Below are positions 1 to 64,000 of a DNA stretch of 64,000 bases, piece after piece. The DNA is from Blastocladiella emersonii ATCC 22665 (taxonomy: Eukaryota > Fungi > Blastocladiomycota): assembly GCA_025594325.1 (NCBI GenBank), contig JANHCV010000018.1:149279-213278 (forward strand). Direction: 5' to 3'. The position numbers and the translations under genes are program-made. How positions within the stretch are numbered: the first letter of the stretch is position 1; each line of letters opens with the position of its first letter. The notes beneath the pieces were generated by a model that searched no databases, had not been told where the DNA came from, and saw only the letters and a program-made list of their open reading frames with translations.

Positions 1-1501
1 CGTCGTCGTGCTCCTGGAGCCCGCCAACACGCCAGTCGAGCCTGCGCGGCGCCAGAGCAGCCTCGAGCGCCATCATGGCGTCGATCTCGTCGCAGCAAGG
101 GTTGCTCCCCACCTCCCACACGCGCACGGAGGTCAGATGATCCGTGAGCCCGCGGAGTGTGCCCATGGACAGATCGGTCGCGGTCTAGACGACGGGCGTG
201 ATGCGGGGCGGCGGTCAGTACATCCTGCTTCGCTCGCACAGCGGAAAGTGGACATGCTCTCGTACCAAGTCGATCGCGGTGAGCAGGCGCGTCTCACTTG
301 CCGGGACCAGTGCTGGGACCAGTTCAGCGAGCGAAATACCGCGCAGTGACGCTGTCTGAAGCTTGCTCAGGCCCAGAAGCCCGGCCACGTCGCACGCGGG
401 TAGAGTACGGCACTCGGAGACGTCCAACACGCGAATGTGCGGGTAAGTTCGCACGAACGAGCTCGAGACGAGGGCAAGCCCGGGGTTTTTGGCAAGGGAG
501 AGTTCTGCGAGGTACGGGTGCGGGTGTGGTTGCGCGCACGCGTCGTCGAGCAGCGGACCCTCAATCCCGCACTGCGCGAGGTCCAGTCGTTCGAGGAGCG
601 GAAAGCGACCGCGCGGATCCAGGATTGCGCGGGCTCCTTCTAGACCAACCCCGCTACCAATTAAAACGAGTGAGCGCAACGAGGTTTGCGCCTGGAGACT
701 GGGCATGAGTTTGGTCCACGCCAGGTCTAGACCAAGGGCTGGGTTGCCAGCAACTTCCAGAGTGGAGAGGGCCGGGCAGACCGACAGCCAGTGGCGAAGG
801 TCGACTGGGTCCAGCGCGCAGTCGGAAAGATCAAGCGACTCGAGCGTGTGGAGGAGGACGGAGGTGCCACTGGTCGCGAGGGAAGGACGGTCGTTGCCCG
901 CAAGATTAAGTCGGGTCAAGGAGCTTGCGACGGCGCCAAGTATGGTTGCGACAAAGGAAAGCTCGCCCTTGAGGGCCTTCCCCGAGAGATCGAGTGACTT
1001 GAGATGTGATTGGGCGCCGAGATGTTCAAATCCGCGAGCCCAAGGAGCAGCGTCTTCGTCTTGGGCCGTCTGCGGCAGCGCGGCTACGGACTCGAGCGAG
1101 AACGATGACGCGAGGTATGCCTCGAGCGCCGCGTGGGCAGACGCGGGAATCGTGTGCCCCGAGAGCTGCAGGGAATGGACACCGTGTTCCGCGGCCTCAG
1201 CATCCGCGAGAGCGGCAAAGAGGCGGGCCCAATCCTCCTCGCGAATGCGCTGCGATGAAAAGAGCACAAGCTCGCGAATCCGTCCCGACCGGATCTGTGC
1301 CAGAAGCGGGTCAAGGGGGGCAGGTTGGGGACCCCATGCGGAGCCAGCGTTGCCCCACACCATGGAGGAAATCAAGCGTTGAAGATCTTGGTACCGTTGC
1401 TGCGGGTCGAGCGGGAGCTGAGGGAAGGCTTGAGTTTGCAGTGCTAGCTCGACGGCCGACGGATCGGCGTTGTATTTTAGCATCACGTGAGTCGTCTCCA
1501 T
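1..1501 (-). CDS. RNI-like leucine-rich repeat protein; exons 1501-266 and 184-<1, 3' end runs off the window, true start uncertain
   Basis: ORF 215-1501 has repeated LxxLxLxxN/C motifs (LKSLDLSGK, LTRLNLAGN, LESLDLSDC, LSTLEVAGN, LERLDLAQC, LAELSLAKN, IRVLDVSEC). Removing intron 265-185 continues the frame as ...IDL|TATDLSMGTLRGLTDHLTSVRVWEVGSNPCC..., another LRR-like unit. Confidence 0.85.
185..265 (-). other. Spliceosomal intron (81 nt) in the LRR gene
   Basis: Minus strand GTACGA donor, TACTGAC branch point, CTAG acceptor; splicing removes the ORF-track stop and keeps an open LRR-like frame. Confidence 0.8.
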
Positions 1502-1809
1502 GCGCTTGCTCTATTGAGCCGCACACTCTGCAAAACGCTAAACGGTGCAACCTGAACCTCTGGTGCACGACTTGTAGTTCCATCGCCAAGTCCGGGGGAA
1601 CCAAAGCTCAAATTTGCCCTGATCAATAAACGTAGTCGGTTTAGTAACAAGCCGTCGCCGTCATGTGTTGTGGAACGACAAGAGCTGCTCGCGACGTGCT
1701 TGCCAGGTGCTCGAGCTGGGCCTCGGTTGAGTTGTTCAGCTCAGGTCATGTACAGCGGAATGGGTGGGTGAACGATTAATTACAGATTTAGCGAGCATGG
1801 CACAGGCCC

Positions 1810-2151
1810 TTAGCGGGCGTCAAACTGGACCACTGCGGGCGGGGATGGCAAAGTACGTGAGTGGTGCAACATTATCGGTGAGGTGGGCCAGCGAACCGGT
1901 CCGTGAGCGAGGCGACGTACTCTTGCTTGTCCGCTTCTTGTAGAGCACACGGTGGCCACAGTTGTAGCAACGGATGGGGGCCTTGGGGCTGATTTTCACG
2001 TCGCCATGGCAAGCTTAGCGCGATGAGAGGGGCGTTAGCGGCGAGATGGCTCAAAGCGTGCGGAAGGCAGTCCATCGCGCATACCAGCGCAGGTGTAGGT
2101 CATATCCGCCGCCGGTTGCGGGGGCGCCGAGTACAGCGTCGAAGAATCCAT
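1810..2151 (-). CDS. RPB12: DNA-directed RNA polymerases I/II/III subunit RPABC4 (RPB12/POLR2K family), 60 aa, exons 2151-2085, 2013-1921, 1832-1810
   Basis: Manual splicing gives MDSSTLYSAPPQPAADMTYTCAACHGDVKISPKAPIRCYNCGHRVLYKKRTSKMVQFDAR*, with the family's CxxC...CxxC zinc ribbon, GHRVLYKKRT and terminal QFxAR. Intron 2084-2014 is GTATGC..GCTAAC..TAAG and intron 1920-1833 is GTACGT..GCAG. Not in the ORF track. Confidence 0.95.
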
Positions 2152-2376
2152 GGTTGCTCACGTAATGCAATAGGTCAGGGCGTGGTCAACGGTCTCGAGT
2201 CGGCGACAGCGCGCGTGGCGGCGGGACCAGGCGCCAGCCCCGGATGTGGGGCCGATGGCGTCAAGGTCAGCTGACATCAACTGACCTGTCGTCGTGCGTC
2301 GTCGCCCAGCGCCGAATCTTTGCCTCGTCGCAATACTGCTTGCCACTGTCCAACGACGGATCACACTCACATTGAA

Positions 2377-3830
2377 ATGGAGACGAATGACTCGCAGACT
2401 CAGCGCAAACGGTCGCGATGGGCTGGCAGCGACAGTGAGAGCGAGGAAAACTCGAGGGCAGCGACCTCCCAGTCTCACCGCCGTGAGCGCAAGCGCAAAC
2501 CCGAGCGTGTGACCCATGCCGCATCCTGCGCATCAGACACCCTCGCTTCAACCCTTGCTGTACCAAACGAGGTGTCCGCAGCACTCCGCCGCCGACACGG
2601 CGACCCTGCAGCCCAGCGCACGCTCCGTGTTGACGACGCGCCTCTGATTCCGGCAGCCCCAACATCTTTTGATCCGGCTCTGGCATTAGCGTCATCAAGC
2701 CACCACGAAAGGCCTTTCGATGTTTCTCCTGCTCTCGTCACACGGGCAAGGCTCCCGCCGATCCGCCCTTGCCGGGGCGTGGACTCGTATGAGAAACTCA
2801 ACCGTATCGACGAGGGTGCATACGGAATTGTTTATCGTGCCCGTTGCCGCGCAACCCACGAAATCGTTGCTCTAAAGAAGCTGAAACTGGATCGCGAACG
2901 CCATGGGTTTCCCGTGACAGCCCTGCGCGAGATTGAGACTTTACTTCGCATGCGCGATCATCCCCACATTGTGCACGTCCGAGAAATCGTGATGGGGAAC
3001 AGCCTTACTTCTATCTTCATCGTCATGGACTATGTTGAGCATGATCTCAAGGCACTGTTAGCAACCATGCCAAGCCCCGGGTTCCACCCGTCCGAAATCA
3101 AGACCCTCCTCGCTCAACTTCTCGGTGCCGTGGCGCATTTGCACAAACACTGGCTTGTACACCGCGACCTTAAAACTTCCAACCTCTTGCTCAACAACTG
3201 CGGTGAACTTAAGGTTGCCGACTTTGGACTGATTCGCAAGTTTTCAACGCAATCTGGAGCAGACGGTGGCGGCGCAAGCGACCCCCATGGCCGTCCACTT
3301 ACTCAACTTGTCGTTACCCTGTGGTATCGCGCGCCTGAGCTCCTGCTAGGCGCCGTTCAGTACGCGTCTGCGATCGATATGTGGAGTGTCGGCTGCATTT
3401 TCGCAGAACTCTACCTCCGCGAGCCCCTCTTTTCGGGCAGAGGAGAGGTCGACCAGCTTGACAAGATTGGAAAATTGCTTGGAAACTTTCCCACGTCCCT
3501 CCACGAACTCCCCTTGGCAAAGAACTTGAAACTTGGTCATTATGGCGCGGGTCCGGGCCTTCGTTCGCGGATTCCTAGCATGTCGAATTCCGGCTTAGAC
3601 CTCCTGTCGAGACTACTAGACCTTGATCCTTCGCATCGTATCACGGCGGAGGAAGCTCTCGCCCATCCTTACTTTACGAGGTGCGTGTCGACGGGGGACC
3701 GCGCGTTATAGCATGTACTGACATCTCGCCATTCCCTAAACCTAAAACCTAAAGTGAGAAGCCTGCGCCTCGAGACCCCTCATTATTTCCAAGTTTCCCC
3801 GCCAAAGGCGAACTTAGAGGGTACGTTTAA
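2377..3830 (+). CDS. CDK11: Cyclin-dependent kinase of the CDK11/CDK10 (PITSLRE) group; likely ATG at 2377, intron 3681-3754
   Basis: YEKLNRIDEGAYGIVYRA, VALKKLK, GFPVTALREI (PITSLRE-type helix), HRDLKTSNLL, KVADFG, VVTLWYRAPELLLG. Splicing GTGCGT..TACTGAC..AAAG (3681-3754) yields HPYFTSEKPAPRDPSLFPSFPAKGE, resembling the CDK11 post-kinase tail. The final stop (3828-3830) is uncertain because GTACGT at 3821 may be another donor. Confidence 0.9.
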
Positions 3831-4094
3831 CTCGCTAATTTACCCGGCTACTTAAAATTGACCCGGACCACTGTCATTCCCATCCATTAGAGCCTGTGAA
3901 AACTCGACAGACTCACCTGCTGTTGCAACTTGATTATTGTGCACAGTTCCGTTGGGTTTCAAGTGTACCCGCAGTCGCACCTGCTACAGAACAACTGGTT
4001 GTTGATGAGGCGAACCCAAGGCGGCGAACTTTCCATACAACCACAGGTTTGTGATCATGCAAAAGTGACATTGTGAAGTCAAAGCGCGATTTGA

Positions 4095-5353
4095 GGCGCC
4101 ATTGACCATGCCCGCGACACAGAGAAGGCGATGTACGTGTACTTTGAGGACAAGAGCAAGGCGTTCGACAAGGTCCCGCACTCGATCCTGCGGCTGGCCC
4201 TGCGCCGCATCCGCCTGCCTGAGCCGTTCATTCAGTTGTACTGCACGCAGGTCCTTGAGGGTCGCACATCGCGTGTGATCACTGCGTATGGGCTCACCGA
4301 ACCGATCCCGTGTCTCCGCGGCGTGCCCCAGGGCGCAGTTGAGTCCCCGCTAATGTTGTCCTGTCTCTACGATTCCCTCCTTTGTAACGATATTTCGAAA
4401 GGCGCAGATGACGCATTTCCCCTCCTCCCGTATGCAGGTCGCGGTTCCTTCAAGTCCGCGCACACTCGGCCTGGTTGCAACCCGCCGAGACGACTTTTCC
4501 CTGGCACCAAGCACCGCCCACCCGTCAAGCTCAAGAACCTGTCGTTCGTGGACGACGCGGCCTTCTTCGCGTGCACGCCAGGCGGCCTCCACCGCACCGT
4601 GGCACGCGTCGACTCGTTCAACGCGGCCTGCGGCATTCGATCCAATGCCGCCAAGGGCGCCGTGCTGTCAATCAACTCTAAACGAGAGCCGCTGATCAAG
4701 TCCAACGACGTCGAGGTGCCAAGGATTTCGAGCGATGGAGCGTTTCGCTACCTGGGCGTCTTCCTCAACGCGACGGGCACGGGTGGCCCGGCCGTAGAGG
4801 CCATGGAGGAGACGTTCGGGCGCGCGATGCTCTCGCTGCGGAACAAGAAGATCACGGCCAAGATGGCCGTGTACGTCATCAACGCGGTCGTCTGGCCTGC
4901 CATGGTGTACCGCTCTCGCAACTTTGTGCCCAAGCTCCGCCGCTTGCAGAAGTGGGACGCGTCCGCGCGTGCTCTCATTCGCAAGAAGCTGCATGTCGCG
5001 AGCACCTTCCACGCGTCAGCGCTCCACCATCCCGCGATCCTCGCGCTTGCGTCCATCGAGGAGCAGGTCACCCGGTACCACATGAAGGCGGTCATCTCTT
5101 CTCTCAACCACTGCGATACCATGATCCGCACGGCAGTCCGCTGCTCGCTCTCAGCTTTGCAGACCTATCTCACGGTCCCTTACTCGCCGCTTGCCGTCCC
5201 AACCAGCGAGCCGACTGCGGAGAGTCCATGTTACTTTGGCGGCTTGCTCGAACTCATGCGCGTCCGGCGCCTCTCGATTGCCGATCTTAGCGGCGAGTAT
5301 ACGATCGGCAACCCCGCCACGGACTTGCCAATTCGCCAGCTGGTGCCCTGGGG
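4095..5353 (+). pseudogene. Non-LTR reverse transcriptase domain (N-terminally truncated) and thumb region, up to a frameshift
   Basis: DKSKAFDKVPH, GVPQGAVESP, LSFVDD (YADD-type site), FRYLGVFL. After ...QLVPWG the protein-like sequence continues in the frame of ORF 5381-7381 (QISPTVRRAMRGYF...), implying one missing base in GGGG at 5350-5353. Confidence 0.9.
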
Positions 5354-5752
5354 CAGATCTCTCCCACTGTCCGCCGCGCCATGCGGGGCTACTTCATCTC
5401 GAACATCTCGCAGTTTACTCAGCATGGCAAGATTGCAGATGGCATCAACCCACAGTGCGCTGAGGAGTTGCTCTCGGGCCGCTTCAACCCAGCGACCAGG
5501 TGTTTTGTGCAAGTCCCTGAGCGAACCCAGTTCATCAATCTCGCGACCTGCTTGCTCCAGGCCTATCTCGCCGACCCTCATGCCCATCCACAGTGGGGCC
5601 CGTGTGCAGCCTTTTGCACCCGCGAGCCTTACCCACTCAGTGTTGACGACGAAGTTGCTCCACCCATCAACATCCGCGAGGCCTTCACCGCAGGCCTTCG
5701 CGTGACACAAGTCCCGGCTCAGGCGGGCCCGCTCGACCTCGATCCTGCACTG

Positions 5753-6182
5753 GTGCCTGTCTACACGGACGGCTCCATGGTGCCAGCTGCGGACGGGGTC
5801 GGGTCGTCCCGCCTTGGAGCGGGCGTGTGGTTCCCGACGCTTGGTGTCCGTCTGTCAGCGCGCGTCTCGCCTGGCGTAGCTTCTTCTACGCGAGCCGAGG
5901 CGTGGGCGATCGCGCTTGCGGTCGCCGCGGCACCACAGCGCTCGCGGATCCACATCTACTCTGACTCCCAGGCTGCCATTGCATCGGCCATCCGCGTCCT
6001 ATCGTTCCTTTCCTCCTCCTCGTCTGATTCTGGCTTTCCTTCTTCCCTCACTTCTACTGACGCATGGTCGTTTGCAGTGGCAGCCGCGCGTGCCCGCCGC
6101 GTGACCTTCACAATCTCCTGGGTCCGCGGGCACGCCGGCGTTGAGGGGAACGAGATCGCTGACGGGCTCGCCGCTGACGGGA
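5753..6182 (+). CDS. RNase H domain of the retrotransposon polyprotein
   Basis: VYTDGS, SSTRAEAWAI, IYSDSQAAI, WVRGHAGVEGNEIAD: complete D-E-D-H-D catalytic set. Confidence 0.93.
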
Positions 6183-6568
6183 TCAATCTGGCCCAAGAGC
6201 TCGTCCTCGCTCCCCCCTTCGCCAAACAGATCCGGTTAGATGTTCAGCATGCGCTGTATTTTGATGACGTCCCCGTTCCCACATCCTCCACTGCACTCCT
6301 CAAGATCCTGTCCACTGCACGCTGCGATGCGACTATCCGCTCCAAGTCCGCCCTCCTCTCCTTCCTCCACACCTCCCCTGACCCCGATGAGCACCCTGAC
6401 ATGCTTGCGACCTCACTGGCCATTGGCTCCGGCTCCCGCCCGCTCGATAAGCGCACCTCCAGCGCTGCGAACCGCGACATCGTCTATCGCGTTCGCCACC
6501 TCCTTGGGATCACACCCACTCGCTCACTACTGCACGCCCGCCATCCTACTCTAGTCACTTCACCGGTG

Positions 6569-6619
6569 TGTCCTAGGTGCCAAGTAGCCATTGACGACGG
6601 AAGCCACTGGATGATCTGC
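6569..6619 (+). other. C-terminal CCHC zinc knuckle of the non-LTR ORF
   Basis: CPRCQVAIDDGSHWMIC = C-x2-C-x8-H-x3-C, located downstream of RT/RNase H as in many non-LTR elements. Confidence 0.8.
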
Positions 6620-8555
6620 ACCCGTAACGCCGCGGCCGTGTCCGCCGCGCTGGGCTCTGCCCAAAAGTCCATTGAGCGGTATTCTTGCCGCGCCGCTGCC
6701 TCTGTTGCCGCCGCCGCCGCCGCTACTGCTGCGGCCGCATCCACTGCACGAGCACCGAATGCGCCCACTCCACCTCCACCTCCACCTGCACCACCACCGC
6801 CTCTCTCTCCTGTCCAAGGCGAGGACCTCAGCACGCCCGGCTACGCCATGGTCGGCGAGTCCATTGCTGGTGCAACTGACGCCCTCCACAACTTTGGCAC
6901 TCGACTCGCAGCGTCCATCTGGCGCGACCCCGACGCCCTCTCCCGCCTCGCCGGCTGCGTTCTACGCGTCCGCGACGTGTCGTTCGGCTCGCGGGCCCTC
7001 CAACTCGACCGCGCCCTCACCCGGCCCGTCCTCGCGGCCATCACGTCCGTCGCCTCCCGATCCCTCTGGCGCGGCGCCTGGCTCTCTCACTCTGCTGGCT
7101 GCACCGAGGCCGACCCACTCGATTTTTCTGAAGCTCCGCCGCACGAGCCGCGTGAGCGGGCCCACCGCCCATTTGGCCAGCCCATTGCCACACTCAAGTT
7201 CATCAACCGCCACCACTACTGCTCTCGCTGTCTGAGCTCGCTCCATTCCCACGTCCCCCACCCGTCTGGGCGTGAAGAAAACCCGCCCGTGTGCCCGCCG
7301 TCCACCGCGGCCCAGGCGGCTCTTGTTGCAGATCCCTCCGTCCGACTTTGGTTGCTCGGTTCCCCAAGGCACATTCGGTGATGTGACTAGACCAAGGATC
7401 GGCGCAGTCGACGCAAGTCCAGTGGCACCAGGTGTTTGCGCGCGGTACTGACCCATCCACTTTCTCTCGTTCTGACCACGATGAAACGCATGATCCGCCA
7501 CTGAATGGCGCTGACGCACAAAAGAAAAAGAAAAAGAAGGAGAAAAACAAAATAAAGAGAAACGCAACAAGAAGAACGTCCGCACAAAAAGATGGAAAAA
7601 CATCTGACGAACCTCACAGGCCATGCCCAATACCACAGCACTGCCACTGGTCCATTGGCATGTCCTCGCGCTCTAGCTGGTCACGCCAGCGTGTCTCTCT
7701 GCTCGGTCTCTCTTTACTGCTCTTCGTTCGCTCTCTTAGCTCGCTGCTCGAGCTCGCTCTCTCTTCGCCTCGTTCGCCCATCTCTCTCGTACTCCCCTCT
7801 CCTCCCACAATTCTTCCCCCTATGCTCCTCGACGTGCACGGTCCGGGCTTGTCGTACTGCGGCTTGCCCACAAAAAGGCTGCTGCCCGTTGCACAGTGGA
7901 TATTCTGGTTGCAGTCCACAACCGCAGTTAAGGAATAAATGCATTGGTTCCAAAATAAAGAGGGTTCCGAGCAGCTCCTCTGTCTATCCGCGTGAAACCA
8001 CTCACCCGCTGACGGACGTACACCGCGCACCGTGCAGCGCGCACAGCACACAGCGCCCGACGCACCCCGCGGTGCGCACACGGCGCAAACGGCCACCCTG
8101 GTGTCACACACACTCGCATGAACGGCAGGCATGCAAGGCGTCCTCAACTCAACAATGATTTATCATCCAGGCTTGCTACTCGCTCCAACGGGTGCGCCTG
8201 CCTGCCCTCCCGGTGCCGTTGATTGATTGATGGGTGCGCCAGCCCCTGTTGCCAGCCAAGTGGCAAGCAACACCACAGCACCTGCGTCGCCCTGGCCACC
8301 GTACCTTGGAAACAGCGTAGCAGCCGTACTGCTTCACAGGGCTGCAGAGGGCTGGCTGCGGAGGGCTGAGGCGGCAGGGCTCCTGCTGCAGGAAGGAGAC
8401 AGTGCTGGGGCCAAGGAGTGCTAGGGACGACAAACTGAATGGTGAATGACCCACACACCACATGCTCCTGGCAGGAGAGCGTGTGGGCGTGCGGGCCTGT
8501 GTCCGTGCGTGCCTGTGTCCGTGCGTGCCTGGATTAGACCTCCATCACAAGCGCC

Positions 8556-8631
8556 AAGTGACCAAGTGACCAAGGTGACCAAGTGACCAAGGTGACCAAG
8601 GTGACCACGGTGACCAAGGTGACCAAGTGAC
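8556..8631 (+). repeat. 8/9-bp minisatellite (AAGTGACC/AAGGTGACC, about 9 units), present in every unit
   Basis: Directly visible; a 17-bp shorter allele occurs in units 11, 13, 14, 15 and 16. Confidence 0.95.
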
Positions 8632-9044
8632 ACACAAGCACCAAGCTAGGGTGGCCGGGCGGCCATGGAACGTACTGCATGGGTACCAATACCGTGGACT
8701 GGCCGCGGCCATTAATCGCAGCACAGCCCTGCCTGGCTCAGGACGCGGCGGGCGTGGGAGGCGGGCAGGGTAGATAGGTAGCAGCAGCAGGACCTGGCTA
8801 GCTGGCTGTCAAACAGCACGAGTGAAGGGGTGCGTGAGGGAGGGTGTGTTGAATGAATGGATGGGTGGATGCAGGCAGACCTTCATACGTGTCGTGCGTG
8901 ATGAGGATTGGCTGGCCACTATCCACCCACCAACGCCATGGCATGGCTGCGGGTGTCGCTGCGTGCGCCTTGGCGGGTGGTAGTGGAGCTAAAGTGGTGT
9001 CGTGGGGCTCTTGGGGTCCCCTTTCCTTCCTGTCTGGCCTAGGT

Positions 9045-9059
9045 GGGTGGGTGGGTGGG
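9045..9059 (+). other. G-quadruplex-forming motif GGGTGGGTGGGTGGG, one per unit
   Basis: Four G3 tracts with single-T loops, a sequence class known to form stable parallel G4 in vitro; in vivo folding not shown. Confidence 0.7.
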
Positions 9060-9245
9060 CGGACGTAGCGCGCATGCGGGCGGGCAAGCTAGGAACGTTG
9101 CTCACGCAATGGATCATGTATTTCATGGAACGTAGTCTGGACAGCAGAGAGGGGGATGTCCGGCCCAATCGGACCCTCCACGAATCACAATATGCACGCA
9201 ATGAATTGACCGATGATAGGGCCGTACCAAACCAGCCACGTAGAC

Positions 9246-10152
9246 AATTGTCATGGTAGTCGAACAAAACCATATTCAAATCTTTGACTACACGCTTGTC
9301 CAGCTAGCCAGGGACCCATAAATCACAGTATCGACCCAACTAAATATTTGACAACGGAAAGATAGTAAACCAGCCTCGTACATAATTGTCATGGTACTCA
9401 AACAAAACCATATTCAAAACCTTGACTTCCCGCATGTCCAGCTGGCCAGGGACCCATAAATCACAGTATCAAACCGACAAAGTATCTGACAACAGAAATA
9501 TGGTAAAACAGCCACGCGGATAATTGTCATGGTACTCAATCAAAACCATATTCAAATCTTTGCTTTCCTGCATGTCCAGCTGGTTGAGGACCCATAAATC
9601 GTAACGTCAAAGCAACAGTATATCTGACCATAGAAGTATAGTAAACCAGCCACTCTGGCAACTGTCATGGTACTCAAACAAAACCATACTCAAATCTTCG
9701 ACTTCCCACATGTCCAGCAGGTTGGACACCCATAAATCACAGTATCAAACCAACGAAATATCTGACCACATGAGTATATATAACCGACCGCGTAGGTAAT
9801 TGTCTTGATACTCAAACAAAACCATATTCAAATCTTTCACTTCCCGCTTGTCCAGCTAGCCAGGGACCCATAAATCACAGTATCACAGCAACGCAATATC
9901 TGACCAAAGAAATATCGTAAACCAGGCACGTAGATAATTGTCATGGTACTCAAACAAAACCATAGTCAAATCTTCGAGTGCCCCATGTCCAGGTGGGCAA
10001 GGGCCTATAAATCACAGTATTGAACCAAGAAAACACCTGACTGACGATCGGGATGTATCAAACCCGCCACGCTGATAATTGTCATGGTACTCAAACATAA
10101 CCATACTCAGCCAAATCTTCGCATACCCTCACGTCCAGGTGGGCGAGGAACC
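9246..10152. repeat. Nested array of 138-bp subrepeats (6 full plus 1 partial, plus a degenerate half copy at about 9166-9245), present in every unit
   Basis: AATTGTCATGG-like heads at 9246, 9384, 9522, 9660, 9798, 9936 and 10077 (period 138; last 141). Copies are roughly 70-80% alike by eye. Confidence 0.95.
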
Positions 10153-10266
10153 AAAGCGCCAGATATTCAAATCTACCGCTTTGTGCACACTCCACTAGCC
10201 AACTCTTCGATCCCCTAATAATGGAGCCCGTCGTCAAAGTGCACGGTCCAATCAACTAAGTAAACA

Positions 10267-10350
10267 GCCAACCTGCCAGCCTGCCAACCTGCCAGCCTGC
10301 CAGCCTGCCAACCTGCCAACCTGTCAACCTGCCACCTTGCCTACCTGCTA
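10267..10350 (+). repeat. 8-bp minisatellite (CCTGCCAA/CCTGCCAG), present in every unit
   Basis: Directly visible; one extra 8-mer in all units except 1 and 9. Confidence 0.93.
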
Positions 10351-10609
10351 TCCGAACACCCACACCGCCTCGCAAGTCATTGGGGGCCCGCGCTCTCTGG
10401 TTGCCGTCCCAGCCAACAAACGAATGAATGATGAGCCCTGGCAGCCTGGCAGCCTGCCACACTGACAGCCTGACTGACAGCGCCCACCCAGTAGATATTA
10501 TCTATCTCGTAGGTAGTCTGGGACGACTTTGTTAGTCAATACACGACCAGTCTCCTCCTGGCTGCCGGCTCTGCTGTCCACTCCAAGTCCTGCATGATGA
10601 TGGGCCAAG

Positions 10610-11294
10610 GAGGGTTCCGAGCAGCCGCGGCCCAAGCGGCTCTTGTTGCAGATCCCTCCGTCCGACTTTGGTTGCTCGGTTCCCCAAGGCACATTCGGTG
10701 ATGTGACTAGACCAAGGATCGGCGCAGTCGACGCAAGTCCAGTGGCACCAGGTGTTTGCGCGCGGTACTGACCCATCCACTTTCTCTCGTTCTGACCACG
10801 ATGAAACGCATGATCCGCCACTGAATGGCGCTGACGCACAAAAGAAAAAGAAAAAGAAGGAGAAAAACAAAATAAAGAGAAACGCAACAAGAAGAACGTC
10901 CGCACAAAAAGATGGAAAAACATCTGACGAACCTCACAGGCCATGCCCAATACCACAGCACTGCCACTGGTCCATTGGCATGTCCTCGCGCTCTAGCTGG
11001 TCACGCCAGCGTGTCTCTCTGCTCGGTCTCTCTTTACTGCTCTTCGTTCGCTCTCTTAGCTCGCTGCTCGAGCTCGCTCTCTCTTCGCCTCGTTCGCCCA
11101 TCTCTCTCGTACTCCCCTCTCCTCCCACAATTCTTCCCCCTATGCTCCTCGACGTGCACGGTCCGGGCTTGTCGTACTGCGGCTTGCCCACAAAAAGGCT
11201 GCTGCCCGTTGCACAGTGGATATTCTGGTTGCAGTCCACAACCGCAGTTAAGGAATAAATGCATTGGTTCCAAAATAAAGAGGGTTCCGAGCAG
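10610..11294 (+). repeat. 15-bp (16 with an ambiguous C) target-site duplication GAGGGTTCCGAGCAG around each short copy
   Basis: ...GGGCCAAG-GAGGGTTCCGAGCAG-[CCGCGG...AAAATAAA]-GAGGGTTCCGAGCAG-CTCCTC... Confidence 0.93.
10625..11279 (+). mobile_element. 655-bp 3' fragment of the non-LTR element (first of 16 short copies, one per unit; last at 60724-61378)
   Basis: Matches 7305-7959 except one G/A at 7315. Flanked by direct repeat GAGGGTTCCGAGCAG at 10610-10624 and 11280-11294; ends in AATAAA plus an 8-nt A-rich tail. Confidence 0.95.
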
Positions 11295-14200
11295 CTCCTC
11301 TGTCTATCCGCGTGAAACCACTCACCCGCTGACGGACGTACACCGCGCACCGTGCAGCGCGCACAGCACACAGCGCCCGACGCACCCCGCGGTGCGCACA
11401 CGGCGCAAACGGCCACCCTGGTGTCACACACACTCGCATGAACGGCAGGCATGCAAGGCGTCCTCAACTCAACAATGATTTATCATCCAGGCTTGCTACT
11501 CGCTCCAACGGGTGCGCCTGCCTGCCCTCCCGGTGCCGTTGATTGATTGATGGGTGCGCCAGCCCCTGTTGCCAGCCAAGTGGCAAGCAACACCACAGCA
11601 CCTGCGTCGCCCTGGCCACCGTACCTTGGAAACAGCGTAGCAGCCGTACTGCTTCACAGGGCTGCAGAGGGCTGGCTGCGGAGGGCTGAGGCGGCAGGGC
11701 TCCTGCTGCAGGAAGGAGACAGTGCTGGGGCCAAGGAGTGCTAGGGACGACAAACTGAATGGTGAATGACCCACACACCACATGCTCCTGGCAGGAGAGC
11801 GTGTGGGCGTGCGGGCCTGTGTCCGTGCGTGCCTGTGTCCGTGCGTGCCTGGATTAGACCTCCATCACAAGCGCCAAGTGACCAAGTGACCAAGGTGACC
11901 AAGTGACCAAGGTGACCAAGGTGACCACGGTGACCAAGGTGACCAAGTGACACACAAGCACCAAGCTAGGGTGGCCGGGCGGCCATGGAACGTACTGCAT
12001 GGGTACCAATACCGTGGACTGGCCGCGGCCATTAATCGCAGCACAGCCCTGCCTGGCTCAGGACGCGGCGGGCGTGGGAGGCGGGCAGGGTAGATAGGTA
12101 GCAGCAGCAGGACCTGGCTAGCTGGCTGTCAAACAGCACGAGTGAAGGGGTGCGTGAGGGAGGGTGTGTTGAATGAATGGATGGGTGGATGCAGGCAGAC
12201 CTTCATACGTGTCGTGCGTGATGAGGATTGGCTGGCCACCATCCACCCACCAACGCCATGGCATGGCTGCGGGTGTCGCTGCGTGCGCCTTGGCGGGTGG
12301 TGTTGGTGGGTGGTGTTGGTGGGTGCTGTGGTGGTAGTGGAGCTAAAGTGGTGTCGTGGGGCTCTTGGGGTCCCCTTTCCTTCCTGTCTGGCCTAGGTGG
12401 GTGGGTGGGTGGGCGGACGTAGCGCGCATGCGGGCGGGCAAGCTAGGAACGTTGCTCACGCAATGGATCATGTATTTCATGGAACGTAGTCTGGACAGCA
12501 GAGAGGGGGATGTCCGGCCCAATCGGACCCTCCACGAATCACAATATGCACGCAATGAATTGACCGATGATAGGGCCGTACCAAACCAGCCACGTAGACA
12601 ATTGTCATGGTAGTCGAACAAAACCATATTCAAATCTTTGACTACACGCTTGTCCAGCTAGCCAGGGACCCATAAATCACAGTATCGACCCAACTAAATA
12701 TTTGACAACGGAAAGATAATAAACCAGCCTCGTACATAATTGTCATGGTACTCAAACAAAACCATAGTCAAATCTTTGACCTCCCGCATGCCCATGTGGG
12801 CAAGGACCTATAGATCAGAGTATCGTACCAAGAAAATATCTGACCATGGAAATATAGTATACCAGCCACGTAGGTAATTGTCATGGCACTCAAACAAAAC
12901 CATAGTCAAGTCTTTGACTATTCACAGGTCCAGCTGGTTAAGGACCCATAAATCGTAACGTCAAAGCAACAGTATATCTGACCATAGAAGTATAGTAAAC
13001 CAGCCACTCTGGCAACTGTCATGGTACTCAAACAAAACCATACTCAAATCTTCGACTTCCCACATGTCCAGCAGGTTGGACACCCATAAATCACAGTATC
13101 AAACCAACGAAATATCTGACCACATGAGTATATATAACCGACCGCGTAGGTAATTGTCTTGATACTCAAACAAAACCATATTCAAATCTTTCACTTCCCG
13201 CTTGTCCAGCTAGCCAGGGACCCATAAATCACAGTATCACAGCAACGCAATATCTGACCAAAGAAATATCGTAAACCAGGCACGTAGATAATTGTCATGG
13301 TACTCAAACAAAACCATAGTCAAATCTTCGAGTGCCCCATGTCCAGGTGGGCAAGGGCCTATAAATCACAGTATTGAACCAAGAAAACACCTGACTGACG
13401 ATCGGGATGTATCAAACCCGCCACGCTGATAATTGTCATGGTACTCAAACATAACCATACTCAGCCAAATCTTCGCATACCCTCACGTCCAGGTGGGCGA
13501 GGAACCAAAGCGCCAGATATTCAAATCTACCGCTTTGTGCACACTCCACTAGCCAACTCTTCGATCCCCTAATAATGGAGCCCGTCGTCAAAGTGCACGG
13601 TCCAATCAACTAAGTAAACAGCCAACCTGCCAGCCTGCCAACCTGCCAGCCTGCCAGCCTGCCAGCCTGCCAACCTGCCAACCTGTCAACCTGCCACCTT
13701 GCCTACCTGCTATCCGAACACCCACACCGCCTCGCAAGTCATTGGGGGCCCGCGCTCTCTGGTTGCCGTCCCAGCCAACAAACGAATGAATGATGAGCCC
13801 TGGCAGCCTGGCAGCCTGCCACACTGACAGCCTGACTGACAGCGCCCACCCAGTAGATATTATCTATCTCGTAGGTAGTCTGGGACGACTTTGTTAGTCA
13901 ATACACGACCAGTCTCCTCCTGGCTGCCGGCTCTGCTGTCCACTCCAAGTCCTGCATGATGATGGGCCAAGGAGGGTTCCGAGCAGCCGCGGCCCAAGCG
14001 GCTCTTGTTGCAGATCCCTCCGTCCGACTTTGGTTGCTCGGTTCCCCAAGGCACATTCGGTGATGTGACTAGACCAAGGATCGGCGCAGTCGACGCAAGT
14101 CCAGTGGCACCAGGTGTTTGCGCGCGGTACTGACCCATCCACTTTCTCTCGTTCTGACCACGATGAAACGCATGATCCGCCACTGAATGGCGCTGACGCA

Positions 14201-17200
14201 CAAAAGAAAAAGAAAAAGAAGGAGAAAAACAAAATAAAGAGAAACGCAACAAGAAGAACGTCCGCACAAAAAGATGGAAAAACATCTGACGAACCTCACA
14301 GGCCATGCCCAATACCACAGCACTGCCACTGGTCCATTGGCATGTCCTCGCGCTCTAGCTGGTCACGCCAGCGTGTCTCTCTGCTCGGTCTCTCTTTACT
14401 GCTCTTCGTTCGCTCTCTTAGCTCGCTGCTCGAGCTCGCTCTCTCTTCGCCTCGTTCGCCCATCTCTCTCGTACTCCCCTCTCCTCCCACAATTCTTCCC
14501 CCTATGCTCCTCGACGTGCACGGTCCGGGCTTGTCGTACTGCGGCTTGCCCACAAAAAGGCTGCTGCCCGTTGCACAGTGGATATTCTGGTTGCAGTCCA
14601 CAACCGCAGTTAAGGAATAAATGCATTGGTTCCAAAAAAAAGAGGGTTCCGAGCAGCTCCTCTGTCTATCCGCGTGAAACCACTCACCCGCTGACGGACG
14701 TACACCGCGCACCGTGCAGCGCGCACAGCACACAGCGCCCGACGCACCCCGCGGTGCGCACACGGCGCAAACGGCCACCCTGGTGTCACACACACTCGCA
14801 TGAACGGCAGGCATGCAAGGCGTCCTCAACTCAACAATGATTTATCATCCAGGCTTGCTACTCGCTCCAACGGGTGCGCCTGCCTGCCCTCCCGGTGCCG
14901 TTGATTGATTGATGGGTGCGCCAGCCCCTGTTGCCAGCCAAGTGGCAAGCAACACCACAGCACCTGCGTCGCCCTGGCCACCGTACCTTGGAAACAGCGT
15001 AGCAGCCGTACTGCTTCACAGGGCTGCAGAGGGCTGGCTGCGGAGGGCTGAGGCGGCAGGGCTCCTGCTGCAGGAAGGAGACAGTGCTGGGGCCAAGGAG
15101 TGCTAGGGACGACAAACTGAATGGTGAATGACCCACACACCACATGCTCCTGGCAGGAGAGCGTGTGGGCGTGCGGGCCTGTGTCCGTGCGTGCCTGTGT
15201 CCGTGCGTGCCTGGATTAGACCTCCATCACAAGCGCCAAGTGACCAAGTGACCAAGGTGACCAAGTGACCAAGGTGACCAAGGTGACCACGGTGACCAAG
15301 GTGACCAAGTGACACACAAGCACCAAGCTAGGGTGGCCGGGCGGCCATGGAACGTACTGCATGGGTACCAATACCGTGGACTGGCCGCGGCCATTAATCG
15401 CAGCACAGCCCTGCCTGGCTCAGGACGCGGCGGGCGTGGGAGGCGGGCAGGGTAGATAGGTAGCAGCAGCAGGACCTGGCTAGCTGGCTGTCAAACAGCA
15501 CGAGTGAAGGGGTGCGTGAGGGAGGGTGTGTTGAATGAATGGATGGGTGGATGCAGGCAGACCTTCATACGTGTCGTGCGTGATGAGGATTGGCTGGCCA
15601 CCATCCACCCACCAACGCCATGGCATGGCTGCGGGTGTCGCTGCGTGCGCCTTGGCGGGTGGTGTTGGTGGGTGGTGTTGGTGGGTGCTGTGGTGGTAGT
15701 GGAGCTAAAGTGGTGTCGTGGGGCTCTTGGGGTCCCCTTTCCTTCCTGTCTGGCCTAGGTGGGTGGGTGGGTGGGCGGACGTAGCGCGCATGCGGGCGGG
15801 CAAGCTAGGAACGTTGCTCACGCAATGGATCATGTATTTCATGGAACGTAGTCTGGACAGCAGAGAGGGGGATGTCCGGCCCAATCGGACCCTCCACGAA
15901 TCACAATATGCACGCAATGAATTGACCGATGATAGGGCCGTACCAAACCAGCCACGTAGACAATTGTCATGGTAGTCGAACAAAACCATATTCAAATCTT
16001 TGACTACACGCTTGTCCAGCTAGCCAGGGACCCATAAATCACAGTATCGACCCAACTAAATATTTGACAACGGAAAGATAATAAACCAGCCTCGTACATA
16101 ATTGTCATGGTACTCAAACAAAACCATAGTCAAATCTTTGACCTCCCGCATGCCCATGTGGGCAAGGACCTATAGATCAGAGTATCGTACCAAGAAAATA
16201 TCTGACCATGGAAATATAGTATACCAGCCACGTAGGTAATTGTCATGGCACTCAAACAAAACCATAGTCAAGTCTTTGACTATTCACAGGTCCAGCTGGT
16301 TAAGGACCCATAAATCGTAACGTCAAAGCAACAGTATATCTGACCATAGAAGTATAGTAAACCAGCCACTCTGGCAACTGTCATGGTACTCAAACAAAAC
16401 CATACTCAAATCTTCGACTTCCCACATGTCCAGCAGGTTGGACACCCATAAATCACAGTATCAAACCAACGAAATATCTGACCACATGAGTATATATAAC
16501 CGACCGCGTAGGTAATTGTCTTGATACTCAAACAAAACCATATTCAAATCTTTCACTTCCCGCTTGTCCAGCTAGCCAGGGACCCATAAATCACAGTATC
16601 ACAGCAACGCAATATCTGACCAAAGAAATATCGTAAACCAGGCACGTAGATAATTGTCATGGTACTCAAACAAAACCATAGTCAAATCTTCGAGTGCCCC
16701 ATGTCCAGGTGGGCAAGGGCCTATAAATCACAGTATTGAACCAAGAAAACACCTGACTGACGATCGGGATGTATCAAACCCGCCACGCTGATAATTGTCA
16801 TGGTACTCAAACATAACCATACTCAGCCAAATCTTCGCATACCCTCACGTCCAGGTGGGCGAGGAACCAAAGCGCCAGATATTCAAATCTACCGCTTTGT
16901 GCACACTCCACTAGCCAACTCTTCGATCCCCTAATAATGGAGCCCGTCGTCAAAGTGCACGGTCCAATCAACTAAGTAAACAGCCAACCTGCCAGCCTGC
17001 CAACCTGCCAGCCTGCCAGCCTGCCAGCCTGCCAACCTGCCAACCTGTCAACCTGCCACCTTGCCTACCTGCTATCCGAACACCCACACCGCCTCGCAAG
17101 TCATTGGGGGCCCGCGCTCTCTGGTTGCCGTCCCAGCCAACAAACGAATGAATGATGAGCCCTGGCAGCCTGGCAGCCTGCCACACTGACAGCCTGACTG

Positions 17201-20200
17201 ACAGCGCCCACCCAGTAGATATTATCTATCTCGTAGGTAGTCTGGGACGACTTTGTTAGTCAATACACGACCAGTCTCCTCCTGGCTGCCGGCTCTGCTG
17301 TCCACTCCAAGTCCTGCATGATGATGGGCCAAGGAGGGTTCCGAGCAGCCGCGGCCCAAGCGGCTCTTGTTGCAGATCCCTCCGTCCGACTTTGGTTGCT
17401 CGGTTCCCCAAGGCACATTCGGTGATGTGACTAGACCAAGGATCGGCGCAGTCGACGCAAGTCCAGTGGCACCAGGTGTTTGCGCGCGGTACTGACCCAT
17501 CCACTTTCTCTCGTTCTGACCACGATGAAACGCATGATCCGCCACTGAATGGCGCTGACGCACAAAAGAAAAAGAAAAAGAAGGAGAAAAACAAAATAAA
17601 GAGAAACGCAACAAGAAGAACGTCCGCACAAAAAGATGGAAAAACATCTGACGAACCTCACAGGCCATGCCCAATACCACAGCACTGCCACTGGTCCATT
17701 GGCATGTCCTCGCGCTCTAGCTGGTCACGCCAGCGTGTCTCTCTGCTCGGTCTCTCTTTACTGCTCTTCGTTCGCTCTCTTAGCTCGCTGCTCGAGCTCG
17801 CTCTCTCTTCGCCTCGTTCGCCCATCTCTCTCGTACTCCCCTCTCCTCCCACAATTCTTCCCCCTATGCTCCTCGACGTGCACGGTCCGGGCTTGTCGTA
17901 CTGCGGCTTGCCCACAAAAAGGCTGCTGCCCGTTGCACAGTGGATATTCTGGTTGCAGTCCACAACCGCAGTTAAGGAATAAATGCATTGGTTCCAAAAT
18001 AAAGAGGGTTCCGAGCAGCTCCTCTGTCTATCCGCGTGAAACCACTCACCCGCTGACGGACGTACACCGCGCACCGTGCAGCGCGCACAGCACACAGCGC
18101 CCGACGCACCCCGCGGTGCGCACACGGCGCAAACGGCCACCCTGGTGTCACACACACTCGCATGAACGGCAGGCATGCAAGGCGTCCTCAACTCAACAAT
18201 GATTTATCATCCAGGCTTGCTACTCGCTCCAACGGGTGCGCCTGCCTGCCCTCCCGGTGCCGTTGATTGATTGATGGGTGCGCCAGCCCCTGTTGCCAGC
18301 CAAGTGGCAAGCAACACCACAGCACCTGCGTCGCCCTGGCCACCGTACCTTGGAAACAGCGTAGCAGCCGTACTGCTTCACAGGGCTGCAGAGGGCTGGC
18401 TGCGGAGGGCTGAGGCGGCAGGGCTCCTGCTGCAGGAAGGAGACAGTGCTGGGGCCAAGGAGTGCTAGGGACGACAAACTGAATGGTGAATGACCCACAC
18501 ACCACATGCTCCTGGCAGGAGAGCGTGTGGGCGTGCGGGCCTGTGTCCGTGCGTGCCTGTGTCCGTGCGTGCCTGGATTAGACCTCCATCACAAGCGCCA
18601 AGTGACCAAGTGACCAAGGTGACCAAGTGACCAAGGTGACCAAGGTGACCACGGTGACCAAGGTGACCAAGTGACACACAAGCACCAAGCTAGGGTGGCC
18701 GGGCGGCCATGGAACGTACTGCATGGGTACCAATACCGTGGACTGGCCGCGGCCATTAATCGCAGCACAGCCCTGCCTGGCTCAGGACGCGGCGGGCGTG
18801 GGAGGCGGGCAGGGTAGATAGGTAGCAGCAGCAGGACCTGGCTAGCTGGCTGTCAAACAGCACGAGTGAAGGGGTGCGTGAGGGAGGGTGTGTTGAATGA
18901 ATGGATGGGTGGATGCAGGCAGACCTTCATACGTGTCGTGCGTGATGAGGATTGGCTGGCCACCATCCACCCACCAACGCCATGGCATGGCTGCGGGTGT
19001 CGCTGCGTGCGCCTTGGCGGGTGGTGTTGGTGGGTGGTGTTGGTGGGTGCTGTGGTGGTAGTGGAGCTAAAGTGGTGTCGTGGGGCTCTTGGGGTCCCCT
19101 TTCCTTCCTGTCTGGCCTAGGTGGGTGGGTGGGTGGGCGGACGTAGCGCGCATGCGGGCGGGCAAGCTAGGAACGTTGCTCACGCAATGGATCATGTATT
19201 TCATGGAACGTAGTCTGGACAGCAGAGAGGGGGATGTCCGGCCCAATCGGACCCTCCACGAATCACAATATGCACGCAATGAATTGACCGATGATAGGGC
19301 CGTACCAAACCAGCCACGTAGACAATTGTCATGGTAGTCGAACAAAACCATATTCAAATCTTTGACTACACGCTTGTCCAGCTAGCCAGGGACCCATAAA
19401 TCACAGTATCGACCCAACTAAATATTTGACAACGGAAAGATAATAAACCAGCCTCGTACATAATTGTCATGGTACTCAAACAAAACCATAGTCAAATCTT
19501 TGACCTCCCGCATGCCCATGTGGGCAAGGACCTATAGATCAGAGTATCGTACCAAGAAAATATCTGACCATGGAAATATAGTATACCAGCCACGTAGGTA
19601 ATTGTCATGGCACTCAAACAAAACCATAGTCAAGTCTTTGACTATTCACAGGTCCAGCTGGTTAAGGACCCATAAATCGTAACGTCAAAGCAACAGTATA
19701 TCTGACCATAGAAGTATAGTAAACCAGCCACTCTGGCAACTGTCATGGTACTCAAACAAAACCATACTCAAATCTTCGACTTCCCACATGTCCAGCAGGT
19801 TGGACACCCATAAATCACAGTATCAAACCAACGAAATATCTGACCACATGAGTATATATAACCGACCGCGTAGGTAATTGTCTTGATACTCAAACAAAAC
19901 CATATTCAAATCTTTCACTTCCCGCTTGTCCAGCTAGCCAGGGACCCATAAATCACAGTATCACAGCAACGCAATATCTGACCAAAGAAATATCGTAAAC
20001 CAGGCACGTAGATAATTGTCATGGTACTCAAACAAAACCATAGTCAAATCTTCGAGTGCCCCATGTCCAGGTGGGCAAGGGCCTATAAATCACAGTATTG
20101 AACCAAGAAAACACCTGACTGACGATCGGGATGTATCAAACCCGCCACGCTGATAATTGTCATGGTACTCAAACATAACCATACTCAGCCAAATCTTCGC

Positions 20201-23200
20201 ATACCCTCACGTCCAGGTGGGCGAGGAACCAAAGCGCCAGATATTCAAATCTACCGCTTTGTGCACACTCCACTAGCCAACTCTTCGATCCCCTAATAAT
20301 GGAGCCCGTCGTCAAAGTGCACGGTCCAATCAACTAAGTAAACAGCCAACCTGCCAGCCTGCCAACCTGCCAGCCTGCCAGCCTGCCAGCCTGCCAACCT
20401 GCCAACCTGTCAACCTGCCACCTTGCCTACCTGCTATCCGAACACCCACACCGCCTCGCAAGTCATTGGGGGCCCGCGCTCTCTGGTTGCCGTCCCAGCC
20501 AACAAACGAATGAATGATGAGCCCTGGCAGCCTGGCAGCCTGCCACACTGACAGCCTGACTGACAGCGCCCACCCAGTAGATATTATCTATCTCGTAGGT
20601 AGTCTGGGACGACTTTGTTAGTCAATACACGACCAGTCTCCTCCTGGCTGCCGGCTCTGCTGTCCACTCCAAGTCCTGCATGATGATGGGCCAAGGAGGG
20701 TTCCGAGCAGCCGCGGCCCAAGCGGCTCTTGTTGCAGATCCCTCCGTCCGACTTTGGTTGCTCGGTTCCCCAAGGCACATTCGGTGATGTGACTAGACCA
20801 AGGATCGGCGCAGTCGACGCAAGTCCAGTGGCACCAGGTGTTTGCGCGCGGTACTGACCCATCCACTTTCTCTCGTTCTGACCACGATGAAACGCATGAT
20901 CCGCCACTGAATGGCGCTGACGCACAAAAGAAAAAGAAAAAGAAGGAGAAAAACAAAATAAAGAGAAACGCAACAAGAAGAACGTCCGCACAAAAAGATG
21001 GAAAAACATCTGACGAACCTCACAGGCCATGCCCAATACCACAGCACTGCCACTGGTCCATTGGCATGTCCTCGCGCTCTAGCTGGTCACGCCAGCGTGT
21101 CTCTCTGCTCGGTCTCTCTTTACTGCTCTTCGTTCGCTCTCTTAGCTCGCTGCTCGAGCTCGCTCTCTCTTCGCCTCGTTCGCCCATCTCTCTCGTACTC
21201 CCCTCTCCTCCCACAATTCTTCCCCCTATGCTCCTCGACGTGCACGGTCCGGGCTTGTCGTACTGCGGCTTGCCCACAAAAAGGCTGCTGCCCGTTGCAC
21301 AGTGGATATTCTGGTTGCAGTCCACAACCGCAGTTAAGGAATAAATGCATTGGTTCCAAAAAAAAGAGGGTTCCGAGCAGCTCCTCTGTCTATCCGCGTG
21401 AAACCACTCACCCGCTGACGGACGTACACCGCGCACCGTGCAGCGCGCACAGCACACAGCGCCCGACGCACCCCGCGGTGCGCACACGGCGCAAACGGCC
21501 ACCCTGGTGTCACACACACTCGCATGAACGGCAGGCATGCAAGGCGTCCTCAACTCAACAATGATTTATCATCCAGGCTTGCTACTCGCTCCAACGGGTG
21601 CGCCTGCCTGCCCTCCCGGTGCCGTTGATTGATTGATGGGTGCGCCAGCCCCTGTTGCCAGCCAAGTGGCAAGCAACACCACAGCACCTGCGTCGCCCTG
21701 GCCACCGTACCTTGGAAACAGCGTAGCAGCCGTACTGCTTCACAGGGCTGCAGAGGGCTGGCTGCGGAGGGCTGAGGCGGCAGGGCTCCTGCTGCAGGAA
21801 GGAGACAGTGCTGGGGCCAAGGAGTGCTAGGGACGACAAACTGAATGGTGAATGACCCACACACCACATGCTCCTGGCAGGAGAGCGTGTGGGCGTGCGG
21901 GCCTGTGTCCGTGCGTGCCTGTGTCCGTGCGTGCCTGGATTAGACCTCCATCACAAGCGCCAAGTGACCAAGTGACCAAGGTGACCAAGTGACCAAGGTG
22001 ACCAAGGTGACCACGGTGACCAAGGTGACCAAGTGACACACAAGCACCAAGCTAGGGTGGCCGGGCGGCCATGGAACGTACTGCATGGGTACCAATACCG
22101 TGGACTGGCCGCGGCCATTAATCGCAGCACAGCCCTGCCTGGCTCAGGACGCGGCGGGCGTGGGAGGCGGGCAGGGTAGATAGGTAGCAGCAGCAGGACC
22201 TGGCTAGCTGGCTGTCAAACAGCACGAGTGAAGGGGTGCGTGAGGGAGGGTGTGTTGAATGAATGGATGGGTGGATGCAGGCAGACCTTCATACGTGTCG
22301 TGCGTGATGAGGATTGGCTGGCCACCATCCACCCACCAACGCCATGGCATGGCTGCGGGTGTCGCTGCGTGCGCCTTGGCGGGTGGTGTTGGTGGGTGGT
22401 GTTGGTGGGTGCTGTGGTGGTAGTGGAGCTAAAGTGGTGTCGTGGGGCTCTTGGGGTCCCCTTTCCTTCCTGTCTGGCCTAGGTGGGTGGGTGGGTGGGC
22501 GGACGTAGCGCGCATGCGGGCGGGCAAGCTAGGAACGTTGCTCACGCAATGGATCATGTATTTCATGGAACGTAGTCTGGACAGCAGAGAGGGGGATGTC
22601 CGGCCCAATCGGACCCTCCACGAATCACAATATGCACGCAATGAATTGACCGATGATAGGGCCGTACCAAACCAGCCACGTAGACAATTGTCATGGTAGT
22701 CGAACAAAACCATATTCAAATCTTTGACTACACGCTTGTCCAGCTAGCCAGGGACCCATAAATCACAGTATCGACCCAACTAAATATTTGACAACGGAAA
22801 GATAATAAACCAGCCTCGTACATAATTGTCATGGTACTCAAACAAAACCATAGTCAAATCTTTGACCTCCCGCATGCCCATGTGGGCAAGGACCTATAGA
22901 TCAGAGTATCGTACCAAGAAAATATCTGACCATGGAAATATAGTATACCAGCCACGTAGGTAATTGTCATGGCACTCAAACAAAACCATAGTCAAGTCTT
23001 TGACTATTCACAGGTCCAGCTGGTTAAGGACCCATAAATCGTAACGTCAAAGCAACAGTATATCTGACCATAGAAGTATAGTAAACCAGCCACTCTGGCA
23101 ACTGTCATGGTACTCAAACAAAACCATACTCAAATCTTCGACTTCCCACATGTCCAGCAGGTTGGACACCCATAAATCACAGTATCAAACCAACGAAATA

Positions 23201-26200
23201 TCTGACCACATGAGTATATATAACCGACCGCGTAGGTAATTGTCTTGATACTCAAACAAAACCATATTCAAATCTTTCACTTCCCGCTTGTCCAGCTAGC
23301 CAGGGACCCATAAATCACAGTATCACAGCAACGCAATATCTGACCAAAGAAATATCGTAAACCAGGCACGTAGATAATTGTCATGGTACTCAAACAAAAC
23401 CATAGTCAAATCTTCGAGTGCCCCATGTCCAGGTGGGCAAGGGCCTATAAATCACAGTATTGAACCAAGAAAACACCTGACTGACGATCGGGATGTATCA
23501 AACCCGCCACGCTGATAATTGTCATGGTACTCAAACATAACCATACTCAGCCAAATCTTCGCATACCCTCACGTCCAGGTGGGCGAGGAACCAAAGCGCC
23601 AGATATTCAAATCTACCGCTTTGTGCACACTCCACTAGCCAACTCTTCGATCCCCTAATAATGGAGCCCGTCGTCAAAGTGCACGGTCCAATCAACTAAG
23701 TAAACAGCCAACCTGCCAGCCTGCCAACCTGCCAGCCTGCCAGCCTGCCAGCCTGCCAACCTGCCAACCTGTCAACCTGCCACCTTGCCTACCTGCTATC
23801 CGAACACCCACACCGCCTCGCAAGTCATTGGGGGCCCGCGCTCTCTGGTTGCCGTCCCAGCCAACAAACGAATGAATGATGAGCCCTGGCAGCCTGGCAG
23901 CCTGCCACACTGACAGCCTGACTGACAGCGCCCACCCAGTAGATATTATCTATCTCGTAGGTAGTCTGGGACGACTTTGTTAGTCAATACACGACCAGTC
24001 TCCTCCTGGCTGCCGGCTCTGCTGTCCACTCCAAGTCCTGCATGATGATGGGCCAAGGAGGGTTCCGAGCAGCCGCGGCCCAAGCGGCTCTTGTTGCAGA
24101 TCCCTCCGTCCGACTTTGGTTGCTCGGTTCCCCAAGGCACATTCGGTGATGTGACTAGACCAAGGATCGGCGCAGTCGACGCAAGTCCAGTGGCACCAGG
24201 TGTTTGCGCGCGGTACTGACCCATCCACTTTCTCTCGTTCTGACCACGATGAAACGCATGATCCGCCACTGAATGGCGCTGACGCACAAAAGAAAAAGAA
24301 AAAGAAGGAGAAAAACAAAATAAAGAGAAACGCAACAAGAAGAACGTCCGCACAAAAAGATGGAAAAACATCTGACGAACCTCACAGGCCATGCCCAATA
24401 CCACAGCACTGCCACTGGTCCATTGGCATGTCCTCGCGCTCTAGCTGGTCACGCCAGCGTGTCTCTCTGCTCGGTCTCTCTTTACTGCTCTTCGTTCGCT
24501 CTCTTAGCTCGCTGCTCGAGCTCGCTCTCTCTTCGCCTCGTTCGCCCATCTCTCTCGTACTCCCCTCTCCTCCCACAATTCTTCCCCCTATGCTCCTCGA
24601 CGTGCACGGTCCGGGCTTGTCGTACTGCGGCTTGCCCACAAAAAGGCTGCTGCCCGTTGCACAGTGGATATTCTGGTTGCAGTCCACAACCGCAGTTAAG
24701 GAATAAATGCATTGGTTCCAAAAAAAAGAGGGTTCCGAGCAGCTCCTCTGTCTATCCGCGTGAAACCACTCACCCGCTGACGGACGTACACCGCGCACCG
24801 TGCAGCGCGCACAGCACACAGCGCCCGACGCACCCCGCGGTGCGCACACGGCGCAAACGGCCACCCTGGTGTCACACACACTCGCATGAACGGCAGGCAT
24901 GCAAGGCGTCCTCAACTCAACAATGATTTATCATCCAGGCTTGCTACTCGCTCCAACGGGTGCGCCTGCCTGCCCTCCCGGTGCCGTTGATTGATTGATG
25001 GGTGCGCCAGCCCCTGTTGCCAGCCAAGTGGCAAGCAACACCACAGCACCTGCGTCGCCCTGGCCACCGTACCTTGGAAACAGCGTAGCAGCCGTACTGC
25101 TTCACAGGGCTGCAGAGGGCTGGCTGCGGAGGGCTGAGGCGGCAGGGCTCCTGCTGCAGGAAGGAGACAGTGCTGGGGCCAAGGAGTGCTAGGGACGACA
25201 AACTGAATGGTGAATGACCCACACACCACATGCTCCTGGCAGGAGAGCGTGTGGGCGTGCGGGCCTGTGTCCGTGCGTGCCTGTGTCCGTGCGTGCCTGG
25301 ATTAGACCTCCATCACAAGCGCCAAGTGACCAAGTGACCAAGGTGACCAAGTGACCAAGGTGACCAAGGTGACCACGGTGACCAAGGTGACCAAGTGACA
25401 CACAAGCACCAAGCTAGGGTGGCCGGGCGGCCATGGAACGTACTGCATGGGTACCAATACCGTGGACTGGCCGCGGCCATTAATCGCAGCACAGCCCTGC
25501 CTGGCTCAGGACGCGGCGGGCGTGGGAGGCGGGCAGGGTAGATAGGTAGCAGCAGCAGGACCTGGCTAGCTGGCTGTCAAACAGCACGAGTGAAGGGGTG
25601 CGTGAGGGAGGGTGTGTTGAATGAATGGATGGGTGGATGCAGGCAGACCTTCATACGTGTCGTGCGTGATGAGGATTGGCTGGCCACCATCCACCCACCA
25701 ACGCCATGGCATGGCTGCGGGTGTCGCTGCGTGCGCCTTGGCGGGTGGTGTTGGTGGGTGGTGTTGGTGGGTGCTGTGGTGGTAGTGGAGCTAAAGTGGT
25801 GTCGTGGGGCTCTTGGGGTCCCCTTTCCTTCCTGTCTGGCCTAGGTGGGTGGGTGGGTGGGCGGACGTAGCGCGCATGCGGGCGGGCAAGCTAGGAACGT
25901 TGCTCACGCAATGGATCATGTATTTCATGGAACGTAGTCTGGACAGCAGAGAGGGGGATGTCCGGCCCAATCGGACCCTCCACGAATCACAATATGCACG
26001 CAATGAATTGACCGATGATAGGGCCGTACCAAACCAGCCACGTAGACAATTGTCATGGTAGTCGAACAAAACCATATTCAAATCTTTGACTACACGCTTG
26101 TCCAGCTAGCCAGGGACCCATAAATCACAGTATCGACCCAACTAAATATTTGACAACGGAAAGATAATAAACCAGCCTCGTACATAATTGTCATGGTACT

Positions 26201-29200
26201 CAAACAAAACCATAGTCAAATCTTTGACCTCCCGCATGCCCATGTGGGCAAGGACCTATAGATCAGAGTATCGTACCAAGAAAATATCTGACCATGGAAA
26301 TATAGTATACCAGCCACGTAGGTAATTGTCATGGCACTCAAACAAAACCATAGTCAAGTCTTTGACTATTCACAGGTCCAGCTGGTTAAGGACCCATAAA
26401 TCGTAACGTCAAAGCAACAGTATATCTGACCATAGAAGTATAGTAAACCAGCCACTCTGGCAACTGTCATGGTACTCAAACAAAACCATACTCAAATCTT
26501 CGACTTCCCACATGTCCAGCAGGTTGGACACCCATAAATCACAGTATCAAACCAACGAAATATCTGACCACATGAGTATATATAACCGACCGCGTAGGTA
26601 ATTGTCTTGATACTCAAACAAAACCATATTCAAATCTTTCACTTCCCGCTTGTCCAGCTAGCCAGGGACCCATAAATCACAGTATCACAGCAACGCAATA
26701 TCTGACCAAAGAAATATCGTAAACCAGGCACGTAGATAATTGTCATGGTACTCAAACAAAACCATAGTCAAATCTTCGAGTGCCCCATGTCCAGGTGGGC
26801 AAGGGCCTATAAATCACAGTATTGAACCAAGAAAACACCTGACTGACGATCGGGATGTATCAAACCCGCCACGCTGATAATTGTCATGGTACTCAAACAT
26901 AACCATACTCAGCCAAATCTTCGCATACCCTCACGTCCAGGTGGGCGAGGAACCAAAGCGCCAGATATTCAAATCTACCGCTTTGTGCACACTCCACTAG
27001 CCAACTCTTCGATCCCCTAATAATGGAGCCCGTCGTCAAAGTGCACGGTCCAATCAACTAAGTAAACAGCCAACCTGCCAGCCTGCCAACCTGCCAGCCT
27101 GCCAGCCTGCCAGCCTGCCAACCTGCCAACCTGTCAACCTGCCACCTTGCCTACCTGCTATCCGAACACCCACACCGCCTCGCAAGTCATTGGGGGCCCG
27201 CGCTCTCTGGTTGCCGTCCCAGCCAACAAACGAATGAATGATGAGCCCTGGCAGCCTGGCAGCCTGCCACACTGACAGCCTGACTGACAGCGCCCACCCA
27301 GTAGATATTATCTATCTCGTAGGTAGTCTGGGACGACTTTGTTAGTCAATACACGACCAGTCTCCTCCTGGCTGCCGGCTCTGCTGTCCACTCCAAGTCC
27401 TGCATGATGATGGGCCAAGGAGGGTTCCGAGCAGCCGCGGCCCAAGCGGCTCTTGTTGCAGATCCCTCCGTCCGACTTTGGTTGCTCGGTTCCCCAAGGC
27501 ACATTCGGTGATGTGACTAGACCAAGGATCGGCGCAGTCGACGCAAGTCCAGTGGCACCAGGTGTTTGCGCGCGGTACTGACCCATCCACTTTCTCTCGT
27601 TCTGACCACGATGAAACGCATGATCCGCCACTGAATGGCGCTGACGCACAAAAGAAAAAGAAAAAGAAGGAGAAAAACAAAATAAAGAGAAACGCAACAA
27701 GAAGAACGTCCGCACAAAAAGATGGAAAAACATCTGACGAACCTCACAGGCCATGCCCAATACCACAGCACTGCCACTGGTCCATTGGCATGTCCTCGCG
27801 CTCTAGCTGGTCACGCCAGCGTGTCTCTCTGCTCGGTCTCTCTTTACTGCTCTTCGTTCGCTCTCTTAGCTCGCTGCTCGAGCTCGCTCTCTCTTCGCCT
27901 CGTTCGCCCATCTCTCTCGTACTCCCCTCTCCTCCCACAATTCTTCCCCCTATGCTCCTCGACGTGCACGGTCCGGGCTTGTCGTACTGCGGCTTGCCCA
28001 CAAAAAGGCTGCTGCCCGTTGCACAGTGGATATTCTGGTTGCAGTCCACAACCGCAGTTAAGGAATAAATGCATTGGTTCCAAAATAAAGAGGGTTCCGA
28101 GCAGCTCCTCTGTCTATCCGCGTGAAACCACTCACCCGCTGACGGACGTACACCGCGCACCGTGCAGCGCGCACAGCACACAGCGCCCGACGCACCCCGC
28201 GGTGCGCACACGGCGCAAACGGCCACCCTGGTGTCACACACACTCGCATGAACGGCAGGCATGCAAGGCGTCCTCAACTCAACAATGATTTATCATCCAG
28301 GCTTGCTACTCGCTCCAACGGGTGCGCCTGCCTGCCCTCCCGGTGCCGTTGATTGATTGATGGGTGCGCCAGCCCCTGTTGCCAGCCAAGTGGCAAGCAA
28401 CACCACAGCACCTGCGTCGCCCTGGCCACCGTACCTTGGAAACAGCGTAGCAGCCGTACTGCTTCACAGGGCTGCAGAGGGCTGGCTGCGGAGGGCTGAG
28501 GCGGCAGGGCTCCTGCTGCAGGAAGGAGACAGTGCTGGGGCCAAGGAGTGCTAGGGACGACAAACTGAATGGTGAATGACCCACACACCACATGCTCCTG
28601 GCAGGAGAGCGTGTGGGCGTGCGGGCCTGTGTCCGTGCGTGCCTGTGTCCGTGCGTGCCTGGATTAGACCTCCATCACAAGCGCCAAGTGACCAAGTGAC
28701 CAAGGTGACCAAGTGACCAAGGTGACCAAGGTGACCACGGTGACCAAGGTGACCAAGTGACACACAAGCACCAAGCTAGGGTGGCCGGGCGGCCATGGAA
28801 CGTACTGCATGGGTACCAATACCGTGGACTGGCCGCGGCCATTAATCGCAGCACAGCCCTGCCTGGCTCAGGACGCGGCGGGCGTGGGAGGCGGGCAGGG
28901 TAGATAGGTAGCAGCAGCAGGACCTGGCTAGCTGGCTGTCAAACAGCACGAGTGAAGGGGTGCGTGAGGGAGGGTGTGTTGAATGAATGGATGGGTGGAT
29001 GCAGGCAGACCTTCATACGTGTCGTGCGTGATGAGGATTGGCTGGCCACCATCCACCCACCAACGCCATGGCATGGCTGCGGGTGTCGCTGCGTGCGCCT
29101 TGGCGGGTGGTGTTGGTGGGTGGTGTTGGTGGGTGCTGTGGTGGTAGTGGAGCTAAAGTGGTGTCGTGGGGCTCTTGGGGTCCCCTTTCCTTCCTGTCTG

Positions 29201-32200
29201 GCCTAGGTGGGTGGGTGGGTGGGCGGACGTAGCGCGCATGCGGGCGGGCAAGCTAGGAACGTTGCTCACGCAATGGATCATGTATTTCATGGAACGTAGT
29301 CTGGACAGCAGAGAGGGGGATGTCCGGCCCAATCGGACCCTCCACGAATCACAATATGCACGCAATGAATTGACCGATGATAGGGCCGTACCAAACCAGC
29401 CACGTAGACAATTGTCATGGTAGTCGAACAAAACCATATTCAAATCTTTGACTACACGCTTGTCCAGCTAGCCAGGGACCCATAAATCACAGTATCGACC
29501 CAACTAAATATTTGACAACGGAAAGATAATAAACCAGCCTCGTACATAATTGTCATGGTACTCAAACAAAACCATAGTCAAATCTTTGACCTCCCGCATG
29601 CCCATGTGGGCAAGGACCTATAGATCAGAGTATCGTACCAAGAAAATATCTGACCATGGAAATATAGTATACCAGCCACGTAGGTAATTGTCATGGCACT
29701 CAAACAAAACCATAGTCAAGTCTTTGACTATTCACAGGTCCAGCTGGTTAAGGACCCATAAATCGTAACGTCAAAGCAACAGTATATCTGACCATAGAAG
29801 TATAGTAAACCAGCCACTCTGGCAACTGTCATGGTACTCAAACAAAACCATACTCAAATCTTCGACTTCCCACATGTCCAGCAGGTTGGACACCCATAAA
29901 TCACAGTATCAAACCAACGAAATATCTGACCACATGAGTATATATAACCGACCGCGTAGGTAATTGTCTTGATACTCAAACAAAACCATATTCAAATCTT
30001 TCACTTCCCGCTTGTCCAGCTAGCCAGGGACCCATAAATCACAGTATCACAGCAACGCAATATCTGACCAAAGAAATATCGTAAACCAGGCACGTAGATA
30101 ATTGTCATGGTACTCAAACAAAACCATAGTCAAATCTTCGAGTGCCCCATGTCCAGGTGGGCAAGGGCCTATAAATCACAGTATTGAACCAAGAAAACAC
30201 CTGACTGACGATCGGGATGTATCAAACCCGCCACGCTGATAATTGTCATGGTACTCAAACATAACCATACTCAGCCAAATCTTCGCATACCCTCACGTCC
30301 AGGTGGGCGAGGAACCAAAGCGCCAGATATTCAAATCTACCGCTTTGTGCACACTCCACTAGCCAACTCTTCGATCCCCTAATAATGGAGCCCGTCGTCA
30401 AAGTGCACGGTCCAATCAACTAAGTAAACAGCCAACCTGCCAGCCTGCCAACCTGCCAGCCTGCCAGCCTGCCAGCCTGCCAACCTGCCAACCTGTCAAC
30501 CTGCCACCTTGCCTACCTGCTATCCGAACACCCACACCGCCTCGCAAGTCATTGGGGGCCCGCGCTCTCTGGTTGCCGTCCCAGCCAACAAACGAATGAA
30601 TGATGAGCCCTGGCAGCCTGGCAGCCTGCCACACTGACAGCCTGACTGACAGCGCCCACCCAGTAGATATTATCTATCTCGTAGGTAGTCTGGGACGACT
30701 TTGTTAGTCAATACACGACCAGTCTCCTCCTGGCTGCCGGCTCTGCTGTCCACTCCAAGTCCTGCATGATGATGGGCCAAGGAGGGTTCCGAGCAGCCGC
30801 GGCCCAAGCGGCTCTTGTTGCAGATCCCTCCGTCCGACTTTGGTTGCTCGGTTCCCCAAGGCACATTCGGTGATGTGACTAGACCAAGGATCGGCGCAGT
30901 CGACGCAAGTCCAGTGGCACCAGGTGTTTGCGCGCGGTACTGACCCATCCACTTTCTCTCGTTCTGACCACGATGAAACGCATGATCCGCCACTGAATGG
31001 CGCTGACGCACAAAAGAAAAAGAAAAAGAAGGAGAAAAACAAAATAAAGAGAAACGCAACAAGAAGAACGTCCGCACAAAAAGATGGAAAAACATCTGAC
31101 GAACCTCACAGGCCATGCCCAATACCACAGCACTGCCACTGGTCCATTGGCATGTCCTCGCGCTCTAGCTGGTCACGCCAGCGTGTCTCTCTGCTCGGTC
31201 TCTCTTTACTGCTCTTCGTTCGCTCTCTTAGCTCGCTGCTCGAGCTCGCTCTCTCTTCGCCTCGTTCGCCCATCTCTCTCGTACTCCCCTCTCCTCCCAC
31301 AATTCTTCCCCCTATGCTCCTCGACGTGCACGGTCCGGGCTTGTCGTACTGCGGCTTGCCCACAAAAAGGCTGCTGCCCGTTGCACAGTGGATATTCTGG
31401 TTGCAGTCCACAACCGCAGTTAAGGAATAAATGCATTGGTTCCAAAAAAAAGAGGGTTCCGAGCAGCTCCTCTGTCTATCCGCGTGAAACCACTCACCCG
31501 CTGACGGACGTACACCGCGCACCGTGCAGCGCGCACAGCACACAGCGCCCGACGCACCCCGCGGTGCGCACACGGCGCAAACGGCCACCCTGGTGTCACA
31601 CACACTCGCATGAACGGCAGGCATGCAAGGCGTCCTCAACTCAACAATGATTTATCATCCAGGCTTGCTACTCGCTCCAACGGGTGCGCCTGCCTGCCCT
31701 CCCGGTGCCGTTGATTGATTGATGGGTGCGCCAGCCCCTGTTGCCAGCCAAGTGGCAAGCAACACCACAGCACCTGCGTCGCCCTGGCCACCGTACCTTG
31801 GAAACAGCGTAGCAGCCGTACTGCTTCACAGGGCTGCAGAGGGCTGGCTGCGGAGGGCTGAGGCGGCAGGGCTCCTGCTGCAGGAAGGAGACAGTGCTGG
31901 GGCCAAGGAGTGCTAGGGACGACAAACTGAATGGTGAATGACCCACACACCACATGCTCCTGGCAGGAGAGCGTGTGGGCGTGCGGGCCTGTGTCCGTGC
32001 GTGCCTGTGTCCGTGCGTGCCTGGATTAGACCTCCATCACAAGCGCCAAGTGACCAAGTGACCAAGGTGACCAAGTGACCAAGGTGACCAAGGTGACCAC
32101 GGTGACCAAGGTGACCAAGTGACACACAAGCACCAAGCTAGGGTGGCCGGGCGGCCATGGAACGTACTGCATGGGTACCAATACCGTGGACTGGCCGCGG

Positions 32201-35200
32201 CCATTAATCGCAGCACAGCCCTGCCTGGCTCAGGACGCGGCGGGCGTGGGAGGCGGGCAGGGTAGATAGGTAGCAGCAGCAGGACCTGGCTAGCTGGCTG
32301 TCAAACAGCACGAGTGAAGGGGTGCGTGAGGGAGGGTGTGTTGAATGAATGGATGGGTGGATGCAGGCAGACCTTCATACGTGTCGTGCGTGATGAGGAT
32401 TGGCTGGCCACCATCCACCCACCAACGCCATGGCATGGCTGCGGGTGTCGCTGCGTGCGCCTTGGCGGGTGGTGTTGGTGGGTGGTGTTGGTGGGTGCTG
32501 TGGTGGTAGTGGAGCTAAAGTGGTGTCGTGGGGCTCTTGGGGTCCCCTTTCCTTCCTGTCTGGCCTAGGTGGGTGGGTGGGTGGGCGGACGTAGCGCGCA
32601 TGCGGGCGGGCAAGCTAGGAACGTTGCTCACGCAATGGATCATGTATTTCATGGAACGTAGTCTGGACAGCAGAGAGGGGGATGTCCGGCCCAATCGGAC
32701 CCTCCACGAATCACAATATGCACGCAATGAATTGACCGATGATAGGGCCGTACCAAACCAGCCACGTAGACAATTGTCATGGTAGTCGAACAAAACCATA
32801 TTCAAATCTTTGACTACACGCTTGTCCAGCTAGCCAGGGACCCATAAATCACAGTATCGACCCAACTAAATATTTGACAACGGAAAGATAATAAACCAGC
32901 CTCGTACATAATTGTCATGGTACTCAAACAAAACCATAGTCAAATCTTTGACCTCCCGCATGCCCATGTGGGCAAGGACCTATAGATCAGAGTATCGTAC
33001 CAAGAAAATATCTGACCATGGAAATATAGTATACCAGCCACGTAGGTAATTGTCATGGCACTCAAACAAAACCATAGTCAAGTCTTTGACTATTCACAGG
33101 TCCAGCTGGTTAAGGACCCATAAATCGTAACGTCAAAGCAACAGTATATCTGACCATAGAAGTATAGTAAACCAGCCACTCTGGCAACTGTCATGGTACT
33201 CAAACAAAACCATACTCAAATCTTCGACTTCCCACATGTCCAGCAGGTTGGACACCCATAAATCACAGTATCAAACCAACGAAATATCTGACCACATGAG
33301 TATATATAACCGACCGCGTAGGTAATTGTCTTGATACTCAAACAAAACCATATTCAAATCTTTCACTTCCCGCTTGTCCAGCTAGCCAGGGACCCATAAA
33401 TCACAGTATCACAGCAACGCAATATCTGACCAAAGAAATATCGTAAACCAGGCACGTAGATAATTGTCATGGTACTCAAACAAAACCATAGTCAAATCTT
33501 CGAGTGCCCCATGTCCAGGTGGGCAAGGGCCTATAAATCACAGTATTGAACCAAGAAAACACCTGACTGACGATCGGGATGTATCAAACCCGCCACGCTG
33601 ATAATTGTCATGGTACTCAAACATAACCATACTCAGCCAAATCTTCGCATACCCTCACGTCCAGGTGGGCGAGGAACCAAAGCGCCAGATATTCAAATCT
33701 ACCGCTTTGTGCACACTCCACTAGCCAACTCTTCGATCCCCTAATAATGGAGCCCGTCGTCAAAGTGCACGGTCCAATCAACTAAGTAAACAGCCAACCT
33801 GCCAGCCTGCCAACCTGCCAGCCTGCCAGCCTGCCAGCCTGCCAACCTGCCAACCTGTCAACCTGCCACCTTGCCTACCTGCTATCCGAACACCCACACC
33901 GCCTCGCAAGTCATTGGGGGCCCGCGCTCTCTGGTTGCCGTCCCAGCCAACAAACGAATGAATGATGAGCCCTGGCAGCCTGGCAGCCTGCCACACTGAC
34001 AGCCTGACTGACAGCGCCCACCCAGTAGATATTATCTATCTCGTAGGTAGTCTGGGACGACTTTGTTAGTCAATACACGACCAGTCTCCTCCTGGCTGCC
34101 GGCTCTGCTGTCCACTCCAAGTCCTGCATGATGATGGGCCAAGGAGGGTTCCGAGCAGCCGCGGCCCAAGCGGCTCTTGTTGCAGATCCCTCCGTCCGAC
34201 TTTGGTTGCTCGGTTCCCCAAGGCACATTCGGTGATGTGACTAGACCAAGGATCGGCGCAGTCGACGCAAGTCCAGTGGCACCAGGTGTTTGCGCGCGGT
34301 ACTGACCCATCCACTTTCTCTCGTTCTGACCACGATGAAACGCATGATCCGCCACTGAATGGCGCTGACGCACAAAAGAAAAAGAAAAAGAAGGAGAAAA
34401 ACAAAATATAGGGAAACGCAAAAAGAAGAACGTCCGCACAAAAAGATGGAAAAACATCTGACGAACCTCACAGGCCATGCCCAATACCACAGCACTGCCA
34501 CTGGTCCATTGGCATGTCCTCGCGCTCTAGCTGGTCACGCCAGCGTGTCTCTCTGCTCGGTCTCTCTTTACTGCTCTTCGTTCGCTCTCTTAGCTCGCTG
34601 CTCGAGCTCGCTCTCTCTTCGCCTCGTTCGCCCATCTCTCTCGTACTCCCCTCTCCTCCCACAATTCTTCCCCCTATGCTCCTCGACGTGCACGGTCCGG
34701 GCTTGTCGTACTGCGGCTTGCCCACAAAAAGGCTGCTGCCCGTTGCACAGTGGATATTCTGGTTGCAGTCCACAACCGCAGTTAAGGAATAAATGCATTG
34801 GTTCCAAAAAAAAGAGGGTTCCGAGCAGCTCCTCTGTCTATCCGCGTGAAACCACTCACCCGCTGACGGACGTACACCGCGCACCGTGCAGCGCGCACAG
34901 CACACAGCGCCCGACGCACCCCGCGGTGCGCACACGGCGCAAACGGCCACCCTGGTGTCACACACACTCGCATGAACGGCAGGCATGCAAGGCGTCCTCA
35001 ACTCAACAATGATTTATCATCCAGGCTTGCTACTCGCTCCAACGGGTGCGCCTGCCTGCCCTCCCGGTGCCGTTGATTGATTGATGGGTGCGCCAGCCCC
35101 TGTTGCCAGCCAAGTGGCAAGCAACACCACAGCACCTGCGTCGCCCTGGCCACCGTACCTTGGAAACAGCGTAGCAGCCGTACTGCTTCACAGGGCTGCA

Positions 35201-38200
35201 GAGGGCTGGCTGCGGAGGGCTGAGGCGGCAGGGCTCCTGCTGCAGGAAGGAGACAGTGCTGGGGCCAAGGAGTGCTAGGGACGACAAACTGAATGGTGAA
35301 TGACCCACACACCACATGCTCCTGGCAGGAGAGCGTGTGGGCGTGCGGGCCTGTGTCCGTGCGTGCCTGTGTCCGTGCGTGCCTGGATTAGACCTCCATC
35401 ACAAGCGCCAAGTGACCAAGTGACCAAGGTGACCAAGTGACCAAGGTGACCAAGGTGACCACGGTGACCAAGGTGACCAAGTGACACACAAGCACCAAGC
35501 TAGGGTGGCCGGGCGGCCATGGAACGTACTGCATGGGTACCAATACCGTGGACTGGCCGCGGCCATTAATCGCAGCACAGCCCTGCCTGGCTCAGGACGC
35601 GGCGGGCGTGGGAGGCGGGCAGGGTAGATAGGTAGCAGCAGCAGGACCTGGCTAGCTGGCTGTCAAACAGCACGAGTGAAGGGGTGCGTGAGGGAGGGTG
35701 TGTTGAATGAATGGATGGGTGGATGCAGGCAGACCTTCATACGTGTCGTGCGTGATGAGGATTGGCTGGCCACCATCCACCCACCAACGCCATGGCATGG
35801 CTGCGGGTGTCGCTGCGTGCGCCTTGGCGGGTGGTAGTGGAGCTAAAGTGGTGTCGTGGGGCTCTTGGGGTCCCCTTTCCTTCCTGTCTGGCCTAGGTGG
35901 GTGGGTGGGTGGGCGGACGTAGCGCGCATGCGGGCGGGCAAGCTAGGAACGTTGCTCACGCAATGGATCATGTATTTCATGGAACGTAGTCTGGACAGCA
36001 GAGAGGGGGATGTCCGGCCCAATCGGACCCTCCACGAATCACAATATGCACGCAATGAATTGACCGATGATAGGGCCGTACCAAACCAGCCACGTAGACA
36101 ATTGTCATGGTAGTCGAACAAAACCATATTCAAATCTTTGACTACACGCTTGTCCAGCTAGCCAGGGACCCATAAATCACAGTATCGACCCAACTAAATA
36201 TTTGACAACGGAAAGATAGTAAACCAGCCTCGTACATAATTGTCATGGTACTCAAACAAAACCATATTCAAAACCTTGACTTCCCGCATGTCCAGCTGGC
36301 CAGGGACCCATAAATCACAGTATCAAACCGACAAAGTATCTGACAACAGAAATATGGTAAAACAGCCACGCGGATAATTGTCATGGTACTCAATCAAAAC
36401 CATATTCAAATCTTTGCTTTCCTGCATGTCCAGCTGGTTGAGGACCCATAAATCGTAACGTCAAAGCAACAGTATATCTGACCATAGAAGTATAGTAAAC
36501 CAGCCACTCTGGCAACTGTCATGGTACTCAAACAAAACCATACTCAAATCTTCGACTTCCCACATGTCCAGCAGGTTGGACACCCATAAATCACAGTATC
36601 AAACCAACGAAATATCTGACCACATGAGTATATATAACCGACCGCGTAGGTAATTGTCTTGATACTCAAACAAAACCATATTCAAATCTTTCACTTCCCG
36701 CTTGTCCAGCTAGCCAGGGACCCATAAATCACAGTATCACAGCAACGCAATATCTGACCAAAGAAATATCGTAAACCAGGCACGTAGATAATTGTCATGG
36801 TACTCAAACAAAACCATAGTCAAATCTTCGAGTGCCCCATGTCCAGGTGGGCAAGGGCCTATAAATCACAGTATTGAACCAAGAAAACACCTGACTGACG
36901 ATCGGGATGTATCAAACCCGCCACGCTGATAATTGTCATGGTACTCAAACATAACCATACTCAGCCAAATCTTCGCATACCCTCACGTCCAGGTGGGCGA
37001 GGAACCAAAGCGCCAGATATTCAAATCTACCGCTTTGTGCACACTCCACTAGCCAACTCTTCGATCCCCTAATAATGGAGCCCGTCGTCAAAGTGCACGG
37101 TCCAATCAACTAAGTAAACAGCCAACCTGCCAGCCTGCCAACCTGCCAGCCTGCCAGCCTGCCAACCTGCCAACCTGTCAACCTGCCACCTTGCCTACCT
37201 GCTATCCGAACACCCACACCGCCTCGCAAGTCATTGGGGGCCCGCGCTCTCTGGTTGCCGTCCCAGCCAACAAACGAATGAATGATGAGCCCTGGCAGCC
37301 TGGCAGCCTGCCACACTGACAGCCTGACTGACAGCGCCCACCCAGTAGATATTATCTATCTCGTAGGTAGTCTGGGACGACTTTGTTAGTCAATACACGA
37401 CCAGTCTCCTCCTGGCTGCCGGCTCTGCTGTCCACTCCAAGTCCTGCATGATGATGGGCCAAGGAGGGTTCCGAGCAGCCGCGGCCCAAGCGGCTCTTGT
37501 TGCAGATCCCTCCGTCCGACTTTGGTTGCTCGGTTCCCCAAGGCACATTCGGTGATGTGACTAGACCAAGGATCGGCGCAGTCGACGCAAGTCCAGTGGC
37601 ACCAGGTGTTTGCGCGCGGTACTGACCCATCCACTTTCTCTCGTTCTGACCACGATGAAACGCATGATCCGCCACTGAATGGCGCTGACGCACAAAAGAA
37701 AAAGAAAAAGAAGGAGAAAAACAAAATATAGGGAAACGCAAAAAGAAGAACGTCCGCACAAAAAGATGGAAAAACATCTGACGAACCTCACAGGCCATGC
37801 CCAATACCACAGCACTGCCACTGGTCCATTGGCATGTCCTCGCGCTCTAGCTGGTCACGCCAGCGTGTCTCTCTGCTCGGTCTCTCTTTACTGCTCTTCG
37901 TTCGCTCTCTTAGCTCGCTGCTCGAGCTCGCTCTCTCTTCGCCTCGTTCGCCCATCTCTCTCGTACTCCCCTCTCCTCCCACAATTCTTCCCCCTATGCT
38001 CCTCGACGTGCACGGTCCGGGCTTGTCGTACTGCGGCTTGCCCACAAAAAGGCTGCTGCCCGTTGCACAGTGGATATTCTGGTTGCAGTCCACAACCGCA
38101 GTTAAGGAATAAATGCATTGGTTCCAAAAAAAAGAGGGTTCCGAGCAGCTCCTCTGTCTATCCGCGTGAAACCACTCACCCGCTGACGGACGTACACCGC

Positions 38201-41200
38201 GCACCGTGCAGCGCGCACAGCACACAGCGCCCGACGCACCCCGCGGTGCGCACACGGCGCAAACGGCCACCCTGGTGTCACACACACTCGCATGAACGGC
38301 AGGCATGCAAGGCGTCCTCAACTCAACAATGATTTATCATCCAGGCTTGCTACTCGCTCCAACGGGTGCGCCTGCCTGCCCTCCCGGTGCCGTTGATTGA
38401 TTGATGGGTGCGCCAGCCCCTGTTGCCAGCCAAGTGGCAAGCAACACCACAGCACCTGCGTCGCCCTGGCCACCGTACCTTGGAAACAGCGTAGCAGCCG
38501 TACTGCTTCACAGGGCTGCAGAGGGCTGGCTGCGGAGGGCTGAGGCGGCAGGGCTCCTGCTGCAGGAAGGAGACAGTGCTGGGGCCAAGGAGTGCTAGGG
38601 ACGACAAACTGAATGGTGAATGACCCACACACCACATGCTCCTGGCAGGAGAGCGTGTGGGCGTGCGGGCCTGTGTCCGTGCGTGCCTGTGTCCGTGCGT
38701 GCCTGGATTAGACCTCCATCACAAGCGCCAAGTGACCAAGTGACCAAGGTGACCAAGTGACCAAGGTGACCAAGGTGACCACGGTGACCAAGGTGACCAA
38801 GTGACACACAAGCACCAAGCTAGGGTGGCCGGGCGGCCATGGAACGTACTGCATGGGTACCAATACCGTGGACTGGCCGCGGCCATTAATCGCAGCACAG
38901 CCCTGCCTGGCTCAGGACGCGGCGGGCGTGGGAGGCGGGCAGGGTAGATAGGTAGCAGCAGCAGGACCTGGCTAGCTGGCTGTCAAACAGCACGAGTGAA
39001 GGGGTGCGTGAGGGAGGGTGTGTTGAATGAATGGATGGGTGGATGCAGGCAGACCTTCATACGTGTCGTGCGTGATGAGGATTGGCTGGCCACCATCCAC
39101 CCACCAACGCCATGGCATGGCTGCGGGTGTCGCTGCGTGCGCCTTGGCGGGTGGTGTTGGTGGGTGGTGTTGGTGGGTGCTGTGGTGGTAGTGGAGCTAA
39201 AGTGGTGTCGTGGGGCTCTTGGGGTCCCCTTTCCTTCCTGTCTGGCCTAGGTGGGTGGGTGGGTGGGCGGACGTAGCGCGCATGCGGGCGGGCAAGCTAG
39301 GAACGTTGCTCACGCAATGGATCATGTATTTCATGGAACGTAGTCTGGACAGCAGAGAGGGGGATGTCCGGCCCAATCGGACCCTCCACGAATCACAATA
39401 TGCACGCAATGAATTGACCGATGATAGGGCCGTACCAAACCAGCCACGTAGACAATTGTCATGGTAGTCGAACAAAACCATATTCAAATCTTTGACTACA
39501 CGCTTGTCCAGCTAGCCAGGGACCCATAAATCACAGTATCGACCCAACTAAATATTTGACAACGGAAAGATAGTAAACCAGCCTCGTACATAATTGTCAT
39601 GGTACTCAAACAAAACCATATTCAAAACCTTGACTTCCCGCATGTCCAGCTGGCCAGGGACCCATAAATCACAGTATCAAACCGACAAAGTATCTGACAA
39701 CAGAAATATGGTAAAACAGCCACGCGGATAATTGTCATGGTACTCAATCAAAACCATATTCAAATCTTTGCTTTCCTGCATGTCCAGCTGGTTGAGGACC
39801 CATAAATCGTAACGTCAAAGCAACAGTATATCTGACCATAGAAGTATAGTAAACCAGCCACTCTGGCAACTGTCATGGTACTCAAACAAAACCATACTCA
39901 AATCTTCGACTTCCCACATGTCCAGCAGGTTGGACACCCATAAATCACAGTATCAAACCAACGAAATATCTGACCACATGAGTATATATAACCGACCGCG
40001 TAGGTAATTGTCTTGATACTCAAACAAAACCATATTCAAATCTTTCACTTCCCGCTTGTCCAGCTAGCCAGGGACCCATAAATCACAGTATCACAGCAAC
40101 GCAATATCTGACCAAAGAAATATCGTAAACCAGGCACGTAGATAATTGTCATGGTACTCAAACAAAACCATAGTCAAATCTTCGAGTGCCCCATGTCCAG
40201 GTGGGCAAGGGCCTATAAATCACAGTATTGAACCAAGAAAACACCTGACTGACGATCGGGATGTATCAAACCCGCCACGCTGATAATTGTCATGGTACTC
40301 AAACATAACCATACTCAGCCAAATCTTCGCATACCCTCACGTCCAGGTGGGCAAGGAACCAAAGCGCCAGATATTCAAATCTACCGCTTTGTGCACACTC
40401 CACTAGCCAACTCTTCGATCCCCTAATAATGGAGCCCGTCGTCAAAGTGCACGGTCCAATCAACTAAGTAAACAGCCAACCTGCCAGCCTGCCAACCTGC
40501 CAGCCTGCCAGCCTGCCAGCCTGCCAACCTGCCAACCTGTCAACCTGCCACCTTGCCTACCTGCTATCCGAACACCCACACCGCCTCGCAAGTCATTGGG
40601 GGCCCGCGCTCTCTGGTTGCCGTCCCAGCCAACAAACGAATGAATGATGAGCCCTGGCAGCCTGGCAGCCTGCCACACTGACAGCCTGACTGACAGCGCC
40701 CACCCAGTAGATATTATCTATCTCGTAGGTAGTCTGGGACGACTTTGTTAGTCAATACACGACCAGTCTCCTCCTGGCTGCCGGCTCTGCTGTCCACTCC
40801 AAGTCCTGCATGATGATGGGCCAAGGAGGGTTCCGAGCAGCCGCGGCCCAAGCGGCTCTTGTTGCAGATCCCTCCGTCCGACTTTGGTTGCTCGGTTCCC
40901 CAAGGCACATTCGGTGATGTGACTAGACCAAGGATCGGCGCAGTCGACGCAAGTCCAGTGGCACCAGGTGTTTGCGCGCGGTACTGACCCATCCACTTTC
41001 TCTCGTTCTGACCACGATGAAACGCATGATCCGCCACTGAATGGCGCTGACGCACAAAAGAAAAAGAAAAAGAAGGAGAAAAACAAAATATAGGGAAACG
41101 CAAAAAGAAGAACGTCCGCACAAAAAGATGGAAAAACATCTGACGAACCTCACAGGCCATGCCCAATACCACAGCACTGCCACTGGTCCATTGGCATGTC

Positions 41201-44200
41201 CTCGCGCTCTAGCTGGTCACGCCAGCGTGTCTCTCTGCTCGGTCTCTCTTTACTGCTCTTCGTTCGCTCTCTTAGCTCGCTGCTCGAGCTCGCTCTCTCT
41301 TCGCCTCGTTCGCCCATCTCTCTCGTACTCCCCTCTCCTCCCACAATTCTTCCCCCTATGCTCCTCGACGTGCACGGTCCGGGCTTGTCGTACTGCGGCT
41401 TGCCCACAAAAAGGCTGCTGCCCGTTGCACAGTGGATATTCTGGTTGCAGTCCACAACCGCAGTTAAGGAATAAATGCATTGGTTCCAAAATAAAGAGGG
41501 TTCCGAGCAGCTCCTCTGTCTATCCGCGTGAAACCACTCACCCGCTGACGGACGTACACCGCGCACCGTGCAGCGCGCACAGCACACAGCGCCCGACGCA
41601 CCCCGCGGTGCGCACACGGCGCAAACGGCCACCCTGGTGTCACACACACTCGCATGAACGGCAGGCATGCAAGGCGTCCTCAACTCAACAATGATTTATC
41701 ATCCAGGCTTGCTACTCGCTCCAACGGGTGCGCCTGCCTGCCCTCCCGGTGCCGTTGATTGATTGATGGGTGCGCCAGCCCCTGTTGCCAGCCAAGTGGC
41801 AAGCAACACCACAGCACCTGCGTCGCCCTGGCCACCGTACCTTGGAAACAGCGTAGCAGCCGTACTGCTTCACAGGGCTGCAGAGGGCTGGCTGCGGAGG
41901 GCTGAGGCGGCAGGGCTCCTGCTGCAGGAAGGAGACAGTGCTGGGGCCAAGGAGTGCTAGGGACGACAAACTGAATGGTGAATGACCCACACACCACATG
42001 CTCCTGGCAGGAGAGCGTGTGGGCGTGCGGGCCTGTGTCCGTGCGTGCCTGTGTCCGTGCGTGCCTGGATTAGACCTCCATCACAAGCGCCAAGTGACCA
42101 AGTGACCAAGGTGACCAAGGTGACCACGGTGACCAAGGTGACCAAGTGACACACAAGCACCAAGCTAGGGTGGCCGGGCGGCCATGGAACGTACTGCATG
42201 GGTACCAATACCGTGGACTGGCCGCGGCCATTAATCGCAGCACAGCCCTGCCTGGCTCAGGACGCGGCGGGCGTGGGAGGCGGGCAGGGTAGATAGGTAG
42301 CAGCAGCAGGACCTGGCTAGCTGGCTGTCAAACAGCACGAGTGAAGGGGTGCGTGAGGGAGGGTGTGTTGAATGAATGGATGGGTGGATGCAGGCAGACC
42401 TTCATACGTGTCGTGCGTGATGAGGATTGGCTGGCCACCATCCACCCACCAACGCCATGGCATGGCTGCGGGTGTCGCTGCGTGCGCCTTGGCGGGTGGT
42501 AGTGGAGCTAAAGTGGTGTCGTGGGGCTCTTGGGGTCCCCTTTCCTTCCTGTCTGGCCTAGGTGGGTGGGTGGGTGGGCGGACGTAGCGCGCATGCGGGC
42601 GGGCAAGCTAGGAACGTTGCTCACGCAATGGATCATGTATTTCATGGAACGTAGTCTGGACAGCAGAGAGGGGGATGTCCGGCCCAATCGGACCCTCCAC
42701 GAATCACAATATGCACGCAATGAATTGACCGATGATAGGGCCGTACCAAACCAGCCACGTAGACAATTGTCATGGTAGTCGAACAAAACCATATTCAAAT
42801 CTTTGACTACACGCTTGTCCAGCTAGCCAGGGACCCATAAATCACAGTATCGACCCAACTAAATATTTGACAACGGAAAGATAGTAAACCAGCCTCGTAC
42901 ATAATTGTCATGGTACTCAAACAAAACCATATTCAAAACCTTGACTTCCCGCATGTCCAGCTGGCCAGGGACCCATAAATCACAGTATCAAACCGACAAA
43001 GTATCTGACAACAGAAATATGGTAAAACAGCCACGCGGATAATTGTCATGGTACTCAATCAAAACCATATTCAAATCTTTGCTTTCCTGCATGTCCAGCT
43101 GGTTGAGGACCCATAAATCGTAACGTCAAAGCAACAGTATATCTGACCATAGAAGTATAGTAAACCAGCCACTCTGGCAACTGTCATGGTACTCAAACAA
43201 AACCATACTCAAATCTTCGACTTCCCACATGTCCAGCAGGTTGGACACCCATAAATCACAGTATCAAACCAACGAAATATCTGACCACATGAGTATATAT
43301 AACCGACCGCGTAGGTAATTGTCTTGATACTCAAACAAAACCATATTCAAATCTTTCACTTCCCGCTTGTCCAGCTAGCCAGGGACCCATAAATCACAGT
43401 ATCACAGCAACGCAATATCTGACCAAAGAAATATCGTAAACCAGGCACGTAGATAATTGTCATGGTACTCAAACAAAACCATAGTCAAATCTTCGAGTGC
43501 CCCATGTCCAGGTGGGCAAGGGCCTATAAATCACAGTATTGAACCAAGAAAACACCTGACTGACGATCGGGATGTATCAAACCCGCCACGCTGATAATTG
43601 TCATGGTACTCAAACATAACCATACTCAGCCAAATCTTCGCATACCCTCACGTCCAGGTGGGCAAGGAACCAAAGCGCCAGATATTCAAATCTACCGCTT
43701 TGTGCACACTCCACTAGCCAACTCTTCGATCCCCTAATAATGGAGCCCGTCGTCAAAGTGCACGGTCCAATCAACTAAGTAAACAGCCAACCTGCCAGCC
43801 TGCCAACCTGCCAGCCTGCCAGCCTGCCAGCCTGCCAACCTGCCAACCTGTCAACCTGCCACCTTGCCTACCTGCTATCCGAACACCCACACCGCCTCGC
43901 AAGTCATTGGGGGCCCGCGCTCTCTGGTTGCCGTCCCAGCCAACAAACGAATGAATGATGAGCCCTGGCAGCCTGGCAGCCTGCCACACTGACAGCCTGA
44001 CTGACAGCGCCCACCCAGTAGATATTATCTATCTCGTAGGTAGTCTGGGACGACTTTGTTAGTCAATACACGACCAGTCTCCTCCTGGCTGCCGGCTCTG
44101 CTGTCCACTCCAAGTCCTGCATGATGATGGGCCAAGGAGGGTTCCGAGCAGCCGCGGCCCAAGCGGCTCTTGTTGCAGATCCCTCCGTCCGACTTTGGTT

Positions 44201-47200
44201 GCTCGGTTCCCCAAGGCACATTCGGTGATGTGACTAGACCAAGGATCGGCGCAGTCGACGCAAGTCCAGTGGCACCAGGTGTTTGCGCGCGGTACTGACC
44301 CATCCACTTTCTCTCGTTCTGACCACGATGAAACGCATGATCCGCCACTGAATGGCGCTGACGCACAAAAGAAAAAGAAAAAGAAGGAGAAAAACAAAAT
44401 ATAGGGAAACGCAAAAAGAAGAACGTCCGCACAAAAAGATGGAAAAACATCTGACGAACCTCACAGGCCATGCCCAATACCACAGCACTGCCACTGGTCC
44501 ATTGGCATGTCCTCGCGCTCTAGCTGGTCACGCCAGCGTGTCTCTCTGCTCGGTCTCTCTTTACTGCTCTTCGTTCGCTCTCTTAGCTCGCTGCTCGAGC
44601 TCGCTCTCTCTTCGCCTCGTTCGCCCATCTCTCTCGTACTCCCCTCTCCTCCCACAATTCTTCCCCCTATGCTCCTCGACGTGCACGGTCCGGGCTTGTC
44701 GTACTGCGGCTTGCCCACAAAAAGGCTGCTGCCCGTTGCACAGTGGATATTCTGGTTGCAGTCCACAACCGCAGTTAAGGAATAAATGCATTGGTTCCAA
44801 AATAAAGAGGGTTCCGAGCAGCTCCTCTGTCTATCCGCGTGAAACCACTCACCCGCTGACGGACGTACACCGCGCACCGTGCAGCGCGCACAGCACACAG
44901 CGCCCGACGCACCCCGCGGTGCGCACACGGCGCAAACGGCCACCCTGGTGTCACACACACTCGCATGAACGGCAGGCATGCAAGGCGTCCTCAACTCAAC
45001 AATGATTTATCATCCAGGCTTGCTACTCGCTCCAACGGGTGCGCCTGCCTGCCCTCCCGGTGCCGTTGATTGATTGATGGGTGCGCCAGCCCCTGTTGCC
45101 AGCCAAGTGGCAAGCAACACCACAGCACCTGCGTCGCCCTGGCCACCGTACCTTGGAAACAGCGTAGCAGCCGTACTGCTTCACAGGGCTGCAGAGGGCT
45201 GGCTGCGGAGGGCTGAGGCGGCAGGGCTCCTGCTGCAGGAAGGAGACAGTGCTGGGGCCAAGGAGTGCTAGGGACGACAAACTGAATGGTGAATGACCCA
45301 CACACCACATGCTCCTGGCAGGAGAGCGTGTGGGCGTGCGGGCCTGTGTCCGTGCGTGCCTGTGTCCGTGCGTGCCTGGATTAGACCTCCATCACAAGCG
45401 CCAAGTGACCAAGTGACCAAGGTGACCAAGTGACCAAGGTGACCAAGGTGACCACGGTGACCAAGGTGACCAAGTGACACACAAGCACCAAGCTAGGGTG
45501 GCCGGGCGGCCATGGAACGTACTGCATGGGTACCAATACCGTGGACTGGCCGCGGCCATTAATCGCAGCACAGCCCTGCCTGGCTCAGGACGCGGCAGGC
45601 GTGGGAGGCGGGCAGGGTAGATAGGTAGCAGCAGCAGGACCTGGCTAGCTGGCTGTCAAACAGCACGAGTGAAGGGGTGCGTGAGGGAGGGTGTGTTGAA
45701 TGAATGGATGGGTGGATGCAGGCAGACCTTCATACGTGTCGTGCGTGATGAGGATTGGCTGGCCACCATCCACCCACCAACGCCATGGCATGGCTGCGGG
45801 TGTCGCTGCGTGCGCCTTGGCGGGTGGTAGTGGAGCTAAAGTGGTGTCGTGGGGCTCTTGGGGTCCCCTTTCCTTCCTGTCTGGCCTAGGTGGGTGGGTG
45901 GGTGGGCGGACGTAGCGCGCATGCGGGCGGGCAAGCTAGGAACGTTGCTCACGCAATGGATCATGTATTTCATGGAACGTAGTCTGGACAGCAGAGAGGG
46001 GGATGTCCGGCCCAATCGGACCCTCCACGAATCACAATATGCACGCAATGAATTGACCGATGATAGGGCCGTACCAAACCAGCCACGTAGACAATTGTCA
46101 TGGTAGTCGAACAAAACCATATTCAAATCTTTGACTACACGCTTGTCCAGCTAGCCAGGGACCCATAAATCACAGTATCGACCCAACTAAATATTTGACA
46201 ACGGAAAGATAGTAAACCAGCCTCGTACATAATTGTCATGGTACTCAAACAAAACCATATTCAAAACCTTGACTTCCCGCATGTCCAGCTGGCCAGGGAC
46301 CCATAAATCACAGTATCAAACCGACAAAGTATCTGACAACAGAAATATGGTAAAACAGCCACGCGGATAATTGTCATGGTACTCAATCAAAACCATATTC
46401 AAATCTTTGCTTTCCTGCATGTCCAGCTGGTTGAGGACCCATAAATCGTAACGTCAAAGCAACAGTATATCTGACCATAGAAGTATAGTAAACCAGCCAC
46501 TCTGGCAACTGTCATGGTACTCAAACAAAACCATACTCAAATCTTCGACTTCCCACATGTCCAGCAGGTTGGACACCCATAAATCACAGTATCAAACCAA
46601 CGAAATATCTGACCACATGAGTATATATAACCGACCGCGTAGGTAATTGTCTTGATACTCAAACAAAACCATATTCAAATCTTTCACTTCCCGCTTGTCC
46701 AGCTAGCCAGGGACCCATAAATCACAGTATCACAGCAACGCAATATCTGACCAAAGAAATATCGTAAACCAGGCACGTAGATAATTGTCATGGTACTCAA
46801 ACAAAACCATAGTCAAATCTTCGAGTGCCCCATGTCCAGGTGGGCAAGGGCCTATAAATCACAGTATTGAACCAAGAAAACACCTGACTGACGATCGGGA
46901 TGTATCAAACCCGCCACGCTGATAATTGTCATGGTACTCAAACATAACCATACTCAGCCAAATCTTCGCATACCCTCACGTCCAGGTGGGCAAGGAACCA
47001 AAGCGCCAGATATTCAAATCTACCGCTTTGTGCACACTCCACTAGCCAACTCTTCGATCCCCTAATAATGGAGCCCGTCGTCAAAGTGCACGGTCCAATC
47101 AACTAAGTAAACAGCCAACCTGCCAGCCTGCCAACCTGCCAGCCTGCCAGCCTGCCAGCCTGCCAACCTGCCAACCTGTCAACCTGCCACCTTGCCTACC

Positions 47201-50200
47201 TGCTATCCGAACACCCACACCGCCTCGCAAGTCATTGGGGGCCCGCGCTCTCTGGTTGCCGTCCCAGCCAACAAACGAATGAATGATGAGCCCTGGCAGC
47301 CTGGCAGCCTGCCACACTGACAGCCTGACTGACAGCGCCCACCCAGTAGATATTATCTATCTCGTAGGTAGTCTGGGACGACTTTGTTAGTCAATACACG
47401 ACCAGTCTCCTCCTGGCTGCCGGCTCTGCTGTCCACTCCAAGTCCTGCATGATGATGGGCCAAGGAGGGTTCCGAGCAGCCGCGGCCCAAGCGGCTCTTG
47501 TTGCAGATCCCTCCGTCCGACTTTGGTTGCTCGGTTCCCCAAGGCACATTCGGTGATGTGACTAGACCAAGGATCGGCGCAGTCGACGCAAGTCCAGTGG
47601 CACCAGGTGTTTGCGCGCGGTACTGACCCATCCACTTTCTCTCGTTCTGACCACGATGAAACGCATGATCCGCCACTGAATGGCGCTGACGCACAAAAGA
47701 AAAAGAAAAAGAAGGAGAAAAACAAAATATAGGGAAACGCAAAAAGAAGAACGTCCGCACAAAAAGATGGAAAAACATCTGACGAACCTCACAGGCCATG
47801 CCCAATACCACAGCACTGCCACTGGTCCATTGGCATGTCCTCGCGCTCTAGCTGGTCACGCCAGCGTGTCTCTCTGCTCGGTCTCTCTTTACTGCTCTTC
47901 GTTCGCTCTCTTAGCTCGCTGCTCGAGCTCGCTCTCTCTTCGCCTCGTTCGCCCATCTCTCTCGTACTCCCCTCTCCTCCCACAATTCTTCCCCCTATGC
48001 TCCTCGACGTGCACGGTCCGGGCTTGTCGTACTGCGGCTTGCCCACAAAAAGGCTGCTGCCCGTTGCACAGTGGATATTCTGGTTGCAGTCCACAACCGC
48101 AGTTAAGGAATAAATGCATTGGTTCCAAAATAAAGAGGGTTCCGAGCAGCTCCTCTGTCTATCCGCGTGAAACCACTCACCCGCTGACGGACGTACACCG
48201 CGCACCGTGCAGCGCGCACAGCACACAGCGCCCGACGCACCCCGCGGTGCGCACACGGCGCAAACGGCCACCCTGGTGTCACACACACTCGCATGAACGG
48301 CAGGCATGCAAGGCGTCCTCAACTCAACAATGATTTATCATCCAGGCTTGCTACTCGCTCCAACGGGTGCGCCTGCCTGCCCTCCCGGTGCCGTTGATTG
48401 ATTGATGGGTGCGCCAGCCCCTGTTGCCAGCCAAGTGGCAAGCAACACCACAGCACCTGCGTCGCCCTGGCCACCGTACCTTGGAAACAGCGTAGCAGCC
48501 GTACTGCTTCACAGGGCTGCAGAGGGCTGGCTGCGGAGGGCTGAGGCGGCAGGGCTCCTGCTGCAGGAAGGAGACAGTGCTGGGGCCAAGGAGTGCTAGG
48601 GACGACAAACTGAATGGTGAATGACCCACACACCACATGCTCCTGGCAGGAGAGCGTGTGGGCGTGCGGGCCTGTGTCCGTGCGTGCCTGTGTCCGTGCG
48701 TGCCTGGATTAGACCTCCATCACAAGCGCCAAGTGACCAAGTGACCAAGGTGACCAAGGTGACCACGGTGACCAAGGTGACCAAGTGACACACAAGCACC
48801 AAGCTAGGGTGGCCGGGCGGCCATGGAACGTACTGCATGGGTACCAATACCGTGGACTGGCCGCGGCCATTAATCGCAGCACAGCCCTGCCTGGCTCAGG
48901 ACGCGGCGGGCGTGGGAGGCGGGCAGGGTAGATAGGTAGCAGCAGCAGGACCTGGCTAGCTGGCTGTCAAACAGCACGAGTGAAGGGGTGCGTGAGGGAG
49001 GGTGTGTTGAATGAATGGATGGGTGGATGCAGGCAGACCTTCATACGTGTCGTGCGTGATGAGGATTGGCTGGCCACCATCCACCCACCAACGCCATGGC
49101 ATGGCTGCGGGTGTCGCTGCGTGCGCCTTGGCGGGTGGTAGTGGAGCTAAAGTGGTGTCGTGGGGCTCTTGGGGTCCCCTTTCCTTCCTGTCTGGCCTAG
49201 GTGGGTGGGTGGGTGGGCGGACGTAGCGCGCATGCGGGCGGGCAAGCTAGGAACGTTGCTCACGCAATGGATCATGTATTTCATGGAACGTAGTCTGGAC
49301 AGCAGAGAGGGGGATGTCCGGCCCAATCGGACCCTCCACGAATCACAATATGCACGCAATGAATTGACCGATGATAGGGCCGTACCAAACCAGCCACGTA
49401 GACAATTGTCATGGTAGTCGAACAAAACCATATTCAAATCTTTGACTACACGCTTGTCCAGCTAGCCAGGGACCCATAAATCACAGTATCGACCCAACTA
49501 AATATTTGACAACGGAAAGATAGTAAACCAGCCTCGTACATAATTGTCATGGTACTCAAACAAAACCATATTCAAAACCTTGACTTCCCGCATGTCCAGC
49601 TGGCCAGGGACCCATAAATCACAGTATCAAACCGACAAAGTATCTGACAACAGAAATATGGTAAAACAGCCACGCGGATAATTGTCATGGTACTCAATCA
49701 AAACCATATTCAAATCTTTGCTTTCCTGCATGTCCAGCTGGTTGAGGACCCATAAATCGTAACGTCAAAGCAACAGTATATCTGACCATAGAAGTATAGT
49801 AAACCAGCCACTCTGGCAACTGTCATGGTACTCAAACAAAACCATACTCAAATCTTCGACTTCCCACATGTCCAGCAGGTTGGACACCCATAAATCACAG
49901 TATCAAACCAACGAAATATCTGACCACATGAGTATATATAACCGACCGCGTAGGTAATTGTCTTGATACTCAAACAAAACCATATTCAAATCTTTCACTT
50001 CCCGCTTGTCCAGCTAGCCAGGGACCCATAAATCACAGTATCACAGCAACGCAATATCTGACCAAAGAAATATCGTAAACCAGGCACGTAGATAATTGTC
50101 ATGGTACTCAAACAAAACCATAGTCAAATCTTCGAGTGCCCCATGTCCAGGTGGGCAAGGGCCTATAAATCACAGTATTGAACCAAGAAAACACCTGACT

Positions 50201-53200
50201 GACGATCGGGATGTATCAAACCCGCCACGCTGATAATTGTCATGGTACTCAAACATAACCATACTCAGCCAAATCTTCGCATACCCTCACGTCCAGGTGG
50301 GCAAGGAACCAAAGCGCCAGATATTCAAATCTACCGCTTTGTGCACACTCCACTAGCCAACTCTTCGATCCCCTAATAATGGAGCCCGTCGTCAAAGTGC
50401 ACGGTCCAATCAACTAAGTAAACAGCCAACCTGCCAGCCTGCCAACCTGCCAGCCTGCCAGCCTGCCAGCCTGCCAACCTGCCAACCTGTCAACCTGCCA
50501 CCTTGCCTACCTGCTATCCGAACACCCACACCGCCTCGCAAGTCATTGGGGGCCCGCGCTCTCTGGTTGCCGTCCCAGCCAACAAACGAATGAATGATGA
50601 GCCCTGGCAGCCTGGCAGCCTGCCACACTGACAGCCTGACTGACAGCGCCCACCCAGTAGATATTATCTATCTCGTAGGTAGTCTGGGACGACTTTGTTA
50701 GTCAATACACGACCAGTCTCCTCCTGGCTGCCGGCTCTGCTGTCCACTCCAAGTCCTGCATGATGATGGGCCAAGGAGGGTTCCGAGCAGCCGCGGCCCA
50801 AGCGGCTCTTGTTGCAGATCCCTCCGTCCGACTTTGGTTGCTCGGTTCCCCAAGGCACATTCGGTGATGTGACTAGACCAAGGATCGGCGCAGTCGACGC
50901 AAGTCCAGTGGCACCAGGTGTTTGCGCGCGGTACTGACCCATCCACTTTCTCTCGTTCTGACCACGATGAAACGCATGATCCGCCACTGAATGGCGCTGA
51001 CGCACAAAAGAAAAAGAAAAAGAAGGAGAAAAACAAAATAAAGAGAAACGCAAAAAGAAGAACGTCCGCACAAAAAGATGGAAAAACATCTGACGAACCT
51101 CACAGGCCATGCCCAATACCACAGCACTGCCACTGGTCCATTGGCATGTCCTCGCGCTCTAGCTGGTCACGCCAGCGTGTCTCTCTGCTCGGTCTCTCTT
51201 TACTGCTCTTCGTTCGCTCTCTTAGCTCGCTGCTCGAGCTCGCTCTCTCTTCGCCTCGTTCGCCCATCTCTCTCGTACTCCCCTCTCCTCCCACAATTCT
51301 TCCCCCTATGCTCCTCGACGTGCACGGTCCGGGCTTGTCGTACTGCGGCTTGCCCACAAAAAGGCTGCTGCCCGTTGCACAGTGGATATTCTGGTTGCAG
51401 TCCACAACCGCAGTTAAGGAATAAATGCATTGGTTCCAAAAAAAAGAGGGTTCCGAGCAGCTCCTCTGTCTATCCGCGTGAAACCACTCACCCGCTGACG
51501 GACGTACACCGCGCACCGTGCAGCGCGCACAGCACACAGCGCCCGACGCACCCCGCGGTGCGCACACGGCGCAAACGGCCACCCTGGTGTCACACACACT
51601 CGCATGAACGGCAGGCATGCAAGGCGTCCTCAACTCAACAATGATTTATCATCCAGGCTTGCTACTCGCTCCAACGGGTGCGCCTGCCTGCCCTCCCGGT
51701 GCCGTTGATTGATTGATGGGTGCGCCAGCCCCTGTTGCCAGCCAAGTGGCAAGCAACACCACAGCACCTGCGTCGCCCTGGCCACCGTACCTTGGAAACA
51801 GCGTAGCAGCCGTACTGCTTCACAGGGCTGCAGAGGGCTGGCTGCGGAGGGCTGAGGCGGCAGGGCTCCTGCTGCAGGAAGGAGACAGTGCTGGGGCCAA
51901 GGAGTGCTAGGGACGACAAACTGAATGGTGAATGACCCACACACCACATGCTCCTGGCAGGAGAGCGTGTGGGCGTGCGGGCCTGTGTCCGTGCGTGCCT
52001 GTGTCCGTGCGTGCCTGGATTAGACCTCCATCACAAGCGCCAAGTGACCAAGTGACCAAGGTGACCAAGGTGACCACGGTGACCAAGGTGACCAAGTGAC
52101 ACACAAGCACCAAGCTAGGGTGGCCGGGCGGCCATGGAACGTACTGCATGGGTACCAATACCGTGGACTGGCCGCGGCCATTAATCGCAGCACAGCCCTG
52201 CCTGGCTCAGGACGCGGCGGGCGTGGGAGGCGGGCAGGGTAGATAGGCAGCAGCAGCAGGACCTGGCTAGCTGGCTGTCAAACAGCACGAGTGAAGGGGT
52301 GCGTGAGGGAGGGTGTGTTGAATGAATGGATGGGTGGATGCAGGCAGACCTTCATACGTGTCGTGCGTGATGAGGATTGGCTGGCCACCATCCACCCACC
52401 AACGCCATGGCATGGCTGCGGGTGTCGCTGCGTGCGCCTTGGCGGGTGGTAGTGGAGCTAAAGTGGTGTCGTGGGGCTCTTGGGGTCCCCTTTCCTTCCT
52501 GTCTGGCCTAGGTGGGTGGGTGGGTGGGCGGACGTAGCGCGCATGCGGGCGGGCAAGCTAGGAACGTTGCTCACGCAATGGATCATGTATTTCATGGAAC
52601 GTAGTCTGGACAGCAGAGAGGGGGATGTCCGGCCCAATCGGACCCTCCACGAATCACAATATGCACGCAATGAATTGACCGATGATAGGGCCGTACCAAA
52701 CCAGCCACGTAGACAATTGTCATGGTAGTCGAACAAAACCATATTCAAATCTTTGACTACACGCTTGTCCAGCTAGCCAGGGACCCATAAATCACAGTAT
52801 CGACCCAACTAAATATTTGACAACGGAAAGATAGTAAACCAGCCTCGTACATAATTGTCATGGTACTCAAACAAAACCATATTCAAAACCTTGACTTCCC
52901 GCATGTCCAGCTGGCCAGGGACCCATAAATCACAGTATCAAACCGACAAAGTATCTGACAACAGAAATATGGTAAAACAGCCACGCGGATAATTGTCATG
53001 GTACTCAATCAAAACCATATTCAAATCTTTGCTTTCCTGCATGTCCAGCTGGTTGAGGACCCATAAATCGTAACGTCAAAGCAACAGTATATCTGACCAT
53101 AGAAGTATAGTAAACCAGCCACTCTGGCAACTGTCATGGTACTCAAACAAAACCATACTCAAATCTTCGACTTCCCACATGTCCAGCAGGTTGGACACCC

Positions 53201-56200
53201 ATAAATCACAGTATCAAACCAACGAAATATCTGACCACATGAGTATATATAACCGACCGCGTAGGTAATTGTCTTGATACTCAAACAAAACCATATTCAA
53301 ATCTTTCACTTCCCGCTTGTCCAGCTAGCCAGGGACCCATAAATCACAGTATCACAGCAACGCAATATCTGACCAAAGAAATATCGTAAACCAGGCACGT
53401 AGATAATTGTCATGGTACTCAAACAAAACCATAGTCAAATCTTCGAGTGCCCCATGTCCAGGTGGGCAAGGGCCTATAAATCACAGTATTGAACCAAGAA
53501 AACACCTGACTGACGATCGGGATGTATCAAACCCGCCACGCTGATAATTGTCATGGTACTCAAACATAACCATACTCAGCCAAATCTTCGCATACCCTCA
53601 CGTCCAGGTGGGCAAGGAACCAAAGCGCCAGATATTCAAATCTACCGCTTTGTGCACACTCCACTAGCCAACTCTTCGATCCCCTAATAATGGAGCCCGT
53701 CGTCAAAGTGCACGGTCCAATCAACTAAGTAAACAGCCAACCTGCCAGCCTGCCAACCTGCCAGCCTGCCAGCCTGCCAGCCTGCCAACCTGCCAACCTG
53801 TCAACCTGCCACCTTGCCTACCTGCTATCCGAACACCCACACCGCCTCGCAAGTCATTGGGGGCCCGCGCTCTCTGGTTGCCGTCCCAGCCAACAAACGA
53901 ATGAATGATGAGCCCTGGCAGCCTGGCAGCCTGCCACACTGACAGCCTGACTGACAGCGCCCACCCAGTAGATATTATCTATCTCGTAGGTAGTCTGGGA
54001 CGACTTTGTTAGTCAATACACGACCAGTCTCCTCCTGGCTGCCGGCTCTGCTGTCCACTCCAAGTCCTGCATGATGATGGGCCAAGGAGGGTTCCGAGCA
54101 GCCGCGGCCCAAGCGGCTCTTGTTGCAGATCCCTCCGTCCGACTTTGGTTGCTCGGTTCCCCAAGGCACATTCGGTGATGTGACTAGACCAAGGATCGGC
54201 GCAGTCGACGCAAGTCCAGTGGCACCAGGTGTTTGCGCGCGGTACTGACCCATCCACTTTCTCTCGTTCTGACCACGATGAAACGCATGATCCGCCACTG
54301 AATGGCGCTGACGCACAAAAGAAAAAGAAAAAGAAGGAGAAAAACAAAATATAGGGAAACGCAAAAAGAAGAACGTCCGCACAAAAAGATGGAAAAACAT
54401 CTGACGAACCTCACAGGCCATGCCCAATACCACAGCACTGCCACTGGTCCATTGGCATGTCCTCGCGCTCTAGCTGGTCACGCCAGCGTGTCTCTCTGCT
54501 CGGTCTCTCTTTACTGCTCTTCGTTCGCTCTCTTAGCTCGCTGCTCGAGCTCGCTCTCTCTTCGCCTCGTTCGCCCATCTCTCTCGTACTCCCCTCTCCT
54601 CCCACAATTCTTCCCCCTATGCTCCTCGACGTGCACGGTCCGGGCTTGTCGTACTGCGGCTTGCCCACAAAAAGGCTGCTGCCCGTTGCACAGTGGATAT
54701 TCTGGTTGCAGTCCACAACCGCAGTTAAGGAATAAATGCATTGGTTCCAAAAAAAAGAGGGTTCCGAGCAGCTCCTCTGTCTATCCGCGTGAAACCACTC
54801 ACCCGCTGACGGACGTACACCGCGCACCGTGCAGCGCGCACAGCACACAGCGCCCGACGCACCCCGCGGTGCGCACACGGCGCAAACGGCCACCCTGGTG
54901 TCACACACACTCGCATGAACGGCAGGCATGCAAGGCGTCCTCAACTCAACAATGATTTATCATCCAGGCTTGCTACTCGCTCCAACGGGTGCGCCTGCCT
55001 GCCCTCCCGGTGCCGTTGATTGATTGATGGGTGCGCCAGCCCCTGTTGCCAGCCAAGTGGCAAGCAACACCACAGCACCTGCGTCGCCCTGGCCACCGTA
55101 CCTTGGAAACAGCGTAGCAGCCGTACTGCTTCACAGGGCTGCAGAGGGCTGGCTGCGGAGGGCTGAGGCGGCAGGGCTCCTGCTGCAGGAAGGAGACAGT
55201 GCTGGGGCCAAGGAGTGCTAGGGACGACAAACTGAATGGTGAATGACCCACACACCACATGCTCCTGGCAGGAGAGCGTGTGGGCGTGCGGGCCTGTGTC
55301 CGTGCGTGCCTGTGTCCGTGCGTGCCTGGATTAGACCTCCATCACAAGCGCCAAGTGACCAAGTGACCAAGGTGACCAAGGTGACCACGGTGACCAAGGT
55401 GACCAAGTGACACACAAGCACCAAGCTAGGGTGGCCGGGCGGCCATGGAACGTACTGCATGGGTACCAATACCGTGGACTGGCCGCGGCCATTAATCGCA
55501 GCACAGCCCTGCCTGGCTCAGGACGCGGCGGGCGTGGGAGGCGGGCAGGGTAGATAGGTAGCAGCAGCAGGACCTGGCTAGCTGGCTGTCAAACAGCACG
55601 AGTGAAGGGGTGCGTGAGGGAGGGTGTGTTGAATGAATGGATGGGTGGATGCAGGCAGACCTTCATACGTGTCGTGCGTGATGAGGATTGGCTGGCCACC
55701 ATCCACCCACCAACGCCATGGCATGGCTGCGGGTGTCGCTGCGTGCGCCTTGGCGGGTGGTAGTGGAGCTAAAGTGGTGTCGTGGGGCTCTTGGGGTCCC
55801 CTTTCCTTCCTGTCTGGCCTAGGTGGGTGGGTGGGTGGGCGGACGTAGCGCGCATGCGGGCGGGCAAGCTAGGAACGTTGCTCACGCAATGGATCATGTA
55901 TTTCATGGAACGTAGTCTGGACAGCAGAGAGGGGGATGTCCGGCCCAATCGGACCCTCCACGAATCACAATATGCACGCAATGAATTGACCGATGATAGG
56001 GCCGTACCAAACCAGCCACGTAGACAATTGTCATGGTAGTCGAACAAAACCATATTCAAATCTTTGACTACACGCTTGTCCAGCTAGCCAGGGACCCATA
56101 AATCACAGTATCGACCCAACTAAATATTTGACAACGGAAAGATAGTAAACCAGCCTCGTACATAATTGTCATGGTACTCAAACAAAACCATATTCAAAAC

Positions 56201-59200
56201 CTTGACTTCCCGCATGTCCAGCTGGCCAGGGACCCATAAATCACAGTATCAAACCGACAAAGTATCTGACAACAGAAATATGGTAAAACAGCCACGCGGA
56301 TAATTGTCATGGTACTCAATCAAAACCATATTCAAATCTTTGCTTTCCTGCATGTCCAGCTGGTTGAGGACCCATAAATCGTAACGTCAAAGCAACAGTA
56401 TATCTGACCATAGAAGTATAGTAAACCAGCCACTCTGGCAACTGTCATGGTACTCAAACAAAACCATACTCAAATCTTCGACTTCCCACATGTCCAGCAG
56501 GTTGGACACCCATAAATCACAGTATCAAACCAACGAAATATCTGACCACATGAGTATATATAACCGACCGCGTAGGTAATTGTCTTGATACTCAAACAAA
56601 ACCATATTCAAATCTTTCACTTCCCGCTTGTCCAGCTAGCCAGGGACCCATAAATCACAGTATCACAGCAACGCAATATCTGACCAAAGAAATATCGTAA
56701 ACCAGGCACGTAGATAATTGTCATGGTACTCAAACAAAACCATAGTCAAATCTTCGAGTGCCCCATGTCCAGGTGGGCAAGGGCCTATAAATCACAGTAT
56801 TGAACCAAGAAAACACCTGACTGACGATCGGGATGTATCAAACCCGCCACGCTGATAATTGTCATGGTACTCAAACATAACCATACTCAGCCAAATCTTC
56901 GCATACCCTCACGTCCAGGTGGGCAAGGAACCAAAGCGCCAGATATTCAAATCTACCGCTTTGTGCACACTCCACTAGCCAACTCTTCGATCCCCTAATA
57001 ATGGAGCCCGTCGTCAAAGTGCACGGTCCAATCAACTAAGTAAACAGCCAACCTGCCAGCCTGCCAACCTGCCAGCCTGCCAGCCTGCCAGCCTGCCAAC
57101 CTGCCAACCTGTCAACCTGCCACCTTGCCTACCTGCTATCCGAACACCCACACCGCCTCGCAAGTCATTGGGGGCCCGCGCTCTCTGGTTGCCGTCCCAG
57201 CCAACAAACGAATGAATGATGAGCCCTGGCAGCCTGGCAGCCTGCCACACTGACAGCCTGACTGACAGCGCCCACCCAGTAGATATTATCTATCTCGTAG
57301 GTAGTCTGGGACGACTTTGTTAGTCAATACACGACCAGTCTCCTCCTGGCTGCCGGCTCTGCTGTCCACTCCAAGTCCTGCATGATGATGGGCCAAGGAG
57401 GGTTCCGAGCAGCCGCGGCCCAAGCGGCTCTTGTTGCAGATCCCTCCGTCCGACTTTGGTTGCTCGGTTCCCCAAGGCACATTCGGTGATGTGACTAGAC
57501 CAAGGATCGGCGCAGTCGACGCAAGTCCAGTGGCACCAGGTGTTTGCGCGCGGTACTGACCCATCCACTTTCTCTCGTTCTGACCACGATGAAACGCATG
57601 ATCCGCCACTGAATGGCGCTGACGCACAAAAGAAAAAGAAAAAGAAGGAGAAAAACAAAATAAAGAGAAACGCAAAAAGAAGAACGTCCGCACAAAAAGA
57701 TGGAAAAACATCTGACGAACCTCACAGGCCATGCCCAATACCACAGCACTGCCACTGGTCCATTGGCATGTCCTCGCGCTCTAGCTGGTCACGCCAGCGT
57801 GTCTCTCTGCTCGGTCTCTCTTTACTGCTCTTCGTTCGCTCTCTTAGCTCGCTGCTCGAGCTCGCTCTCTCTTCGCCTCGTTCGCCCATCTCTCTCGTAC
57901 TCCCCTCTCCTCCCACAATTCTTCCCCCTATGCTCCTCGACGTGCACGGTCCGGGCTTGTCGTACTGCGGCTTGCCCACAAAAAGGCTGCTGCCCGTTGC
58001 ACAGTGGATATTCTGGTTGCAGTCCACAACCGCAGTTAAGGAATAAATGCATTGGTTCCAAAAAAAAGAGGGTTCCGAGCAGCTCCTCTGTCTATCCGCG
58101 TGAAACCACTCACCCGCTGACGGACGTACACCGCGCACCGTGCAGCGCGCACAGCACACAGCGCCCGACGCACCCCGCGGTGCGCACACGGCGCAAACGG
58201 CCACCCTGGTGTCACACACACTCGCATGAACGGCAGGCATGCAAGGCGTCCTCAACTCAACAATGATTTATCATCCAGGCTTGCTACTCGCTCCAACGGG
58301 TGCGCCTGCCTGCCCTCCCGGTGCCGTTGATTGATTGATGGGTGCGCCAGCCCCTGTTGCCAGCCAAGTGGCAAGCAACACCACAGCACCTGCGTCGCCC
58401 TGGCCACCGTACCTTGGAAACAGCGTAGCAGCCGTACTGCTTCACAGGGCTGCAGAGGGCTGGCTGCGGAGGGCTGAGGCGGCAGGGCTCCTGCTGCAGG
58501 AAGGAGACAGTGCTGGGGCCAAGGAGTGCTAGGGACGACAAACTGAATGGTGAATGACCCACACACCACATGCTCCTGGCAGGAGAGCGTGTGGGCGTGC
58601 GGGCCTGTGTCCGTGCGTGCCTGTGTCCGTGCGTGCCTGGATTAGACCTCCATCACAAGCGCCAAGTGACCAAGTGACCAAGGTGACCAAGGTGACCACG
58701 GTGACCAAGGTGACCAAGTGACACACAAGCACCAAGCTAGGGTGGCCGGGCGGCCATGGAACGTACTGCATGGGTACCAATACCGTGGACTGGCCGCGGC
58801 CATTAATCGCAGCACAGCCCTGCCTGGCTCAGGACGCGGCGGGCGTGGGAGGCGGGCAGGGTAGATAGGCAGCAGCAGCAGGACCTGGCTAGCTGGCTGT
58901 CAAACAGCACGAGTGAAGGGGTGCGTGAGGGAGGGTGTGTTGAATGAATGGATGGGTGGATGCAGGCAGACCTTCATACGTGTCGTGCGTGATGAGGATT
59001 GGCTGGCCACCATCCACCCACCAACGCCATGGCATGGCTGCGGGTGTCGCTGCGTGCGCCTTGGCGGGTGGTAGTGGAGCTAAAGTGGTGTCGTGGGGCT
59101 CTTGGGGTCCCCTTTCCTTCCTGTCTGGCCTAGGTGGGTGGGTGGGTGGGCGGACGTAGCGCGCATGCGGGCGGGCAAGCTAGGAACGTTGCTCACGCAA

Positions 59201-62200
59201 TGGATCATGTATTTCATGGAACGTAGTCTGGACAGCAGAGAGGGGGATGTCCGGCCCAATCGGACCCTCCACGAATCACAATATGCACGCAATGAATTGA
59301 CCGATGATAGGGCCGTACCAAACCAGCCACGTAGACAATTGTCATGGTAGTCGAACAAAACCATATTCAAATCTTTGACTACACGCTTGTCCAGCTAGCC
59401 AGGGACCCATAAATCACAGTATCGACCCAACTAAATATTTGACAACGGAAAGATAGTAAACCAGCCTCGTACATAATTGTCATGGTACTCAAACAAAACC
59501 ATATTCAAAACCTTGACTTCCCGCATGTCCAGCTGGCCAGGGACCCATAAATCACAGTATCAAACCGACAAAGTATCTGACAACAGAAATATGGTAAAAC
59601 AGCCACGCGGATAATTGTCATGGTACTCAATCAAAACCATATTCAAATCTTTGCTTTCCTGCATGTCCAGCTGGTTGAGGACCCATAAATCGTAACGTCA
59701 AAGCAACAGTATATCTGACCATAGAAGTATAGTAAACCAGCCACTCTGGCAACTGTCATGGTACTCAAACAAAACCATACTCAAATCTTCGACTTCCCAC
59801 ATGTCCAGCAGGTTGGACACCCATAAATCACAGTATCAAACCAACGAAATATCTGACCACATGAGTATATATAACCGACCGCGTAGGTAATTGTCTTGAT
59901 ACTCAAACAAAACCATATTCAAATCTTTCACTTCCCGCTTGTCCAGCTAGCCAGGGACCCATAAATCACAGTATCACAGCAACGCAATATCTGACCAAAG
60001 AAATATCGTAAACCAGGCACGTAGATAATTGTCATGGTACTCAAACAAAACCATAGTCAAATCTTCGAGTGCCCCATGTCCAGGTGGGCAAGGGCCTATA
60101 AATCACAGTATTGAACCAAGAAAACACCTGACTGACGATCGGGATGTATCAAACCCGCCACGCTGATAATTGTCATGGTACTCAAACATAACCATACTCA
60201 GCCAAATCTTCGCATACCCTCACGTCCAGGTGGGCAAGGAACCAAAGCGCCAGATATTCAAATCTACCGCTTTGTGCACACTCCACTAGCCAACTCTTCG
60301 ATCCCCTAATAATGGAGCCCGTCGTCAAAGTGCACGGTCCAATCAACTAAGTAAACAGCCAACCTGCCAGCCTGCCAACCTGCCAGCCTGCCAGCCTGCC
60401 AGCCTGCCAACCTGCCAACCTGTCAACCTGCCACCTTGCCTACCTGCTATCCGAACACCCACACCGCCTCGCAAGTCATTGGGGGCCCGCGCTCTCTGGT
60501 TGCCGTCCCAGCCAACAAACGAATGAATGATGAGCCCTGGCAGCCTGGCAGCCTGCCACACTGACAGCCTGACTGACAGCGCCCACCCAGTAGATATTAT
60601 CTATCTCGTAGGTAGTCTGGGACGACTTTGTTAGTCAATACACGACCAGTCTCCTCCTGGCTGCCGGCTCTGCTGTCCACTCCAAGTCCTGCATGATGAT
60701 GGGCCAAGGAGGGTTCCGAGCAGCCGCGGCCCAAGCGGCTCTTGTTGCAGATCCCTCCGTCCGACTTTGGTTGCTCGGTTCCCCAAGGCACATTCGGTGA
60801 TGTGACTAGACCAAGGATCGGCGCAGTCGACGCAAGTCCAGTGGCACCAGGTGTTTGCGCGCGGTACTGACCCATCCACTTTCTCTCGTTCTGACCACGA
60901 TGAAACGCATGATCCGCCACTGAATGGCGCTGACGCACAAAAGAAAAAGAAAAAGAAGGAGAAAAACAAAATATAGGGAAACGCAAAAAGAAGAACGTCC
61001 GCACAAAAAGATGGAAAAACATCTGACGAACCTCACAGGCCATGCCCAATACCACAGCACTGCCACTGGTCCATTGGCATGTCCTCGCGCTCTAGCTGGT
61101 CACGCCAGCGTGTCTCTCTGCTCGGTCTCTCTTTACTGCTCTTCGTTCGCTCTCTTAGCTCGCTGCTCGAGCTCGCTCTCTCTTCGCCTCGTTCGCCCAT
61201 CTCTCTCGTACTCCCCTCTCCTCCCACAATTCTTCCCCCTATGCTCCTCGACGTGCACGGTCCGGGCTTGTCGTACTGCGGCTTGCCCACAAAAAGGCTG
61301 CTGCCCGTTGCACAGTGGATATTCTGGTTGCAGTCCACAACCGCAGTTAAGGAATAAATGCATTGGTTCCAAAATAAAGAGGGTTCCGAGCAGCTCCTCT
61401 GTCTATCCGCGTGAAACCACTCACCCGCTGACGGACGTACACCGCGCACCGTGCAGCGCGCACAGCACACAGCGCCCGACGCACCCCGCGGTGCGCACAC
61501 GGCGCAAACGGCCACCCTGGTGTCACACACACTCGCATGAACGGCAGGCATGCAAGGCGTCCTCAACTCAACAATGATTTATCATCCAGGCTTGCTACTC
61601 GCTCCAACGGGTGCGCCTGCCTGCCCTCCCGGTGCCGTTGATTGATTGATGGGTGCGCCAGCCCCTGTTGCCAGCCAAGTGGCAAGCAACACCACAGCAC
61701 CTGCGTCGCCCTGGCCACCGTACCTTGGAAACAGCGTAGCAGCCGTACTGCTTCACAGGGCTGCAGAGGGCTGGCTGCGGAGGGCTGAGGCGGCAGGGCT
61801 CCTGCTGCAGGAAGGAGACAGTGCTGGGGCCAAGGAGTGCTAGGGACGACAAACTGAATGGTGAATGACCCACACACCACATGCTCCTGGCAGGAGAGCG
61901 TGTGGGCGTGCGGGCCTGTGTCCGTGCGTGCCTGTGTCCGTGCGTGCCTGGATTAGACCTCCATCACAAGCGCCAAGTGACCAAGTGACCAAGGTGACCA
62001 AGTGACCAAGGTGACCAAGGTGACCACGGTGACCAAGGTGACCAAGTGACACACAAGCACCAAGCTAGGGTGGCCGGGCGGCCATGGAACGTACTGCATG
62101 GGTACCAATACCGTGGACTGGCCGCGGCCATTAATCGCAGCACAGCCCTGCCTGGCTCAGGACGCGGCAGGCGTGGGAGGCGGGCAGGGTAGATAGGTAG

Positions 62201-64000
62201 CAGCAGCAGGACCTGGCTAGCTGGCTGTCAAACAGCACGAGTGAAGGGGTGCGTGAGGGAGGGTGTGTTGAATGAATGGATGGGTGGATGCAGGCAGACC
62301 TTCATACGTGTCGTGCGTGATGAGGATTGGCTGGCCACCATCCACCCACCAACGCCATGGCATGGCTGCGGGTGTCGCTGCGTGCGCCTTGGCGGGTGGT
62401 AGTGGAGCTAAAGTGGTGTCGTGGGGCTCTTGGGGTCCCCTTTCCTTCCTGTCTGGCCTAGGTGGGTGGGTGGGTGGGCGGACGTAGCGCGCATGCGGGC
62501 GGGCAAGCTAGGAACGTTGCTCACGCAATGGATCATGTATTTCATGGAACGTAGTCTGGACAGCAGAGAGGGGGATGTCCGGCCCAATCGGACCCTCCAC
62601 GAATCACAATATGCACGCAATGAATTGACCGATGATAGGGCCGTACCAAACCAGCCACGTAGACAATTGTCATGGTAGTCGAACAAAACCATATTCAAAT
62701 CTTTGACTACACGCTTGTCCAGCTAGCCAGGGACCCATAAATCACAGTATCGACCCAACTAAATATTTGACAACGGAAAGATAGTAAACCAGCCTCGTAC
62801 ATAATTGTCATGGTACTCAAACAAAACCATATTCAAAACCTTGACTTCCCGCATGTCCAGCTGGCCAGGGACCCATAAATCACAGTATCGAACCAACAAA
62901 GTATCTGACGACAGAAATATGGTAAAACAGCCACGCGGATAATTGTCATGGTACTCAATCAAAACCATATTCAAATCTTTGCTTTCCTGCATGTCCAGCT
63001 GGTTGAGGACCCATAAATCGTAACGTCAAAGCAACAGTATATCTGACCATAGAAGTATAGTAAACCAGCCACTCTGGCAACTGTCATGGTACTCAAACAA
63101 AACCATACTCAAATCTTCGACTTCCCACATGTCCAGCAGGTTGGACACCCATAAATCACAGTATCAAACCAACGAAATATCTGACCACATGAGTATATAT
63201 AACCGACCGCGTAGGTAATTGTCTTGATACTCAAACAAAACCATATTCAAATCTTTCACTTCCCGCTTGTCCAGCTAGCCAGGGACCCATAAATCACAGT
63301 ATCACAGCAACGCAATATCTGACCAAAGAAATATCGTAAACCAGGCACGTAGATAATTGTCATGGTACTCAAACAAAACCATAGTCAAATCTTCGAGTGC
63401 CCCATGTCCAGGTGGGCAAGGGCCTATAAATCACAGTATTGAACCAAGAAAACACCTGACTGACGATCGGGATGTATCAAACCCGCCACGCTGATAATTG
63501 TCATGGTACTCAAACATAACCATACTCAGCCAAATCTTCGCATACCCTCACGTCCAGGTGGGCAAGGAACCAAAGCGCCAGATATTCAAATCTACCGCTT
63601 TGTGCACACTCCACTAGCCAACTCTTCGATCCCCTAATAATGGAGCCCGTCGTCAAAGTGCACGGTCCAATCAACTAAGTAAACAGCCAACCTGCCAGCC
63701 TGCCAACCTGCCAGCCTGCCAGCCTGCCAGCCTGCCAACCTGCCAACCTGTCAACCTGCCACCTTGCCTACCTGCTATCCGAACACCCACACCGCCTCGC
63801 AAGTCATTGGGGGCCCGCGCTCTCTGGTTGCCGTCCCAGCCAACAAACGAATGAATGATGAGCCCTGGCAGCCTGGCAGCCTGCCACACTGACAGCCTGA
63901 CTGACAGCGCCCACCCAGTAGATATTATCTATCTCGTAGGTAGTCTGGGACGACTTTGTTAGTCAATACACGACCAGTCTCCTCCTGGCTGCCGGCTCTG

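Follow-up and report, generated by a model that had tools for sequence, protein, structure and literature searches.

The window, which is the whole 64,000-nt stretch of DNA analysed, passes from single-copy genes into a satellite array through a long copy of a LINE. That a retroelement without an upstream TSD forms the hinge between the two was the core of the original prediction, and it was confirmed by homology, 15-mer and flank searches. The features on which the argument depends are the following.

2320 to 3711, + strand: CDK11-like protein kinase gene (Pkinase PF00069, E 3e-60), the last single-copy gene before the hinge
3712 to 4096, no strand: unique spacer on the 5' side of the long copy, without TSD, host-unit or retroelement sequence
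4096 to 4097, no strand: junction of unique DNA and retroelement, present in Logan short-read contigs
4097 to 7959, + strand: long LINE copy, 5'-truncated inside the RT, frameshifted and, from Pfam matches and translation, dead
7305 to 7959, + strand: stretch of 655 bp common to the long copy and every array fragment
7960 to 7974, + strand: downstream 15-bp half-site GAGGGTTCCGAGCAG, which acts as the TSD of the short fragments
7960 to 10609, + strand: first host unit (unit 0), the edge unit of the array
7960 to 64000, + strand: array of the 3.3-kb satellite (16 full units, one partial), reaching the end of contig C10
10610 to 11294, + strand: first short fragment with the 15-bp TSD on either side (fragment proper 10625-11279)

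The best named relatives of the CDK11-like gene were Blastocladiomycota CDK/CDK11 proteins (B. britannica 66%, Coelomomyces 65%), and the long LINE copy begins 385 bp past this gene. Its start had been placed at 4095, but homology to the family begins at 4097; positions 4095-4096 are GG, unlike the family, which has TC at that place. The sequence 3300-4094 occurs once in the genome. Neither 1-4096 nor the 10 kb preceding the window showed similarity to retroelement or host unit, in agreement with the earlier statement that host-unit sequence is missing upstream. No upstream TSD of the long copy was found: the 15-mer before 4097 had no exact second copy in the assembly, and its matches with one mismatch equalled the chance control, so the TSD partner predicted for these 15 bases was not recovered beyond chance.

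The left junction was compared with independent Logan contigs from short reads, all three runs being of one sample. The contigs of runs X1 and X2 each span 3000-4160 with 0 differences, and the contig of the third run ends at 4083. These contigs carry single-copy depth at the junction, although contig depth is no measure of copy number and no result here rests on it. The left junction is real.

The RT of the long copy lies at about 4143-4761, with a PF00078 match within 4131-5705 that enters the profile at position 72 of 205. It is followed by an RNase H at about 5753-6184 (PF00075, E 2e-15) and by a C-terminal CCHC knuckle at 6569-6628 with the motif CPRC...H...C. A 1-base frameshift is located in a G run near 5349, and the ORF stops at 7381. 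The 3' UTR (7382-7951) is followed by the tail AAAATAAA (7952-7959); the 3' end as a whole is CCAAAATAAA, and GAGGGTTCCGAGCAG starts at 7960. The RT is of the non-LTR type, with 33-36% identity over 96-98% of the query to proteins that contain APE, RT and RNase H. Judging from these domains, the long copy is a dead member of an RNase H-bearing, APE-type LINE family of I/Tad1-like architecture.

The N-terminal APE and ORF1 are absent from the long copy, which is truncated in the RT, and also from the longest copies of the sub-family, whose common 5' end falls shortly upstream of the RT region. On C9, an older relative possesses a 463-aa coiled-coil ORF1 and an APE (PF03372, E 8e-11); a relative with APE is found on C21 too. 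As these parts are present in the relatives but not in the sub-family, the long copy is a non-autonomous derivative of such a family. Copies on C4, C5, C7, C9, C11 and C19 pass upstream of the point equivalent to 4097. A shared family 5' end at 4097 or at C19:36685 was considered and rejected as an artefact of a truncated reference; longer copies extend upstream.

Tails in the family are A-rich and 7-10 nt long, and truncation points vary among copies. Two internally deleted lineages are each present at two sites with different truncation points, indicating that the family spreads through RNA. The C10 fragment has a TSD of 15 bp, and that of the C17 fragment measures about 17 bp. These clean 15-17-bp TSDs of fragments inside arrays imply staggered nicks made by an endonuclease, which was probably supplied in trans. 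A literature search found no description of the satellite or the LINE of this genome.

The host-unit ORFs had no match in Pfam, and no Rfam family matched in the window. No run of four TTAGGG telomere repeats occurs anywhere in the assembly. In the arrays of C17, each unit has one copy of the 15-mer GAGGGTTCCGAGCAG, that is, an empty site. The short fragment was therefore genuinely inserted, with a TSD of 15 bp, into a satellite older than itself. An origin by tandem duplication would mimic a 10-20-bp TSD only about 0.4% of the time, as estimated from the 2635-bp unit. The tail of the short copies in the window is AAAATAAA in 7 of 16 and AAAAAAAA in the other 9. The units on C11 cluster apart, with 4-16 differences from C10 type B, which is compatible with one array or two. 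The ends of C10 and C11 align in register at 99.86% over 1388 bp, as any two units do.

Unit 0 has one private SNP (8920 T) and otherwise combines C10 type-B with C11-type states in a mosaic, which is the expectation for an edge unit. This bears on whether the hinge was created by an assembly mis-join, in which a real long copy at the CDK11 locus let the assembler step through the shared 655 bp into the array. C10 ends in array, the 655-bp identity is too long for short contigs to bridge (7304/7305 to 7960), and the frameshift in a homopolymer hints at long-read error. The left junction, however, is present in the independent short-read contigs, no contig has an alternative 3' flank for the long copy, and the private SNP and mosaic haplotype of unit 0 are typical of a real edge unit. 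The same architecture was also assembled independently at other borders, as described below, and a 655-bp repeat would in general be short for long-read assemblers. We consider a mis-join highly improbable.

The last approximately 645 bp of the long copy had been said to match the short copies; the match was confirmed, but its length is 655 bp. Compared with the neighbouring short copy, 654 of 655 bases are identical, and the sole difference is G7315A. Position 7315 is A in all 16 short copies of the window and in all 8 on C11, and G in the long copy and most of the family, as anticipated for a marker of the switch between long-copy and fragment states; it is the one informative site that marks this switch. 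Over 7316-7959, long and short copies have 11 lineage-private states in common. The insertion site and tail of the long copy are identical to those of the neighbouring short fragment, so that the earlier reading of a common tail followed by a common 15-bp half-site, AAAATAAA and then GAGGGTTCCGAGCAG at 7960, was correct. The T inside this tail had further been taken as a sign of common origin. The identity held, but its strength was reduced: AAAATAAA is found in only 7/16 short copies, and a T at the fifth tail position is also seen in a C19 copy of the other 3'-UTR subfamily. A history in which the long copy came first and the short fragments were derived from it was rejected; it would need either a deletion whose end fell precisely on the TSD or a duplication whose breakpoint happened to look like a 15-bp TSD (about 0.4% by the above estimate).

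The identical site could also have arisen if a site-preferring endonuclease had led an independent second insertion to the exact nick of the short fragment, with a large deletion on the 5' side. The strong preference of the family for the satellite and its short, stereotyped tails of 7-10 nt fit this explanation, and the recurrence of T at tail position 5 in the unrelated C19 copy means that the tail may be partly templated. The nine host-unit junctions of the family, however, are at nine positions, and the same nucleotide, the same 8-nt tail and the 11 private substitutions are much better explained by descent from a resident fragment. A second insertion is, in our judgement, quite unlikely.

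The original prediction attributed the hinge to a crossover in the 655 bp, by which a circle may have been integrated in a Campbell-like manner. Of this we retain that the long copy probably acquired its 3' end from an array fragment through a homology-dependent event at a point to the right of 7315; the circle is not supported. Campbell-like integration would insert the whole array by a single crossover between a circular or multimeric satellite unit and a chromosomal long copy, and the left junction observed is its expected product. The right end it predicts, a short fragment followed by unique DNA with the 3' flank of the long copy and the TSD partner, is absent from the assembly, in which C10 stops inside the array at 64000 and the array is not fully assembled. 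No AAAATAAA in the assembly precedes anything but the array half-site, which leaves no orphan tail. The array end on C11, the only other stretch of the C10 array type in the assembly, proved to be a different LINE hinge: the last unit breaks off within a 138-bp subrepeat, where it meets the tail of another LINE copy, inverted, truncated and internally deleted, and unrelated DNA lies beyond. Integration of a circle also requires a resident copy in unique DNA, a kind of which the 13 family junctions described below include none, and it leaves the recurrence of the hinge architecture at eight further borders unexplained. We give it very little probability; it most likely gives way to a more ordinary and more general mechanism.

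The LINE family was present at all nine array borders examined (C10, C11, C19, C16, C4, C5, C17, C2 and C20). Eight of them, all but C20, were read to the base, and in 7 of these 8 the satellite adjoins the tail and non-array DNA adjoins the 5' end. The C2 border has a bridging insertion too: there, the tail of a second copy lies in an older one, and the satellite is met by the 5' end. The hinges on C11 and C16 also have the tail on one side, the 5'-truncated end on the other and non-contiguous flanks. No TSD was found at the three hinges whose flanks were compared (C10, C11 and C16).

Every assembled insertion of the family has its A-rich 3' end in the 2.6-kb satellite unit or in another family copy. 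The independent 3' junctions (n=13) comprised 9 in host units, 4 in other family copies and 0 in unique DNA. The binomial probability of this bias was 5e-13 if arrays constitute 2.1% of the genome and 1.7e-4 if they constitute 20%. Survivorship could add to the bias, insertions in gene-dense DNA being purged. The host-unit junctions were at nine positions (approximately 7960, 8899, 8904, 9135, 9189, 9229, 9403, 9666 and 10222) and in both orientations; the family is region-specific for the satellite, not site-specific. No fragment was present at the junction sites of the eight other borders in the array units read, indicating that formation of a hinge does not generally depend on crossover with an array fragment.

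These results also weigh on the main rival, homologous recombination at the DNA level. According to it, a 5'-truncated long copy resident behind the CDK11-like gene recombined with the 655-bp fragment to the right of 7315, by crossover, break-induced replication or gene conversion, with a deletion or translocation. The near-identity over 655 bp is ample substrate, and the G/A difference at 7315 fits the switch point. The long and short copies belong to one sub-lineage, so that the fragment could even descend from the long copy. The latter follows the gene closely and in the same orientation, which makes read-through transcription conceivable. A resident copy with a unique 3' flank is, however, unlikely a priori when 0/13 family 3' junctions are in unique DNA. 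The assembly contains neither an orphan 3' flank nor a TSD partner, and in the array units read, the junction sites of the eight further borders offered no fragment for recombination. We regard DNA recombination as possible, with clearly less than even prospects.

The reading that we prefer, to which we give about an even chance, is that the hinge is a rearrangement coupled to retrotransposition, similar to an L1-mediated deletion, anchored by homology in the resident 655-bp fragment and with the 5' end of the cDNA joined to unique DNA. A longer family RNA (or cDNA) would have served as template for DNA synthesis, with the primer on the satellite side. This primer would be a DNA end within the 655-bp fragment already in place, paired by homology at a point to the right of 7315; homology priming inside an old fragment is suggested by the known biochemistry of LINEs. 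Priming inside the resident fragment would explain why 644 identical bases were kept together with the tail and target half-site of the old insertion. The new strand would have stopped at 4097, and its 5' end would then have been joined, in the absence of homology, to DNA broken 385 bp beyond the CDK11-like gene; the intervening DNA would have been deleted or displaced, as happens in LINE insertion-mediated deletion or translocation. Crossover or gene conversion with a long DNA copy would give the same product, which makes RNA and DNA templates indistinguishable. The border as such most likely reflects faulty insertions by a satellite-targeting element.

If retrotransposition-coupled rearrangement is the correct explanation, LINE insertion-mediated rearrangement is not only an accident of cancer cells but can become fixed repeatedly in a fungal germline, and it can define where large satellite arrays begin and end. 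It would also mean that an early-diverging fungus has a LINE lineage confined to one non-coding macrosatellite, giving a handle on the nature of the arrays (centromere, heterochromatin block or fragile domain) and on the assembly breaks there. A wider proposal, which we hold to be doubtful, is that the 2.6-4.1-kb macrosatellite arrays are a defined chromosomal domain, for example regional centromeres, and that the sub-family without APE and ORF1 is a dedicated satellite-targeting element whose aberrant integrations keep resetting both borders. If so, the three arrays that can be paired (C10/C11, C2/C5 and C20/C19) would be flanked by LINE copies with their tails inward, and LINE-mediated deletion would be a regular germline shaper of array borders, not only a somatic accident.

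LINEs of tandem arrays include R1/R2 in rDNA and telomeric or centromeric LINEs such as HeT-A/TART or G2/Jockey-3. The family described here is similar to them in that a LINE lineage is confined to one class of tandem repeat. Unlike R1/R2, it has no single target nucleotide; its insertions were found at nine positions of the unit, not all at one. The target also differs from those of the tandem-array LINEs in being a non-coding 2.6-kb macrosatellite without Rfam or Pfam match, and the tails of the border copies face inward. Campbell-type integration or re-integration of extrachromosomal circular repeats resembles the hinge in that a single crossover yields the left junction observed; here, however, the right junction and TSD partner were sought in the assembly and not found, and the candidate far end is built otherwise.

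TE-bearing satellites (McGurk and Barbash 2018, PMC5932611) are comparable to the array in having a TE fragment fixed in every unit and repeated insertion into a preferred target. In contrast to TE-derived satellites (PMC5932611), the satellite here predates the fragment, and the border of the array, not its origin, is at issue. Endonuclease-independent L1 insertions at DNA breaks (PMC1920257) also have no TSD; such insertions patch breaks, and the array sub-family is without APE. They are often 3'-truncated (PMC1920257), whereas the 3' tail of the hinge is intact and clean TSDs of 15-17 bp flank the in-array fragments of C10 and C17.

According to published work, L1-mediated deletions and translocations are recognised by the bridging of distant DNA without a TSD, one junction having poly(A) and the other a 5'-truncated end (PMC7058536). 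The long copy shows the signature of LINE-mediated deletion, with its tail at one junction, its 5'-truncated end at the other, no TSD and non-contiguous flanks. The hinge thus resembles L1 insertion-mediated events (PMC7058536) in having the tail at the priming site, the 5'-truncated end on distant DNA, no TSD and a bridging position. It differs from them (PMC7058536) in that its 3' end would be inherited from a resident fragment, not newly made, and in that the deleted interval is here putative. It differs as well in being fungal, fixed in the germline and recurrent at the borders of one satellite family.

The window covered the final 64 kb of the 213,278-bp contig C10, in an assembly of 21 contigs and 32.65 Mb. 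As originally predicted, a long retroelement (LINE) copy joined single-copy DNA to a tandem satellite array: the flank at 3300-4094 was single-copy in the genome, and the array occupied all sequence from 7960 on. The features are listed below in window coordinates.

215-1501, minus strand: gene for a leucine-rich-repeat protein of 428 residues, upstream of the kinase gene
2320-3711: CDK11-type kinase gene; best named relatives in Blastocladiomycota (Blastocladiella britannica 66%, Coelomomyces 65%)
4097-7959: long LINE copy (the hinge)
7960 to the end of C10: tandem array with periods of 3311-3362 bp

The start of C10 was within a CAG/CTG-rich coding stretch, not a telomere. Runs of four TTAGGG repeats, with one mismatch allowed, were found in none of the 21 contigs; the telomeres are either missing from the assembly or made of another repeat.

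The long copy contained RT, RNase H and CCHC knuckle domains and a one-base frameshift in a G run near 5349; this copy is dead. The similarity of other family members to the window stopped exactly at 4097, while upstream of this point they still matched one another, indicating that the long copy is truly 5ʹ-truncated inside the RT domain. No host-unit (satellite) or retroelement sequence was found in 1-4096 or in the 10 kb preceding the window, in agreement with what had been claimed for the DNA upstream of the copy. Logan contigs of two short-read runs, both from one sample, crossed the junction 4096/4097 (3000-4160) with no differences, indicating that the left junction was present in the short-read data.

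Each unit of the C10 array was composed of a 2.64-kb non-coding host segment, which included 6.4 copies of a 138-bp subrepeat and had no match in Rfam or Pfam, and a 655-bp LINE 3ʹ fragment with a perfect 15-bp duplication, GAGGGTTCCGAGCAG, on both sides. Unit 0 was of type B, units 1-7 of type A, and units 8-15 of type B again, with about 40 substitutions between the types in one subrepeat patch. Unit 0 (7960-11279) combined C10 type-B with C11-type states as a mosaic, and had one private SNP (8920 T). Mis-assembly of the hinge is unlikely, because its left junction was confirmed by the short-read contigs, unit 0 had the private SNP and mosaic haplotype expected for an edge unit, no alternative 3ʹ flank for the long copy was present in the assembly, and the same border architecture was assembled independently elsewhere.

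Host-unit arrays reached at least nine contig ends (the ends of C10, C11, C2, C20 and C17 and the starts of C5, C19, C4 and C16), and the inner border of the array was analyzed on each of these contigs. A satellite-targeting LINE family without APE was present at all of these borders, with the tail facing the array in most cases.

C10, C11, C19, C16, C4, C5 and C17: LINE-family copy immediately adjoining the last host unit, tail facing the array and 5ʹ end facing non-array DNA
C19: the 5ʹ end of the border copy meets the tail of another copy
C2: second LINE copy whose tail falls within an older copy, at the equivalent of 5693, and whose truncated 5ʹ end meets the satellite
C20: two head-to-tail LINE copies pointing towards the array

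The second copy on C2 is again a bridge. No TSD was found at the C11 LINE border or at those of C10 and C16. When independent 3ʹ junctions were counted over all loci (n=13), nine fell within host units, each at a different position and with both orientations represented, four were in other family copies, and none was in unique DNA. The head-to-tail copies were located at L038/L002 (C19:36685) and L046 (C20:1789426), and in these pairs the tail of another copy immediately preceded the start of the 5ʹ-truncated copy. The C17 array (C17:2062349-2209773; L009/L010, G000:C17:2194700-2203051) belonged to the same host-unit family and had 36 units of about 4.1 kb. Every C17 unit carried a fixed 1242-bp LINE fragment (equivalent to 6712-7959, 92% identical), which differed from the C10 fragment and lay at host position about 9189, with a TSD of about 17 bp.

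Public relatives of the LINE family showed 33-36% identity and were proteins of 1600-1800 residues with APE, RT and RNase H, the best match aligning from its residue 445 on. In the array-associated sub-family, the longest copies (C4, C7 and C5) began at one common 5ʹ end immediately upstream of the RT region, and lacked APE and ORF1. This 5ʹ end or its deletion lineages were found at L004 (C7), L003 (C4), L007 (C5), L005 (C11) and L006 (C9). The C4 and C7 copies also had at least 808 bp of 5ʹ flank in common, a segmental duplication holding a GRDP-like ORF. Two 3ʹ-UTR types were distinguished, type I in the C10 copies, the C17 array fragment and one C7 copy, and type II in all others. APE-bearing ORF2 relatives with ORF1 were found at two loci.

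G000:C21:507174-510683 (L039): same ORF1 as the C9 copy, plus a 1666-residue open frame
G000:C9:161188-164709 (L040): older copy, 82% identical, extending into the APE domain, with a 463-residue coiled-coil ORF1

Relatives of this type are possibly autonomous and could provide endonuclease and RT in trans. Two internal-deletion lineages, missing the equivalents of 4492-5542 and 6563-7657, each occurred at two loci with different 5ʹ truncation points, indicating that the family spreads through RNA. The deleted copies are non-autonomous but still mobile, and were presumably helped in trans.

The final 655 bp of the long copy and the next 15 bp were identical to the adjacent short fragment except at 7315, the site of the G/A difference noted originally: G in the long copy and A in 24/24 short copies of C10 and C11. 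The A was also found in the independent C17 fragment, and was probably already present in the RNA lineage from which that fragment and the short copies came. The tail of the long copy, which had been regarded as a signature, was indeed the same as in short copies, but only 7/16 short copies in the window carried AAAATAAA, and T was found at this tail position in an unrelated C19 copy as well, which weakens this part of the original argument.

The short fragment represents a true insertion with a TSD, because empty sites exist (the C10 site was empty in the C17 array) and mimicry of a TSD by duplication is rare. The reverse order, a long copy followed by tandem duplication, was rejected; a 10-20-bp TSD was estimated to be mimicked only about 0.4% of the time. 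The 3ʹ end of the long copy appears inherited from a resident fragment, since both ended at the same nucleotide with the same 8-nt tail and shared, over 7316-7959, 11 lineage-private substitutions. Its 5ʹ part appears to derive from a longer family member, because G at 7315 is the state in most of the family.

The original prediction ascribed this product to a crossover in the shared 655 bp, possibly by Campbell-like integration of a circle. A crossover there is reasonable, but the circle version was unsupported by the C11 end and by the search for a TSD partner. C10 stopped within the array, and the TSD/short-fragment junction was limited to C10 (16 occurrences) and the C11 end (8 occurrences, opposite strand). 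The C11 array ended at 2,814,790 (host position about 9403, within the 138-bp subrepeat), where it met the tail of an inverted, internally deleted type-II LINE copy 5ʹ-truncated at 2,811,735, beyond which was unrelated DNA. The 15 bases before 4097, predicted to recur at the far end, had no second copy in the assembly beyond chance, and all AAAATAAA tails in the assembly were followed by the array half-site. The Campbell prediction fails if C10 and C11 belong together as opposite sides of a single unresolved array; otherwise the far end is just missing from the assembly. Three pairs of contig ends (C10/C11, C2/C5 and C20/C19) matched in array subtype and had compatible orientations, suggesting that the arrays represent internal gaps in the assembly.

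Crossover at the DNA level alone, with a long copy already present at the CDK11 locus, would yield the same product, but it is disfavoured because no family member was seen with its 3ʹ flank in unique DNA. For the join to unique DNA at 4096/4097, we propose instead a polar mechanism, in which synthesis would begin at the satellite, with capture of the 5ʹ end elsewhere, because 3ʹ ends, unlike many 5ʹ ends, were without exception located in satellite or element DNA, and because the same architecture recurred where the array units read had no fragment at the junction site. On C10, an extra step may have occurred, in which homology within the resident 655-bp fragment allowed priming or strand invasion.

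The wider finding is the presence of the LINE family at all array borders examined, beyond the single C10 hinge; we found no paper describing this pattern for the B. emersonii genome. Array-specific LINEs are already known. LINE-mediated rearrangement is also known, and the signature of the C10 hinge matches that of L1-mediated deletions and translocations, in which distant DNA is bridged with poly(A), 5ʹ truncation and no TSD (PMC7058536). Endonuclease-independent patching of breaks (PMC1920257) would be a close variant of the proposed mechanism.

Follow-up and report, generated by a model that had tools for sequence, protein, structure and literature searches.

How did every unit of a tandem array more than 50 kb long come to carry the same truncated retrotransposon, and what is the repeat that hosts it? 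We addressed this question in a 64-kb window of the Blastocladiella emersonii genome, i.e., the whole stretch of 64,000 nucleotides that was analysed, whose features are collected in Table 1. Our analysis makes it likely that a single LINE insertion entered an abundant macrosatellite that was already tandem, that the tagged unit was then amplified together with its host, and that untagged units are still the more numerous; our best guess is that the array is structural heterochromatin.

Table 1. Positions of the features described in the text, in window coordinates.
Feature	Position	Strand	Basis or remark
Single-copy gene flank with 383-bp spacer	1..4094	.	Pfam and contig depth
LRR-repeat ORF	215-1501	-	Pfam LRR families
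Protein kinase ORF	2320-3711	+	Pfam Pkinase, 3e-60
Long non-LTR retrotransposon copy, itself 5′-truncated	4095..7959	+	Pfam, translation, depth; 5′ limit approximate, 4095-4130
Last 655 bp of the long copy, the segment found in every unit	7305..7959	+	1 difference from the short copies, site 7315
Tandem array, 16 complete units and 1 partial	7960..64000	+	Unit cuts at the motif after each retrotransposon 3′ end
Host unit 1, 2665 bp including both 15-mer copies	7960..10624	+	Sequence read
6.4 diverged 138-bp monomers, 71-87% identical	9229..10147	+	TRF, monomer comparison
Left target-site duplication copy GAGGGTTCCGAGCAG, one per unit	10610..10624	+	Sequence read
First short retrotransposon copy, 655 bp: last 76 nt of ORF2, 3′ UTR and A8 tail	10625..11279	+	Same piece in 16/16 units
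Right target-site duplication copy	11280..11294	+	Sequence read
Haplotype B block, 7 units	11280..34813	+	Haplotype A units on both sides
222-bp patch in monomers 2-3, holding 40 of ~42 A/B substitutions	12719..12940	+	Unit comparison

Organization of the array

The complete units of the array are 3311, 3320, 3328 or 3362 bp long (n = 16), and each consists of a non-coding host unit of ~2.65 kb followed by the same 655-bp retrotransposon 3′ end. TRF found the block of 6.4 copies of the 138-bp monomer 17 times in the window, at a spacing of 3311-3362 bp. The array shows the head-to-tail, kilobase-scale units (17 of 3.3 kb) and the high inter-unit identity of a macrosatellite; it also combines a LINE fragment, the 138-bp monomers and at least three microsatellites, as in a composite element, defined by at least three types of repeat, one of them a transposon.

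Adjacent units show few or no differences, and they fall into two haplotype blocks. Over 3.3 kb, units differ by 0-7 substitutions inside one haplotype and by ~42 between A and B, nearly all of the latter in one short patch (Table 1). Conversion from another monomer of the unit was ruled out as the source of this patch, as its best match (84%) is its own counterpart. Units 2, 4, 5 and 7 are identical, as are units 13 and 15, and units 14 and 16 nearly match; the B block lies between units 1 and 9, which also nearly match, and a tail variant recurs every three units within that block. The variants that distinguish units lie ~10 kb apart, and the exact count and order of these near-identical units, assembled from HiFi reads of ~10 kb, may be wrong. 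The first-pass annotation had placed the insertion in every unit; this holds for the 64-kb window (16/16 complete units) and not for the repeat family, in which the reads indicate untagged units.

The retrotransposon fragment and its target-site duplication

All 16 short copies start with CCGCGG immediately 3′ of GAGGGTTCCGAGCAG and end in AAAATAAA or AAAAAAAA, which is followed by the identical 15-mer; since a C follows on both sides, the duplication can also be read as 16 bp. Only four sites vary among the 655-bp copies. The hallmarks of LINE insertion by target-primed reverse transcription are thus present, namely, a tail of A8 or AAAATAAA, 5′ truncation at CCGCGG, and a direct repeat of 15-16 bp. 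The common 5′ breakpoint, the common duplication and the near identity of the copies bear out the earlier proposal that one insertion was amplified. We also considered the 15-mer as the junction of a tandem duplication and rejected it, as a simple duplication of the element 3′ end plus host leaves the same 15 bp at both ends unexplained; the apparently uninterrupted site in the reads also speaks against it.

The host unit

Within the host unit, a GC-rich segment, which contains (GTGACCAAG)n and G-rich tracts, is followed by the 138-bp monomers, a (CCTGCCAR)n tract and the target site. No ORF longer than 105 aa is present in the unit, and its longest stop-free stretch, 129 codons, has a non-protein-like composition. 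Searches of the unit returned no match in Pfam or Rfam, no tRNA, and no homologue among 5.8 billion proteins; therefore, the earlier statement that it holds no recognisable protein, rRNA, tRNA or snRNA stands, and no other known RNA was recognised. No coding signal of a hidden gene was found, given the missing Pfam match, the junk-like translations and the lack of a protein homologue. The unit does not appear to derive from the retroelement or from the gene flank, as blastn against them gave nothing and tblastx gave noise only. No relatives of the 138-bp monomer turned up when metagenome contigs were scanned for exact matches to its core. The host unit is a composite macrosatellite, and the array is not a gene array.

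The 138-bp monomers are diverged within a unit, whereas whole units are more than 99.8% identical, and the observed/expected CpG ratio is 0.68 in the host, compared with 1.00 in the retrotransposon fragment and 1.1 in the genes. Both comparisons argue for an old host and a young retrotransposon tag.

Probable empty site and abundance of the repeat family

The 31-mer expected of an "empty unit" does not occur in the 64-kb window. In contigs of all four public DNA runs consulted (X1-X4), the left-flank letters ...GATGATGGGCCAAG lie directly 5′ of the 15-mer found at 7960, as predicted for an empty site. The first-pass annotation had reasoned that the two host flanks were contiguous and that the unit was already tandem before the insertion, and these contigs agree with it. 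Together with the excess of host depth described below, they provide good but not final evidence that an untagged site with one copy of the duplicated bases exists.

Depths were obtained by summing the word depths of Logan contigs for the four runs, which come from one sample, probably that of the assembly itself. Relative to the single-copy flank, host depth was ~10700x (X1), ~2500x (X2) and ~1500x (X3), values that overlapping short contigs may inflate up to ~2-fold and that differ ~7-fold between X1 and X3. The 3′ part of the retrotransposon reached ~440-1450x single-copy. The ratio of host to retrotransposon fragment depth was 7.4, 2.7, 3.4 and 2.3 in X1, X2, X3 and X4, respectively, which indicates that the tagged units are a minority sub-family. 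A sweep of the whole array family by the insertion, one of the two histories first put forward, is not borne out by these ratios.

It had also been anticipated that read depth might expose the array as an over-expanded assembly artefact. The opposite was found: the assembly contains 17 units, whereas the summed unit depth is hundreds to thousands of times that of single-copy DNA, so that the array is under-represented rather than over-expanded. In the genome paper, 247 contigs were purged to 21, and no satellite is mentioned (PMC9730499). Two further features of the reads show that the satellite was struck more than once: a second retrotransposon-tail junction, at host position 9173, and another truncated class of the element, longer and at ~100-250x single-copy.

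The border element and the gene flank

The array is bordered by a longer copy of the same element, which carries a partial reverse transcriptase (RVT_1 from profile position 72) and an RNase_H domain by Pfam, as well as a CCHC motif in its translation, as expected of a parent element encoding a non-LTR reverse transcriptase. Downstream of the ORF stop at 7381 come the 3′ UTR and then a short A tail. This copy, the only long one in the window, is truncated upstream of the reverse transcriptase. The reverse transcriptase matches that of R2 in PDB weakly; the long element has four sequence relatives, with 41% identity to the best and 25% to the nearest named one, which is from Sorochytrium, and its atlas neighbours are generic RT/RNase H clusters. 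Exact-protein look-ups with three ORFs (junction, RNase H and kinase) returned no records.

On the gene side, one long contig per run spans 3400-4083 or 3400-4160, at single-copy depths of 37, 7.4 and 141 in three runs. The 5′ part of the long copy has a depth of ~4-12x single-copy and shows dozens of differences from the genomic copies that are more common, and depth jumps ~100-fold at 7280-7305, where the segment shared with the array begins. The 15-mer is absent upstream of 4095, on the 5′ side of the long copy. This border element is not the founder. Most likely it is a recombinant of an array fragment and a longer copy resident beside the kinase gene, a reading to which we would give about even chances.

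Proposed history and alternative explanations

The genome holds a very abundant, non-coding macrosatellite with a unit of ~2.65 kb, in which a GC-rich segment is combined with microsatellites and with six to seven old 138-bp monomers. Into one unit of it, a non-LTR retrotransposon with a reverse transcriptase, an RNase H domain and a CCHC motif would have inserted once by target-primed reverse transcription, leaving a copy 5′-truncated to 655 bp, with a short A tail and a newly created 15-16-bp target-site duplication. As array anatomy and read depth suggest, the tagged unit and its host would then have multiplied through in-register unequal exchange and conversion, one to three units at a time, and the tagged sub-family would have grown to a few hundred copies, with untagged units remaining in excess. 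Less certainly, an array fragment may have recombined with the resident longer copy next to the kinase gene to form the present border.

That border could also have arisen if tagged units were amplified on an extrachromosomal circle, which then integrated by homologous recombination between its 655-bp fragment and the resident long copy. The long copy has no 15-mer on its 5′ side and yet is nearly identical to the array over its last 655 bp, copy-number estimates vary among the four libraries, and the units flanking the B block nearly match, all of which would fit a circle. Ordinary ectopic exchange, however, predicts the same proximal junction, and composition bias is a simpler cause of the spread among libraries; therefore, we regard a circular origin as unlikely. 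A purely technical origin is less probable still. The identity of units 2, 4, 5 and 7 and a variant spacing similar to the average HiFi read (10.5 kb) are what an array over-expanded or stitched together from different arrays might show, and the switch between A and B blocks could be a chimeric join; nevertheless, read depth calls for far more than the 17 units assembled, and single-copy contigs in three runs confirm the junction between gene and element, so that an assembly artefact is very improbable.

The remaining alternatives concern the nature of the insertion and of its target. Many independent insertions by a site-specific element would account for the 3′ junction that the long copy shares with the short ones, and the second tail junction at host position 9173 and the second truncated class do point to repeated insertion. 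However, independent target-primed events should yield differing 5′ ends, and all 16 copies share one truncation point as well as their variants; furthermore, the second junction is at another site, and the target, with neither an Rfam match nor a tRNA, is not a recognisable gene. This makes independent insertion the least credible of the explanations considered. Slightly better placed than the artefact, and still improbable, is the proposal that each unit is a minus-strand transcription unit, either a spliced non-coding RNA or a small gene, with the retrotransposon fragment lying antisense in an intron. On the minus strand, GGTGAG is found at 11326-11321 and ACTAAC followed by an AG ending at 10518, which would delimit a candidate interval of ~140 nt once the insertion is removed. 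Against this stand the short reading frames of the unit (none above 105 aa; 129 non-protein-like codons at most between stops) and its lack of Pfam, Rfam or protein homologues. A single insertion amplified with its satellite host thus remains the preferred explanation.

Possible role and comparison with known systems

That a transposon fragment becomes locked into a satellite unit and is amplified along with it is a known pattern and an ordinary event. The host repeat, for which no paper was found in the literature, appears to be undescribed: a highly homogenised macrosatellite of kilobase scale, whose copies in this zoosporic fungus number in the hundreds to thousands. Our leading guess for its role is structural heterochromatin of pericentromeric or centromeric location. 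A bolder reading, which we hold only tentatively and consider rather doubtful, is that the 2.65-kb macrosatellite forms the centromeres of Blastocladiella, with ~700-1500 or more copies amounting to 2-4 Mb, most of it purged from the published 34-Mb assembly. Centromeric satellites have roughly nucleosome-sized monomers in higher-order units; in the present array, the 138-bp monomers make up only ~1/3 of the unit. If the centromeric reading is true, this would be the first fungal centromere made of a higher-order satellite, and the LINE-tagged sub-family would be a built-in marker of array turnover and of exchange rates between chromosomes. Fungal regional centromeres have been described as lacking canonical higher-order repeat arrays (PMC13682844); therefore, a satellite of such size is a concrete candidate for studies of centromeres and heterochromatin in early fungi. 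In any case, array dynamics could readily be assayed with the tagged and untagged units.

In rDNA and in spliced-leader gene arrays, R1/R2 and CRE/SLACS elements, respectively, insert repeatedly and independently at specific sites within genes. As in those systems, a non-LTR element lies here within the units of a tandem array; unlike in them, one event has been copied and the host is not a gene. Neither the varied 5′ ends of such elements (a single one here, in 16/16 copies) nor their conserved RNA-gene target was found. In Mucor circinelloides, Grem-LINE1 elements occupy pericentric regions (bioRxiv 10.1101/706580). In both cases, an early-diverging fungus would have LINEs next to a candidate centromere region, but Mucor has no satellite array, and the centromeric location is a guess for ours. 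Satellites can also be born from transposons by double insertion, as described by McGurk and Barbash 2018 (PMC5932611). There, as here, retroelement sequence joins a tandem array through unequal exchange; however, their repeating unit is the element itself, whereas the element is here a passenger in an older host repeat.

Among macrosatellites, D4Z4 is a classic case, with a 3.3-kb unit that carries a retrocopy. Composite repeat elements and macrosatellites have been catalogued in the complete human genome (Hoyt et al., bioRxiv 10.1101/2021.07.12.451456). Like the present array, these human repeats have a kilobase-scale unit made of a transposon piece, satellite and simple repeats that is arranged head-to-tail and evolves as one. 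They differ in that our array belongs to an early-diverging fungus, has a unit without a gene, and is far more abundant relative to genome size than the human macrosatellites, perhaps at several per cent to 10%. The bovine satellite unit 1.711b, reportedly described by Streeck in 1982, is said to be a satellite interrupted by an insert resembling a mobile element and co-amplified with it. As here, amplification fixed a single insertion in a sub-family of satellite units, and the uninterrupted satellite persisted alongside; unlike in the bovine case, the insert is clearly a 5′-truncated LINE with an intact target-site duplication, and its parent element is still in the genome.

Structure of the tandem array and its retrotransposon fragment

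TRF located the same block of 6.4 138-bp monomers 17 times, with a spacing of 3311-3362 bp, and cutting at the motif behind each retrotransposon 3′ end divided the array into 16 complete units and a partial one. Every complete unit is closed by the same 655-bp piece of a non-LTR retrotransposon, which spans the final 76 nt of ORF2, the 3′ UTR and an A8 tail. Its first letters are CCGCGG, immediately behind GAGGGTTCCGAGCAG, in each of the 16 units, and its last are AAAATAAA or AAAAAAAA, after which one and the same 15-mer follows; this target-site duplication measures 15 bp or, with the C that comes next on either side, 16 bp. The 16 copies show four variable sites in all. A chance origin of the shared breakpoint and duplication is excluded; independent insertions would differ in their 5′ ends. 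These observations confirm the single breakpoint and single duplication described in the first-pass annotation and support its proposal that one insertion was amplified.

Coordinates of the features located in the window
Feature	Positions	Strand	Remarks
LRR-repeat ORF	215-1501	minus	
Protein-kinase ORF	2320-3711	plus	Pfam Pkinase, 3e-60
CCTAAACCTAAAACCTAAAG	3735-3754		
Non-LTR retrotransposon, long copy	~4095-7959	plus	3.86 kb
Tandem array	7960-64000		TRF and cutting at the motif after each retrotransposon 3′ end
(GGGT)n tract	9045-9062		
ACTAAC, then AG	10518-10545	minus	
Donor-like GGTGAG	11321-11326	minus	
Haplotype B patch	12719-12940		Recurs in units 2-8

With the duplicated 15-mer counted once, the host unit that received the insertion measures ~2.65 kb (2641-2692 bp), and all differences in unit length are microsatellite or short-tract indels. 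It begins with a GC-rich segment, in which a (GTGACCAAG)n microsatellite is accompanied by G-rich tracts, continues with the 6.4 diverged monomers, which are 71-87% identical among themselves, and closes with a (CCTGCCAR)n microsatellite and the target site. Every unit also has the (GGGT)n tract, which could form a quadruplex and is situated shortly before the monomer block. The host unit contains no ORF longer than 105 aa, no Pfam match and no tRNA; its longest stop-free stretch (129 codons) has a translation that is not protein-like, and no homologue of it was found among 5.8 billion proteins. Rfam gave no match at the gathering score in the whole window, nor at E<=1 in the first two units, in agreement with the earlier view that the unit holds no recognisable protein, rRNA, tRNA or snRNA. 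The host unit resembles neither the element nor the gene flank. The CpG observed/expected values, 0.68 in the host unit (7960-10624), 1.00 in the retrotransposon fragment, 1.10 in the long copy of the element and 1.13 in the genes, hint, and only hint, at an old repeat, possibly under long-standing cytosine methylation, that gained a young insert. On the minus strand, GGTGAG and ACTAAC followed by AG bracket the insertion; the candidate splice interval from GGTGAG to AG would be about 140 nt without the insert.

Read depth and the predicted empty site

The unit occurs in four public DNA runs (X1-X4) of one sample, probably the sample assembled; no RNA run was among those listed. Reads of the four runs were compared with window positions 3400-9200, a stretch that takes in the gene flank, the long element and the first part of the host unit. 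Such reads are a test of the assembler rather than of the biology in other strains.

Depth in the four runs, stored as Logan contigs (summed word depth, rough only; short-contig overlap may raise the values for repeats by as much as ~2-fold)
Quantity	X1	X2	X3	X4
Single-copy flank depth	37	7.4	141	0
Host unit, times single-copy	~10700	~2500	~1500	not measurable
Host / retrotransposon 3′ depth ratio	7.4	2.7	3.4	2.3

On this rough scale, the 5′ part of the element reached ~4-12 times and its last 655 bp ~440-1450 times single-copy depth. Even allowing for overlap inflation, the unit is present in many hundreds of copies genome-wide versus 17 in the window; the repeat is under-represented in the assembly, and the over-expanded assembly that the first-pass annotation had named as its possible undoing fails as an explanation. 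The genome paper, in which 247 contigs were purged to 21, makes no mention of a satellite (PMC9730499). Because host depth exceeds that of the retrotransposon fragment 2.3-7.4 times, the majority of units are without the insertion. The claim that every unit carries it therefore holds for the 16 complete units of the window but not genome-wide. Loose ends of the contigs that cover the host from 7960 onward spell, just before 7960, the left flank of the unit (...CTGCATGATGATGGGCCAAG) in all four runs, so that the flank letters directly precede 7960. The predicted empty site thus appears real, on strong but not final grounds, the aligned lengths not being given.

Contigs at 7172-7321, ~100-250 times single-copy and differing from the window at 3-4 sites, represent a second, longer truncated class of the element that was amplified too and is absent from the window. 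Also absent from the window is a junction of the element tail with host position 9173 through a short A/G filler, which occurs in X2 and X4 and, as a trace, in X3; the joints, seen in reads only, span 7955-7961 to 9173-9179 and may be a second insertion or else a deletion derivative. Repeated hits on the satellite, which is a large target, are probable, and each amplified class still looks like a single event. In X3, a host-unit variant at ~4-5% of host depth has 90 bp (9082-9171) replaced by 17 other letters. Loose ends also occur at 8230 and suggest other sub-families or array borders.

Haplotypes and the border with the gene flank

Two haplotypes can be distinguished, A in unit 1 and units 9-17 and B in units 2-8; ~42 substitutions separate them, 40 of these within a 222-bp patch in monomers 2-3, and outside the patch they hardly differ. 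None of the other monomers of the unit is the source of the B patch (best match, 84%), which probably arose by conversion from a diverged array of 138-bp monomers at another place. Neighbouring units of one haplotype differ at 0-7 sites, a tail variant recurs with a 3-unit period in block B, and units 13 and 15 are identical, as nearly are 14 and 16. Based on these near-identical neighbours and short super-periods, the tagged unit would have spread by in-register unequal exchange of one to three units per step, together with conversion. Rolling-circle copying may have contributed as a mode of spread, and nothing demands it.

The left 3.7 kb of the window is ordinary gene DNA, separated by a 383-bp spacer from the long copy of the element. 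This copy is also 5′-truncated: its RT match begins at Pfam profile position 72 and is followed by RNase H, a CCHC motif, a stop at 7381, the 3′ UTR and a short A tail. Among named sequences, the closest relative of its RT comes from another blastoclad. Over its last 655 bp, the long copy departs from the array copies at a single site, and its 5′ part differs from the commoner genomic copies, represented by read contigs, at dozens of sites. It is ruled out as the founder because, in the array, the truncated end directly adjoins the left member of the duplication; within the window, the 15-mer is absent upstream of 4095. The gene-to-element junction is borne out by single-copy contigs in three runs. 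The simplest reading of the border is that an array fragment recombined homologously with a resident long copy, either by ectopic exchange or by circle integration.

An extra G behind 5349, where the long copy shifts between the RT and RNase H frames, is carried by at least roughly half of the contig depth that stems from other element copies; therefore, the border copy is frameshifted relative to them. A junction of 4490 with 5542 appears in contigs of all four runs and corresponds to an element copy with a 1051-bp internal deletion, at ~2 times single-copy, elsewhere in the genome. The sequence CCTAAACCTAAAACCTAAAG, which precedes the long element by ~340 bp, agrees with the telomere motif reported for this genome, AAACCT (PMC9730499). 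The match is weak, since 14 of 100 shuffles are expected to give a 12-mer match by chance. A healed or fused chromosome end could have left such a trace.

Comparison with known systems

The array is a composite macrosatellite, in the same sense in which the term is used for the complete human genome, with a passenger LINE fragment. An R1/R2-like system was rejected, since all 16 copies share a single 5′ end and the insertion site lies in no recognisable gene. Among candidate roles, pericentromeric or centromeric heterochromatin ranks first, the high copy number being among the grounds. Known fungal regional centromeres are said to be without canonical higher-order repeat arrays (PMC13682844); a centromeric role, if true, would be notable against them.
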